A stretch of 64,000 nucleotides of DNA from Euglena gracilis (Eukaryota), in assembly GCA_039621445.1 (NCBI GenBank), contig CP154954.1:18710642-18774641 (forward strand). The letters run 5' to 3'. Position 1 is the stretch's first letter. Each line of letters starts with the position of its first letter. Made by a program: the position numbers and the translations under genes. The notes beneath the pieces were generated by a model. It did not search any database. It saw nothing but the letters and a program-made list of their open reading frames with translations, and had not been told where the DNA came from. Positions 1-64,000 of this stretch are shown in pieces.

Positions 1-54
1 ATTCCTGCGCGATACCCTAAGTCACCACCAGCCAAAAATGACTGATTGGCTGCT

Positions 55-220
55 GTTATATTATGTTATATTATACCATATTATATTACATTACATTAAT
101 TGTATTACATTAATTATCTTACTTTTTGTTATATTATATTATATTATATTATATTATTACATTCTATTGTGTTATAGGATATTATAGTATAGTATAGTAT
201 GGTATATTATATTATATTGT
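55..220. repeat. AT-rich (TATTA/TATAG)n low-complexity microsatellite, intronic
   Basis: Degenerate pentamer repeats visible directly in the sequence. Confidence 0.85.
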
Positions 221-279
221 GTGTTGTATTTTGTTGGCTGCCGCCACATAGTGTGGAAGTAAAACCATTTTTGCCCCAG

Positions 280-458
280 GCCCACGCTTTGTGTTGAACT
301 CCGTGCTTGACGCAATGGCCAAGACCCCCAACCTGGGGACGAAGACGGGCAAGGGTTTCTATTCTTATGACTCCAAGGGCAAGCAGGGGGAGCTGGAGAA
401 GGACACCCTCAAGAAGTTCGGTGCCTTGACAGGGGACGAGAAGTTCAACTATGGTGAG
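280..458 (+). CDS. HADHA: Trifunctional enzyme alpha subunit (3-hydroxyacyl-CoA dehydrogenase C-terminal region), internal exon
   Basis: Acceptor ttttgccccag|G at 279/280; encodes ..PRFVLNSVLDAMAKTPNLGTKTGKGFYSYDSKGK..NYGE (G-x-K-T-G-x-G-F-Y motif of 3HCDH); donor GAG|gtgcg at 459 is phase 0, matching the next exon. Confidence 0.85.
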
Positions 459-791
459 GTGCGAACTGCTGCAGAGATTCCTTTTGGACAGAATATAAAA
501 GGCCGAAAATTGTTTCAAAAAAAGACAAATGGCAGCTGCATGGATGGGAGTAGAGGGTGACTATACTCTGACAGCATTATTATACATGACTAAAAGGTAG
601 AGATACTGGCCGGGAAATGGGGCGAGATTGTGACGTGGATGTGTATATGAATGCAGAACTGCAATGGTGTCAACAAAGGGTGTCTACACGGGCCAGAATG
701 GGTTTGGAGGGAGCCCAACCTGGGACGAAGGGTTGGGGGACGGGCAGTTGCTGAATTGGTGTTGGCGGGGGCGGACGGATGGTGTCCTCCT

Positions 792-867
792 GGCAGCGGT
801 GATGACCCCCAAGTCCCCAGAGTCATCGCATGATGGATGGTCAAACCTCAGAGAAGTCTGAGCTGCC
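792..867 (+). ncRNA. Box C/D snoRNA A (first of 20 copies)
   Basis: Terminal stem GGCAGC(792-797)/GCTGCC(862-867); C box GTGATGA 799-805; D' CAGA 818-821; C' ATGATGG 830-836; D box CTGA 858-861; 76 nt. Confidence 0.88.
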
Positions 868-934
868 CCCTGGAAGATTGTTCCCGGTTGGGCGGGGTGT
901 GGGCTGGGCCGGGGTCGGCATTGGTTTCGCTTTT

Positions 935-989
935 AGCGCACACGAAATCGCACAGCACAACAGGTGCGCACGCACACGGGCGCAGAGAC
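935..989 (+). ncRNA. Candidate single-hairpin AGA-box (H/ACA-like) RNA (first copy; one per unit)
   Basis: Upper stem CGCAC/GTGCG (or GCGCAC/GTGCGC), short lower stem, AGA at 984-986 lying 14-15 nt from the 3' pocket start. The fold is ambiguous. Confidence 0.45.
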
Positions 990-1050
990 ACAGACCCAGA
1001 CCCAGGCGGGAAGGGGGGTTGGGGAGGAGGTGTGGTAACCAACCTGCATG

Positions 1051-1127
1051 GGGGCTCGATGATGCCAACCCACAAGTCTTCTGCTCTGTAATGCACATCT
1101 CAACTTGGTCGATGCTACTGAGGCCCC
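1051..1127 (+). ncRNA. Box C/D snoRNA B (first of ~19 copies)
   Basis: Terminal stem GGGGCT/GGCCCC; C box ATGATGC 1059-1065; internal C'-like GTGATGC in most copies; D box CTGA 1118-1121; 77 nt. Confidence 0.8.
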
Positions 1128-1187
1128 TGGAACACCTGTTTGGTCGTGTTCCCGCACGACAGGTGATTTTTTTTTCCAAGGCTGATT

Positions 1188-1263
1188 GGGGCCCGTCCTT
1201 TTCTGTTACAGCCTGCGCATTGGACGGGTGACGTTGCTGGCTGGAAAATGGGGGTTGAGAGGG
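1188..1263 (+). ncRNA. Weak candidate AGA-box hairpin RNA, apparent paralogue of the 1464-1527 RNA
   Basis: Shares GCTGGCYGGAAAATGGGG..GAGA 3' arm with the 1464-1527 hairpin; CCCAT/ATGGG (CCCGT in this first copy) and CAGC/GCTG stems; AGA at 1258-1260. Confidence 0.35.
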
Positions 1264-1463
1264 CTGGCCGCGGGGTGTGGCTGCGTGGAATGGCGGCTGT
1301 TTTGGCCGCAGTCACTCCAGCGAGCAGGAGGCAGGGCCATGGGTGGTTGGCTCACCACCAACTGCGTGTTGGTGGTGAGATTTTTTCACGCAAAAAAAAG
1401 CATATTCATCCACACCCACAAACACTGTGTGGTTGTGGGTTGGTGTGGGGGGGAGGGGTTGGC

Positions 1464-1527
1464 AGCCTTAATATCCTCCAGCACGCCAATCCGATGGTGC
1501 TGCTGGCCGGAAAATGGGGCGAGATTG
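1464..1527 (+). ncRNA. Single-hairpin AGA-box pseudouridylation guide RNA (first complete copy; one per unit)
   Basis: Lower stem GCCTTA/TGGGGC, pocket ATATCCT / CCGGAAAA, upper stem CCAGCA-CGCCA/TGGTG-c-TGCTGG; AGA (1522-1524) 15 nt from the 3' pocket start, with the RNA end placed 3 nt after it. Confidence 0.7.
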
Positions 1528-3198
1528 TGACGTGGATGTTTACAGGAATGCAGAACAGCAATGGTGTCAACAAAGGGTGTCTACACGGGCCGGACTGGGT
1601 TTGGAGGGAGCCCAACCTGGGACGAAGGGTTGGGGGATGGGCAGTTGCTGAATTGGTGTTGGCGGGGGCGGACGGATGGTGTCCTCCTGGCAGCGGTGAT
1701 GACCCCCAAGTCCCCAGAGTCATCGCATGATGGATGGTCAAACCTCAGAGACGTCTGAGCTGCCCCCTGGAGAATTGTTCCCGGTTGGGTGGGGTGTGGG
1801 CTGGGCCGGGGTCGGCATTGGTTTCGCTTTTAGCGCACACGAAATCGCACAGCACAACAGGTGCGCACGCACACGGGCGCAGAGACACAGACCCAGACCC
1901 AGGCGGGAAGGGGGGTTGGGGAGGAGGTGTGGTAACCAACCCGCATGGGGGCTCGATGATGCCAACCCACAAGTCTTCTGCTCTGTGATGCACATCTCAA
2001 CTTGGTCGATGCTACTGAGGCCCCTGGAACACCTGTTTGGTCGTGTTCCCGCACGACAGGTGATTTTTTTTTTCAAGGCTGATTGGGGCCCATCCTTTTC
2101 TGTTACAGCCTGCGCATTGGACGGGTGACGTTGCTGGCTGGAAAATGGGGGTTGAGAGGGCTGGCCGCGGGGTGTGGCTGCGTGGAATGGCGGCTGTTTT
2201 GGCCGCAGTCACTCCAGCGAGCAGGAGGCAGGGCCATGGGTGGTTGGCTCACCACCAACTGCGTGTTGGTGGTGAGATTTTTTCACGCAAAAAAAGCATA
2301 TTCATCCACACCCACAAACACTGTGTGGTTGTGGGTTGGTGTGGGGGGGGGGGGTGGCAGCTTTAATATCCTCCAGCACGCCAATCCGATGGTGCTGCTG
2401 GCCGGAAAATGGGGCGAGATTGTGACGTGGATGTTTACAGGAATGCAGAACAGCAATGGTGTCAACAAAGGGTGTCTACACGGGCCGGACTGGGTTTGGA
2501 GGGAGCCCAACCTGGGACGAAGGGTTGGGGGACGGGCAGTTGCTGAATTGGTGTTGGCGGGGGCGGACGGATGGTGTCCTCCTGGCAGCAGTGATGACCC
2601 CCAAGTCCCCAGAGTCATCGCATGATGGATGGTCAAACCTCAGAGATGTCTGAGCTGCCCCCTGGAGGATTGTTCCCGGTTGGGTGGGGTGTGGGCTGGG
2701 CCGGGGTCGGCATTGGTTTCGCTTTTAGCGCACACGAAATCGCACAGCACAACAGGTGCGCACGCACACGGGCGCAGAGACACAGACCCAGACCCAGGCG
2801 GGAAGGGGGGTTGGGGAGGAGGTGTGGTGACCAACCCGCATGGGGGCTCGATGATGCCAACCCACAAGTCTTCTGCTCTGTGATGCACATCTCAACTTGG
2901 TCGATGCCACTGAGGCCCCTGGAACACCTGTTTGGTCGTGTTCCTGCACGACAGGTGATTTTTCTTTTCAAGGCTGATTGGGGCCCATCCTTTTCTGTTA
3001 CAGCCTGCGCATTGGACGGGTGACGTTGCTGGCTGGAAAATGGGGGTTGAGAGGGCTGGCCGCGGGGTGTGGCTGCGTGGAATGGCGGCTGTTTTGGCCG
3101 CAGTCACTCCAGCGAGCAGGAGGCAGGGCCATGGGTGGTTGGCTCACCACCAGCTGCGTGTTGGTGGTGAGATTTTTTCACGCAAGCATATTCATCCA

Positions 3199-6100
3199 CT
3201 TAGGCGGCCTAATTCGCACTTAAGCTTTTTTCGTTTGATTTGCGCACTTGCGCAAATTTACGATTTTTTTGATTGTGCTTCGTTTTGGCTGTGAAAGTCA
3301 GGGGGTTTGAAAACACGTGAACAAGAGAGTGCAAAAAACGACCGAAATTCTGATTTTGGCTGGGAAACCCCCGGGACTTTGGCGAAAAATGGTGTTTTTG
3401 AGGTGTGTCGGGAAGGACTTTGTGGGCCCAAACCCCCGGGACCCTGCCGGCCGAAACTGAAAAAAACGCAAAAAAGCACCATAGGAACGGGACCTTTACT
3501 GCCCCTGTTGCTTCTTTTGGCTGTGTCCCCGGGTGTGTCCGAGCTGCCGGCGGTGTGCGTCCTGGGTGTTTGCCGGGCTGCGTTGCTTGCGACACCTTGG
3601 TGTGGTGTTTTGGGGCTATATGTTAAAGTGCGGGGAGGAAGGTGCCGGGGGGTGTGGGTGTGGTGTGACCAAGCCGGCGGGAAGGACACAGGGGAAGGAA
3701 GGTGAGTACGGGGTGTTTGAGAAGGAATGCGTAGAGGGTGAAGAAACGGGGTCCGCAGGGAATGAAGGGACTGAAGGGGATGGGTGTCTCCCACCCGGCT
3801 TATACCCGGGATGCACACAACCAGTGGTGTGGCAATGAACCCAGCGGAAGAAGCCCAACACTGGAAGGGCAAAATCGCGTTTGATGCGCGCAATTGCGCG
3901 CATCAACATGTTTATGTTGATGCGCGCAATTGCGCAAATGCGCACAATTATGTCCTTCTGGGGATTGGGCTTTGACACCCTGAATTGATGCTGTTGATAA
4001 ACGGTGTGACAAAGGAGCTGTGAGTGGGCAGTCCAAAGGCCGTCCAGTTGATGAGTTTTATCTCACTGTTTGTCAACGGCGCAAGCTGATGGGCGCAAAT
4101 GCGCGCATCAAACACAAAACATGTTTATGTGCGCATTTGCGCAAATGCGCGCATCAAACGTGTTTTGTGTTTGATGCGCGCATTTGCGCCCATAAACGCA
4201 AAGAAGAACGGTGTGATGGAAACACAGCCGTCAAACACCGACAGCGGAAGTGGTTTATTTGCGCATTTGCACGCATCACGTTGTTTGTGGGCGCAAATGC
4301 GCAAATAAAACAGATGTAAATTGTTCAGTTTACATCTGTTTTATTTGCGCATTTGCGCCCACAAAACAACGTGATGCGCGCAAATGCGCAAATAAACCAC
4401 TAATGAAGGAGTAGAAAACGATTGCATTTGCCTCTCCTGTAACTACCCTTAGTGGCTTCTGAATGGGTTCAACCCAAACGACCACACCGTCCCCTCCGGC
4501 ATATGGTGTTATTGTGCCGTTTTTGGACCATTGACAGGTCCGGCAAAAGATGGAGACATAGCATCTTTTGAAGGTGGGTGCACAGCCACCCAGTAACGGT
4601 GCACCTCCACCGGCACCAATTTTTGGGTCCCAAGGGCCCTGCAGCTGACCTGTGGCTTCGGCTCCGCTGCTGCAGCCCCATCAGCTGCTGATGCTTCAGC
4701 ACCCAACAGGCCGGCATTGACCTCCCCGGTGCAACGACACCCACCACAGCGGCCACGTTATACCCCGCAACCGGGGTGTAAGACTGGGGGGACGACGTGG
4801 TGCCAGTGCATGGCAACCAGCAGCCGAAGAGAGGTGGCCCTCAAACACCCGTTACTTTGGGTACAAGGAAGTGTTGAAGCTTTACCCCTGGATTGGACGC
4901 ATCAAAGCGGTGGGACCCACTCCCCCCAAATTATGCAGAAAAACCGGCGTTTTTTACATATTTCAAGGGAGAAATGGCAAAGAAAACCGTAAAACGGACT
5001 CTGGCCGGACACATCCCGGGTGTTTCAGGTGCCAAATTTTGTCTTCCTGTGACGCAGTCCTGTTGCACAAAAGGTGTCAAACAGTCACCGGTCGTTTGCA
5101 CGTCATCAATTCATTACGTTTAACTGCCAAACACATGACGTCAAAACAACAGGCCGTTCGGGCCGGGGAACAGCAGTGCACATGTACACACCCAAGGCAG
5201 GCAAGTTTTGGCCAGTCACATGCCGTGTTCCAGTGAACACTCCACACTGCCTCTCACCACCAATTTCATCGCCACGTAACCTTGGAGCAAATCAATGGTT
5301 GGCGTGAGGAATTGTGTTCGCCAGCCGTCACGAAGCAGCAGATGGTATCCCACAACTGATGTGTTTTGATGCGCGCATTTGCGCAAATCAACAAACTTTG
5401 TTTGTGTGCTCTAAGGGCCCTACAAACACATTATTTTGAAGCGGTTTATTAACATGTTAATGCGCGCATTTGCGCAAATGCGCGCATCAACAAAATTATG
5501 TTTATTTGCGCAATTGCGCGCATCAACACGTCCACCACGGTTTTAAACCTTCTAAGTCATGGTCCTCATTGGTGTCTTTTAACATGGAAGGTAAACGTAC
5601 GTGTTTATGGGCGCAAATGCGCGCATCAACAAATTTGTTTATGCGCGCATTTGCGCAAATGCGCACACCACCAAACGTGTTGGTGCGCGCACTGGCGCCC
5701 ATAAACAGGTCATTTTATCATCAACAGTTGACGTTTACGTTTTATTTGCGCAAATGCGCCCATCAAACACAATTGTTTTTATTTGCGCAATTGCGCGCAT
5801 AAACACACATCAGTTGCGTGGCGGCTGCCTCACGTAGTCTGTGTGTCTGTGGTGGCGTTATCTAGTAAGACTCAGTTCTCACCGGTGGCGGCAGTGTCCA
5901 AGCCAGTTCAGCCAGCAGTTGAGCACCGTTTCCAAGTGTCATCACAAGGGGTGTGTGCCTCTCTCCCGTTTGATGTACAACAGCACAAGTCTCACCCCCA
6001 GCCCTATTAACGTCACCCGGTAAGCAGCATGCACACCAGACCACTGGGAGTTAATCCCCTCCAGTGGAGGGGTGTCATAGCTCATAAATCGTGTTCCGGC

Positions 6101-6200
6101 TGTCAGGGTACAGGGTCCCAGGGGTTACAAAAAATCGTGGATTTGCGCAATTGCGCAAATCAAAAGGAAAAAAGCTTAAGTGCGAATTAGGCCGCCTAAG
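3199..6200. mobile_element. Non-autonomous TIR DNA transposon (3.0 kb), superfamily unassigned
   Basis: ~70-bp TIRs starting CTTAGGCGGCCTAATTCGCACTTAAGC; 5-bp TSD ATCCA (3194-3198, 6201-6205) confirmed against empty sites in neighbouring units; interior rich in TTGCGCAA/ATGCGCGCA motifs; no transposase ORF recognised. Confidence 0.9.
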
Positions 6201-7110
6201 ATCCACACCCACAAACACTGTGTGGTTGTGGGTTGGTGTGGGGGGGAGGGGTTGGCAGCCTTAATATCCTCCAGCACGCCAATCCGATGGTGCTGCTGAC
6301 CGGAAAATGGGGCGAGATTGTGACGTGGATGTTTACAGGAATGCAGAACAGCAATGGTGTCAACAAAGGGTGTCTACACGGGCCAAACTGGGTTTGGAGG
6401 GAGCCCAACCTGGGACGAAGGGTTGGGGGATGGGCAGTTGCTGAATTGGTGTTGGCAGGGGCGGACGGATGGTGTCCTCCTGGCAGCGGTGATGACCCCC
6501 AAGTCCCCAGAGTCATCGCATGATGGATGGTCAAACCTCAGAGAAGTCTGAGCTGCCCCCTGGAGGATTGTTCCCGGTTGGGTGGGGTGTGGGCTGGGCC
6601 GGGGTCGGCATTGGTTTCGCTTTTAGCGCACACGAAATCGCACAGCACAACAGGTGCGCACGCACACGGGCTCAGAGACGCAGACCCAGACCCAGGCGGG
6701 AAGGGGGGTTGGGGAGGAGGTGTGGTAACCAACCCGCATGGGGGCTCGATGATGCCAACCCACAAGTCTTCTGCTCTGTGATGCACATCTCAACTTGGTC
6801 GATGCTACTGAGGCCCCTGGAACACCTGTTTGGTCGTGTTCCCGCACGACAGGTGATTTTTTTTTCAAGGCTGATTGGGGCCCATCCTTTTCTGTTACAG
6901 CCTGCGCATTGGACGGGTGACGTTGCTGGCTGGAAAATGGGGGTTGAGAGGGCTGGCCGTGGGGTGTGGCTGCGTGGAATGGCGGCTGTTTTGGCCGCAG
7001 TCACTCCAGCGAGCAGGAGGCAGGGCCATGGGTGGTTGGCTCACCACCAACTGCGTGTTGGTGGTGAGATTAAAAAAAAAAAAAAAAAGCATATTCATCC
7101 ACACCCACAA

Positions 7111-8027
7111 CAGGGATCCTCATACGTCCTGAAAAGGAAATTCACGGAAATTCACGGAGGATCACGGAAATGGGCAGAAGACCATTTTCACGGAAATCAC
7201 GGAAATTCACGGATGAGGCGGAGGGTTCGGAAAATTTTTCGCTCTTTTTGGAATGTGCTTTTTTTGTGCAGATGCATTTTTGATGGGATGTTCTGCACAT
7301 TCTCTGCCTTTCCAAACAGACAATCGCGCAAGCAAAACCTCATTCAGACAATCACAGATGATTTTGTGGCCGCTTTCCTCCATTCTGGTCTCCCGGTCAC
7401 AAAACTGGACCACAAAAGCATCAGAGGTGTTCTCCAGAAATACACACAAATTGAGGGTGTGTGGGTTTTTTGCTTATTCGGAAAATGACCTCCCACCTTT
7501 CCGCCCAGGCTGCATCCAGAAGGGTCAATCGCTACATCGGTCCGCTGACAGGGTTTTGGCAACCCATTTTGGGACAATCAAGAAAAAAAATTCAATTTTT
7601 CCCAAATTTTTTTCTCAGTTTTTCAAAACAAAAATCAATTTTTCCCCCTCCTGTACGTTTTTTATTTTCATATCCAGGTGTGGACAGGAACTGATGAATG
7701 TATTAAGAGTTCGGGGCATGCGATCATAAACATTTTGTTGGGTATGCGGGAAGGTCTACGTTGTAGCATGCGTTCAGTTGGGTTGCAAAGGGCCAAACTT
7801 GGGTCGGAATTGGCTTCAGCTGTCCTGGAGCCCTGGAGGATCTCCAGGACTATAATTTGGAGAAACAATCTTTGCTGCCACAACTGCCCAAATATGGCTC
7901 CGGTGCAGAATGGAATGTGGCTCTTGACCTTTTCTGGAAACAGGAAATTCACGGAAAATCACGGAAAATCACGGAAAATCACGGATACATTTTGGCCTCG
8001 GCCAGCACGGACATGTGAGGATCCCTG
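7111..8027 (+). mobile_element. Internally deleted hAT-like (CGGBP1-type) transposon
   Basis: 19-bp TIR CAGGGATCCTCA(T/C)A(C/T)GTCC; 7-bp TSD CCCACAA; subterminal TCACGGAAA repeats; coding remnants ..DDFVAAFLHSGLPVTKLDHKSIRGVLQKY.. and ..VWTGTDECIKSSGHAIINILLG.. Confidence 0.85.
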
Positions 8028-11000
8028 CCCACAAACACTGTGTGGTTGTGGGTTGGTGTGGGGGGGGGGGGGGTGGCAGCCTTAATATCCTCCAGCACGC
8101 CAATCCGATGGTGCTGCTGGCCGGAAAATGGGGCGAGATTGTGACGTGGATGTTTACAGGAATGCAGAAGAGCAATGGTGTCAACAAAGGGTGTCTACAC
8201 GGGCCAAACTGGGTTTGGAGGGAGCCCAACCTGGGACGAAGGGTTGGGGGATGGGCAGTTGCTGAATTGGTGTTGGCGGGGGCGGACGGATGGTGTCCTC
8301 CTGGCAGCGGTGATGACCCCCAAGTCCCCAGAGTCATCGCATGATGGATGGTCAAACCTCAGAGAAGTCTGAGCTGCCCCCTGGAGGATTGTTCCCGGTT
8401 GGGTGGGGTGTGGGCTGGGCCGGGGTCGGCATTGGTTTCGCTTTTAGCGCACGCAAAATCGCACAGCACAACAGGTGCGCACGCACACGGGCGCAGAGAC
8501 ACAGACCCAGACCCAGGCGGGAAGGGGGGTTGGGGAGGAGGTGTGGTAACCAACCCGCATGGGGGCTCGATGATGCCAACCCACAAGTCTTCTGCTCTGT
8601 GATGCACATCTCAACTTGGTCGATGCTACTGAGGCCCCTGGAACACCTGTTTGGTCGTGTTCCCGCACGACAGGTGATTTTTTTTTTTATGGCTGATTGG
8701 GGCCCATCCTTTTCTTTTACAGTCTGCGCTTTGGATGGGTGTCGTTGCTTGCTGGGAAATGGGGGTTGAGCGGGCTGGCCGCGGGGTGTGGCTGCGTGGA
8801 ATGGCGGCTGTTTTGGCCGCAGTCACTCCAGCGAGCAGGAGGCAGGGCCATGGGTGGTTGGCTCACCACCAACTGCGTGTTGGTGGTGAGATTTTTTCAC
8901 GCAAAAAAAGCATATTCATCCACACCCACAAACACTGTGTGGTTGTGGGTTGGTGTGGGGGGGGGGGGGGGGGCAGCCTTAATATCCTCCAGCACGCCAA
9001 TCCGATGGTGCTGCTGGCCGGAAAATGGGGCGAGATTGTGACGTGGATGTTTACAGGAATGCAGAACAGCAATGGTGTCAACAAAGGGTGTCTACACGGG
9101 CCAAACTGGGTTTGGAGGGAGCCCAACCTGGGACGAAGAGTTGGGGGACGGGCAGTTGCTGAAGAGGTGTTGGCGGGGGCGGACGGATGGTGTCCTCCTG
9201 GCAGCGGTGATGACCCCCAAGTCCCCAGAGTCATCGCATGATGGATGGTCAAACCTCAGAGAAGTCTGAGCTGCCCCCTGGAAGATTGTTCCCGGTTGGG
9301 CGGGGTGTGGGCTGGGCCGGGGTCGGCATTGGTTTCGCTTTTAGCGCACACGAAATCGCACAGCACAACAGGTGCGCACGCACACGGGCGCAGAGACACA
9401 GACCCAGACCCAGGCGGGAAGGGGGGTTGGGGAGGAGGTGTGGTGACCAACCCGCATGGGGGCTCGATGATGCCAACCCACAAGTCTTCTGCTCTGTGAT
9501 GCACATCTCAACTTGGTCGATGCTACTGAGGCCCCTGGAACACCTGTTTGGTCGTGTTCCTGCACGACAGGTGCTTTTTTCTTTCAAGGCTGATTGGGGC
9601 CCATCCTTTTCTGTTACAGCCTGCGCATTGGACGGGTGACGTTGCTGGCTGGAAAATGGGGGTTGAGAGGGCTGGCCGCGGGGTGTGGCTGCGTGGAATG
9701 GCGGCTGTTTTGGCCGCAGTCACTCCAGCGAGCAGGAGGCAGGGCCATGGGTGGTTGGCTCACCACCAACTGCGTGTTGTGGGTGAGATTTTTTTCACGC
9801 AAAAAAGCATATTCATCCACACCCACAAACACTGTGTGGTTGTGGGTTGGTGTGGGGGGGGGTGGCAGCCTTAATATCCTCCAGCACGCCAATCCGATGG
9901 TGCTGCTGGCCGGAAAATGGGGCGAGATTGTGACGTGGATGTTTACAGGAATGCAGAACAGCAATGGTGTCAACAAAGGGTGTCTACACGGGCCAAACTG
10001 GGTTTGGAGGGAGCCCAACCTGGGACGAAGGGTTGGGGGACGGGCAGTTGCTGAAGAGGTGTTGGCGGGGGCGGACGGATGGTGTCCTCCTGGCAGCGGT
10101 GATGACCCCCAAGTCCCCAGAGTCATCGCATGATGGATGGTCAAACCTCAGAGAAGTCTGAGCTGCCCCCTGGAGGATTGTTCCCGGTTGGGCGGGGTGT
10201 GGGCTGGGCCGGGGTCGGCATTGGTTTCGCTTTTAGCGCACACGAAATCGCACAGCACAACAGGTGCGCACGCACACGGGCGCAGAGACACAGACCCAGA
10301 CCCAGGCGGGAAGGGGGGTTGGGGAGGAGGTGTGGTGACCAACCCGCATGGGGGCTCGATGATGCCAACCCACAAGTCTTCTGCTCTGTGATGCACATCT
10401 CAACTTGGTCGATGCTACTGAGGCCCCTGGAACACCTGTTTGGTCGTGTTTCCGCACGACAGGTGATTTTTTTTTTCAAGGCTGATTGGGGCCCATCCTT
10501 TTCTGTTACAGCCTGCGCATTGGACGGGTGACGTTGCTGGCTGGAAAATGGGGGTTGAGAGGGCTGGCCGCGGGGTGTGGCTGCGTGGAATGGCGGCTGT
10601 TTTGGCCGCAGTCACTCCAGCGAGCAGGAGGCAGGGCCATGGGTGGTTGGCTCACCACCAACTGCGTGTTTGTGGTGAGATTTTTTCACAAAAAAAAAAG
10701 CATATTCATCCACACCCACAAACACTGTGTGGTTGTGGGTTGGTGTGGGGGGGAGGGGTTGGCAGCCTTAATATCCTCCAGCACGCCAATCCGATGGTGC
10801 TGCTGGCCGGAAAATGGGGCGAGATTGTGACGTGGATGTTTACAGGAATGCAGAACAGCAATGGTGTCAACAAAGGGTGTCTACACGGGCCAAACTGGGT
10901 TTGGAGGGAGCCCAACCTGGGACGAAGGGTTGGGGGACGGGCAGTTGCTGAAGAGGTGTTGGCAGGGGCGGACGGATGGTGTCCTCCTGGCAGCGGTGAT

Positions 11001-14000
11001 GACCCCCAAGTCCCCAGAGTCATCGCATGATGGATGGTCAAACCTCAGAGAAGTCTGAGCTGCCCCCTGGAGGATTGTTCCCGGTTGGGCGGGGTGTGGG
11101 CTGGGCCGGGGTCGGCATTGGTTTCGCTTTTAGCGCACACGAAATCGCACAGCACAACAGGTGCGCACGCACACGGGCGCAGAGACACAGACCCAGACCC
11201 AGGCGGGAAGGGGGGTTGGGGAGGAGGTGTGGTGACCAACCCGCATGGGGGCTCGATGATGCCAACCCACAAGTCTTCTGCTCTGTGATGCACATCTCAA
11301 CTTGGTCGATGCTACTGAGGCCCCTGGAACACCTGTTTGGTCGTGTTCCCGCACGACAGGTGATTTTTTTTTTCAAGGCTGATTGGGGCCCATCCTTTTC
11401 TGTTACAGCCTGCGCATTGGACGGGTGACGTTGCTGGCTGGAAAATGGGGGTTGAGAGGGCTGGCCGCGGGGTGTGGCTGCGTGGAATGGCGGCTGTTTT
11501 GGCCGCAGTCACTCCAGCGAGCAGGAGGCAGGGCCATGGGTGGTTGGCTCACCACCAACTGCGTGTTGGTGGTGAGATTTTTTCACGCAAAAAAAAGCAT
11601 ATTCATCCACACCCACAAACACTGTGTGGTTGTGGGTTGGTGTGGGGGGGGGGGGTGGCAGCCTTAATATCCTCCAGCACGCCAATCCGATGGTGCTGCT
11701 GGCCGGAAAATGGGGCGAGATTGTGACGTGGATGTTTACAGGAATGCAGAACAGCAATGGTGTCAACAAAGGGTGTCTACACGGGCCAAACTGGGTTTGG
11801 AGGGAGCCCAACCTGGGACGAAGGGTTGGGGGACGGGCAGTTGCTGAAGTGGTGTTGGCGGGGGCGGACGGATGGTGTCCTCCTGGCAGCGGTGATGACC
11901 CCCAAGTCCCCAGAGTCATCGCATGATGGATGGTCAAACCTCAGAGAAGTCTGAGCTGCCCCCTGGAGGATTGTTCCCGGTTGGGCGGGGTGTGGGCTGG
12001 GCCGGGGTCGGCATTGGTTTCGCTTTTAGCGCACACGAAATCGCACAGCACAACAGGTGCGCACGCACACGTGCGCAGAGACACAGACCCAGACCCAGGC
12101 GGGAAGGGGGGTTGGGGAGGAGGTGTGGTAACCAACCCGCATGGGGGCTCGATGATGCCAACCCACAAGTCTTCTGCTCTGTGATGCACATCTCAACTTG
12201 GTCGATGCTACTGAGGCCCCTGGAACACCTGTTTGGTCGTGTTCCCGCACGACAGGTGATTTTTTTTTTCAAGGCTGATTGGGGCCCATCCTTTTCTGTT
12301 ACAGCCTGCGCATTGGACGGGTGACGTTGCTGGCTGAAAAATGGGGGTTGAGAGGGCTGGCCGCGGGGTGTGGCTGCGTGGAATGGCGGCGGTCTTGGCA
12401 GCAGTCACTCTAGCGCCCAGGAGCCAGGCGCATGGATGGTTGTGTCACCACCCATTGCGTGTTGGTGGTGAAATTTTTTCACGCAAAAAAAGCATATTCA
12501 TCCACACCCACAAACACTGTGTGGTTGTGGGTTGGTGTGGGGGGGAGGGGTTGGCAGCCTTAATATCCTCCAGCACGCCAATCCGATGGTGCTGCTGGCC
12601 GGAAAATGGGGCGAGATTGTGACGTGGATGTTTACAGGAATGCAGAACAGCAATGGTGCCAACAAAGGGTAAAGGGTGTCTACACGGGCCAAACTGGGTT
12701 TGGAGGGAGCCCAACCTGGGACGAAGGGTTGGGGGACGGGCAGTTGCTGAAGAGGTGTTGGCGGGGGCGGACGGATGGTGTCCTCCTGGCAGCGGTGATG
12801 ACCCCCAAGTCCCCAGAGTCATCGCATGATGGATGGTCAAACCTCAGAGAAGTCTGATCTGCCCCCTGGGGGATTGTTTCCGGCGGTGTGGGGTGTGGGC
12901 TGGGCGGGGGTCGGCATTGGTTTCGCTTTTAGCGCACACGAAATCGCACAGCACAACAGGTGCGCACGCACACGGGCGCAGAGACACAGACCCAGACCCA
13001 GGCGGGAAGGGGGGTTGGGGAGGAGGTGTGGTAACCAACCCGCATGGGGGCTCGATGATGCCAACCCACAAGTCTTCTGCTCTGTGATGCACATCTCAAC
13101 TTGGTCGATGCTACTGAGGCCCCTGGAACACCTGTTTGGTCGTGTTCCCGCACGACAGGTGATTTTTTTTTTCAAGGTTGATTGGGGCCCATCCTTTTCT
13201 GTTACAGCCTGCGCATTGGACGGGTGACGTTGCTGGCTGGAAAATGGGGGTTGAGAGGGCTGGCCGCGGGGTGTGGCTGCGTGGAATGGCGGCTGTTTTG
13301 GCCGCAGTCACTCCAGCGAGCAGGAGGCAGGGCCATGGGTGGTTGGCTCACCACCAACTGCGTGTTGGTGGTGAGATTTTTTCACGCAAAAAAGCACATT
13401 CATCCACACCCACAAACACTGTGTGGTTGTGGGTTGGGTGGGGGGGGGGGGGGTGGCAGCTTTAATATCCTCCAGGCACGCCAATCCGATGGTGTGCTGC
13501 TGGCCGGAAAATGGGGCGAGATTGTGACGTGGATGTTTACATGAATGCAGCAGAACAGCAATGGTGCAACAAAGGGTGTCACACGGGCCAAACTGGGTTT
13601 GGAGGGAGCCCAACACTGGGACGAAGGGTTGGGGGGACGGGCAGTTGCTGAAGTGGTGTTGGCGGGGGCGGACGGATGGTGCCTCCTGGCAGCGGTGATG
13701 ACCCCCAAGTCCCCAGAGTCAGACGTAATCGCATGATGGATGTTCAAACCTCAAAGAAGTCTGACCTCCCCCCCGGAGACTTGTTCCCGGTTGGGTGGGG
13801 TGTGGGGGCTGGGCCGGGGGCGGTCGGCATTGGTTTCGCTTTTAGCGCACACGAAATCGCACAGCACAACAGGTGCGCACGCACACGTGCGCAGAGACAC
13901 AGACCCAGACCCAGGCGGGAAGGGGGGTTGGGGAGGAGGTGTGGTAACCAACCCGCATGGGGGCTCGATGATGCCAACCCACAAGTCTTCTGCTCTGTGA

Positions 14001-17000
14001 TGCACATCTCAACTTGGTCGATGCTACTGAGGCCCCTGGAACACCTGTTTGGTCGTGTTCCCGCACGACAGGTGACTTTTTTTTCAAGGCGGATGGGGGC
14101 CAATCCTTTTTCTGTTACAGCCTGCGCATTGGACGGGTGACGTTGCTGGCTGGAAAATGGGGGTTGAGAGGGCTGGCCGCGGGGTGTGGCTGCGTGGAAT
14201 GGCGGCTGTTTTGGCCGCAGTCACTCCAGCGAGCAGGAGGCAGGGCCATGGGTGGTTGGCTCACCACCAACTGCGTGTTGGTGGTGAGATTTTTTCACGC
14301 AAAAAAAGCATATTCATCCACACCCACAAACACTGTGTGGTTGTGGGTTGATGTGGAGGGGGAAGCGGGTGAGGGGTTGGCAGCCTTAATATCCTCCAGC
14401 ACGCCAATCCGATGGTGCTGCTGGCCGGAAAATGGGGCGAGATTGTGACGTGGATGTTTACAGGAATGCAGAACAGCAATGGTGTCAACAAAGGGTGTCT
14501 ACACGGGCCAAACTGGGTTTGGAGGGAGCCCAACCTGGGACGAAGGGTTGGGGGACGGGCAGTTGCTGAAGAGGTGTTGGCGGGGCGGACGGATGGTGTC
14601 CTCCTGGCAGCGGTGATGACCCCCAAGTCCCCAGAGTCATCGCATGATGGATGGTCAAACCTCAGAGAAGTCTGAGCTGCCCCCTGGAATTGTTCCCGGT
14701 TGGGCGGGGTGTGGGCTGGGCCGGGGTCGGCATTGGTTTCGCTTTTAGCGCACACGAAATCGCACAGCACAACAGGTGCGCACGCACACGGGCGCAGAGA
14801 CACAGACCCAGACCCAGGCGGGAAGGGGGGTTGGGGAGGAGGTGTGGTGACCAACCCGCATGGGGGCTCGATGATGCCAACCCACAAGTCTTCTGCTCTG
14901 TGATGCACATCTCAACTTGGTCGATGCTACTGAGGCCCCTGGAACACCTGTTTGGTCGTGTTCCCGCACGACAGGTGATTTTTTTTTTCAAGGCTGATTG
15001 GGGCCCATCCTTTTCTGTTACAGCCTGCGCATTGGACGGGTGACGTTGCTGGCTGGAAAATGGGGGTTGAGAGGGCTGGCCGCGGGGTGTGGCTGCGTGG
15101 AATGGCGGCTGTTTTGGCCGCAGTCACTCCAGCGAGCAGGAGGCAGGGCCATGGGTGGTTGGCTCACCACCAACTGCGTGTTGGTGGTGAGATTTTTTCA
15201 CGCAAAAAACCACGTTCATCCACACCCACAAACACTGTGTGGTTGTGGGTTGGTGTGTGGGGGGGTTGGCAGCCTTAATATCCTCCAGCACGCCAATCCG
15301 ATGGTGCTGCTGGCCGGAAAATGGGGCGAGATTGTGACGTGGATGTTTACAGGAATGCAGAACAGCAATGGTGTCAACAAAGGGTGTCTACACGGGCCAA
15401 ACTGGGTTTGGAGGGAGCCCAACCTGGGACGAAGGGTTGGGGGATGGGCAGTTGCTGAAGAGGTGTTGGCGGGGGCGGACGGATGGTGTCCTCCTGGCAG
15501 CGGTGATGACCCCCAAGTCCCCAGAGTCATCGCATGATGGATGGTCAAACCTCAGAGAAGTCTGAGCTGCCCCCCCGGAGGATTGTTCCCGGTTGGGTGG
15601 GGTGTGGGCTGGGCCGGGGTCGGCATTGGTTTCGCTTTTAGCGCACACGAAATCGCACAGCACAACAGGTGCGCACGCACACGGGCGCAGAGACACAGAC
15701 CCAGACCCAGGCGGGAAGGGGGGTTGGGGAGGAGGTGTGGTGACCAACCCGCATGGGGGCTCGATGATGCCAACCCACAAGTCTTCTGCTCTGTGATGCA
15801 CATCTCAACTTGGTCGATGCTACTGAGGCCCCTGGAACACCTGTTTGGTCGTGTTCCCGCACGACAGGTGATTTTTTTTTCAAGGCTGATTGGGGCCCAT
15901 CCTTTCTGTTACAGCCTGCGCATTGGACGGGTGACGTTGCTGGCTGGAAAATGGGGGTTGAGAGGGCTGGCCGTGGGGTGTGGCTGCGTGGAATGGCGGC
16001 TGTTTTGGCCGCAGTCACTCCAGCGAGCAGGAGGCAGGGCCATGGGTGGTTGGCTCACCACCAACTGCGTGTTGGTGGTGAGATTTTTTCACGCAAAAAA
16101 AAGCATATTCATCCACACCCACAAACACTGTGTGGTTGTGGGTTGGTGTGGGGGGGGGGGTGGCAGCCTTAATATCCTCCAGCACGCCAATCCGATGGTG
16201 CTGCTGGCCGGAAAATGGGGCGAGATTGTGACGTGGATGTTTACAGGAATGCAGAACAGCAATGGTGTCAACAAAGGGTGTCTACACGGGCCAAACTGGG
16301 TTTGGAGGGAGCCCAACCTGGGACGAAGGGTTGGGGGACGGGCAGTTGCTGAAGTGGTGTTGGCGGGGGCGGACGGATGGTGTCCTCCTGGCAGCGGTGA
16401 TGACCCCCAAGTCCCCAGAGTCATCGCATGATGGATGGTCAAACCTCAGAGAAGTCTGAGCTGCCCCCTGGAGGATTGTTCCCGGTTGGGTGGGGTGTGG
16501 GCTGGGCCGGGGTCGGCATTGGTTTCGCTTTTAGCGCACACGAAATCGCACAGCACAACAGGTGCGCACGCACACGGGCGCAGAGACACAGACCCAGACC
16601 CAGGCGGGAAGGGGGGTTGGGGAGGAGGTGTGGTAACCAACCCGCATGGGGGCTCGATGATGCCAACCCACAAGTCTTCTGCTCTGTGATGCACATCTCA
16701 ACTTGGTCGATGCTACTGAGGCCCCTGGAACACCTGTTTGGTCGTGTTCCCGCACGACAGGTGATTTTTTTTTCAAGGCTGATTGGGGCCCATCCTTTTC
16801 TGTTACAGCCTGCGCATTGGACGGGTGACGTTGCTGGCTGGAAAATGGGGGTTGAGAGGGCTGGCCGCGGGGTGTGGCTGCGTGGAATGGCGGCTGTTTT
16901 GGCCGCAGTCACTCCAGCGAGCAGGAGGCAGGGCCATGGGTGGTTGGCTCACCACCAACTGCGTGTTGGTGGTGAGATTTTTTCACGCAAAAAAAGCATA

Positions 17001-20000
17001 TTCATCCAGACCACAAACACTGTGTGGTTGTGGGTTGGTGTGGGGGGGAGGGGTTGGCAGCCTTAATATCCTCCAGCACGCCAATCCGATGGTGCTGCTG
17101 GCCGGAAAATGGGGCGAGATTGTGACGTGGATGTTTACAGGAATGCAGAACAGCAATGGTGTCAACAAAGGGTGTCTACACGGGCCAAACTGGGTTTGGA
17201 GGGAGCCCAACCTGGGACGAAGGGTTGGGGGACGGGCAGTTGCTGAAGAGGTGTTGGCAGGGGCGGACGGATGGTGTCCTCCTGGCAGCGGTGATGACCC
17301 CCAAGTCCCCAGAGTCATCGCATGATGGATGGTCAAACCTCAGAGAAGTCTGAGCTGCCCCCTGGAAGGATTGTTCCCGGTTGGGCGGGGTGTGGGCTGG
17401 GCCGGGGTCGGCATTGGTTTCGCTTTTAGCGCACACGAAATCGCACAGCACAACAGGTGCGCACGCACACGGGCGCAGAGACACAGACCCAGACCCAGGC
17501 GGGAAGGGGGGTTGGGGAGGAGGTGTGGTAACCAACCCGCATGGGGGCTCGATGATGCCAACCCACAAGTCTTCTGCTCTGTGATGCACATCTCAACTTG
17601 GTCGATGCTACTGAGGCCCCTGGAACACCTGTTTGGTCGTGTTCCCGCACGACAGGTGATTTTTTTTTCAAGGCTGATTGGGGCCCATCCTTTTCTGTTA
17701 CAGCCTGCGCATTGGACGGGTGACGTTGCTGGCTGGAAAATGGGGGTTGAGAGGGCTGGCCGCGGGGTGTGGCTGCGTGGAATGGCGGCTGTTTTGGCCG
17801 CAGTCACTCCAGCGAGCAGGAGGCAGGGCCATGGGTGGTTGGCTCACCACCAACTGCGTGTTGGTGGTGAGATTTTTTCACGCAAAAAAGCATATTCATC
17901 CACCCCACAAACACTGTGTGGTTGTGGGTTGGTGTGGGGGGGAGGGGTTGGCAGCCTTAATATCCTCCAGCACGCCAATCCGATGGTGCTGCTGGCCGGA
18001 AAATGGGGCGAGATTGTGACGTGGATGTTTACAGGAATGCAGAACAGCAATGGTGTCAACAAAGGGTGTCTACACGGGCCAAACTGGGTTTGGAGGGAGC
18101 CCAACCTGGGACGAAGGGTTGGGGGACGGGCAGTTGCTGAAGAGGTGTTGGCAGGGGCGGACGGATGGTGTCCTCCTGGCAGCGGTGATGACCCCCAAGT
18201 CCCCAGAGTCATCGCATGATGGATGGTCAAACCTCAGAGAAGTCTGAGCTGCCCCCTGGAAGATTGTTCCCGGTTGGGCGGGGTGTGGGCTGGGCCGGGG
18301 TCGGCATTGGTTTCGCTTTTAGCGCACACGAAATCGCACAGCACAACAGGTGCGCACGCACACGGGCGCAGAGACACAGACCCAGACCCAGGCGGGAAGG
18401 GGGGTTGGGGAGGAGGTGTGGTAACCAACCCGCATGGGGGCTCGATGATGCCAACCCACAAGTCTTCTGCTCTGTGATGCACATCTCAACTTGGTCGATG
18501 CTACTGAGGCCCCTGGAACACCTGTTTGGTCGTGTTCCCGCACGACAGGTGCTTTTTTTTTTCAAGGCTGATTGGGGCCCATCCTTTTCTGTTACAGCCT
18601 GCGCATTGGACGGGTGACGTTGCTGGCTGGAAAATGGGGGTTGAGAGGGCTGGCCGCGGGGTGTGGCTGCGTGGAATGGCGGCTGTTTTGGCCGCAGTCA
18701 CTCCAGCGAGCAGGAGGCAGGGCCATGGGTGGTTGGCTCACCACCAACTGCGTGTTGGTGGTGAGATTTTTTCACGCAAAAAAAAGCATATTCATCCACC
18801 CCACAAACACTGTGTGGTTGTGGGTTGGTGTGGGGGGGGGGGGGTGGCAGCCTTAATATCCTCCAGCACGCCAATCCGATGGTGCTGCTGGCCGGAAAAT
18901 GGGGCGAGATTGTGACGTGGATGTTTACAGGAATGCAGAACAGCAATGGTGTCAACAAAGGGTGTCTACACGGGCCAAACTGGGTTTGGAGGGAGCCCAA
19001 CCTGGGACGAAGGGTTGGGGGACGGGCAGTTGCTGAAGAGGTGTTGGCAGGGGCGGACGGATGGTGTCCTCCTGGCAGCGGTGATGACCCCCAAGTCCCC
19101 AGAGTCATCGCATGATGGATGGTCAAACCTCAGAGAAGTCTGAGCTGCCCCCTGGAAGATTGTTCCCGGTTGGGCGGGGTGTGGGCTGGGCCGGGGTCGG
19201 CATTGGTTTCGCTTTTAGCGCACACGAAATCGCACAGCACAACAGGTGCGCACGCACACGGGCGCAGAGACACAGACCCAGACCCAGGCGGGAAGGGGGG
19301 TTGGGGAGGAGGTGTGGTAACCAACCCGCATGGGGGCTCGATGATGCCAACCCACAAGTCTTCTGCTCTGTGATGCACATCTCAACTTGGTCGATGCTAC
19401 TGAGGCCCCTGGAACACCTGTTTGGTCGTGTTCCCGCACGACAGGTGCAAGGCTGATTGGGGCCCATCCTTTTCTGTTACAGCCTGCGCATTGGACGGGT
19501 GACGTTGCTGGCTGGAAAATGGGGGTTGAGAGGGCTGGCCGCGGGGTGTGGCTGCGTGGAATGGCGGCTGTTTTGGCCGCAGTCACTCCAGCGAGCAGGA
19601 GGCAGGGCCATGGGTGGTTGGCTCACCACCAACTGCGTGTTGGTGGTGAGATTTTTTCACGCAAAAAAAAGCATATTCATCCACCCCACAAACACTGTGT
19701 GGTTGTGGGTTGGTGTGGGGGGGGGGGTGGCAGCCTTAATATCCTCCAGCACGCCAATCCGATGGTGCTGCTGGCCGGAAAATGGGGCGAGATTGTGACG
19801 TGGATGTTTACAGGAATGCAGAACAGCAATGGTGTCAACAAAGGGTGTCTACACGGGCCAAACTGGGTTTGGAGGGAGCCCAACCTGGGACGAAGGGGTG
19901 GGGGAGGTGCAGTTTCTGAAGAGGTGTTGGCGGGGTCGGACTGATGGTGTCCTCCTGGCAGCGGTGATGACCCCCAAGTCCCCAGAGTCATCGCATGATG

Positions 20001-22353
20001 GATGGTCAAACCTCAGAGAAGTCTGAGCTGCCCCCTGGAAGATTGTTCCCGGTTGGGCGGGGTGTGGGCTGGGCCGGGGTCGGCATTGGTTTCGCTTTTA
20101 GCGCACACGAAATCGCACAGCACAACAGGTGCGCACGCACACGGGCGCAGAGACACAGACCCAGACCCAGGCGGGAAGGGGGGTTGGGGAGGAGGTGTGG
20201 TAACCAACCCGCATGGGGGCTCGATGATGCCAACCCACAAGTCTTCTGCTCTGTGATGCACATCTCAACTTGGTCGATGCTACTGAGGCCCCTGGAACAC
20301 CTGTTTGGTCGTGTTCCCGCACGACAGGTGCTTTTTTTTTTCAAGGCTGATTGGGGCCCATCCTTTCTGTTACAGCCTGCGCATTGGACGGGTGACGTTG
20401 CTGGCTGGAAAATGGGGGTTGAGAGGGCTGGCCGCGGGGTGTGGCTGCGTGGAATGGCGGCTGTTTTGGCCGCAGTCACTCCAGCGAGCAGGAGGCAGGG
20501 CCATGGGTGGTTGGCTCACCACCAACTGCGTGTTGGTGGTGAGATTTTTTCACGCAAAAAAAGCATATTCATCCACCCCACAAACACTGTGTGGTTGTGG
20601 GTTGGTGTGGGGGGGGGGGGTGGCAGCCTTAATATCCTCCAGCACGCCAATCCGATGGTGCTGCTGGCCGGAAAATGGGGCGAGATTGTGACGTGGATGT
20701 TTACAGGAATGCAGAACAGCAATGGTGCCAACAACAGGGTGTCACACGGGCCAAACTGGGTTTGGAGGGAGCCCAACCTGGGACGAAGGGTTGGGGGACG
20801 GGCAGTTGCTGAAGAGGTGTTGGCGGGGGCGGACGGATGGTGTCCTCCTGGCAGCGGTGATGACCCCCAAGTCCCCAGAGTCATCGCATGATGGATGGTC
20901 AAACCTCAGAGAAGTCTGAGCTGCCCCCTGGAAGATTGTTCCCGGTTGGGCGGGGTGTGGGCTGGGCCGGGGTCGGCATTGGTTTCGCTTTTAGCGCACA
21001 CGAAATCGCACAGCACAACAGGTGCGCACGCACACGGGCGCAGAGACACAGACCCAGACCCAGGCGGGAAGGGGGGTTGGGGAGGAGGTGTGGTAACCAA
21101 CCCGCATGGGGGCTCGATGATGCCAACCCACAAGTCTTCTGCTCTGTGATGCACATCTCAACTTGGTCGATGCTACTGAGGCCCCTGGAACACCTGTTTG
21201 GTCGTGTTCCCGCACGACAGGTGATTTTTTTTTTCAAGGCTGATTGGGGCCCATCCTTTTCTGTTACAGCCTGCGCATTGGACGGGTGACGTTGCTGGCT
21301 GGAAAATGGGGGTTGAGAGGGCTGGCCGCGGGGTGTGGCTGCGTGGAATGGCGGCTGTTTTGGCCGCAGTCACTCCAGCGAGCAGGAGGCAGGGCCATGG
21401 GTGGTTGGCTCACCACCAACTGCGTGTTGGTGGTGAGATTTTTTCACGCAAAAAAAGCATATTCATCCACACCCACAAACACTGTGTGGTTGTGGGTTGG
21501 TGTGGAGGTGGGGTTGTAGGTCTATGTTTGTGGTTGTGCTGTAATTTTAGTAGTTGTTCTTCTGTTTTTTTTGTTTATTTGGGGGGTTGGGGCGGGGGTG
21601 GGGGGGGACTGGGGAGTGGCAGCTTTAATATCCTCCAGCACGCCAATCCGATGGTGCTGCTGGCCGGAAAATGGGGCGAGATTGTGACGTGGATGTTTAC
21701 ATGAATGCAGAACAGCAATGGTGTCAACAAAGGGTGTCCACACGGGCCAAACTGGGTTTGGAGGGAGCCCAACCTGGGACGAAGGGTTGGGGGACGGGCA
21801 GTTGCTGAAGTGGTGTTGGCGGGGGCGGACGGATGGTGTCCTCCTGGCAGCGGTGAGGACCCCCAAGTCCCCAGAGTCATCGCATGATGGATGGTCAAAC
21901 CTCAGAGAAGTCTGAGCTGCCCCTCCGGAGGATTGTTCCCGGTTGGGTGGGGTGTGGGCTGGGCCGGGGTCGGCATTGGTTTCGCTTTTAGCGCACACGA
22001 AATCGCACAGCACAACAGGTGCGCACGCACACAGGCGCAGAGACACAGACCTGGAGGTGTTGGAGGAGGAGATGGTGACCGTGTTGCCAGCGTGCTTGTT
22101 CCCTTGGAACACCTGTCCGTTCATGCCGCCAGACATGAAGTTTATTGCAATTTTTTTGTGATCCACCCATTTCTATTGAAGCCTGCGCATTGGACGTTAT
22201 GCTTGATGAACCTTTGTGCTGTCATTATTATTTCTTTGGGGGTTAGCTTTGGTTGCTTTGGTTGCATTCGGTTGCTTTCAGTCAGCATTAATTATTTTAT
22301 ATTTCGCACCCCGCTTGGTGCGGGTCATGCATCTCTGCCATGGGTGGCCGCAG

Positions 22354-22493
22354 GTGGTGGACCGGTGCATCCTGTCCATGGTCAACGAGGCGGCCCGCAT
22401 CTTGGAGGAGAAGATCGCGGAGTGCCCTGAGGACGTGGACCTGGGGATGGTGTTTGGCACCGGCTTCGCCCCGTTCCGGGGAGGCCTCCTGAG
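22354..22493 (+). CDS. HADHA: Trifunctional enzyme alpha subunit exon
   Basis: VVDRCILSMVNEAARILEEKIAECPEDVDLGMVFGTGFAPFRGGLL; AG/GT borders; ends in phase 2. Confidence 0.92.
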
Positions 22494-22917
22494 GTGGCCC
22501 CCATCCATTCCCTGTGACCCCTTATATCGAACCCTTCCCACAACTCACCCTTTTTCCAGTCATCTTGCAAAAAAAAACTGCCAATTTTTTCCGGGCCGTT
22601 TTCAGATTTGGCAATTTTTCGGTTTCCAATTCTGTCGGTTCTAATTTTATCTAGCCCCAATTCCCCCCCCCCCAGTAAAAGGTCAGCAAGCACATTTTTT
22701 GAGTTTTGGGAGGATGGGCGATGGTCAGAAATCATTTTCCCCCATTTTTGCCAAAGTATGCCAATTTGCGGCCGGTTTTCTTGTGGATTTTGCATTTATT
22801 ATGCTGGGACGGAATTTTTTTCCCACTGAGGACCAACCTGGTGGGGGGGATCCCCACCCTAAAAAAGAATCCCTGATGGAGAAGCCCGGGGATGAGAGCA
22901 TGCACCGCCCCTCACAG

Positions 22918-23017
22918 CTATGCAGACAACCGGGGAATCCCAGAGATCGTTTCAGCGCTTCGAAAGCTGACTGAGAAGCATGGCGACCGCTTTACGCCGG
23001 CCCCGTTGCTGGTGCAG
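22918..23017 (+). CDS. HADHA: Trifunctional enzyme alpha subunit exon
   Basis: cag|C TAT.. completes Ser, then YADNRGIPEIVSALRKLTEKHGDRFTPAPLLVQ|gt; phases consistent. Confidence 0.92.
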
Positions 23018-23231
23018 GTGTCTGTGATGTGGAAAACAAGATCCTTTTTATCGTAATTTGAGGTGTAATGAAATTCTTTTGGGGTAAAAAAAAACTTGCC
23101 TCCAAAGTCAATCAGGTTCGATCGACAAGTTTTCACAGGTATCTTCACCCCCCCCCCCTGGCCGGCCGGCTCCCGAATGGAAATTTTCACTGTTAGGTTT
23201 CAAGGTCAGGGGGTGAGGGCTGTGCGGGAAT

Positions 23232-23670
23232 CAGGCATTTGCTCAAGGGATTGCAGTCCCCCCGGGGGGGGGGGGGGTGGACTGCAGCTAGTCCAAATTT
23301 GGCTAGTGGGATTTCTAGCAGACCCCCCCGGGGGGGTCTGCTAGCAGGCTAGCTAGTGGAAAATTTTTTTTCAGTGACCGGCGCAAAGCGCTGAAATTTT
23401 TTGGGGACCCCCAAAAATGGCCAAAAATGCCCGTTTTTGGCCATTTTTGTGAATTTTTGGAACAAAATCAGCCAAAAACCTATTAAAAGCCTCATTTTTC
23501 CTCTGGCGCTGCGCTGCGCTGCGCGCCAGAGGAAAAAAAAATTCCAGTTCGGGGGGGACCCCCGACCCCCCCCCCCCCCGGGGAGGGGGGTCTAGCTAGT
23601 CCACTTTTTCCAGTGTCTAGCCGATTGGCTAGCCAGTACCCCCCCCCCGGGGTCCTTGAGCAAAAGCCTG
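23232..23670. mobile_element. hAT-like MITE
   Basis: TIR CAGGC(A/T)TTTGCTCAAGG; perfect 8-bp TSD GCGGGAAT. Related ends at 27297 and 57750. Confidence 0.88.
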
Positions 23671-24336
23671 GCGGGAATCCCCGAACCCTATGGGTCTTAT
23701 GAGTGGTGGGAGGGGTCTGACCCCCCACCAGGCTTTCCCATGCAGCCCTGGGTGAGGGAGTCGACCCCCCCCCATATTTTTGGAGTATTGTCTGGTGGAT
23801 CAATTAGCCAGTGATATTTCCCAGTTCAAAATTTTCCCAAAATTTTGTTTCCCCTATTTTTTGTTCGTCGCAATTTTTGTCAGCATTTAAGAACTGCATT
23901 TGACCAATTGATGTGAAATTGGTCCAAAAATGCGAAGTATGTGGCCGGAAAAACGAAAGGCAAAATGTGCAAAAAAGAAAGCGAACAATACGACGTTCAC
24001 AAACTTTTCATCATGAGAAAAATGCAAATTATGCAAGAAAGCAAAGCAAAGCAAAGCAAAGCTAAAAATTGTTGGATTATTCAAATAATGAATGACCCTC
24101 CCCCCTGTTGAACAGGTGACAGAAAGAAGAGGCATCAACTGACTAGGTCTGTAGGTGGTTAACTGACCATTTTTCATTTCTTTGTACGCAACAATAACAA
24201 CATTTTGCTTTGAAAATTGTTTTGTGACCAGTAAATGCTGTCTATGCATGTATGGGTAAGCACCATCAATTATATTGTGCTGATTTTGGGGTCGGTCGAA
24301 AAAGCAGTTGCCTATTGGGTCGGTTTGCTTTCTCAG

Positions 24337-24378
24337 ATGGCGGAGAACAAGAAGGTCTTCTTCCCACACCGGCCTCGT
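24337..24378 (+). CDS. HADHA: Trifunctional enzyme alpha subunit exon (3' boundary uncertain)
   Basis: tttctcag|ATG GCG GAG.. MAENKKVFFPHRPR continues ..LLVQ in phase 0. Confidence 0.7.
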
Positions 24379-25028
24379 ATCCAGGCCTTTGCTTCCAGAG
24401 TGTACAACACCCCCCCCTCCGACGAAGGCTGGTTTCTGTTGCCAAGATCCAGATCCACAACCCTGATTGCGAGATTATTGCAACAGGCCAAAAAAGGTTT
24501 TTCCAGCTTCGTGGGAGGGTTTGCACCACACCTGCCAGCATATTTTCTATGCCAGCCCTGTTGGAATTAGGGTGTATCTCTTTTCCAACCCATTTCTTGA
24601 CTCAGTTTTGGCCCATTTTTGCGCCCCCGAAAGCCAAAAAAAATTCGTTGCATTCCAGCCCCTTGGCTGGAAACAAATAAACCTTGTTGATGGGGGGAGG
24701 GTGGTCCGGAGCTGGAAAATTGCTTGTGGCTGGCTGGAACCCCCAGGGGTGGTGGAGTCAAATTTATTTAGGCAAGTCAGGGCAAATTTGGGTCAAAGAA
24801 AATCGATTTGTTGCATATTTGGCAGTTTTTTTTGACATTTTTTTGCAGTTTCAGTTTATTGGCACCCGGGGCCGGGGGGGGGGGGTCAGCCAGCAGCCTT
24901 TTTCTAGCCAACCCAAAGTTTCCAGCCTCTGAGCTGGGAAATTTGGACCGCGGGAGGTCGTTAAAAAGCGCCCTGATTGAAATATAATGGCCAGGAAATG
25001 GATTTTTTTTTAAGAAAGTAATTTGCAG

Positions 25029-25129
25029 GCACCAAATCCCAGTCAGTTTCCCCAAAGCAGATCCTGCGAAGGCGTGCTCCTGTCCCAATGACAGAGTCCA
25101 AGCCAAAGCCGAAGGTCTCTTACTTCTAA
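25029..25129 (+). CDS. HADHA: Probable terminal exon of the trifunctional enzyme alpha subunit (5' boundary uncertain)
   Basis: ttgcag acceptor at 25028 is compatible with a phase-1 GT donor at 24377; frame ends ..PVPMTESKPKPKVSYF-TAA. A non-conventional junction further downstream is also possible. Confidence 0.5.
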
Positions 25130-25458
25130 GTCTTCTTACTTCTTTTACCACTTTTCATTGGCTGACGTAGCCAAAATGCAGGTGACAGGAGATGCATTGC
25201 CGATGCTGAACCTGTATTGGGCACGCATTGGAAATCCAATTTGAGGAAAGGGCACCAAAATCATGCGATGATGCCATTTTGCCACAGGGGAAGAGTGGTT
25301 GGGACAGAGGGGCAGTGTGAATCCTGGTCTGGGCTAGGCATCTGTGTCACCGAAATGGTACCGTAAAACAACCTTGTTTGTTTGCATTTAATTTATTTCA
25401 TTTCACTTTTTTGGTCGAGGTATTGGGCCGAAATGAACAAACGCTCTGCTGTCGCAGC

Positions 25459-27125
25459 CAAGCACCTATAGCTAAAATGGCCTAAAATGGCCTAAAATGG
25501 CCTAAAATGGCCTAAAATGACTTTTTGACCCCCTATAGGTGGGGGTCCCTAAAATGGCCTAAAATGGCCTAAAATGGCCTAAAATGGCCTAAAATGGGAA
25601 AAATTCTGTTGCACAACAATTTTTTTGTGAACAATTGAAGCCATTCAGGCAATGACTTTTGGTATCTTTGGTTAATGTGGACGGTAAACAGTGGATTTGG
25701 TGGAGGAGCACAGCCCCACAAGGCCCATGGCTTTATCCCAATAACACTCGTATCAGTCCCCAAATCCACAGCCTCAACCTTTTTTTGGTGGCTGAATTTT
25801 GAAGGTTTGCACAGATTATTTTTTCTTACTCCTATCTTGTTGGTTTGCACCGATGTTTGTTTTGCAAATAATAAAACGGAAGCATGGAGGAAAAGTCAAA
25901 ACAAAGATGAAAGATGTTGGAAAAATCTCAATTGAAATATAAAATTCTCGCATTATCATATAAATATAATTTTTGTAAATTTAATATTTCATTTTTATGA
26001 ATAGACATAAAATTATTATAGATATTCCATGATTTTATGTGGATATTTTGTGTGGGTATTTTATTATTATCAATTTTGTTGATATATTTTCCATATTTAT
26101 AAAGATTTTATAGTCATTAATTTTTTATTGTGGAATTATAAAATATAGCATTAAGATTATATTTAGTGCAGTTTTAGCAATACAAATAACACATGTTTTC
26201 ATACAATTTAGTAATAAAATAGAAATAAGTTGAAATTAATAAATATATGTATTAAGTAAAAATAATATTTATTGATATAATATGTAATTGTACAATAATT
26301 ATTACTGCAATCATATTGTCAATAAAATTGGAATAATATTGGTATATATAATATGAATATGATATATGTTATCGGTCAATAGGTGCAGGATTACGTTTAT
26401 ATATTTCGCTTTTTGCCTGGTGAAATTCAATTTGATTTTGGCATTGTTTTAGGCATGTATATCATTCATTTTATTATTATGATAAATATTTAAAGAATAA
26501 TTATTAAGACCCATAATACAAACAAAAAAAATTATTATTTCCAAAAAAAATATTTTTTTGTTTGTATTATGGATCTTAATAATTATTCTTTAAATATTTA
26601 TCATGATAATAAAATAAATGATATATATGGCTGAAACAATGCCAAAATCAAATTGAATTTCACCAGGCAGCAGCATTATCTTTCAGAAAAAAATGACTTC
26701 TTATTGCGAAATTCCGCAAAATGGTGTAGAATTCACAAAAAACAAAAAAAATTATTTTTTGTCCAACGTTTTTTTTTTGAAAAATTTTCACTGCCGTAAA
26801 TTCTTACTGTTCAGAATTCTCTCTATGAGTATTGAATAGTTCAGTATTCTCTCTCTCTCTCTCTATGAGTATGAATATAGATTTGTTGAGCTTCCCATTG
26901 TTTTGATCAGTGTTCATGAATTTTGCATGCTTTTTTGGATGTACATTTGTTATTTCTGAACAAGAGAAGGTTTGCACACGTTATGATACTGTTTTTGGGA
27001 CAAAAATGACCAAAAATTATGATTTTCAGAACCCCCACCTATAACTTAAAATGGCCTAAAATGGCCTTAAATGTCCTAAAATGGCCTAAAATGGGGAAAT
27101 TTTTGGGCTTGACTATAGGTGCTTG
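25459..27125. mobile_element. Non-autonomous hAT-like element with (CCTAAAATGG)n subterminal arrays
   Basis: TIR CAAGCACCTATAG; perfect 8-bp TSD GTCGCAGC (25451-25458, 27126-27133); very AT-rich core. Confidence 0.88.
26414..26669. repeat. Long near-perfect AT-rich palindrome (~120-bp arms)
   Basis: TGCCTGGTGAAATTCAATTTGATTTTGGCATTG... is mirrored by ...CAATGCCAAAATCAAATTGAATTTCACCAGGCA. Confidence 0.9.
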
Positions 27126-29550
27126 GTCGCAGCTCTTGTGACAGGGTCAAACCATTTGTTGCTGCCCAAAGATTTTTAACTTTTGGGAGAAAGTACGTTG
27201 ACCTAAAGAGAATGGTATTTTTCCGCAAATTGACCCCACCAGCACCATCATTGATATTGTGGGTGAATGTCACGAGAAGCCATATGGTCGGGCATCCAGG
27301 CTTGTGCTCAAGGGTTCGCAGTACCCCCTGGGGGTGGTCGACTGCAGCTAGTTCAAATTTGGCCAGCAGAAATCCGAGCGATTGGAATCAAAATCCGAGT
27401 GATTATTGCGGCATGTGCTGAGGTGGAAATGAGGTTTTTAATGTGTTCTTTTGGCTGATTGTTCCAAAACTGGCCAAATAAATGGGCAATTCGGCCAGTT
27501 TGGGGGTGCATGATTTTTGGCGCTGTTCCCCTCCCCTCCCCTAGATCAAAAATATCTTCCAGTCCTGGTCTAGCTAATGGTTATTTTTCCGGAGTCGAGC
27601 AAATGGCCAGTCAGTAGACCCCCACTCCTCAGGGGCTTTAAGCAAAAAAGCCTGATATTTGCTCTCTTGGCATTGGGTCATTTGTCCCATTTTGAAGGAA
27701 AAAAAGACCCGTCCACAGTTTATTCAGGATGTCTTGCACATATTTTTCTCCTCAGATTTATTTTGCTTTTGCTTGAAGTATTGCAGCCACACATGCAATC
27801 AATGCAAAAGTGTATGCATTTAGTTTATTTCAATTTGGCCAAAGCTCAATTTGTGTAGCGCATTTGGATCCAAGGTGCGTCGAAGTACGATCTTTAATTC
27901 GGCCAACGTCTTATAAAGTGGATTGATTGGCCGTGACGCTTTTTGGGCCAACGGATTTTTTCCCGGAAATTTCTGAGAATAGACATGTCCCCACCACCTT
28001 TCAACGGCAGATTCCCGCAAGTGACCATGTGATTTTACCAATTTTTTGATTCCGCAAGATCCTCTCCCACCACGACAATCCTATTGCGTTCGGGAACGGG
28101 GAAATGATAAGAAAGAGGGAGACCCAGTTTGTTTGTTTTTTGTGGTATTTTGTGTGTTTTTGGTTTGGCAATTGACATGAAAAATCCCCAATTTGGTTTC
28201 CACGAGATTTTTATGCCCATTTTTTTCAGTGGTCATTTTGAATCTTTCTGATTTTAATTTGAGTTTTTCTGCTTCGTTTGGTGGTCCCCCCCGCGCTTTC
28301 GTCCCTCTCATGACAAATTGGTGGTGTTCTGTGTTTGGGCAATGCATTTCTGGCTCTCATCTTGCATTTCCGTTCCATTCTCTGAATGGAGAAATGGCAA
28401 TTCAAAGCGAAACGCACCGCAACTCCTTTGGACCCCATTGCTGTTGCCGTCTTTCGTTATTTGACCTTTTGAAAAGTTTTCAGAGTGGGCTTTCACAGGC
28501 CCCTCCAAAGGCTCCACTCATTGGGTACGTTGGCTCAGTGCCCACTCTGAGGGTCCAAAAATTGGCGGAAATGTCAACACTGGGGGGAGGGATTGCACAG
28601 GAATTCCTGGCATTTTTTTTGGGTGGCGCGTGGGGGGGCAGTGGCCAGAGTTCTTTCACCACTGCTGGGCCCAACCCAACCACTTTGGGCCAGCACACCC
28701 CCAAAGACCCTCCCTGACAAGCACCTCCGTTGCTGGGCGAGGGAGGGTTTTTTTTGGGGGGACCAAACTCCGCAAAAAACCGACGAGAAGAAGAACACCT
28801 TCCGGGGCCACCCGTCTTCCTTCTTCACCGACTTTTATGACCTTTTTTTAAGAGGCCGAAAACGGCCGAGCGGGGAAGTCAAAAAATACCCTTCGAACTG
28901 CCTTCGCGACCCAGAAATTTAGAGAGATCTTCTTTGGACAACGAAAACACCCCAGTGACTGCAGAAATTCTGCTCCCTGGAGGAAGCCCGCAAGGGCGGA
29001 AGGGACACTAGGGCGAAGCGCAAAGACCTTGTGAGGCCACGCCTTGCCCTGTGCTACTACCCCGGGCTCCGCAATTTGCCCTTGTGAGGCCATACCTTGC
29101 TCGCCGGCGGTGTGCTGTGGATCTTTTTGGTTTGCTGGGTTAGGCGGTCCCGCGCAGTGCCTTTCTCGCCGGAGATGGCCGACTCCCATTTTTCCCTTCG
29201 ACATCCAAGAAAAAAGGACCTGAAAACCTTATCCACTGGAAGAAGAAGAAGTCCACTGAACTAAGTTCAAATATCCGGGGAGGCAGGCTCGTGAACAACA
29301 AAAAAAAGAAATTGTTGAGTTTTTTTTGAAAGAAGTTCAAGGAAAGATGCCATTTCAAAGATGCACAGCGCTGGAGAACTTCAAGAGGGAGAAGCCGAAG
29401 CAGCTGGACAACCTGACGACGTGGACCGACCGTTGCGAACCGTGGCTGCTCCTTACCCATCAGAAAATTCAAAATCCAAAAAAACACCCGAAGTGACAAC
29501 CACGGACCACGGCAGACAGTGGTCAGAAGACCCCGGAGGGAGCAGAAGAA

Positions 29551-31850
29551 TCGCACTCCCTCGAGGCAAGCGGATCTGGGAGGAAGGGACACCGAGGGCG
29601 AGGCACAAAGACATTGTGAGGCCATACCTCGCTCGCCGGCGGTTTGTTGTGATTGTTTTGTGCGCTGTGTTAGGAGGTCACGCTTAGTGCCGCCTCGCCG
29701 GAGTTGGCTGCTGATGCTTCTCAGACGTGACGACGTGGCTTCTGTCCCTTGGGGGTCCCCCACCCACCTCCCCCCCCCCTGGCCCGCGTCTTCTGACCGA
29801 GGGTGTTTGAACACAAATTTCCGGACATTGGCGGGGGGGGGGGTCGGGCTCACAACGACTTTGTGCTTCGCCCTTGGTGTCCCTTCCGCCCTGGTCGGCT
29901 TGCCGCGAGGGAGTACGAGACACCTCGGGCTCCGCACTTTGCCATTGTGAGGCCAGATTGTGCACTGAAATTAGGGGGGCCAGGGCATTCTCTAAAGCAC
30001 CTTGGCCACCAAGTCTTTGGTAATGGGCTGTAGAAGCCTCCACCCCCTTCCACTGACCAATTTCACAAACTTCTTGGGCAGAAAGGCCCAATTTTTTGAG
30101 CAAACCAACCAGCTCTGGTGGAGTGGGGTCCCCAAACTTGGGGGGTCCCGATGTTGGGATAAAAAGTGTTTTTGTAATGGAATCAACTGTATCAGCACTT
30201 ATGGTTTTATAGGGGGGTTTTAACGAAATTAAAAGGGGACCCTCAGGTTTCACAAAGAAACGTGTTGCTGCCGCATAGGACATCATCAAATGAAAGGGAC
30301 TGATATAGGGACGGTGAGGAATTGCAACAACTCTCTCCCACTTGTGGAACTTCTGGCCTTTACGCTTAATTTTGATCTAGGCAGCCCCACCCAACACACT
30401 GGTGGTTCTTTGGACCTGTGCCAAATCTGAACTTCTGTATAAACAGAGGATTCGTGAACAGAAAATGAGTTGTGTACGCAATGTACATATATCAGAGGGC
30501 AGGGGGGACTGTGCCAGCCCCAGGAGGATTGGGACGGGATCCCAAAAAGCACCATACTTCTCCAGATTTTGGTTCCAAAGCCTTTTGTAAGGGGCTAAAA
30601 TTCCATGGAACTTCAGACCACCAAGGCTTGAAGTTAAAAGCCAGGGATTAAAAGCATAGCACAGTATGCATTACGGGCCTGTGCCTTTGAAAATTGAAAA
30701 AGTTGTATTAAAGCGTCAACCCCTTAGTCAGTGGTGGCTGTAGGGGGGGGGGGGTAACCCCCTTTTCCAGAATGACCCATAGAAGCGTAATGGCGTTTTG
30801 GTAACGCCCTATACTGGGGTTTCTTCCCAGGAAATTGTTAGTGGACTTACTTTGTATTTGTTTCCCTTCCAAAATTTGCCTGAGCAAATCATGCAACGAA
30901 CGGGCCACCTGGGGGGTGGCATTTTTTCTCCCCTGCAATTGGTGAAAATACCCCTGTAGGGGGTTATTTTCAGGCAGGGGGTCCCTGGAACTTTCATTTT
31001 TATTAACTGCGGCCACCAGGTGGCTGAATCCCAGTAGGTGGTTACCATCAAATCTTTTGTCTGCAGAAAATTTTTCAATCTGGGGAGGAATTTTTGAATT
31101 ACTGACCAGGGGGGGGGGGTTGCATAAAGGTGCCCCAGATTGTCCAGGGGACATTGCTGTGCATCCACTGCTGAGGACTCCAAGTGGAGGCCTCAGCAGT
31201 TAACAGGATTTTTTCTGCCTGGTTCAGGTCCAGGTTGGTTCTGGTTTTTGAATGAGGGGACAAGTTTGGGTGGCATACAATTGCTTACCGACCCCGGGGT
31301 GGGGAGGGGGTCACTCACTTTTTGAAAAACCAGTCAGTCACTCATTTTCAAAAAACCAGCCAGTCACTACCCCCCCGGGGGGGGGGGGGTCGGCCACTCA
31401 GAAAAACGGCCACTTTCCAGTCGCTTTAGGCAATTTTAAGTCCAAAAAAGTTTTCCGGCGCCTTCGGCGCCCGGGTCACTCAAGCCACTTTTGCCCACTC
31501 CTGGCCGACCCCCCCCCAGGGGGGAGGGGGTCCGGGCCAAAAACCAGTCAGTCACTCTGAAAAAAACCAGTCACCCACCCCCCCGGGGGGGGTGGGGTCG
31601 GTCAGTGCTTAAGCAACTGCCTGTTGGGGGGGTTGACCCAAGGCGGTTGAATGCCATCTTTAATAATTTGGCAGGTTGCCAGGGGGGGGATTTTTCTGCC
31701 ACCATTTTAGACTTTTTTTGCAGTCTCTGGTGTAGGGGAGGGAATTTCCCCATTTTTCCTCCATCGAATTTATTCCCCAATCAGTTGATATACTGGGGGT
31801 TGTGTTGGGGGTGTTGGACATTTGTGAGTGGTCCAGGTGCATTTTTATAG
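29551..31850 (-). mobile_element. Degenerate, internally deleted DIRS copy
   Basis: Colinear similarity to 36838-38470 (right ITR, ICR ~29846-29955, YR and methylase remnants with frameshifts), then a jump to pre-RT sequence (PLHQRLQK); small TIR element inserted at ~31278-31619; further ITR-like fragment at ~28974-29110. Confidence 0.85.
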
Positions 31851-33463
31851 TCACCATGAAATCACAGGCTGAAGCCTAATTCAAACAGGCAGATCCTGTG
31901 TGTCCCAGTGGGCTGTATGTAGCCTCTTCGTGTGTGGAAAATTCTGGGGAGGTGTGTACGCTTTGCATTTCAAAAAGAAGGCACTCGAGAAAATGGCCTT
32001 CAATGGAAAACGTAGAACGAACAAGCCTCTGCTACCAGTTTTCTCCTCTCGCCGGTTCGGTGGCCGTGCGCGGAATGGGCTCCCCGGCAGGCGGAGTGGG
32101 GGGAAACAGTCACCCGACGCTCCGGTAAAAATAGGCGCCCCAAAAACTCCCTTTTTTTTGTGTCTTTCGGTCCCTGAATTCAGCCAGAACCTGGGTTCCG
32201 GCAGCCAAATAATTCAAAAAATGGGGGGGGGCGGTATTTTTGGCCTACTCCTTCTTGGGGGTGTCTCTAAAGCAGTAGGGGGGGTGGGAGGAAAAGCCTG
32301 GTTTGAATTTTAAAAAATGGTAGTGGGGGGGTAGCGGAAGAACACCTTCACCTTGCTTCCCAGCACTGCTTGCTCTTCCTTCTTTCGAAATTGATTTGCT
32401 GCCTTTTGTTTGACCTCCGAAGTGACTTTTTGAAATTCTTGGACAATTGTTTTCTCGAATTCAGAATAATATTTTAATTCTTCTTGATTCAGCACGCACA
32501 ATTCCTTGAATGAACCATTCGGAAAAGAGAACCTGGGGGGGGAGTACACAGGTAAAAAAGTAGCGGAATGGGGCAGAAAATTCGCTAATTCAGGTGCGCA
32601 GGCGCCAGGCCGCCTCCCGCCGCCCACATGGCTGGCCCGTGCATAATCGGCTGGGACACTGCAATTTCTGGGCTTCTCTGACCAAAAAACTGCTGGCTGG
32701 TTGACTGAGCCGGCTCCTGCATGATGGGCTTGGCTGGCCCGTGCATGCCTGGCTGGGCTGGCCCTTGCAGGATTGGTTGTGGCTGGGCTAACTCCTGCCC
32801 AGCTGACTGAGCTAGTGCTACAGCTGGCTGGGGCTGGGCTGGCCCCCCGACTGTTGACTGGGGCTGGGCTGCCCCTCCGACAGCCGTCTGTTGCTGGGCT
32901 GGCCCTGCGTTTGGCTGGTGCTGGGCTGGCCCTGCTTTTGGAGATGCAATTCCTAATTGAAATTGCAAACGGGCTTCAACTCCCAAAACTCTCGTGGGTA
33001 AAAACTTGCTGACTCATTTCTGCTGGCTGTGGCTGGCACTGAGCTGGCGTTGGGCTGGGCTGTGCAATTCCAATCAAAAATTGCGACTCAGCCCGCCCAA
33101 TTTCCAGACCCCCTGGGACTGAAAATTGTTGAACACCAGCGTCACACCTTGCCACTTCGTCGTCTTGCTTGCTGGGCTTCTGGTCCCGTCGGCCTTCCTC
33201 GTTCAACTGATAATATTTCGGTCCGCTGCCAATTGAACTTCTGGCCTCCACAGGGCCTCGGTCCTCTTGGCCCTCTCGCAGCACCTGAGGCATGGACGCC
33301 TGCAACAAACTGGAATTCTTTTCAAATAGGTTGGGAGGCAACAGAAAACTTTCATGGTGACCCAGATTGTTGTAATCAGCAAAAAACACCTGGGGTTCCG
33401 TCTGGAAACCCCCTTGGATTTCCCTTAATTGTAATGTCGGCGACATTACAAACCAACACCACA

Positions 33464-34805
33464 TGTGAGGGCGGGGGCCCTGGCCCAGATGGCCTTTTCC
33501 TTGGCATTGCAATCTCCAATCTGGACTTTTTCAGTGATATCTGAAACTTGCCCAAAACTTGATCTTTTCTGCCTTCCAACCTTCCCAGATCACTGGCAAT
33601 GTAAAATAAAAGCAGTACTCATACTCCACGCAAACAGTACATGACCCTTGCCACCTGCAAAGTAAGGCAGCAGGTGTAATTAGGAATCTGCGCGAACCTA
33701 CACCCCCCTGCTTCAAGACCTTGTCAACGACAAGGTCACACAACACCGTAGGCCAGTGAGCGCTGGGAGCCCCTGGGTGTCGTTGGGGTGCCCTTGCCAT
33801 CATTGATGCCTCAATGACAGAGAAGGAATCCCAACCGCCCAGGGCATCCCCCCAGAGCCTTTGGAAAAACTGTCGCAAACTGGTCCTTCCCCCCTTTTTC
33901 GACCAGCTTGCCACAGTAATCCCCAAAGGGTAGGGAGATGGCCAACAAAAAAAAACAAAGCGGGAGGGAATTGTGATTCGGAGGGGGAAAAATTGCAAAG
34001 CGGAAATGCAAAGCGAACCGACGCGATTGTCCACAGCCAAGTCCAATTACCACCACCTCGACGCCAAATCACACACGGCGGAGGGTTTCTGCGTAAACGC
34101 TCGGATAAGCCACAACCCGAGGGGCAGCAGCCAGCGGCATTGCCACAGCCGTACGCGGCGATGACCACATTCGACCACCAGTAATTGAAATTGCGCGGCC
34201 ATCCACAGCCACAGCAGCAGCAGCCTGCAATGTAAAATCTTCCCACGAATCTGCCAAATCTTACTCCTGCTGGCGGCTGGCGGCTGCAATCTGCTGCCGC
34301 CTCCTCCGTCTCTGGAGTGTTCTGGGCTTCAGCTTGACTCCATCTGTCCGAACTTCCCTGTCCACAGTGGTAATCCCAGATGAGGATTCGTCCAATCTTG
34401 GAGATTGTGATGCCACAGGCATGGCCATGTCAGACACATCCTTTGACATTTCCTCTGCTTTCAGACTTGACTTCTGAGGTTTGCTGGCCGGATTCCAATT
34501 GCTCTTCTCAGGCCATTGGCCCCCTTGGTGGCAATCTTGGTTTGTCTGTTTGTACGGGAGTTGTACTGTTTGTGAGGGCGGGGGCCCTGGCCCAGATGGC
34601 CTTTTCCTTGGCATTGCAATCTCCAATCTGGACTTTTTCAGTGATATCTGAAACTTGCCCAAAACTTGATCTTTTCTGCCTTCCAACCTTCCCAGATCAC
34701 TGGCAATGTAAAATAAAAGCAGTACTCATACTCCACGCAAACAGTACATGACCCTTGCCACCTGCAAAGTAAGGCAGCAGGTGTAATTAGGAATCTGCGC
34801 GAACC
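33464..34805. repeat. Pair of apparently identical 235-bp direct repeats (33464-33698, 34571-34805)
   Basis: TGTGAGGGCGGGGGCCCTGG...GGAATCTGCGCGAACC occurs twice; the ORF track gives identical peptide starts at both. Confidence 0.9.
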
Positions 34806-36911
34806 AACACATGGCTGCTGTCTTCAAACCAATGATGACAGTCATCACCAAAAAATCCAACTCATCACCGCAACCAGTTCCATAATTGTTGGTGTCTGAA
34901 AGTTTTCCTCTGCGAACCTGAGGGCAAAACAACTTACATAGACAAAATCATTCACTGACAATCCAACCAAAAAACTGATTGCAGCTTTCTCCCCTCTGAT
35001 TATCATGTTTACGCTGGGAAACATGTATTTTGAAATTGCTGAAAAACACAAAACAGCAACCACAGCACAAACCTCTGCGACCATGTTAACGCGGGGCGCT
35101 CACCCCGAGTCCGCCCCCCCCCCCCCGAGGAGGAACCCGGCGGCGTACGATCTTTATTCTCCACCTCAGTTTCAGGGGATCCAACACCAACTCGAATCCC
35201 TTCAGGATCTTCTCTGGGTTCCCTTTTGGGTAAAACCATGGTGGGCTCAGGTCCCTGATTCCTACCCAAACCCACTGTCATGTCCAGGGGGCGGAAGAAC
35301 TCCCAGCCATCTGGTCTCTTTCCCAAACCCACACCAACACTCCCGCAAGAAACATTTACAGGCTGTTTCTGGATAAATGCAAGGCCTGTGTTGGAAAAAC
35401 AAAGCCCAAACAAACAGGCAAAACAACCTGACTTCGCAACCAACAAAACAAAGTTTCACGAGTGACCGTTAAGCCAATGTTACCGCAGTTTCAACTTCTG
35501 ACAATGCCTTTTTTCGATTTGCTTGACTTCTTTCAATGATGTTTCATAGTCCAAGAATCTTAACAACTTGCATCTTTGAGAAACTTGGAAAACTGGGAAA
35601 CCCACTGTGGAAAGTGGAACATGAAAACAAATGTGCGGAACGCGGGCAACTCAAATGAGACTATGCGACATACCAACCCCCACCTCCCAATACAGCCCAC
35701 TGCCCTTTGCATGTGCTGACAGGGTTATTGGAAGGTTACTGATTAGGCATGGCCACAGATTAGGATAGGAGCCTATGAAGGCACTCCCTACCTTTGGCGT
35801 CATTCCCTCCTCTCTTCCTGCGCCCTGTCCCCCAGGTCCCACACTCTGGAAAATGACTTTGGCCATTATTCCGTATGTGAGATCATTCCAGGTCACACAC
35901 CAGTTTAACCAAACACAGGGCCACACACTGGCTCGCACAAGCTTCCAAACAAACGGTCATTCACCTTTCTGGAGGCGCAGGGGCTATGTGCGTCACACAC
36001 TCCCCCCCCTTTAGCGCTCAGAAAGACCTTGAATCCCCCACCCCCCGTGGGGATACTAAGAGGCACATTTCTCCCGCCTCGGCAGGAGGTACCCAAGGAC
36101 CTGCCCCCCCCCCCAAAACCTCAGGAGGGGCGGGACAATTTCTCCTCACTCCTCACATTGTTCGCAGGATGAGCGGACTTACCACAGGAAGCCTCACCCC
36201 CCCCTTCAGCGGAGTGGGTGTTCTTCCTGCAGGTTTCCCGGACCCCCCCACAGGAGGAGGTGGCTAATCTCCCACAAACACCCACTCATTAGCCCGACGT
36301 CCTCCACCTGCACGGAAGTATTCTTCCATAATAAAGCCCCAGCCCCTCTGGAGCTCTGAGGTTTCCAATGGGTGATGTTAACCCCCCTCTGCAGAATTTC
36401 CTTGCAATGCGGAGCCCGACTTGCCCCGGACTCCCACGACACGGGAAGGGCGAGGAATGGGCCAGGATGGCAGAGCAAAAGAAGATGGTGAGTGAGCCCA
36501 ACCCCTCCCTTCCCAGAGAAACACTAGAAAAAGAAAGACGTCCCAGCCAGAAAGGGTGACCACAGCCAAAAACCCGAGACCCTCCAACCAGAAAGGCCCC
36601 AAAAAGAGACAACAATCTCCGCCAGCGTGGGAGACACCCGCAAAAGACAATTTGACAGGACAGGGCGTGTCCACAATAGTTCAGCGTTGCAAAGGTGTCG
36701 GATGAGGCCTCATCTTCGCCAACTCCGGCAGCAAATGTGCACTTACAAGCACCTGCACGCACACCAACCAGACGCAGGAGCAAAGCAGCTTGCAAAGAAA
36801 GCAGGACCTCACCATCTTCTTGTGCTTCGCCCTCCTAGTCTCGTACTCCCTCGAGGCAAGCCGAGAAGGGAGGAAGGGACACCGAGGGCGAAGCACAAAG
36901 ACATTGTGAGG

Positions 36912-39138
36912 TCATGCCTTGCTCGCCGGCGGTTTGTTGTGTGATTGTTCGCTGCGCTGGGTTAGGAGGTCCCGCTTAGTGCCGCCTCGCCGGCGTTGGC
37001 TGCACCGTCTCCGACGTGGCGACCATGGCGCTTTCTTTTCCCTGGGGGGGTCCCCCCCCACCTCCCCCCCCTGGCCCCCATCTTCTGACCGAGGGCGTTT
37101 GAAGACAAATTTTCTTAAATGGGTGGGGGGGTCGGGCTCACAATGTCTTTGTGCTTCACCCTCGGTGTCCCTTCCTCCCTTCTCGGCTTGCCTCGAGGGA
37201 GTACGAGACACCTCGGGCTCCGCACTTTGCCATTGTGAGGCCAGATTGTGCACTGAAAAAAGCGGGGCCAGGGCACCTTCCAAAGCACCTTGGGCTCCAA
37301 GTCTTTGATAGTGGGCTGTGAAAGCTTCCACCCCCTTCCATTGACCAATTTCACAAACTTCTTGGGCAGAAAGGCCCAATTTTTGGAGTAAACCAACTCC
37401 TGCCCCTCTGGTGGAGTGGGGTCCCCAAACCTTGGGGGGTACCCCCTGTTTGGTCAAAAATTCTTTGGTGATAGAAGAAATGGTGTCTGCCTTAATGGCT
37501 TTATAGGGGGGTTTTAACGTAATTAAAAGGGGCCCCCAGGTTTCACAAAGAGACGTGTTGCTGTCACATAAGACATCATAATGAAAGGGACTGATTTGGG
37601 GGCATTGGGGAATGGAGACAACTCGCTCCCACTTATGGTGTTTTTGACCTTTACGTTTAATTTTGATGTAGGGTGCCCCCCCCCAACACACTGGTGGTTC
37701 TTTGGACCTGTGCCAAATCAGAACTTCTGTATAAACAGAGGATTCGTGAACAGAAAATGAGTTGTGTACGCAATGTACATATATCACAGGGTAGGGAGGA
37801 CTGTGCCAGCCCCAGGAGGTTTGGGAGGGGATCCCAGAATGCACCATATTTCTCCAAATTTTGGTTCCAAAGCCTTTAATAAGATGCCAACATGGCATGG
37901 AACCTCAGGCCACCAAAGCCAGGGATGAATAGCATAGCACTGTATGCATTGCGTGCTTGGGCCTTTGAAAATTGAAACAGTTGAATTAAAGCGTCAACCA
38001 CTTGGTCAGTGGTGGATTCAGGGGGGGGTACCCCCATTTTTTTCAGAATCACCCATAAAAGCGTAAAGGCACTTTGGTACCTTTTCAAACTGGGGTTTCT
38101 TCCCAGGAAATCTGTAATGGTTGAATTTTGTATTTGTTTCCCCTCCAAAATTTGCCTGAGCAAATCATGCAAAGGAGGGGCCACCTGGGGGGTGGCATTT
38201 TTTCCCTCCTGCAATTGGTAAACATACCCTTGTAAGGGGTGATTTTCAGGCAGGGGGTCCCTGGTACTTTCATTTTTATTAATTGGGGCCACCATGTGGC
38301 TGAATCCCAGTAGGGGGTGACCATCAAAACTTTGGCTTTTGGAAACAGCCTTAATCTGGGGAGAAATTTTTGGATTACAGACCAGGGGGGGTTTGCATAA
38401 AGATCCCCCATGTTGTCCAGTGGACATTGCAATGCATCCACTGCTGTGGCTTCCCAGTGGGGCCACCTGGCCACAAAATGTGGCAGTTTTTTGTTGCCTG
38501 GTGAGGCAAAAAGGTCTGTTTTTAGGCTGATGTGATTTTTGAACTGCTGCCTCAGCCATTGAAAAAGTTGCGGGTCCAGGGAATAACCCCCCTTGTCCAT
38601 TTCCCACCTGCTTATGGGATCTGCCAGGCATTCCTTTGAAGGGACCCACTTTACTTGCAGGTTTATGTTGTGTTCCATGCACCATTTGAAAAAGGGTCTT
38701 AGCATGGAATTGAAGGGGTCTTTTCTGCCCCCCCCTTTTGTTAAGTAATAGTAAATTACTTGATTGTCCACTGACAGGGACACAGTTTCTCCTGGTTTGC
38801 TGAGGCTTTGAACGGTGCTTATTGCTGCACTTAATTCTTTGACGTTTATGTGCAAAATGGAGTTTTCCCTCCAAAATTCCTGCACAATTTTGCCTGTTCG
38901 AATGTCCAGCCCCCCCCAGGTATGGGTACTGCTGTCTGAGTGCAACTCTCTGTTTGCACTTTGGGGGAAGGGTCTGCCCCCCCAGGTGTCCATCAGAATT
39001 TTTATCTCCCTTAATTGATCCTTTATCCTTTGGGAAATGGGGTGTTTTGAGTCCCAGGGGGCTGTGGAATTTTCCACCAAAAAACTTGCCAGGGCATCCG
39101 TAAAGGCCCTTAGAAAGGGCAGGGCCATTAGATTGCAT
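36912..39138 (-). pseudogene. DIRS tyrosine recombinase, disrupted
   Basis: Catalytic motifs YRSSDL, HSTRG, GQW, HY are spread over three ORF pieces; in-frame TAA at 37876-37878 (AAA in the sister copy) and a frameshift in the C-run at 37676-37684. Confidence 0.85.
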
Positions 39139-41132
39139 CTGATTTGGCCCAAAATGGCAGCCAGTTGCCTTTTTGACATGTGATCTTTTTTCACCATTTT
39201 TCCCAGCTCATTTTTTACGGTTTTTATTTTCTGGGGGGGCACCTGTAATTTTCCCTCTTGGAAGTTTAGCTGAAATCCAAGATGATTTACGATTTGGCTG
39301 GGCTGCAGGGTGGACTTTTTCACATTGATTTTGAACCCTGATTTGATTAAATCCCTGACGACTGTGTTCAGGTGATTTTGTAAGATGTTTTGTGTTGGGG
39401 CCACCAGTAAAATGTCGTCCAGGTAAATAAATACCTGGATGCCCCTTTTTCTCCACAGCTTTTCGAATGTCTTCATTACTGACATAAAAATTTGGGGCAT
39501 TATATTTAGGCCAAAACAGCCTGCCTGGAATTCCCAGGTCTGCCCCCCCACCTGATGCCTTAAAAATGGCCTTAGGGCCTGGCTCACTGGTATGTGGAAG
39601 TAAGCATCCTTTAGGTCTATTTTGGATGCCCAGTGGCCTTTTTCCAACACTGGAAAAATGTGCTGGATGTGATCCAGCTTGAAAGGTTTCACTTGGAACC
39701 TTTGATTTATTTCCCTGCAATCGCTTATTAACCTCCATGTGGTCTGTCCCCCCTCTGGTTTTGAAATCAGAAACCAGGGGATCAGGTGCTGGGTGGTTGA
39801 ATCCCTCACCCTCTTTACGGATCCAGATTTTTCGTAATCCAGCAGTATTTTTTCTGCTTGGGGTAGGTTCAAATTTGCTCTGATTTTTGGGTGGGTGGAC
39901 AATTTTGGTGGGTTTACCCAAGGGGGTTGAATGCCATCCTTGATAAGTTGACATGTTGTTGGGGCGGCATTTTTTGTCCACCATTTCAAGCTTTTTTGCA
40001 ACCTTTGATGGAGGGGGGTGTCTCCCCATTTCTCCTCCATGGAATTTATTTCCTGGATAAGATGATTTTGGGGGGGCTGGGCTGGGGGTGTTGGACATTG
40101 CACCCTTAGGGCCCCTAGGGCTTGAGCCCTTGGAAAGGGAAAGTTTTCCTGGGGGGGTGTGCATGCACTCTCCTCTCTTCTCACTCTCTCTCTGGAGGAT
40201 CTTGTTGTTGGAGTGCATACCATAGGGCTTACTGCCCCTGTTTTGCCTATCAGGCCTCCTTGATGATGATGGTGTTGGTATCCATACCATAGGGGGGCCT
40301 CTGTGGGTCCCCCCCTTCTTGATTTCACTGGGGGATTTGAAGATTGATGAATAAATACTTGTGGGGGTCCTTCCCCTTCCCCCTGTTCCTCCTGGGGCTG
40401 GGCATTTGTTAAATACAAAGCCCCTGTGGGGCTGCCCTTTAGCTTCTGGGGGGCCTCTGGAGGTCCACCCCTTGTATGGCTGCCATAGCCCTTGGATTGG
40501 CCTCCTTGAACCAAGCCCCTTTTGCTCTGGCCTCCATGGCCGGGGCTGTAAGTTCTGGCTTCTTGCCATGCCCAATTGAAATCTGGGGGAGCCCTGTTGC
40601 TGGGCCTCTCCCCTCCCCCCTGGAATGGGGTTGTGGGCTGAATTTGAAAAGAATGGTTGGTACAGACCTCTTTTGCCCCTTCCTGTGGGCTGCCATAGCC
40701 CTTGGATTGGTCTTCTGCTCCAGACTGGGCCATCTTCTGGCTTTCCAATGTCGTACTGGCCCCCTTGTCCCTTATTCCATCTTGATTGGTTGGGGGCATT
40801 TGCTCTGTGGGCTGGGGCGTTTGCTCTCTTGGCTGGGTCTGCCAATTTTGAAGGTTTCCTGCACCCCAATTTGAAATGTAATGGGTCTTGACCCTGGGTG
40901 CCCAATGTCTTCCGCTGTCGTCTGGGCTTTTTGCCCACTGTCTGCCAGGGTCCATGGCCATCACTGTGTGTGGCTGTCTGCCGCTGAAAATTTTCTTCTG
41001 AGATGTGTGGGGGGGAAGTGATGGCCACGGTTCGCCACGTTGAAACCGCGTCTCCGAGTTCTCCAGCTGGCGTTTCTTGTTCTGCACTGTGTCCAGGTTG
41101 TCGACTTGATAATTCCAATTTCTTCTCCACAT
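38085..41132 (-). CDS. DIRS pol: reverse transcriptase - RNase H - DAM-like adenine methyltransferase
   Basis: 1015-aa ORF with IDLKDAYFHI and IYLDDILL (RT); HSDSS, HINVKEL, VDN, ADPISR (RNase H); DLFAS and YANPPW (MT). True start uncertain. Confidence 0.93.
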   Translation of the reverse strand: MWRRNWNYQVDNLDTVQNKKRQLENSETRFQRGEPWPSLPPHTSQKKIFSGRQPHTVMAMDPGRQWAKSPDDSGRHWAPRVKTHYISNWGAGNLQNWQTQPREQTPQPTEQMPPTNQDGIRDKGASTTLESQKMAQSGAEDQSKGYGSPQEGAKEVCTNHSFQIQPTTPFQGGGERPSNRAPPDFNWAWQEARTYSPGHGGQSKRGLVQGGQSKGYGSHTRGGPPEAPQKLKGSPTGALYLTNAQPQEEQGEGEGPPQVFIHQSSNPPVKSRRGGPTEAPLWYGYQHHHHQGGLIGKTGAVSPMVCTPTTRSSRERVRREESACTPPQENFPFPRAQALGALRVQCPTPPAQPPQNHLIQEINSMEEKWGDTPLHQRLQKSLKWWTKNAAPTTCQLIKDGIQPPWVNPPKLSTHPKIRANLNLPQAEKILLDYEKSGSVKRVRDSTTQHLIPWFLISKPEGGQTTWRLISDCREINQRFQVKPFKLDHIQHIFPVLEKGHWASKIDLKDAYFHIPVSQALRPFLRHQVGGQTWEFQAGCFGLNIMPQIFMSVMKTFEKLWRKRGIQVFIYLDDILLVAPTQNILQNHLNTVVRDLIKSGFKINVKKSTLQPSQIVNHLGFQLNFQEGKLQVPPQKIKTVKNELGKMVKKDHMSKRQLAAILGQIRCNLMALPFLRAFTDALASFLVENSTAPWDSKHPISQRIKDQLREIKILMDTWGGRPFPQSANRELHSDSSTHTWGGLDIRTGKIVQEFWRENSILHINVKELSAAISTVQSLSKPGETVSLSVDNQVIYYYLTKGGGRKDPFNSMLRPFFKWCMEHNINLQVKWVPSKECLADPISRWEMDKGGYSLDPQLFQWLRQQFKNHISLKTDLFASPGNKKLPHFVARWPHWEATAVDALQCPLDNMGDLYANPPWSVIQKFLPRLRLFPKAKVLMVTPYWDSATWWPQLIKMKVPGTPCLKITPYKGMFTNCRREKMPPPRWPLLCMICSGKFWRGNKYKIQPLQISWEETPV

Positions 41133-41148
41133 GCTGCATTGACTTCAA
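39208..41148 (-). CDS. DIRS ORF1 (gag-like), overlapping pol in another frame
   Basis: 646-aa open frame at the element's 5' end; P/Q/G/R-rich with a repeated RRPIQGLWQP motif; no diagnostic domain recognised. Confidence 0.55.
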   Translation of the reverse strand: MKSMQHVEKKLELSSRQPGHSAEQETPAGELGDAVSTWRTVAITSPPHISEENFQRQTATHSDGHGPWQTVGKKPRRQRKTLGTQGQDPLHFKLGCRKPSKLADPAKRANAPAHRANAPNQSRWNKGQGGQYDIGKPEDGPVWSRRPIQGLWQPTGRGKRGLYQPFFSNSAHNPIPGGRGEAQQQGSPRFQLGMARSQNLQPRPWRPEQKGLGSRRPIQGLWQPYKGWTSRGPPEAKGQPHRGFVFNKCPAPGGTGGRGRTPTSIYSSIFKSPSEIKKGGTHRGPPMVWIPTPSSSRRPDRQNRGSKPYGMHSNNKILQRESEKRGECMHTPPGKLSLSKGSSPRGPKGAMSNTPSPAPPKSSYPGNKFHGGEMGRHPPPSKVAKKLEMVDKKCRPNNMSTYQGWHSTPLGKPTKIVHPPKNQSKFEPTPSRKNTAGLRKIWIRKEGEGFNHPAPDPLVSDFKTRGGTDHMEVNKRLQGNKSKVPSETFQAGSHPAHFSSVGKRPLGIQNRPKGCLLPHTSEPGPKAIFKASGGGADLGIPGRLFWPKYNAPNFYVSNEDIRKAVEKKGHPGIYLPGRHFTGGPNTKHLTKSPEHSRQGFNQIRVQNQCEKVHPAAQPNRKSSWISAKLPRGKITGAPPENKNRKK

Positions 41149-42178
41149 ATGTCAAAGTTGAAATATTTTCTTGAATTTGATATTCTTCAGGTTCTACAGG
41201 TTCTGAATATTGATATTGTATTGTCTTGGTCTCTTCCAACTCTGTTCTTCAAAACTTTCTGTCTTCTTCCGTGTCGAAGGGCAAGATTAGGAATCAGCCA
41301 GCTCCGGCGAAGAAAGGCACTAAGCGGGACCTCCTAACCCAGCGCACCGAACAATCACACAACAAACCGCCGGCGAGCAAGGCATGGCCTCACAATGGCA
41401 AAGTGCGGAGCCCGAGGTGTCGTTAGGAATCAGCCAACTCCGGCGAAAAAGGCACTAAGCGGGACCTCCTAACCCAGCGCAGCGAACAATCACACAAGAC
41501 ACCGCCGGCGAGCAAGGCATGGCCTCACAATGGCAAAGTGCGGAGTCCGACTTGGCCTTTCATAAACTGCAGAGATACTGTGGTCTTCGTGCTCCGCCCT
41601 CGGTTTCCACATCTTCCTGGTCGGTTTTTCTCGCGGGAGTGCGCATTTCTGGAGGTTTTTTTAGGAAAACTGATTTTTCACCAAAACTGTCACCCTTGTG
41701 GGAGTGCGACTCTTTTTGATAAATGATGGCCTGGTGAACAACGCTAGTGCAATTCCAGATACACTCACCTTGTGTGGTTGATGTGGTTCCCATGGGTGGG
41801 TCAACACCCTTGCGCCCTGGTGCTGTCCTTGCCCTCTTCTCACTTTTCTGTTTGGAGGGGTTGCATGGCGCGGGCACAGCGCCATGAGTTGAAAAATTCT
41901 AATGTGACCTCACCACTGCCCACCCGGGGGGATTCGTTGTTTGAGGCTGCCCAAAGTCTTCTTGACGGGAATAATTCCCTCCTGAGCATTCATTGCTCAA
42001 CCACAAAAAGCGACGGCCGCATTTGAAATGCTGCGCCGCAAGGAATGGAAAAGTCAAAGTGGCGTCCCGCGGGGGCGGCAGTCAGTCGAGGGTCCCGGCG
42101 ACAGGCGGGGGTTGGGTGGGGCGGAGTCGCGTGTGTGGATGCGCGGCCCCGGCGGCCGTAACAGTGCCGGCGGCCCCG

Positions 42179-42274
42179 TCAGTGCCACGCGGTGAGGTCC
42201 TCGATCCGGCGGACGAGGTCCTCCACGGTGGCCGGCAGAGCGGCAGCCGCCTGGGCAGCGCTGGAATGTGGCGC
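42179..42274 (-). CDS. DDB1: DNA damage-binding protein 1, terminal exon
   Basis: ccccttcag|GCG..; ATVEDLVRRIEDLTAWH* matches the DDB1 C-terminus. Confidence 0.88.
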   Translation of the reverse strand, partial: APHSSAAQAAAALPATVEDLVRRIEDLTAWH

Positions 42275-42849
42275 CTGAAGGGGATGGGGAGCAGGCAACC
42301 TGGCAGGGGGGGAGAAACGCACCGCTGCCGGGGGGGGGGGGGGGCAGAGCCACCCGAACAACTAAACCCCCCTTCGGACGGAAAGTCAAGACCCCCATGG
42401 GGGGGGTTTATATTTGGGGGTTTTTATACTCGATCGGAAAAATCAACTTCCTGGCGGGATCCGGTAGTCACCTTTTCGGTCCGAAATAACAAATACGCCA
42501 CCTTTGGGGGACTGAAAGTTTCACTTATTGGGCGAAGGAGCAATTTTCACACGCTTTTGGTAAAAATTGCTCCAAATCTGCCAAAAATCACAATTTCAGG
42601 AGAGATTTTGTCGAATTTTTTTCCTTCCGGCGCTTTGTGCCGGAGGGGGGATTTTATGTTCGGTTGGGATTTCAAGGTCCTCAGGGGGTTTTATGTTTGG
42701 GGGGGGGTTGTATTTGGGGGGGGGGTATCGCTGAGCTCTTATCTCTTTAGAGTAAGAGCGAAGCTTGCCACCCCGGCTTGGGACCAGGTTTTGAATAGTG
42801 CTGAGCTCTTTATAAGCGCGCCCCCCACGGCTTGGGCCTGGGCTTGGGA

Positions 42850-44590
42850 GGGGGTTGAAAAACGGTCATTTTCGATTTTTTTCGACTTTTTTGACCCGGT
42901 TTTGACCCAAACTCAACGGGTTGGCGGCCCAAAACGGGGCGCTGGCGGGTCGAAAAACACTTCTTTTCGGCACAAAAACAGTTTTTCCGGGTCCGGGAGG
43001 CCAAAAAACATCGTTTTGGGCAAAAAAAAATTTTTCGATTTTTTTCGACTTTTTTGACCCGGTTTTGACCCAAACTCAACGGGTTGGCGGCCCAAAACGG
43101 GGCGCCGGCGGGTCGAAAAACACTCATATTGGGCTCAGACACAGTTTTTCCGGGTCCGGGAGGCCAAAAAACATCGTTTCGGGCAAAAAAAAATTTTTCG
43201 ATTTTTTTCGACTTTTTTGACCCATGATGCATCATGGGTCATGATGGCCATCATGACCCATGATGGCCATCATGACCCATGATTGGCATCATGACGCATG
43301 ATTGGCATCATGGGTGATGATGGCCGTCATGGGTCATGATGGCCATCATGGCTCATGATGGGCATCATGGGTCATGATGGCCATCATGGGTGATGATGGC
43401 CATCATGGGTGATGATGGCCATCATGGGTCATGATGGCCATCATGGGTCATGATGGCCATCATTGGTCATGATGGCCATCATGGGCCATGATGGCCATCA
43501 TGGGTCATGATGGGCATCATGGGTCATGATGGGCATCATGGGTCATGATGGTCGAAAAACGCCCATTTTCGGCTCAAAAACCATTTTTCCGGGTCCGGGA
43601 GGCCAAGAAGCATGGTTTTGGGTAAAAAAAAATTTTCGATATTTTTCGCCTTTTTTGGCCGAAAACGGCTAAGTCCAACAGTGAAAAAACGCTCGTTTTC
43701 GGCTCAAAAACAGTTTTTCCGGGTCCGGGAGGCCAAAAAACATCGTTTCGGGCAAAAAAAAATTTTTCGCTTTTTTTCGACTTTTTTGACCCGGTTTTGA
43801 CCCAAAGTCAATGGGTCGGCGGTCCAAAACGGGGCGCTGGCGGGTCGAAAAACGCTCGTTTTCGGCTCAAAAACAGTTTTTCTGGGTCCGGGAGGCCAAA
43901 AAACATCGTTTCGGGCAAAAAAAAATTTTCGACTTTTTTCGACTTTTTTGACCCGGTTTTGACCCAAAGTCAATGGGTTGGCGGCCCAAAACGGGGCGCT
44001 GGCGGGTCGAAAAACGCTCATTTTCGGCTCAAAAACAGTTTTTCCGGGTCCGGGAGGCCAAAAAACATCGTTTCGGGCAAAAAAAATTTTTCGATTTTTT
44101 TCGACTTTTTTGCCCCGGTTTTGACCCAAAGTCAATGGGTCGGCGGCCCAAAACGGGGCGCCGGCGGGTCGAAAAACGCTTGTTTTCGGCTCAGACACAG
44201 TTTTTCCGGGTCCGGGAGGCCAAAAAACATCGTTTCGGGCAAAAAAAAATTTTCCATTTTTTTCGACTTTTTTAACCCGGTTTTGACCCAAAGTCAATGG
44301 GTCGGCGGTCCAAAACGGGGCGCTGGCGGGTCGAAAAACGCTCGTTTTCGGCTCAAAAACAGTTTTTCTGGGTCCGGGAGGCCAAAAAACATCGTTTCGG
44401 GCAAAAAAAAATTTTCGATTTTTTTCGACTTTTTTGACCCGGTTTTGACCCAAAATCAATGGTCGGCGGCCCAAAACGGGGCGCTGGCGGGTCGAAAAAC
44501 GCTCGTTTTCGGCTCAAAAACAGTTTTTCCGGGTCCGGGAGGCCAAAAAACATCGTTTCGGGCAAAAAAAATTTCGATTTTTTGGACTTT
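42850..44590. repeat. 162-bp tandem repeat (arm of a foldback-like element)
   Basis: GACCCGGTTTTGACCCAAA marker at ~42893, 43056, 43788, 43950, 44112, 44274, 44436; inverted copies at ~45900-46186 and ~52740-53015. Confidence 0.9.
43222..43551. repeat. 19-bp minisatellite with palindromic core ATGATGGCCATCAT
   Basis: About 17 degenerate copies of CATGATGGCCATCATGGGT embedded in the 162-bp array. Confidence 0.92.
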
Positions 44591-46633
44591 TTTGGCCGTT
44601 TTCAGACAGAGGGAAAAGTGTACAAAATGGCCTAAATTGGCTGAAAAACAGCCGTATCTCGGGCTAGGCGGTGAGCTGCGGGGAAACCAAAATCCCAGTA
44701 GATAGAGCGTTCCAAGGGCTTCAAATTAGGTCTCCGGACATTTCCTTTGATTTTGCTTCATTTTGGAGATATTTTGAAAATTGACATTTTTTGGCCGTCC
44801 AAAGGGGGGGGGCTTAAAAAGGGGGGTTGGCCAATCCTACCCAGTTTGGACCCCTTCGCGCGTGAATAACTCGGGCCTGGCGGGGAGTTGGGGGTCAAAC
44901 CCAGGTGATTCGGAAACTAGGAATCCAGTCGCTCGCGACTGAAAAAAAAAAATCGGGAACGGGGCCGGGATCATGGTGATAATCCGCCGGTTCCCGAGGT
45001 GGCCCCAAGGGGGGGGGGAGGGGGGGTTCGGGGGGTTTTCCCCCAGTGGTAAGCTTCGCTCTTACCCATAAAGGGATAAGAGCTCAGCGACCCCCCCCTT
45101 CCCCCCCCCCCCCCCCCCGCCGCCCCCCCCCCCCTGGGGGGGCAGGGAGTCCCACGGATTATCAATATGACCAAATTTCCGGGTCCCCAAAGTGGATGGC
45201 CTACAGGTTAGGAGACGGTCCCAGGTTTCCAACGCACCCCCATAATAGCCCTCACTCCCCGCCAGTCCGGAGATCGGGCCCGAGCAAAAAAGTTGCGTAC
45301 CGTTTTTTTTTCGGGGAAATTGCAGGTTTTTTCGGGGTCCAAAAATCGAAAATTTCAAAATATCTCGAAAACGCTGCGGAGTTGAGGAAAAATGATGGCG
45401 ACCTTATTTAACGACCTTGGAACGCCCGATCGATCGGTATGCGCGGTTTTGGCCAACTCCTCGCCTAGCCCGAGATACGGCCGTTTTGGGGGTTTTGGGC
45501 CAGTTTGGCCAGTTCTGGCCATTTCGGGGCCGAAACCGTAAATTGGCCGTATCTCGGGCTAGACGGGGAGTTGGAAACAAACCAAACCAGGGGGTCAAAC
45601 ATTAGGTTTAGGGGGGGGGGGTTGACCGTTTTTTGGGGTTCCCGGGGCCTGGTTGCGCGATTTTGGGCCAGTTTTGGGTATTCGGGGACCCCTGCAGGCG
45701 CCATGAGGCCATGAGGGCGGCTGGGCGAGGGGGGTCGGGTGGCAGGTCGGGACCCAAAATTTTGAAAAAAATTTTTTCGCTCAAAAACACTTTTTTTTCA
45801 CTTCAGAACATCAAAAAAAGTGTTTTTGGGCGAAAAAAAAAATTTTTTTTTTTTTCCGACCCGGACCCCCCCCCCGCCCCCCTGGCCGGTGGACTTAGCC
45901 ATTTTTGGGTCAAAAAGTCGAAAAAAATCGAAAAAAAATTTTTGCCCAAAACCATGATTTTTGACCTCCCGCACCCGAAAAAAGTGTTTTCGAGCCAAAA
46001 ATGAGCGTTTTTCGACCCTCCAGCGCCCCGTTTTGGGCCACCAACCCATTGACTTTGGGTCAAAACCGGGCCAAAAAAGTCGAAAAAATCGAAAAATTTT
46101 GTTTTGCCCAGAACAATGTTTTTTGGCCTCCAGGACCCGTAAAACCTGTTTTTGAGCCGAAAATGAGCGTTTTTCGACCCGCCAGCCACGCCGGTCCGCC
46201 GGTCCGCCGGGCCGCCGGGCCGCCGGCTGGGCCGCCGGGCCGCGCCGGGCGCCGGGCCGGGCTGGGGTGGTCTCCCAAAGAGCTCAGCTCTACGTCACAC
46301 CCTGGTATTTGGGGGGGGTTTACCCCAACGTTCACGTCAAGGTTGGGTTTTGGGTTTTGGGTCCCCCCCAAAATTTTGTTTTTTGGGCACCCCCCCAAAA
46401 ACACCAAAATGTATTTTTGGGACCCTCTCTTTGAAAAATTTTACCCCTAACCCCTAACTACCTAAAAAAGGCTGATTTTGGCCAAGAAAAGCCATTTTTT
46501 TCAAAATTTTCTGCGCCTGCGGCGCCAAAAAGTATATCTCACCCCCCTCTGGGCCCCCCCGGGGGGGGTCCGGTCGGACCCCCCGGGGGGGTCCGGTCGG
46601 ACCCCCCCCCCGGGGTGCAGCCTTAAATAATCC

Positions 46634-46683
46634 TGGGGGCTGCAGCCGGAATCGAACCACCGACCCCCCGCGTGCAAAGCAGG
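46634..46683 (-). pseudogene. tRNA-Ala(TGC)-like 3' half (pseudo-tRNA or SINE head remnant)
   Basis: Minus strand CCTGC-TT-TGC-AC-GCGGG anticodon arm, GGTTCGATTCC B box, ends CCA; T stem imperfect and 5' half missing. Confidence 0.45.
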
Positions 46684-47351
46684 CAGGGGGGTGTGATCAT
46701 TGCAAAACCTCCCCCCAAATAATCCCCCCCCCCTCGGGGTCCGACTTTGGCCACCGAAATAATACCCTCCCCCGGTTTCGGGCCGAAGGCCCAGATTTTT
46801 GACCTGAAAACGTGACAACAAATTACGAAAAAAATCGATTTTTCTGGATCATCTGGCCTCCAAAGAATGCTAAATTTCATGAGAAAGTACAAAAAACCCC
46901 AAAGGGGGGTTTTGGAGCTATTTTTGCACCTACGGAACTTCGAAAATTTTCGAAAATTTTGGGGAATAATACCCCCCAAATAATACCCCCCCCTCGAGCC
47001 GGGACTTCAGGCGAAAAAATAATACCCCGGGGGGGGGGGTATTATTTGGGGGAGGGGTTACATGTCTCGAACAGAAAATTGCATTTTGGGGAATTTTGAA
47101 AGGCCTTGTGGCACCAAAAAAGTTCAGGATCCAAAATTGTACTAACCGATGTGTCGACCATTGTTTCCCGTGGTTTTCTCTCATCGTCAATGGCGACCCA
47201 AAATTTTGATTTTTGGGTACCCCCCGAAAAATTTTGGGCCGATTTTGGGACCCCCCCCAAAAATACAAAAACAAAACCCAACCTTGTTCACGTAATGACT
47301 TACAGGGTTAGAGGAGTGATCAGACTGAAGATTTTTGAAAGGCCCCAGAGG

Positions 47352-48445
47352 CAGGCACCTATGGTCACTTCCCATTTTGGTGCTCTGGTCGGCCCTGGTC
47401 GGCCTTGGTCGGCCCTGGTCGGCCCTGGTCGGCCCTGGTCGGCCCTGGTCGGCAAATAGTCGGCCATAGGTGGGGGTATCCGTCACAGAAAAAAAGATTG
47501 TGAAAAATGACCCAAAATTACCAAAAGGGCATAAAATGGCCAAAATGCCATAAAATATGCTCATATTGACCCAAATTAGCCCAATATTTGCCAAATCAGT
47601 GACAAATGGCCCCCAAATTAGCAAAAACTGATCCGTAATGGCCAAAATGGGTGTAAAACTGGAGATTTGTGGGGAAATTATCCAAAAATGGGTTGAGTTC
47701 TTCAAAATATACAATATACTGGCACAAAATGCTCAAAAATGGTCAAATTGGACCAAAAAGAGACCAAAAAAATGGGCAAAATAACAAAAAAAAGTCGAAA
47801 ATGGCTTTAAATGGTCAAAAATGGCCCCAGAGCAGGACAAAATGGCCCAAAATTACAAGAAGTGCGCAAAAAAGTGGCCAAAAATGGTCAAAATAGGTCA
47901 AAATTGGTGAATTATGGTGACAAATGGGCCAAAAGGGGACAAAAGCGACCTAAAATGGCCAAAAGCGGCCAAAAGTAGCCAAAAGTGACAACATGAGCCA
48001 GACGAGCCAGAAAAATCTCAAAATCTGGGATAAAATTCCTCATTCTCACTGAAAAAATGACATCAATCAGAAAAAAGTTGCGCGGTCGGCTGCGGTCGGC
48101 TGCGGTCGGCTGCGGTCGGCTGCGGTCGGCAACCCACCTATGACAGTCCTGAAACCCGCGGTAACCCGCGGTCGATGCTGCCGGGCAAGCATCGTCCTGC
48201 ATCGCCCAGCACCGCCCAGCATCATCAGAGGTGCTTGGTCCAGAGGGAAAGCTGCCGAATTCCTTCATCCATTCCCCTTCGGTCGGCCAATCACATGCAA
48301 GTCGGCCCTGGTCGGCCCTGGTCGGCCCTGGTCGGCCCTGGTCGGAACCCCCACCTACGGGGGTCCTGAAAATCATAGTCGACCCTGGTCGGCCCTGGTC
48401 GGCCCTGGTCGGCCCTGGTCGGCCCTGGTCGGCCATAGGTGCCTG
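47352..48445. mobile_element. Non-autonomous hAT-like element with (GGTCGGCCCT)n subterminal arrays
   Basis: TIR CAGGCACCTATGG; perfect 8-bp TSD CCCAGAGG. Confidence 0.9.
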
Positions 48446-48816
48446 CCCAGAGGTGGTCCAGCCGGCTGGCAGGAAAACGAGCTGGCTGAACCCGGGGGGG
48501 GGGGTCAATGCGACAAAGCCCAAATCCAACTGGGTTTGGAACTTTTCAAAAAAAAATTGAGCCAAATCCCCCCCAAAAAATGTTTTTCAACCATTCCTAA
48601 CCCCTTTTCAGGGATTTTTGGCACTTCAGCACTTGGAAGAGGGTTTGTGGTTGCTAACAATGGCATTGGCCTGCTGGCCTTTTCCCTTAATAGTTGACAT
48701 TCTTTTCCAAAAGGGACCAAAAAATACAAATTTTCTCTCGCACAATGTTTGTAATTCCTTGCAACAAAATGGGGGGACAATGCCATCCAATGGCACACCA
48801 AAGCAGCATCAGAAAC

Positions 48817-48875
48817 GTCCATCATGTCCACTTTAAGGAGCCGCATCACCTCCTCCATCTTGGGCCGGGGCAAAT
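48817..48875 (-). CDS. DDB1: DDB1 exon (donor either after 48832 or after 48817)
   Basis: ccgcag|AT TTG.. DLPRPKMEEVMRLLK(VDMMD). Confidence 0.8.
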
Positions 48876-48978
48876 CTGCGGTAAAAACAATGTACAAATA
48901 CGGAGGAGCAACCTGCGTTCAACACATAACAGCGATTAGGACGGGTGACAGTACATGCTTCATGAGGACGGAACAAAC

Positions 48979-49058
48979 CCAAGAAAGCCTCGATGAGGTC
49001 CCCGTCCAGAAAATTCTTCCAAGCAACTGTCTTGCGCTCATTGTGGAAGCTGCGCCAC
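48979..49058 (-). CDS. DDB1: DDB1 exon
   Basis: WRSFHNERKTVAWKNFLDGDLIEAFL; AG/GT borders; phases 2 and 1 fit the neighbours. Confidence 0.93.
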
Positions 49059-49116
49059 CTGAAAAGAATGCAAGATATGACGGAGTGAAAAACTTCTGTC
49101 AGTGCTGACAGAGATG

Positions 49117-49426
49117 CAGGGCGGTCCTTAAGCAAAAAAAAAAAAAAAATCCCGTCCCGGCACAGCCGGGAAAATTTTTTTTGAAAATCCATGACCGAAA
49201 AGTGGCCGTATTTTGCCCGAAACGGGTCGACTTCGGGAAAAAAAGTGATTCCTGGCACTTTTGGAACATCGCCCATCCGCCCATAGCGTCAAAAAATGCG
49301 TTTTTCGACTTTTTGGTTTTCGACCCCCGTTCAAGTCCGTCGATCCTTGGTCGGGGGGGCGGTCCTTAAGGGGCGGTCCTTAACGAAAAAAAAAAAAAAA
49401 CTTCCCGTCCCTTATGGACCGCCCTG
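49117..49426. mobile_element. hAT-like MITE, family CAGGGCGGTCCTTAAG
   Basis: TIRs plus perfect 8-bp TSD CAGAGATG. Confidence 0.9.
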
Positions 49427-52400
49427 CAGAGATGTAAAGCCTAGGAAGATTTCAAAGGGGTTTAGGGTTAGGAATAAGGTGAACTGGGTCAAACTCAGTG
49501 ATTTGAGGCCCAGTTCAGGATACATTTGGAGCTCAAAAAAAGCCCAAATCGCAACCCTGAGCCCATCCCCACCAAGAACTCCATTTTTCCAAAATGAGCA
49601 TTGCAAATCCACCATAAAAAACAGTGAGTTCCCAGGATACCCCTGGACTAGAGCACTGGTGTGTCGTAGTTCTGCGACCGACGATGCTTGATACCCCCCC
49701 AGGCTGGAAAGATTGAGAAAGTGGGCTGGTGGAATAAGGTTGCTGGCTGATCCCCCCCACAGGGGTCCCCCAGCTGGAACTGCCCCAACAGGCATGCATC
49801 GGAAGCCTTGAGGATGGGGGGGGCTGCCTCGAAACTGAAGGGGGTCGGGAAAATTTTCGGTTTTATGGACGGGCAAAAAGCCTGCATACCAGGCCAAAAT
49901 TGTCAAAAATCCCTGATTTTCGTTGAAAATAAATCAAAAATGCTAATGTGGAAAACCCCAAAACATCAAAAAAGTGCAATATGCTCAAAAATGAGGGAAA
50001 GAGGCATTATTTTGCTCATTTTTCCGACGTTGTGCACCGGAAGAAAATTTTTTGCTATTCTTGGAACCTGCCAAGGAGGGGGGGTGGGGGTCCAGACACC
50101 GTCTCCCAACATCTGAGGGGGGGGGGGGGTGGTTTGGAACCCCCCCCCACCACTGGGGCCCGACCGGGTGGAACCAGGTAATGGGAAAAATCGAAACTGG
50201 AATTGGTGGAAATCCCTGTGGTAACGGATTCTTTTTTGCTTTCACTGGGCCAAAAGTAGCCAAAAATGGGTCGGAAATGAGCTGGCCAGGGCAAATTTGG
50301 GGTCAAAAAATTGTGCGCATAATTGGCAGTTTGGGGGGGCTTTTTTTTTTGCTGCCGACCCATGACTCTGATTTGTGATTGTCCGTTCTACCAAAAAACA
50401 TCCGGTTTTTAATGTGGGAGGAGAGAGCAGTCCTGGAAGCATCTCATTGTGAGAGCCGACAGAGCTAAGGTAGAAGAAAATCTTGCCTGGGACAGGAAGC
50501 CAACCCCCCTGGTGTGCGAAAGCAACCGCCAACTTCTTCATATCCAGACGTGCCTTGTCCTATGCGTTGTGAGCACAACTGCCAGTGCCGCAGGATCCTC
50601 TCACTTGCTTCGCAGTTCAGCATGCGTGAGGGGCCCATTTTGGCCAACTTTTGAAAGTCGGAAAACTTCTGTTTGAGAAACAACAGGCGCCAGATGAACC
50701 CGGGGAATCACAGCCGAGGAAACAGTTTTGGGCACTAAAAAAGTGTTTCAAAGAAGCTCCTCGCCCCCCTTTTCTCACCCGGGATTTGAAACACACAACT
50801 TTGAGCAATAACTATAATAGTATATGGCACATGGAGGACATGGTTCAGCCAGGTGTTCCTGTCATCAACCCAAAAAAAACCCAACACCCAGCACTGAGTG
50901 CAACGTCACTCAGCCTCCACAGTCCACCGCCCATGGTTCGTCTTATTGGAACGGCCCCTCCCTCCCCAGTGCCCGGATGCTGCGACATCACCAACCCAGC
51001 TTCTGGCACAGCGGGGCTCCAACCCCCCCGTCATTCTCCTCACTCCGCCACCTTCTCCCACAGCACGCACGCATTCAAATACATCTGCCATTTGAAAGGA
51101 CATTGCGCCGTGCAGAGAGGGCCCCCCCGACACACCGTAACACATCAGGGGGTCTCCCATAAGCTCAGGGGCTTCTGTTATACGTTGCGGGCCCACACAA
51201 CAGTTGTGCATTGCGCGGATGCGCAGTGTGAAACTGTTGCGCGTGCGCGCAATATCCATAACCATTGCCTTCTATGCCCACCAGACTTTAGGAAAAGACC
51301 CTGGGCTTGCCCTCAATCCCCCCAACCCCTCCGGCTGGGTGGTTCCCGCTGCACCGCTCCTCAAGCACCCAGGGATCACAACTCTGTGACATGCTGTTTT
51401 TTCTAACTTTTCACAACGTGTGTGTAAAGTTCATCCTCTGGACGCCTCAGCAGGCAACCCTTCACGGACGTATCACAGAGCCTAATAAAGCAACAAAAGG
51501 GGGCAAAATTTACCTGGCCTGTGAGGCACCATCTGGGGAACACAGTCAAGGCTTCAAATACAAGGGACTCACAATGGGGTTTTGGCACTGTTTTGGGAAA
51601 ATTCACGTGTCCTGGAGTCAAACCCAGGGTTTTTGAACCTTTCCTTAAATGGTGCACAGGCTGAAAAACACCAAAATTGGGCTCCAATTGGGCTCCCTGG
51701 GTTCCAACCGGCAAATGATGCACGTGCAACCGTGGAGGGTCTCCGGGGAACCAGAGGGTCAAAAGGGTGGTTTCACCGCCGGGTTTTAAAAAGATTGCTA
51801 TTTTAAATGCGAGTTAGGCCGCCTAAGCCGCCTTGTGACAGCACAATTTGTCCAATCATCTTGACCTTTGACCAGCGCTTGTCTGACCCCCAAGACCAAA
51901 AACCTGTTGTCCAATTCCACAAACTGTGCATTAAGAATAAAACAGGTGAGGAGATGACTCTGACAATGATGATGCACACAACACAGGATACGGAGTTTCC
52001 CGTCATCTTTGTCTCAACTGCAAATAAAATCGATGGGGGGGAAGGGGTCCGAGGCTGGAAAAAGGCTGGCAACAATGAGATCCCCCTGGAGGCTTCCAGC
52101 AACGGACCCAAATGATGAGACCCAGGACTTTATTTTGGGGAGGTTCATTGTACTTTGCCTCTCAAGGGGGAACATTCTGCCACGGAACGTTCTGCCCCCC
52201 CCCCGGCATTACTTTTCCTCAGAGACTGCACTTGCCAAACGGAAGTGAGCCGCGAAGGGGTCCAAACTGGGTAGGATTGGCCCGCCCCCCTGGATAAGCC
52301 CCCCCCCTTTGGACTCTGCCATTTCGGGCCCAAAAATTGATGCTTTCAAAATACCTCGAAAATGATGCAAAACCAAAGGAAATGTCCGCAGACCTAAATT

Positions 52401-53357
52401 GAAGCCCTTGGAACGTCCTATCTACTGGTATTTTGATTTCCCCACAACTCCCCGCCGAGCCCGAGATACGGCCATTTTTCGGCCCAGATGGCCGTTTTGT
52501 ACACTTTTCCCACTGTCCGACTTAGCTGTTTTCGGGGGGGGGGGGGACAAAAAATCAATGTTTTCAAAATTTCTCGAAAACGATGGAAAATGAAAAGAAA
52601 TCTCCGGAGCCCTTGGAATGCCTCATCTACTGGTGGTTTGATTTCCCCGCAAGACCCCGCCTAGCCCGAGATACGGCCGTTTTTTGGCAAATTCAGGCCA
52701 TTTTGTACACTTTTTCCAGCCGTTTTCGGCCAAAAAAAGTTGCATAGAATCGAAAAAAAAATCAAAATTTTTTTTGGCCCGAAACCATGTTTTATGGCCT
52801 CCCGGACCCGGAAAACCTGCTTTTTGAGCCAAAAATGAGCGTTTTTCAACCCCCCCCCCCCAGCGCGCCCCGTTTGGGCCCGAAACCCATTGACTTTGGG
52901 TCAAAACTGGGTCAAAAGTCGAAAAAAATCGAAAAAAATTTGCCCAAACCATGTTTTTTGGCCTCCCAGACCCGGAAAAGGTGTTTTCGAGCCAGAAACG
53001 AGCGTTTTTCGACCCAGTGCCTGAATCCCTTAAATTTTAATCGAAAATTGTCTATTCAGGGAGCCGGTTGGAAAAAAAAAAAGGAATCAAAGATGGGGGT
53101 TGGCGCGCATATTAAGAGCTCAGCACTATTCAAAACCTGGTTAAGGGCAGTCCTTGAGACTTTTCTGGGCTTCCGGTGCCTTCGTCTGGGGAGGGGGCTT
53201 TCCACGGAACATGATTGTGGACCCAATAAAAAGGACAGAAAATGTACGTTCGATGGGGATTGACACTTCTGACCTTTTTCTTCCGGGGGGGAAAAAACAC
53301 GTGGCAGAACCGCTGGGGGGGGGGATGAGGGGTGGCATGGCATGGCAGAGGGCATAC

Positions 53358-53469
53358 ACATTGAACTGCAGTCCACCAACCCCCTGAATGACTTTGGCAA
53401 TGGCATTCTGGATGGCCAGCAAGACGTTGTACAACTGTTCACTGATCGGGTTAATCACGCCGACCGCCC
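53358..53469 (-). CDS. DDB1: DDB1 exon
   Basis: GAVGVINPISEQLYNVLLAIQNAIAKVIQGVGGLQFN; AG/GT borders. Confidence 0.9.
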
Positions 53470-54206
53470 CTGGGGACGACAGACAAGAACAGAGCAACAG
53501 CCACTCGGGCAAGAGGGGACCTCACCCACCCCCCAAAATATCAACCCCCAAATAATATCCCCACTGACTGTTATTGAAAAATTTTGTCTTCCTGAACATC
53601 GGAATCAATGCTTTTGGGGGATATCAAAAATGCACATTTCTGCGACAAAAAAAATGCACCCACCATGGATTTGATCCAGAAACAGCACATTTCAGCGTCA
53701 AAACTCAGCCTCAGAAAAACCACAAAAAATGCCAAAAATATTTGGGGGGACATTGGCCCAAATAACACTCCTGGGGGGAGTCAAATCCATCCAGACAGCC
53801 TCCTTTTTTTCCAGCCCAGGTCGTTCAGCCAGCTCTCCTCACAAACCATCTCGAGATGTGATCTAGCCCGAAACCATGCAAAAAAAGCCCAAATCCAACT
53901 GGGAGTGATTTTTAGCCAAAAAAAAAATGAGTGAAAACAAAAAAAAAATGCCCCCTCTTTTCGGTCCAGCTTGGCTTCCCTGGACTGTGAAAACATCTGC
54001 TCAGCCCCAGTGACGGAGGGGGCTGGAGCACCCAGCTGGGAGCCACCGAACCACTGAAAAAAAGGCTGGCTGGCTGGCTGGACCCCCCCCCAACCAGCTT
54101 AAGAAATTCCCTGCTGCACAAACCCGTTTCACGGCCTCTCCGCCAGGATTTGGGAGGTCAGTGAGAGACATCAAAAAAAAAATGCACCACAACGGAAAGC
54201 TCATAC

Positions 54207-54308
54207 CGCTGATGGTGCCGTAGATGAGGGAATGGGGGCTCAGCTTGAGGGCGTAGGGGTTGGGAGCCTGGTCCTTCTCCTGGTCCGTCACCCGCATCAC
54301 GAGGGACC
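54207..54308 (-). CDS. DDB1: DDB1 exon
   Basis: GSLVMRVTDQEKDQAPNPYALKLSPHSLIYGTISG; AG/GT borders. Confidence 0.9.
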
Positions 54309-55107
54309 CTGTGGGGACGGCCAAACATTTCTCTCGCCCCTCGCTGCCAGAGTGGGGGTGAGGTGAGACGGATGTTGGCGCAAAATGGGTCAGAGGTTTT
54401 TTAGGACCTGGGGGGAGGGGATCTGGACCTACCCACCCACCCACCCCCTGGGGCGGCTCGGGGACACACTTTTGGGGGGGGGTCAATTTTGGGGTCCGAA
54501 ATAGAGGAAAACCCCAACTCCGGTGGGGCATCCACTCGGCCCAACCCCCCCCCCCGGGGTGGGGGGGCTCGACAGGGACCAACCCACCCCTCTCCCCCCC
54601 CCGGTCACGAAACTTGAAAAACCTGGTTCGGGTGGCCACATTTGCCTTGACTGACCCAGACCACCCAAAACCATCATTTTTTTGGGTTCCAAAAAAGCCC
54701 AACACATCATCCTTCAGCGCTTTGTGTCATTCTGCAACTGGGTTAGTATTGATATTTCACATGATTTTGGGGTCCAAAACTGCCAAGATGCCAAAATATC
54801 AGCAATCCATCATCTTTGCGCCCAAAATTGTGTTTCTCCTTGAGTTTTAAGGGGGAGTGTCAGCGTCGGGGGGGGGGGGGTCTAAAATTTCGGAGTGGGT
54901 CTTGGAGGGGCAAAAGATCTGGCAGAAAATTCCCACATCAGATTTCGAGGATGTTGAAAATGATCGCCCTCTGCACATTGCCCATATCACCTGAAAAGTA
55001 GCCTTTGCCGCAACTGACGTCCCATACACCATGCACTTAGCATGGTTTCACTGAACTCTGGAGAAGATGAGAAAAAACAAAAATGGAGCCCTACGCTGAG
55101 GCCAATG

Positions 55108-55231
55108 CAGGGTTTGATATAAGGACAGGTGGGGGGGGTGGTCCGGACCCCCCCCTGCGGGCCAGGAGGGGGGGTGTGGGGGGGACACCCCCCCACCTAA
55201 ACCATGTACGCCCTCCTTATATCAAACCCTG
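55108..55231. mobile_element. 124-bp hAT-like MITE
   Basis: TIR CAGGGTTTGATATAAGGA; perfect TSD GGCCAATG. Confidence 0.9.
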
Positions 55232-55522
55232 GGCCAATGCTCTCCCCCAGGCTTGGATGGGAATCTCGGTGGGGGGGGGGACCCCACTACCTCCAGTTTT
55301 CGGTCACCGGGACTTCTCGCCGTGCAAAATTTCTATTGAGCCCCAAGGCGGTCCTAAAATACACCCCCGGTCCAAAGCACCAGAAGATTTTTGGCCCCCG
55401 CAGAGGGGGTGGAGGGGACCCCCCCTTCCAAAACTAGGGTGGGGGGGACCCCTCTGCCGCCTTACCCCCCTACCACCTGCCTCATGTCTGCGGAGCTTCC
55501 CATACAACCCTGCCCTCCCCTC

Positions 55523-55912
55523 CAGGCTGTTTTTTACAAACCCCGGGGGGGAGGAGGGGTCCAGAGTGCCTCTGTGAGTGCCTGCCCAGGCAGGCACTAC
55601 CCCCCCCTTAGTTGCACTAAGGCTTCTTGTCTGTTTATGGCCGGCGCTAACTTCGCTTCTGGCCCAGTTTGCTGCGTGGTGAGTGGCCACTACCCCCCCC
55701 CCCCCGGGGGTCGGATTTCGGCCTGTGCCCAGGCACATTCCTTTGAAAATAGGCCATTTTTTGGCTCCTCGGCACCTTTGGCGCCGGGGTTGTGCTAGGG
55801 CGCGTTTGGCCGTGTGCCCCCCCCCGGGGGGGGGGGTCGGGAGTGCCTTGGAGTGCCTGCCCAGGCAGGCACCCCCCCGGGTGGGGTCGGCACCCGACTA
55901 AAAAACAGCCTG
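55523..55912. mobile_element. hAT-like MITE
   Basis: TIR CAGGCTGTTTTTTA; perfect TSD CTCCCCTC. Confidence 0.88.
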
Positions 55913-55931
55913 CTCCCCTCCAAAAGCCCAC

Positions 55932-56013
55932 CTTTGTGGAAGCAGTTCACGAACTCGCCCAGGTGGAACTGTCCCAGTGTGTTCAGCATCCGGTGCTCAT
56001 CATCATTGGTGGC
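55932..56013 (-). CDS. DDB1: DDB1 exon (5' boundary at a non-conventional junction)
   Basis: ATNDDEHRMLNTLGQFHLGEFVNCFHK(G); GT donor at 55931. Confidence 0.9.
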
Positions 56014-56826
56014 AGCAAGCTCTTTTCACAAGGTGGTTTCCCTTGTGGATCTGAGATGAATGAGAGGAACGCCCCATAGTATCATTTCTCAAAGACCCAT
56101 TGAGGTCCCACAGGGGCTGGAAAAAAAGGTGTTGGACACCCCCCCCCTATTGGACCCCAGGGATCTTCTGATACAAATTTGGGGCCAGCCCGGCAAAGAT
56201 GGCTGGACGGAAAAGTTTCGGCGCAATGCATCGAACATTCCTGGAAAAAAAAGCGGTCAAAATGGCAAAAAATGAAAACATTTGAGGACCTCAAACTTTC
56301 GGCTGAAAAAACACAAAGCAGCTGGATTTGGACTTTTCCCGTTTTTCGGCTGGACCTTGGGGGGGGGGGGATCGGCACCCCGCCACAGAGGGGTCAGAAC
56401 CCCCAACCTCGGAAAATATTCCATTCTGTGGCCTGTCATAAAGCCGGATCCCCCTCCCAAATGCATTTTGCCCGAGCTTCATGAGAAATGGCAGTTTTGA
56501 CAAATTTTGTTTGACAAATTTTGTCATGAGTACTTTGGATCATTTAGGGGAAAAGTGGGTTTAAAATTGCCTGACCTTCTTTTAAGGGATATTGAGATTT
56601 ATGGCTGGCTTGGACCCCAAAAAGGCACATCCTTTTCCCAATGAAATTTACTCCTTCCAACTTACGTTCACCAATTTCGCCAAAAAAACAAAGCGGAACT
56701 AAAATTTAAGATGAAATGTCAAATTATTTTTTCCTTAAGATAGCTACTAAAAACGAAAAATCTTTGGAAAAACTCACCGTTGATACCGCCAGTGCTTCGC
56801 CGCATGTCGGCAGCACCACAGGCATA

Positions 56827-57084
56827 CAGGGCGGTCCTTAACAAATTAAAAAAAAAATCAATTTAAATATACAGGAAAATGGGCAAAGAAATTTGGCATT
56901 CTTCGGCGACAACAGGTCGACATCAGGGGGAAAACTGCTTCTTGGCATCCTTGGACCATCGCCCATCCACCCAAATCATCAAAAAATGTGTTTTTGGACT
57001 TTTTAGTTTCGGTCCTTTGGCTGAAAGGGGGGCGGTCCTTAAGAAAATAAAAAAAAACTTTCCTGTCCCTTAAGGACCGCCCTG
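56827..57084. mobile_element. hAT-like MITE, family CAGGGCGGTCCTTAAG
   Basis: TIRs; TSD CAGGCATA/CAGGCATG (7 of 8 match). Confidence 0.85.
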
Positions 57085-57295
57085 CAGGCATGGCAATATT
57101 TTAGATCGCCAAATTAAAGCCTCGGGCCTATGTGAGAGATTTGTGTTTGGGAGATTACAATTGGGAGGGTTTCATCATCAGGGTATCCACATGGGAGTGG
57201 GGTGAGTCCTGCACACACAACCATTTTTCTCCAAAACCAAGTCAGGTATTGAATTCGATTGCCAAGCCACCTTCAATCACTCAAAAAAGAGCCAG

Positions 57296-57382
57296 AGAGG
57301 TATCAGCGTTCTGGGCCAAGGTGAACAAGTTGTAGAAATTCTCGGCCCCGATGTACACGTCATCTCCGAGCACCTCAGAGGC
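57296..57382 (-). CDS. DDB1: DDB1 exon (3' boundary non-GT; 57296 or 57302)
   Basis: ccacag|ASEVLGDDVYIGAENFYNLFTLAQNAD(TS). Confidence 0.9.
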
Positions 57383-58652
57383 CTGTGGAGAGGTGGGGAC
57401 ATGGTCGGCAGTGGGCCGGAATCTGAAAAACCCACCCCAGGGATTTTCTGAAAAACCCCTCCAAGGGTCCCACGGGCCGGCAGGAAATAGTGCTGGCTGG
57501 AAAAAAGCTGCTGGCTATGTGAAGGTGATGACTGCAGTGTGGGTCAGGGGTTTTCTTGAGCCGGAGAGGACCCTGCCACAAGGGTCCAGCCAGCCAGTAA
57601 CTTTTTCTGACCAGCACCTCCCAGCCGGGCTGCAGACCCCCCCCTCCCCGGGGGTCTGCTGCAGTGAAGCTGGGGCCAGCCTGGTACAGCCAGGCTGGGC
57701 CAAAAAGAATTTTCAGGTCCAGAATATAAAACCCACCAAATAACCTGGCCAGGCTTTTGCTTAAGGACCCTGAACCTGGCGGGGTGCCAGGTTATTGGAA
57801 CCAACTTCTGGCCCTGACCCCCCCTGTCAGGTTATTTGGGCCCTTTTCAGCCCCCCCCCCCCCCGCCAGGTTATTCGGGCCCTTTTCGTAAAGGATTTTT
57901 GCCTAAAAAGGGGGTGCCAAGTTACTGGAACCATCGTTTTTGCACCTCCCCCGCCAGGTTATTCGGCCCCCGCCAGGAGCAAGGAGGGCCTGCCAGGTTA
58001 TTTGGGGGGGTTAGAAGAAATACAGAAGTAATTATAATAGTAATTTTAATTGTATAATTTATAAATACAGTAGCAAATATAACAGCAATTTTTAGGTCCA
58101 GAATGGGTCCAGAATGGCACTTTTGAGGGGGTTTTGGGTTTTCATCTCCAAATCTTTGCTGAAAAATGCCAACCCGGCTGGATTTGGGCGATTTTGCCTG
58201 TTTTCGGGGTGCCAGCCGAGTCCAGTACATTGGAAAATTCCTTTCCAATGTACAAATCTATCACGAACACTCCAGCTTTGCCCATTTCATTTCACATTTC
58301 TGAGAATGGCAATGCTTGTGGTGCACGGCGAATGCTGTATTTGCCCAATCCCATTTATATGGTGTTACATACTGGTGGTTGGCAGGATTGGAGCACCTGA
58401 ACCCTCCAAAAATGCAAAACAGCTGACCAGCTGAGTATAATTTTGACGTTTTTTGTCACATTTTCGATGTTTATGTTCCCCCCCCCCGTGGTTGGTCTAA
58501 AAAAAAGGTATTCAGGCAGAGTTTCTGTATTGGCCATGTTGCGTCAACCGGCAGCTGCCCCCCCCAAGCAAAACATATAAGTCAAATCTACCCCGAACCA
58601 CACCACCACAAAAAAAATACATTATTGGGCCAATGCAACGTGGAAAAGAGAC

Positions 58653-58725
58653 CGTGATCATATTGGGGTTGAAATCGAAGGCGATTTCCTCCAATGCACT
58701 TACATCGGCCTTGTACATCAGAACA
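58653..58725 (-). CDS. DDB1: DDB1 exon
   Basis: VLMYKADVSALEEIAFDFNPNMIT; AG/GT borders. Confidence 0.9.
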
Positions 58726-58924
58726 CTGCGAAAGGGCAGGGCATGAGGGGCTCTGTACGTCATCATGTTCCAGAAAGCTGCAATTGTTGGAATCCCCCCC
58801 AAAAGCGACCTATTTTTGCCCAAAAAAAGGTGTAAAAAAAGAAAAAAAGAAAAAAGCTGGAAAAAAAGTCAAAATAGAAGAAAAAAATAGAAAAGTTAAC
58901 CATTTTTCGGCAGATTTAGGGTGG

Positions 58925-59530
58925 TAAACCCCCCCAAATACAAAACCCCCCCGGTTTTATATTTGGGCGGAAATTTCAAGACCCCACGGGGGGTTTTACA
59001 TTTGGGGGGGGTTTATATTCGGTCGGAAAAATCAACTTCTTGGCGGGATCCCATAGTCACTTTTTCAGTCCAAAATCACAAATACCCCCGCCCTTGGGGG
59101 TCCAAAAATTTTACTTTTCGGGCGAAGGAGCAATTTTCACGCGTTTTTGGTAAAAACTGCTCCCAAATCCATATATTGAAAAACTGGCTTCTACACTAGA
59201 CAAATGTGGGGGGTGTGGGTGGGGTATGGTGGGGGTTTGGGGGGGTGATTGGTGTGTGGGGGGGGTGTGGGGGGGGTGGGGGAGTAGGGGGTGTGGTGGG
59301 GGGGTGGGGGTTGTGGGGGTGGGGGGGGGGGGTAAATGTCTAGTGTAGGAGCCAGTTTTTGCAATACCTCCCCAAATCTTGGAGAGATTTTGTCGAAGTT
59401 TTTTACTTCCGGCGCTTCGCGCCGGAGGGGGGGTTTTATATTCGGGCGAGATTTCAAGGTCCTTAGGGGGGGTTTTGTATTTGGGGGGGGGGGTTGTATT
59501 TGGGGGGGGGTTTGTATTTGGGGGGGGTTA
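58925..59530. mobile_element. TA-flanked MITE with a nested inverted-repeat element (59174-59366)
   Basis: TAAACCCCCCCAAATACAAAACCCC.. / ..TTTGTATTTGGGGGGGGTTA ends; related copy at ~42362-42727; nested arms TATTGAAAAACTGGCTTCTACACTAGACA / TGTCTAGTGTAGGAGCCAGTTTTTGCAATA around a G-rich tract. Confidence 0.7.
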
Positions 59531-59957
59531 TGTGATGGCACACGATTTTTCTTTTCTGGCTTGTTTTTTACACTAAAGACCTGCTTCTTTGAAGAGTCTG
59601 ACACAATGAATTGTGTGGACATCTTATAATCCTTATTGCATCCTTGGACCACCCTTTGTACACCAAAAAAAACATGGGGAAAGCATTGTTTCACTTCTTA
59701 ATTTTGACTCCTTTATTCAAGCCCTGGACGAGCCAGCCATTTGTTGAGCAAAAGGGAAGCCCTCTGGGGGCAGTAAAAAATGGACTTCTCTGCGTGGGGG
59801 GTGTGGGTGCCAAAATGCAAATGCATAGTCTCCTTTTCTCTGGCGAAGCAGAAGGAAATGGAATGGTCCAGGGTTTGCAGTTGAAATGAACTATTTGCAC
59901 AATTGTTGCTGTGGTCTTGCATATCCCAAACATGCTGGGCAAGATCCATTCACACAC

Positions 59958-59997
59958 CTGAGAGAGCGCATGATGTCCCCAAAGATGACGAAATCCC
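59958..59997 (-). CDS. DDB1: DDB1 40-nt exon
   Basis: ccacag|GDFVIFGDIMRSLS|gt; phases 1 and 2 fit the neighbours. Confidence 0.9.
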
Positions 59998-60606
59998 CTG
60001 TGGAGACATAATGGTAGGACCAGGCATACCCGCACATCTGCCCAGGGAAACCGCTTCAGAAAGGAGGGGGACTTGGACGGATGTGTTGTCGGAAAAATTT
60101 TGGGGCTCATTCCAGATTCGTCCCACCTTTGTCCAGGATTCTTCCAGAGAAATCAGACCTGTGAATGTCCTAAAATATCTTTTGGCGGTTGTTGTCATTC
60201 TTGTGAAAAATATTTGAATATACAAAATAATTTTCAAAAATATTCAGATAAATATTCTTTTCTCGTCCTTTTGGATCTCTCATCCAATCATTTGAATCTG
60301 AATTTTTCAAATTTTGGGCTGGAGTTCAGAAAACTTCCAGAAGCCGTTGTTTGACAGACAAAAATGGATCCCACCATCCTTTTTTGTTTGCTTCAGATGT
60401 GGAATCATCCCCCTGGCATCAGACATGTGAGGGGGTTTCCTTAGCAGGGGGAGGAATTATGCAGGCAAAAAAAATCCATTTCCAAATTATCCAGGATTAT
60501 GTGGAATTACGAAGGATCTTGCAGGAATATGCGGGGAAAAAAACAGGGTTGCTGTTGTTCGCATTCATGGAAAAAGATGTGAAACCTGCAACTTTGGCCC
60601 GAAATG

Positions 60607-60753
60607 CAGGGGGGGGGGAAATGCAACTGGGCCCTTCAAATTATGCAAGTCAAAAAAATGCAAAAAAAAATGCAAAAAAAAAATGCAAATTTCGGGAAAA
60701 GCCGATTATGCAAAAAAATGCAAATTATGCAAGTTGCATTTCCCCCCCCCCTG
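60607..60753. mobile_element. Short MITE with 7-bp TSD
   Basis: TIR CAG(G)nAAATGCAACT; TSD CGAAATG. Confidence 0.8.
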
Positions 60754-61111
60754 CGAAATGCTGGACCAAAACAAGCCGGCCCAGAATAGCCCGATAAATA
60801 GCCCAATGGATGGCCCAATTCATCCAACGTGAATGAAAATGGCCTAAAATGTCAAAAATAGTTCCAAAATGAAACAAATTAAACCAAATAGGCGACGTGG
60901 AAAAAGGTCTCAGCCAAAACAGCACGGCAATATTTGGCAGGATTTTGTTCTATCAATTTTTTCCCTACCACTTTTTCGGCAGCCAATCCCCCCCTGTCTG
61001 CGGGATTATACGGTCTGCAACCCCCCTGCGTGAGTCAAAAAAAAAACAACCCACCCTTTCGGACCCTCCCAGCCACAAATCGAGCAGGGACACGTTGCTG
61101 CAGCCGCCCAC

Positions 61112-61166
61112 CTCTGCTGTGGAGGGTCAGCGTCATGATGCTGCCGTGGAAGTGGCACTCCCCCAC
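61112..61166 (-). CDS. DDB1: DDB1 exon (5' boundary non-AG)
   Basis: VGECHFHGSIMTLTLHSR(G); GT donor at 61111. Confidence 0.85.
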
Positions 61167-61618
61167 ATGAAAGCACCGGGAGGGATGCAGTGCTTCGCCC
61201 CTTCGCATTGAGGCAGGGCTTTTCTTAAACAACCCCTGGGGGAGGTTCAGTCGGCTGGCTGGTTCGGACTGGACCCGGGGGGGGGGGGCAGACATTAACA
61301 AGATGTGCTCGATGCCTGGACCAGAGGACCAGGCATTTTTTTTTTCAAGACCCGGGGGGGACGGGGGTAAAAAAAAATGGCCAAAATGACATTTTGCATT
61401 ATTTGGGGGGGTTCACCTTAAAACTTTGGCCGGAAAATCCCAACCCAGCCGAGTTTTGGTTTATTTAGCCATGGTTCGGGCACCACTTGGGTCAAGCCGC
61501 CAGCGGGCTGAACCGGTTTTGCTGGGCTGGCCCCAACGTTATTTCAGCGGGGGGGGGGGGGGCACAGCCTGGCTAGGAGCTGCTGGCGGGAAAGAAGTGC
61601 TGGCTGGTCCCCTCCGGC

Positions 61619-61930
61619 CAGGGCGGTCCTTAAGCAAATAAAAAAAAAAAAACTCCGCCGTCCCAGCACACTCAGTGAAAAATACACCGGAAAATGGGCG
61701 AGAAATTTTGGCATTTTTCAGCGAGAGCAGGTCGACAAAAAAAATTGATTCCTGGCACCCTTGGGCCATCGTCCACCACCCAAATCATCAAAAACTGTGT
61801 TTTTCGACTGTTTAATTTTTGCCCCCGTTCAAGTCCCAGTCTGGCCCTTAGCCGGCCCTTTGGCCGAAAGGGGGGGCGGTCCTTAAGGAAATAAAAAAAA
61901 AAACTTTCCTGTCCCTTGAGGACCGCCCTG
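61619..61930. mobile_element. hAT-like MITE, family CAGGGCGGTCCTTAAG
   Basis: TIRs plus perfect TSD CCTCCGGC. Confidence 0.9.
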
Positions 61931-62084
61931 CCTCCGGCTGAAACAAACCAGTTGCATGTCATCCCTCGTCATCTTCCGCTGCGAACCGCTATGCAGCCCA
62001 ACCCTTCCATTCTTGTTCGGAAACACCTCTCTTACTTAGGCCAACTTCATTTTGGCGCAGAAGGGACAGTCAGGCGGTGCTGTC

Positions 62085-62150
62085 CTGTTCGTACTCCAGT
62101 GCCTTGTTCCCGTCCTGGTCCGTGCCGGGTTGCCATTTCCATAACTGCAC
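62085..62150 (-). CDS. DDB1: DDB1 exon (3' boundary uncertain; 62085 or 62097)
   Basis: ccacag|VQLWKWQPGTDQDGNKAL(EYEQ). Confidence 0.82.
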
Positions 62151-62309
62151 CTGTGGGGAGGAATGAGCCATCACCATCCTTGTGCAGAATTGTCCGTCTC
62201 ACTGCCAGCTTTCCTCAATCCGGAGAAATACGCAATCCCAATTCTCGTCAGCCGCAATTCACCTTCATTGGGTCCCAAACCAACAAAGGGTGCCGGAGGG
62301 TACACACAC

Positions 62310-62368
62310 ATTTGCATTGCAGCCTGACAGCAGCTTGCCATTGAAAGCACAAAGGCAGAAGCACGCCC
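62310..62368 (-). CDS. DDB1: DDB1 exon
   Basis: GACFCLCAFNGKLLSGCNAN; AG/GT borders. Confidence 0.9.
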
Positions 62369-62835
62369 CTGTAGCGGAGGAAACGATGGCTGGCATCCAT
62401 GCTAAGACCAGGGGAGGGGGAGGGGGAGTTCCTTCCCAGCCACCCACCGGACCACCTCCCCCGAGGGGTTTCCTCTATTTCTGGCGCGAAGAGCCAAAAT
62501 TTTTTGGTCTCTAAAATTGACCCATCAAAAGTTGACCCCAAAAGGTTGGTCCCATTTCCATTTGAGAGACCAAATAGTGAGAAAGAATGGTTTCCCATCA
62601 CTTTATCGTCATCATTTGTTGGCATTTGCATTTTAAATGGATGCAATAACCCCCAGATATAACCCAGGGATGGGATCTGATCTGATTTGTCAGCTTAAGG
62701 GGGGGGGGTAAAAGGTGGGGGGGAAGCAGGGCAAGGAATTGCTGGTCTGTAATCCAACCAATCATTCCATACAATTTGACAAAAATGAAAAGATCACCAA
62801 AAAAAAAACAATGCACAATGGACTGAATGATTCAC

Positions 62836-62943
62836 CTTTGATATCCTTCTCAGCTACCAGCAGCAAGCGACTATCCTTCACTTCGAACACCAGCAAACGG
62901 CCTCGGGAAGGCTCAGACTCTTCGGGCAAAACGTATGCAGTGC
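62836..62943 (-). CDS. DDB1: DDB1 exon
   Basis: GTAYVLPEESEPSRGRLLVFEVKDSRLLLVAEKDIK(G); AG/GT borders. Confidence 0.95.
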
Positions 62944-62961
62944 CTGAATATGCAGAGGCAC

Positions 62962-63070
62962 GTGTGTGTGCGCGCACGTGCATGCATGTGTGCGTGTGTG
63001 TGTGTGCGTGCGTGCGTGTGTGTGTGCGTGCATGCGTGCGTGCGTGCGTGCGTGCGCGCATGCACATGCA
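62962..63070. repeat. (TG/TGCG)n microsatellite, intronic
   Basis: Directly visible alternating purine-pyrimidine tract. Confidence 0.9.
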
Positions 63071-63789
63071 CAGGGGAAAATGGCTGAAAGAAATGACCAT
63101 TTATTGCAAAAACGGGTCGACTTTGGGGGGAAACCGTGACTTGCCAATGGTTGCTTTGATCTTAGGGGTAATAAAATAGGGTTGAATATTGACAAAAAAA
63201 AGCAAAAAAGCACATATGAGAGGGTAAAAGCATGTGTACATGGTGGTGTCCCAAACATGCCTCCGACAAAACGGAGCAGAAAGTTCAGCAGCAGAAAACC
63301 CAGCAGCAGAAAATCCAGCAGACAATTAGGGGGAGTTTCTCAATTCACCCTACATGTCCATAGGATGGGTACCCCCCCCCCTAATTGTCAACCCCCCCCT
63401 CCCATTAAGGGGGGGGGTCATATAGAGGGGGGAGGGTCACGTTACCCATTTCTGGTTTCCGGCTGGGTCCAGTTGGCAGCCGGCTGCCGCAGAAAATCCA
63501 GCAGCAGAAAAGTGGGGTCAGCAGTTCTGCTACATCAGCCAGCCCCAATGGAGTGTGAGGATCTGACTGTCATTGAAGAAAATCCTCCTCATGCAGCAGC
63601 AGAGCCAAGGTCCCCAGCAACTCCTCTCCCTTCACTTACACACCCCAACACCGCAAACTGCCGAAAAGCCACTAGAGAACAGAAAGTTCAGGAAGGCAAT
63701 CTGCCATTGAAAAGCCAGACAGAACCACTATTCGCACCATTTTTGGACCTGAGCATATCGCTGAAAGGTACCCGGCGTCGGTAACACAC

Positions 63790-63882
63790 CGACGACAATG
63801 TACTCCACATCGTCGCCGTCGAAGGTGGTGGTCAGGATGGAGACCCCGTTCTCGTTGGCGTCCAGCTGGTACGTATTGAGGC
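63790..63882 (-). CDS. DDB1: DDB1 exon (gene continues beyond the window)
   Basis: LNTYQLDANENGVSILTTTFDGDDVEYIVV(G); AG/GT borders. Confidence 0.9.
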
Positions 63883-64000
63883 CTGCGCGGCAGAACAGGG
63901 GTGCGAACCCCATTGGCTCGGACAGCGGAGGTGTGTGGCTGCGGGGAAGCCTGCTGCGCTTCCCCCTTCGCTCAAACCCCTCTGAGGCACGATGGGGAGC

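Follow-up and report, generated by a model that had tools for sequence, protein, structure and literature searches.

The 64-kb stretch of Euglena gracilis DNA analysed here (the window) carries on its + strand a host gene, two consecutive exons of which enclose an intron containing a long tandem array. The exon at 280–458, in frame from 282, matches the final part of the 3-hydroxyacyl-CoA dehydrogenase C-terminal domain at a sub-threshold score (Pfam PF00725, 16.2 bits, E 0.016), and the next exon, at 22354–22493, matches the first part of a second such domain (PF00725, 23.6 bits, E 7.8e-5, cut-off 22.1). By its domain content, the host is a predicted 3-hydroxyacyl-CoA dehydrogenase family gene with 3HCDH C-terminal domains, in agreement with the beta-oxidation gene proposed in the initial annotation. 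The intron spans 21,895 bp (459–22353, + strand), opening with GT at 459–460 and closing with AG at 22352–22353.

Transcript evidence came from contigs of four RNA runs; such contigs carry no information on RNA ends, strand or level. Contigs from runs X13, X16 and X17 cover 279–461 with loose ends on both sides, and in all three runs the loose end past 461 reads as window position 22357 onward, the letters at 459–461 being the same as those at 22354–22356. Spliced transcript contigs of three studies carry the 458|22354 joint, which places the array inside a genuine GT-AG intron. Splice sites, reading frame and contigs thus agree on the single 21.9-kb intron with in-frame flanking exons that had been read from the sequence, and the two exons belong to one gene rather than two, as the spliced contigs of the three studies join them. 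Several GT-AG introns at the locus are confirmed by spliced contigs.

A blastn comparison of positions 600–1499 with the 64-kb window returned 20 head-to-tail units of ~894 bp, all on the + strand, extending from 600 to 22051 with an inter-unit identity of 93–98%; this bears out the 20 copies of a ~895-bp repeat on the host strand described initially. The unit consensus is 895 nt long. Nineteen of the 20 units are complete, two of them being split by insertions, while unit 20 is truncated at consensus position 397, and unit 19 contains an 80-bp filler unlike the repeat (21517–21596). Tandem Repeats Finder, run with a longest period of 500, missed the ~894-bp units for that reason alone. All predicted RNA genes described below lie on the + strand, as does the host gene, so the placement on the host strand in the initial annotation is correct. 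The chance expectation for a host-sense orientation is 50%.

Two insertions interrupt the array. A transposon-like element of 3 kb (3199–6200) splits unit 3 and has 38-nt terminal inverted repeats (TIRs) and a 5-bp target duplication, ATCCA; a MITE-like element of 917 bp (7111–8027) splits unit 4 and has 19-nt TIRs and a 7-bp target duplication, CCCACAA. The 3′ end of the intron (22052–22353, + strand) is occupied by a diverged unit remnant lacking C/D gene 2, represented by two collinear consensus matches: 22163–22196 corresponds to consensus 588–621 (85% identity, E 9e-7), and a second, weak match links 22337–22347 to consensus 731–741 (E 0.23).

These features bear on the possibility that the repeat is real but that its copy number, or its position between the exons, was made by the assembler. 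Long near-identical tandem repeats are difficult to assemble, and the short-read contigs do collapse the array into one circular unit. However, both array edges run into unique intron sequence within the window, the diverged remnant lies in the 3′ flank beside exon 22354, and the units carry private substitutions, indels and two distinct transposons with target duplications, which collapse or duplication would not invent. An artefact of this kind is therefore very improbable. The array probably arose where it now lies, by unequal crossing-over that multiplied one intronic cassette, with the two transposon insertions arriving later.

A motif scan for box C/D RNAs over both strands of the whole 64-kb window identified 36 candidates, all 36 in the array and on the + strand: 17 of a first RNA and 19 of a second. 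There were no candidates on the − strand, in the other 41.6 kb of the window or in either insertion, and the mean over 3000 shuffled units was 0.0027 candidates per unit. This C/D architecture far exceeds chance expectation and keeps to a single strand. In both RNAs, the C box lies near the 5′ end and the D box near the 3′ end, with a short terminal stem, as in box C/D RNAs generally.

C/D RNA 1 (example copy 792–867, +) reads, in order, as a 6-bp stem, C box GUGAUGA, a 12-nt D′ guide, D′ box CAGA, C′ box UGAUGG, the D guide and D box CUGA. C/D RNA 2 (example copy 1051–1127, +) has a 6-bp stem, C box AUGAUGC, in which the last A of RUGAUGA is replaced by C, D′ box CUGC, C′ box UGAUGC and D box CUGA; in its first copy the C′ box is UAAUGC. 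D′ and C′ boxes, judged by eye and unscored, are present in both RNAs, and both D′ boxes depart from CUGA. All 19 copies of C/D RNA 2 passed the scan and 17 of the 19 are identical, whereas 17 of the 20 copies of C/D RNA 1 passed at strict settings. The boxes and 6-bp stems described initially for the example copies were recovered, but their completeness does not extend to every copy: damage, in the form of an altered C box, an insertion of 7 nt together with guide changes, or a weakened stem, affects two or three of the 20 C/D RNA 1 copies. Target scans with a predicted target returned three non-rRNA loci in one case and no loci in another.

The third candidate is a single-hairpin, AGA-box (H/ACA-like) RNA gene that spans the unit boundary (1464–1527, +). 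It occurs in 19 copies, 15 of them identical. The hairpin folds at −27.4 kcal/mol (z −3.3), with none of 200 shuffles as stable, and a sliding fold of both strands placed this structure on the + strand alone. At a length of 64 nt, the RNA has its AGA at 1522–1524 followed by 3 nt to an assumed 3′ end, and an A at 1464 precedes stem I. Stem I has 6 bp (two of them G-U) and is separated from the AGA by 1 free nt; the pocket comprises 7 nt upstream and 8 nt downstream, giving a downstream side of 8 + 6 + 1 = 15 nt. Stem II, of 11 bp, contains a single bulge; at the pocket it runs for six unbroken pairs, and the apical loop measures 6 nt. The fold constrained to this layout has an energy of −23.1 kcal/mol.

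This layout agrees with all eight structural rules of the euglenozoan H/ACA-like model, as given in the available extracts of PMC2613932. There, a single hairpin of 57–91 nt carries the AGA 3 nt from its 3′ end and an A or C 1 nt before stem I; stem I has 5–8 bp without mismatch, followed by 1–3 free nt before the AGA; the upstream pocket is 5–11 nt, and the downstream pocket, stem I and spacer together make 13–16 nt; stem II begins at the pocket with 3–7 perfect pairs, and the apical loop has at least 5 nt (PMC2613932). The initial annotation's claim of at least one well-formed AGA-box hairpin is upheld by the z-score and these dimensions. By a cruder stem-count scan, AGA-hairpin-like layouts arise ~0.8 times per shuffled unit. 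A second AGA-like segment at 1195–1262 folded unconvincingly (z +0.37) and was rejected as an RNA gene.

Altogether, the array holds 20 + 19 + 19 = 58 gene copies of three candidate RNA species, ~54 of them intact, in place of the 60–100 guide RNAs estimated initially. Boxes and stems are intact in 17/20 copies of C/D RNA 1, 19/19 of C/D RNA 2 and 18/19 of the AGA RNA. Among copies, coding segments vary at 11 of 2983 cells versus 103 of 6829 for spacers, an approximately fourfold difference, although some spacer segments are as invariant as coding ones and the compared copies are not independent. A decaying satellite of snoRNA genes or pseudogenes, giving little or no functional RNA while functional copies reside elsewhere in the genome, could account for the two transposons tolerated inside the array and for the damaging changes in two or three copies of C/D RNA 1. 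Such decay is hard to square with the intact boxes and stems, with the lower variability of the coding segments, or with the position of both transposons in one common spacer segment, where no RNA gene was struck, and we regard it as quite improbable.

The candidate RNA genes thus lie in sense orientation within a contig-confirmed host intron, where intron-encoded RNAs would be located, and the predicted genes form the Euglena-type cluster layout of a mixed C/D and pseudouridine-guide unit, one-stranded and repeated in tandem. We estimate at roughly 70% the probability that the array is a euglenozoan-type tandem guide-gene cluster, comprising ~58 copies of three species, in sense within one intron of a multifunctional beta-oxidation enzyme gene. 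To the same degree, we favor a reading of each unit as two predicted box C/D guides for methylation plus a predicted single-hairpin AGA-box guide for pseudouridylation.

Contigs from three runs that also contain spliced mRNA traverse the whole unit and re-enter the next one, going back 897 positions, at a word depth of 13–19. This is what a multi-unit transcript would give, and it could also reflect DNA carry-over. The collapsed depth of the unit contigs is ~2.6% of exon depth. Each unit has two further hairpins with T-run tails. The first (1133–1175, +) lies just 3′ of C/D gene 2, is followed by a run of 9–10 T (−14.6 kcal/mol, z −2.4) and may be a processing or termination signal, or nothing. 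The second (1351–1385, +) has a 12-bp stem free of mismatches, with AGA and a T run behind it; the fold of 1330–1385 reaches −25.8 kcal/mol (z −3.0), and sliding-window z-scores fall to −4.6 on both strands.

One way to express such an array would be as a nested transcription unit, separate from the host gene around it, with its own promoter or promoters, per array or per unit, yielding a polycistronic precursor. Keller et al. in 1992 reportedly dealt with the SL-RNA and 5S rRNA repeats of Euglena. Tandem arrays of small-RNA genes that carry expression signals of their own are known in Euglena, and the two T-run-tailed hairpins could serve as terminators. RNA contigs cover the repeat and leave the unique intron start (462–605) uncovered, which would also suit a nested unit; at a per-copy depth below 1, this absence is uninformative. 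However, no promoter motif is known and none was found, there are no tRNA genes and no tRNA-like internal promoter nearby, and the array has the orientation of the host gene. The in-unit T runs would, moreover, stop RNA polymerase III early, yet the contigs span whole units. We therefore consider a nested transcription unit unlikely.

The most likely mechanism is expression through the host gene. Here, the host pre-mRNA made by RNA polymerase II would include the array, and every C/D kink-turn and AGA hairpin would be bound by snoRNP proteins. Endo- and exonucleases would then remove the spacers, acting on the intron after its excision or on the transcript while it is being made, so that a single long transcript would give many copies of three guides. 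We tentatively propose, at somewhat less than even odds, that the array lacks its own promoter and that each round of host transcription and splicing yields ~55 guide RNAs, ~19 per species. To our knowledge, the promoters of Euglena-type tandem snoRNA arrays have never been found; if the proposal is true, such arrays can be expressed as introns. It would also make this the largest snoRNA load known for one intron and tie the guide supply for a hyper-modified ribosome, with 349 rRNA modifications in Euglena (PMC7672448), to the expression of a metabolic gene.

According to the available part of PMC7671301, which summarises Moore & Russell 2012, snoRNA clusters of E. gracilis are tandemly repeated and polycistronically transcribed; by extracts of PMC2613932 and PMC7671301, the C/D and H/ACA-like genes of Euglena and trypanosomatids are clustered together, and their RNAs are processed out of polycistronic precursors. 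Like the Euglena clusters so outlined, the present unit mixes C/D and single-hairpin pseudouridine-guide genes in a short, one-stranded, head-to-tail arrangement; contigs of RNA runs cross its borders, as either a multi-unit transcript or DNA carry-over would. The clusters of Moore and Russell (2012) were reportedly obtained by PCR between snoRNA genes, with the flanking context absent. Unlike the Euglena clusters in the published material available, the present array is seen in its genomic setting, with every unit inside the same spliceosomal intron of a gene that encodes a protein. In trypanosomatids, where cis-spliced introns are all but absent, the snoRNA clusters lie between genes of polycistronic units, in contrast to this locus with its several contig-confirmed GT-AG introns. 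Taken together, the RNA types and the cis-spliced introns point most probably to a euglenid such as Euglena. The likeness to trypanosomatids, as far as the extracts of PMC2613932 go, lies in the mixing of C/D and H/ACA-like genes, processed there from long transcripts, and in the single hairpin with AGA 3 nt from the end and all dimensions within the published ranges (PMC2613932).

The presence of several sense-oriented snoRNA genes in one host intron, with release from the spliced intron presumed, recalls plant and algal clusters. Intronic snoRNA gene clusters were reportedly described in rice by Liang et al. in 2002 and in Chlamydomonas by Chen et al. in 2008. These hold a handful of different snoRNAs each, and a single cassette amplified 20-fold in tandem is not known to us among them. 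Mammalian SNORD115/SNORD116 arrays comprise dozens of tandem C/D copies in one long transcription unit (available portions of PMC3413130 and PMC12429941). The present array shares with them the dozens of tandem C/D snoRNA gene copies, the single long transcript being a proposal here. The SNORD115/SNORD116 repeat unit has its own exons, with one snoRNA per intron and a non-coding imprinted host, whereas here a single intron of a metabolic, protein-coding gene houses all the units, which mix C/D with H/ACA-like RNAs. The locus combines a Euglena-type tandem cluster with a plant/algal-type intronic cluster. The initial annotation knew of no described precedent; tandem Euglena clusters and intronic plant and Chlamydomonas clusters have both been published, and it is the combination and scale alone that look new, in a comparison that the key Euglena papers lie outside.

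Finally, the individual RNAs were compared with known families. A gathering-threshold Rfam scan of the whole window gave no matches; no Rfam family matched C/D RNA 2 significantly, and the AGA RNA had no significant family match. When a 931-nt stretch was compared with all 4227 families, C/D RNA 1 weakly matched snoU61 (RF01170; SNORD61/AtU61) at 24.6 bits (E 0.0075). C/D RNA 1 was not filed as a member because this score is below the family's gathering score of 55. In the parts of PMC11550049 and PMC8583080 available, U61-family RNAs direct modification of 18S rRNA at Um1442 (human) and Um1384 (Arabidopsis). C/D RNA 1 may work like snoU61. Unlike in snoU61, the guide of C/D RNA 1 differs at two positions and sits 1 nt closer to box D, and the D′ guide is unrelated. 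The alignment is full-length, covering the terminal stem and the C, C′ and D boxes as well as 10 of the 12 guide positions adjoining box D.

A blastn search of the window with positions 600–1499 recovered 20 units of approximately 894 bp, arranged head to tail on the + strand over 600–22051 and sharing 93–98% identity with the first unit; the tandem repeat of ~895 bp and about 20 copies proposed in the initial annotation is thus real. Tandem Repeats Finder gave no entry for this ~894-bp array because the longest period it reports is 500. Measured against a unit consensus of 895 nt, 19 units are complete, with units 3 and 4 each interrupted by an inserted element; unit 19 contains 80 bp of unlike filler, and unit 20 breaks off at position 397 of the consensus. 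The 300 bp separating unit 20 from the next exon of the host gene retain a diverged unit piece (22163–22196 against consensus 588–621, 85%), followed downstream by one further weak collinear unit match. The presence of this diverged piece at the 3′ edge of the intron suggests that the array expanded in place from a cassette already in the intron.

A box C/D gene was called where a C box was followed after 35–95 nt by a D box and the ends formed a terminal stem of 6 bp or more. The consensus unit contained exactly two such sites, both on the + strand, compared with a mean of 0.0027 sites per unit in shuffled units (n = 3000). Across the whole window the scan returned 36 sites, comprising 17 copies of RNA 1 and 19 copies of RNA 2, all of them in the array and on the + strand; the − strand, the remaining 41.6 kb of the window and the two insertions gave none. 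The two C/D RNAs with terminal stems expected in each unit were thereby recovered. Three RNA 1 copies fail the scan: one because its stem is weakened, another because it carries a 7-nt insertion and an altered guide, and the third because its C box is changed. RNA 1 (example copy 792–867, +) reads as stem, GUGAUGA, a 12-nt guide, CAGA, loop, UGAUGG, guide, CUGA and stem, and RNA 2 (example copy 1051–1127, +) as stem, AUGAUGC, guide, CUGC, UGAUGC, guide, CUGA and stem. Their D′ guides have 11 of 12 letters in common, so the two RNAs may be diverged paralogues, one gene derived from the other; the same comparison suggests that these guides would address similar, non-identical targets.

The third RNA of the unit is an AGA-box hairpin at 1464–1527, which crosses the unit boundary. 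Its fold has an energy of −27.4 kcal/mol (z = −3.3, none of 200 shuffled sequences being as stable), and a sliding-window scan found it structured on the + strand alone. The hairpin conforms to the published trypanosomatid H/ACA-like consensus (PMC2613932) in every structural rule: an A precedes a 6-bp stem I, with one free nucleotide ahead of the AGA; the upstream side of the pocket measures 7 nt, while downstream pocket, stem I and spacer together make 15 nt; the pocket is closed by six perfect pairs; and a 6-nt loop and a total of 64 nt place the AGA 3 nt from the end, the 3′ end being assumed. The element occurs in 19 copies, 15 of which are identical. A cruder explicit layout scan also finds 1464–1527, but shuffled units yield 0.8 sites each by chance; taken by itself, the layout is thus weak evidence for a gene, and the case rests on stability, strand specificity and conservation. 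On the + strand, an AGA-hairpin scan of the unit based on minimum free energy (MFE) came back empty, since the pocket is closed in the MFE fold. The well-formed AGA hairpin proposed for each unit is supported by its z-score, its restriction to the + strand and its conservation among copies. A second AGA-like segment at 1195–1262, similar to the 3′ half of this hairpin, was rejected as a confident gene (fold z = +0.37). Each unit thus holds three RNA species, giving 20 + 19 + 19 = 58 gene copies, about 54 of them intact.

Variation among the copies was compared in well-aligned columns only; misalignment around a G run makes the variation of the final 110 columns an artefact. Departures from the consensus affect 11 of 2983 cells in the two C/D genes and 103 of 6829 in the two large spacers, about four times the C/D rate (nominal p = 2e-7). 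The lower variation of the C/D genes is suggestive of constraint but falls short of proof, given the common descent of the copies and the presence of some spacer stretches that are just as invariant. A dead satellite is an unlikely reading: boxes and stems are intact in 17 of 20 RNA 1, 19 of 19 RNA 2 and 18 of 19 AGA copies, the C/D genes vary less than the spacers, and both inserted elements lie in a spacer.

The exon upstream of the array (280–458, +) is in frame from 282 and encodes the end of a 3-hydroxyacyl-CoA dehydrogenase C-terminal domain (PF00725, 16.2 bits, a score below the cut-off); the next exon (22354–22493, +) encodes the start of a second such domain (PF00725, 23.6 bits). Two of these domains in succession presumably fit a multifunctional beta-oxidation enzyme. 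We compared contigs of four public runs with 230–1510. In three runs, from three studies, a single contig covers 279–461 at a word depth of 468–718 and beyond that point its letters are the same as those from 22357 onward; these splice-joint contigs are 786–2567 nt long. Since 459–461 and 22354–22356 are the same three letters, the joint was placed at 458|22354 under the GT-AG rule. The two exons therefore belong, as had been proposed, to one gene whose spliced transcript skips 21,895 bp. AGA-box RNAs together with cis-spliced introns point to a euglenid as the source. An assembly artefact in the copy number or position of the repeat is unlikely: both array edges run on into unique intron sequence, a diverged unit piece adjoins the downstream exon, and the copies differ by private substitutions, indels and two different insertions with target duplications. 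The fourth run, a soil metatranscriptome, covers part of the exon only (279–388). Its contig joins the host exon to the same upstream exon letters as the culture runs, so the soil sample contains transcripts from this organism or one very closely related to it. If the following intron of the host gene (22494–22917) is read as GT-AG, the split codon AG|C gives Ser, where relatives have Arg in a conserved motif; the actual boundaries may accordingly lie elsewhere, or this may be a non-conventional intron of the euglenid kind.

The three runs that show the splice joint also yielded a further contig, which crosses the unit and re-enters the next one ("goes back 897") at a word depth of 13–19. Read-through of several units would give such unit-spanning contigs, as possibly would DNA carry-over. 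The depth of the array contig sums over about 20 collapsed copies and amounts to only about 2.6% of the exon depth. Contig data of this kind are blind to strand, RNA ends and small RNAs. We found no tRNA genes in the window. Every unit carries two stable folds that could be processing or termination signals: a hairpin followed by a T run (1133–1175) and a perfect 12-bp hairpin followed by AGA and T6 (1351–1385). One unit has a run of about 17 A in place of the T run and its neighbourhood (7070–7088).

The predicted guide RNAs would most likely arise by co-transcription of the array as part of the host pre-mRNA, snoRNPs assembling on every guide gene and nucleases trimming the spacers. We favour co-transcription because the array lies in the sense orientation within a confirmed intron, and because snoRNA clusters of euglenozoans and plants are known to be processed from long precursors (PMC2613932, PMC7671301). 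The main rival is that the array has its own promoter within the intron, which we regard as rather improbable; the stretch 462–605 between exon and array lacks contig cover and is uninformative here, as the expected depth is below 1x per copy.

At gathering thresholds, Rfam gave 0 matches over the whole window. In a permissive Rfam scan of one unit, RNA 1 aligned end to end with snoU61 (24.6 bits, E = 0.0075), with agreement in the terminal stem and in boxes C, C′ and D; of the 12 guide letters adjoining box D, 10 agree. At a score far under the gathering score of 55, RNA 1 was not filed as a member of the snoU61 family. PMC11550049 and PMC8583080 assign SNORD61 to human 18S Um1442 and AtU61 to the homologous Arabidopsis Um1384. 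The snoU61 match argues that the RNA 1 D guide, in which two letters are changed, would address the 18S site homologous to these. For RNA 2 and the AGA RNA, Rfam gave no significant match: the AGA hairpin reached ceN42 only at E = 3.1 and 0.42, RNA 2 reached SNORD116 only at E = 3.4, and both assignments were rejected. The unit has five candidate guide elements: 12 nt ahead of D′ and 12–16 nt ahead of D in RNA 1, 13–15 nt ahead of D′ and 15–17 nt ahead of D in RNA 2, and the pair of pocket strands of the AGA hairpin (1471–1477 and 1507–1514); the predicted targets are their reverse complements, which for the pocket strands would flank a uridine. The RNA 2 D′ guide beside a short universal SSU motif occurred at three loci in metagenome contigs, none of them rRNA; a gathering-threshold Rfam scan of these loci returned only one tRNA, and they were taken as chance hits. 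The RNA 1 D guide within 25–55 nt of a universal 18S primer site gave 0 loci in prokaryotic genome contigs, an uninformative collection for this purpose.

Intronic snoRNA clusters have reportedly been found in rice (Liang et al. 2002) and Chlamydomonas (Chen et al. 2008). Other published arrangements are tandem polycistronic snoRNA clusters in Euglena (PMC7671301), clusters mixing C/D and AGA RNAs in trypanosomatids (PMC2613932) and the mammalian SNORD115/116 arrays (PMC3413130, PMC12429941). Our literature search, which key Euglena and Chlamydomonas papers lay outside, found no description of a multi-copy tandem cassette in a single protein-coding-gene intron, in Euglena or elsewhere, and the novelty of this arrangement is provisional. 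To our knowledge, the mode of transcription of Euglena tandem snoRNA arrays is unsettled, and the locus offers a concrete case, with a whole array inside an intron that is spliced out of the transcript of an expressed protein-coding gene. The Euglena ribosome carries 349 rRNA modifications, the largest number reported (PMC7672448), and therefore needs a very large guide-RNA supply; the same paper names M12677, X01484, X02031 and X53361 as the rRNA records for Euglena gracilis. If the guides are processed from the intron, snoRNA dosage would be multiplied without multiplying promoters, and a metabolic gene would be tied to ribosome biogenesis. Should transcription of the array be independent, its first unit would be a place to seek the missing promoter. 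In both cases the locus makes a handy substrate for the study of snoRNA processing signals, because identical cassettes alternate with variable spacers.

The element in unit 3 (3199–6200, 3 kb) has 38-nt terminal inverted repeats (97%) and a 5-bp ATCCA target duplication, and looks like a non-autonomous DNA transposon; its interior is dense with palindromic copies of a ~20-nt motif based on GCGCAAATGCGCGC, and a repeat search counted 150 inverted pairs in it. The 917-bp MITE-like element in unit 4 (7111–8027) has 19-nt terminal inverted repeats and a 7-bp CCCACAA target duplication, with short 10-bp tandem repeats (GGAAAATCAC-like) immediately inside both ends. Both insertion points lie in one spacer segment, at most about 20 nt apart in unit position, which suggests a preferred insertion target in the CCACACCCACAAACAC spacer segment.

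Elsewhere in the window, a 1019-codon open frame at 38085–41144 (−) contains a reverse transcriptase domain (Pfam RVT_1, E = 1e-22). The open frames 36912–37904 and 29684–30376, neither with a Pfam match, have long near-identical protein stretches in common; the window therefore probably holds more than one copy of a retroelement family. Tandem repeats of ~162 bp occur at 42869–44594 and 43230–43551 (5.6 and 2.2 copies, 95% matches) with a 17-copy array of a 19-bp unit between them, and related sequence around 45800–46300 and 52600–53000 lies in open frames with near-identical translations.
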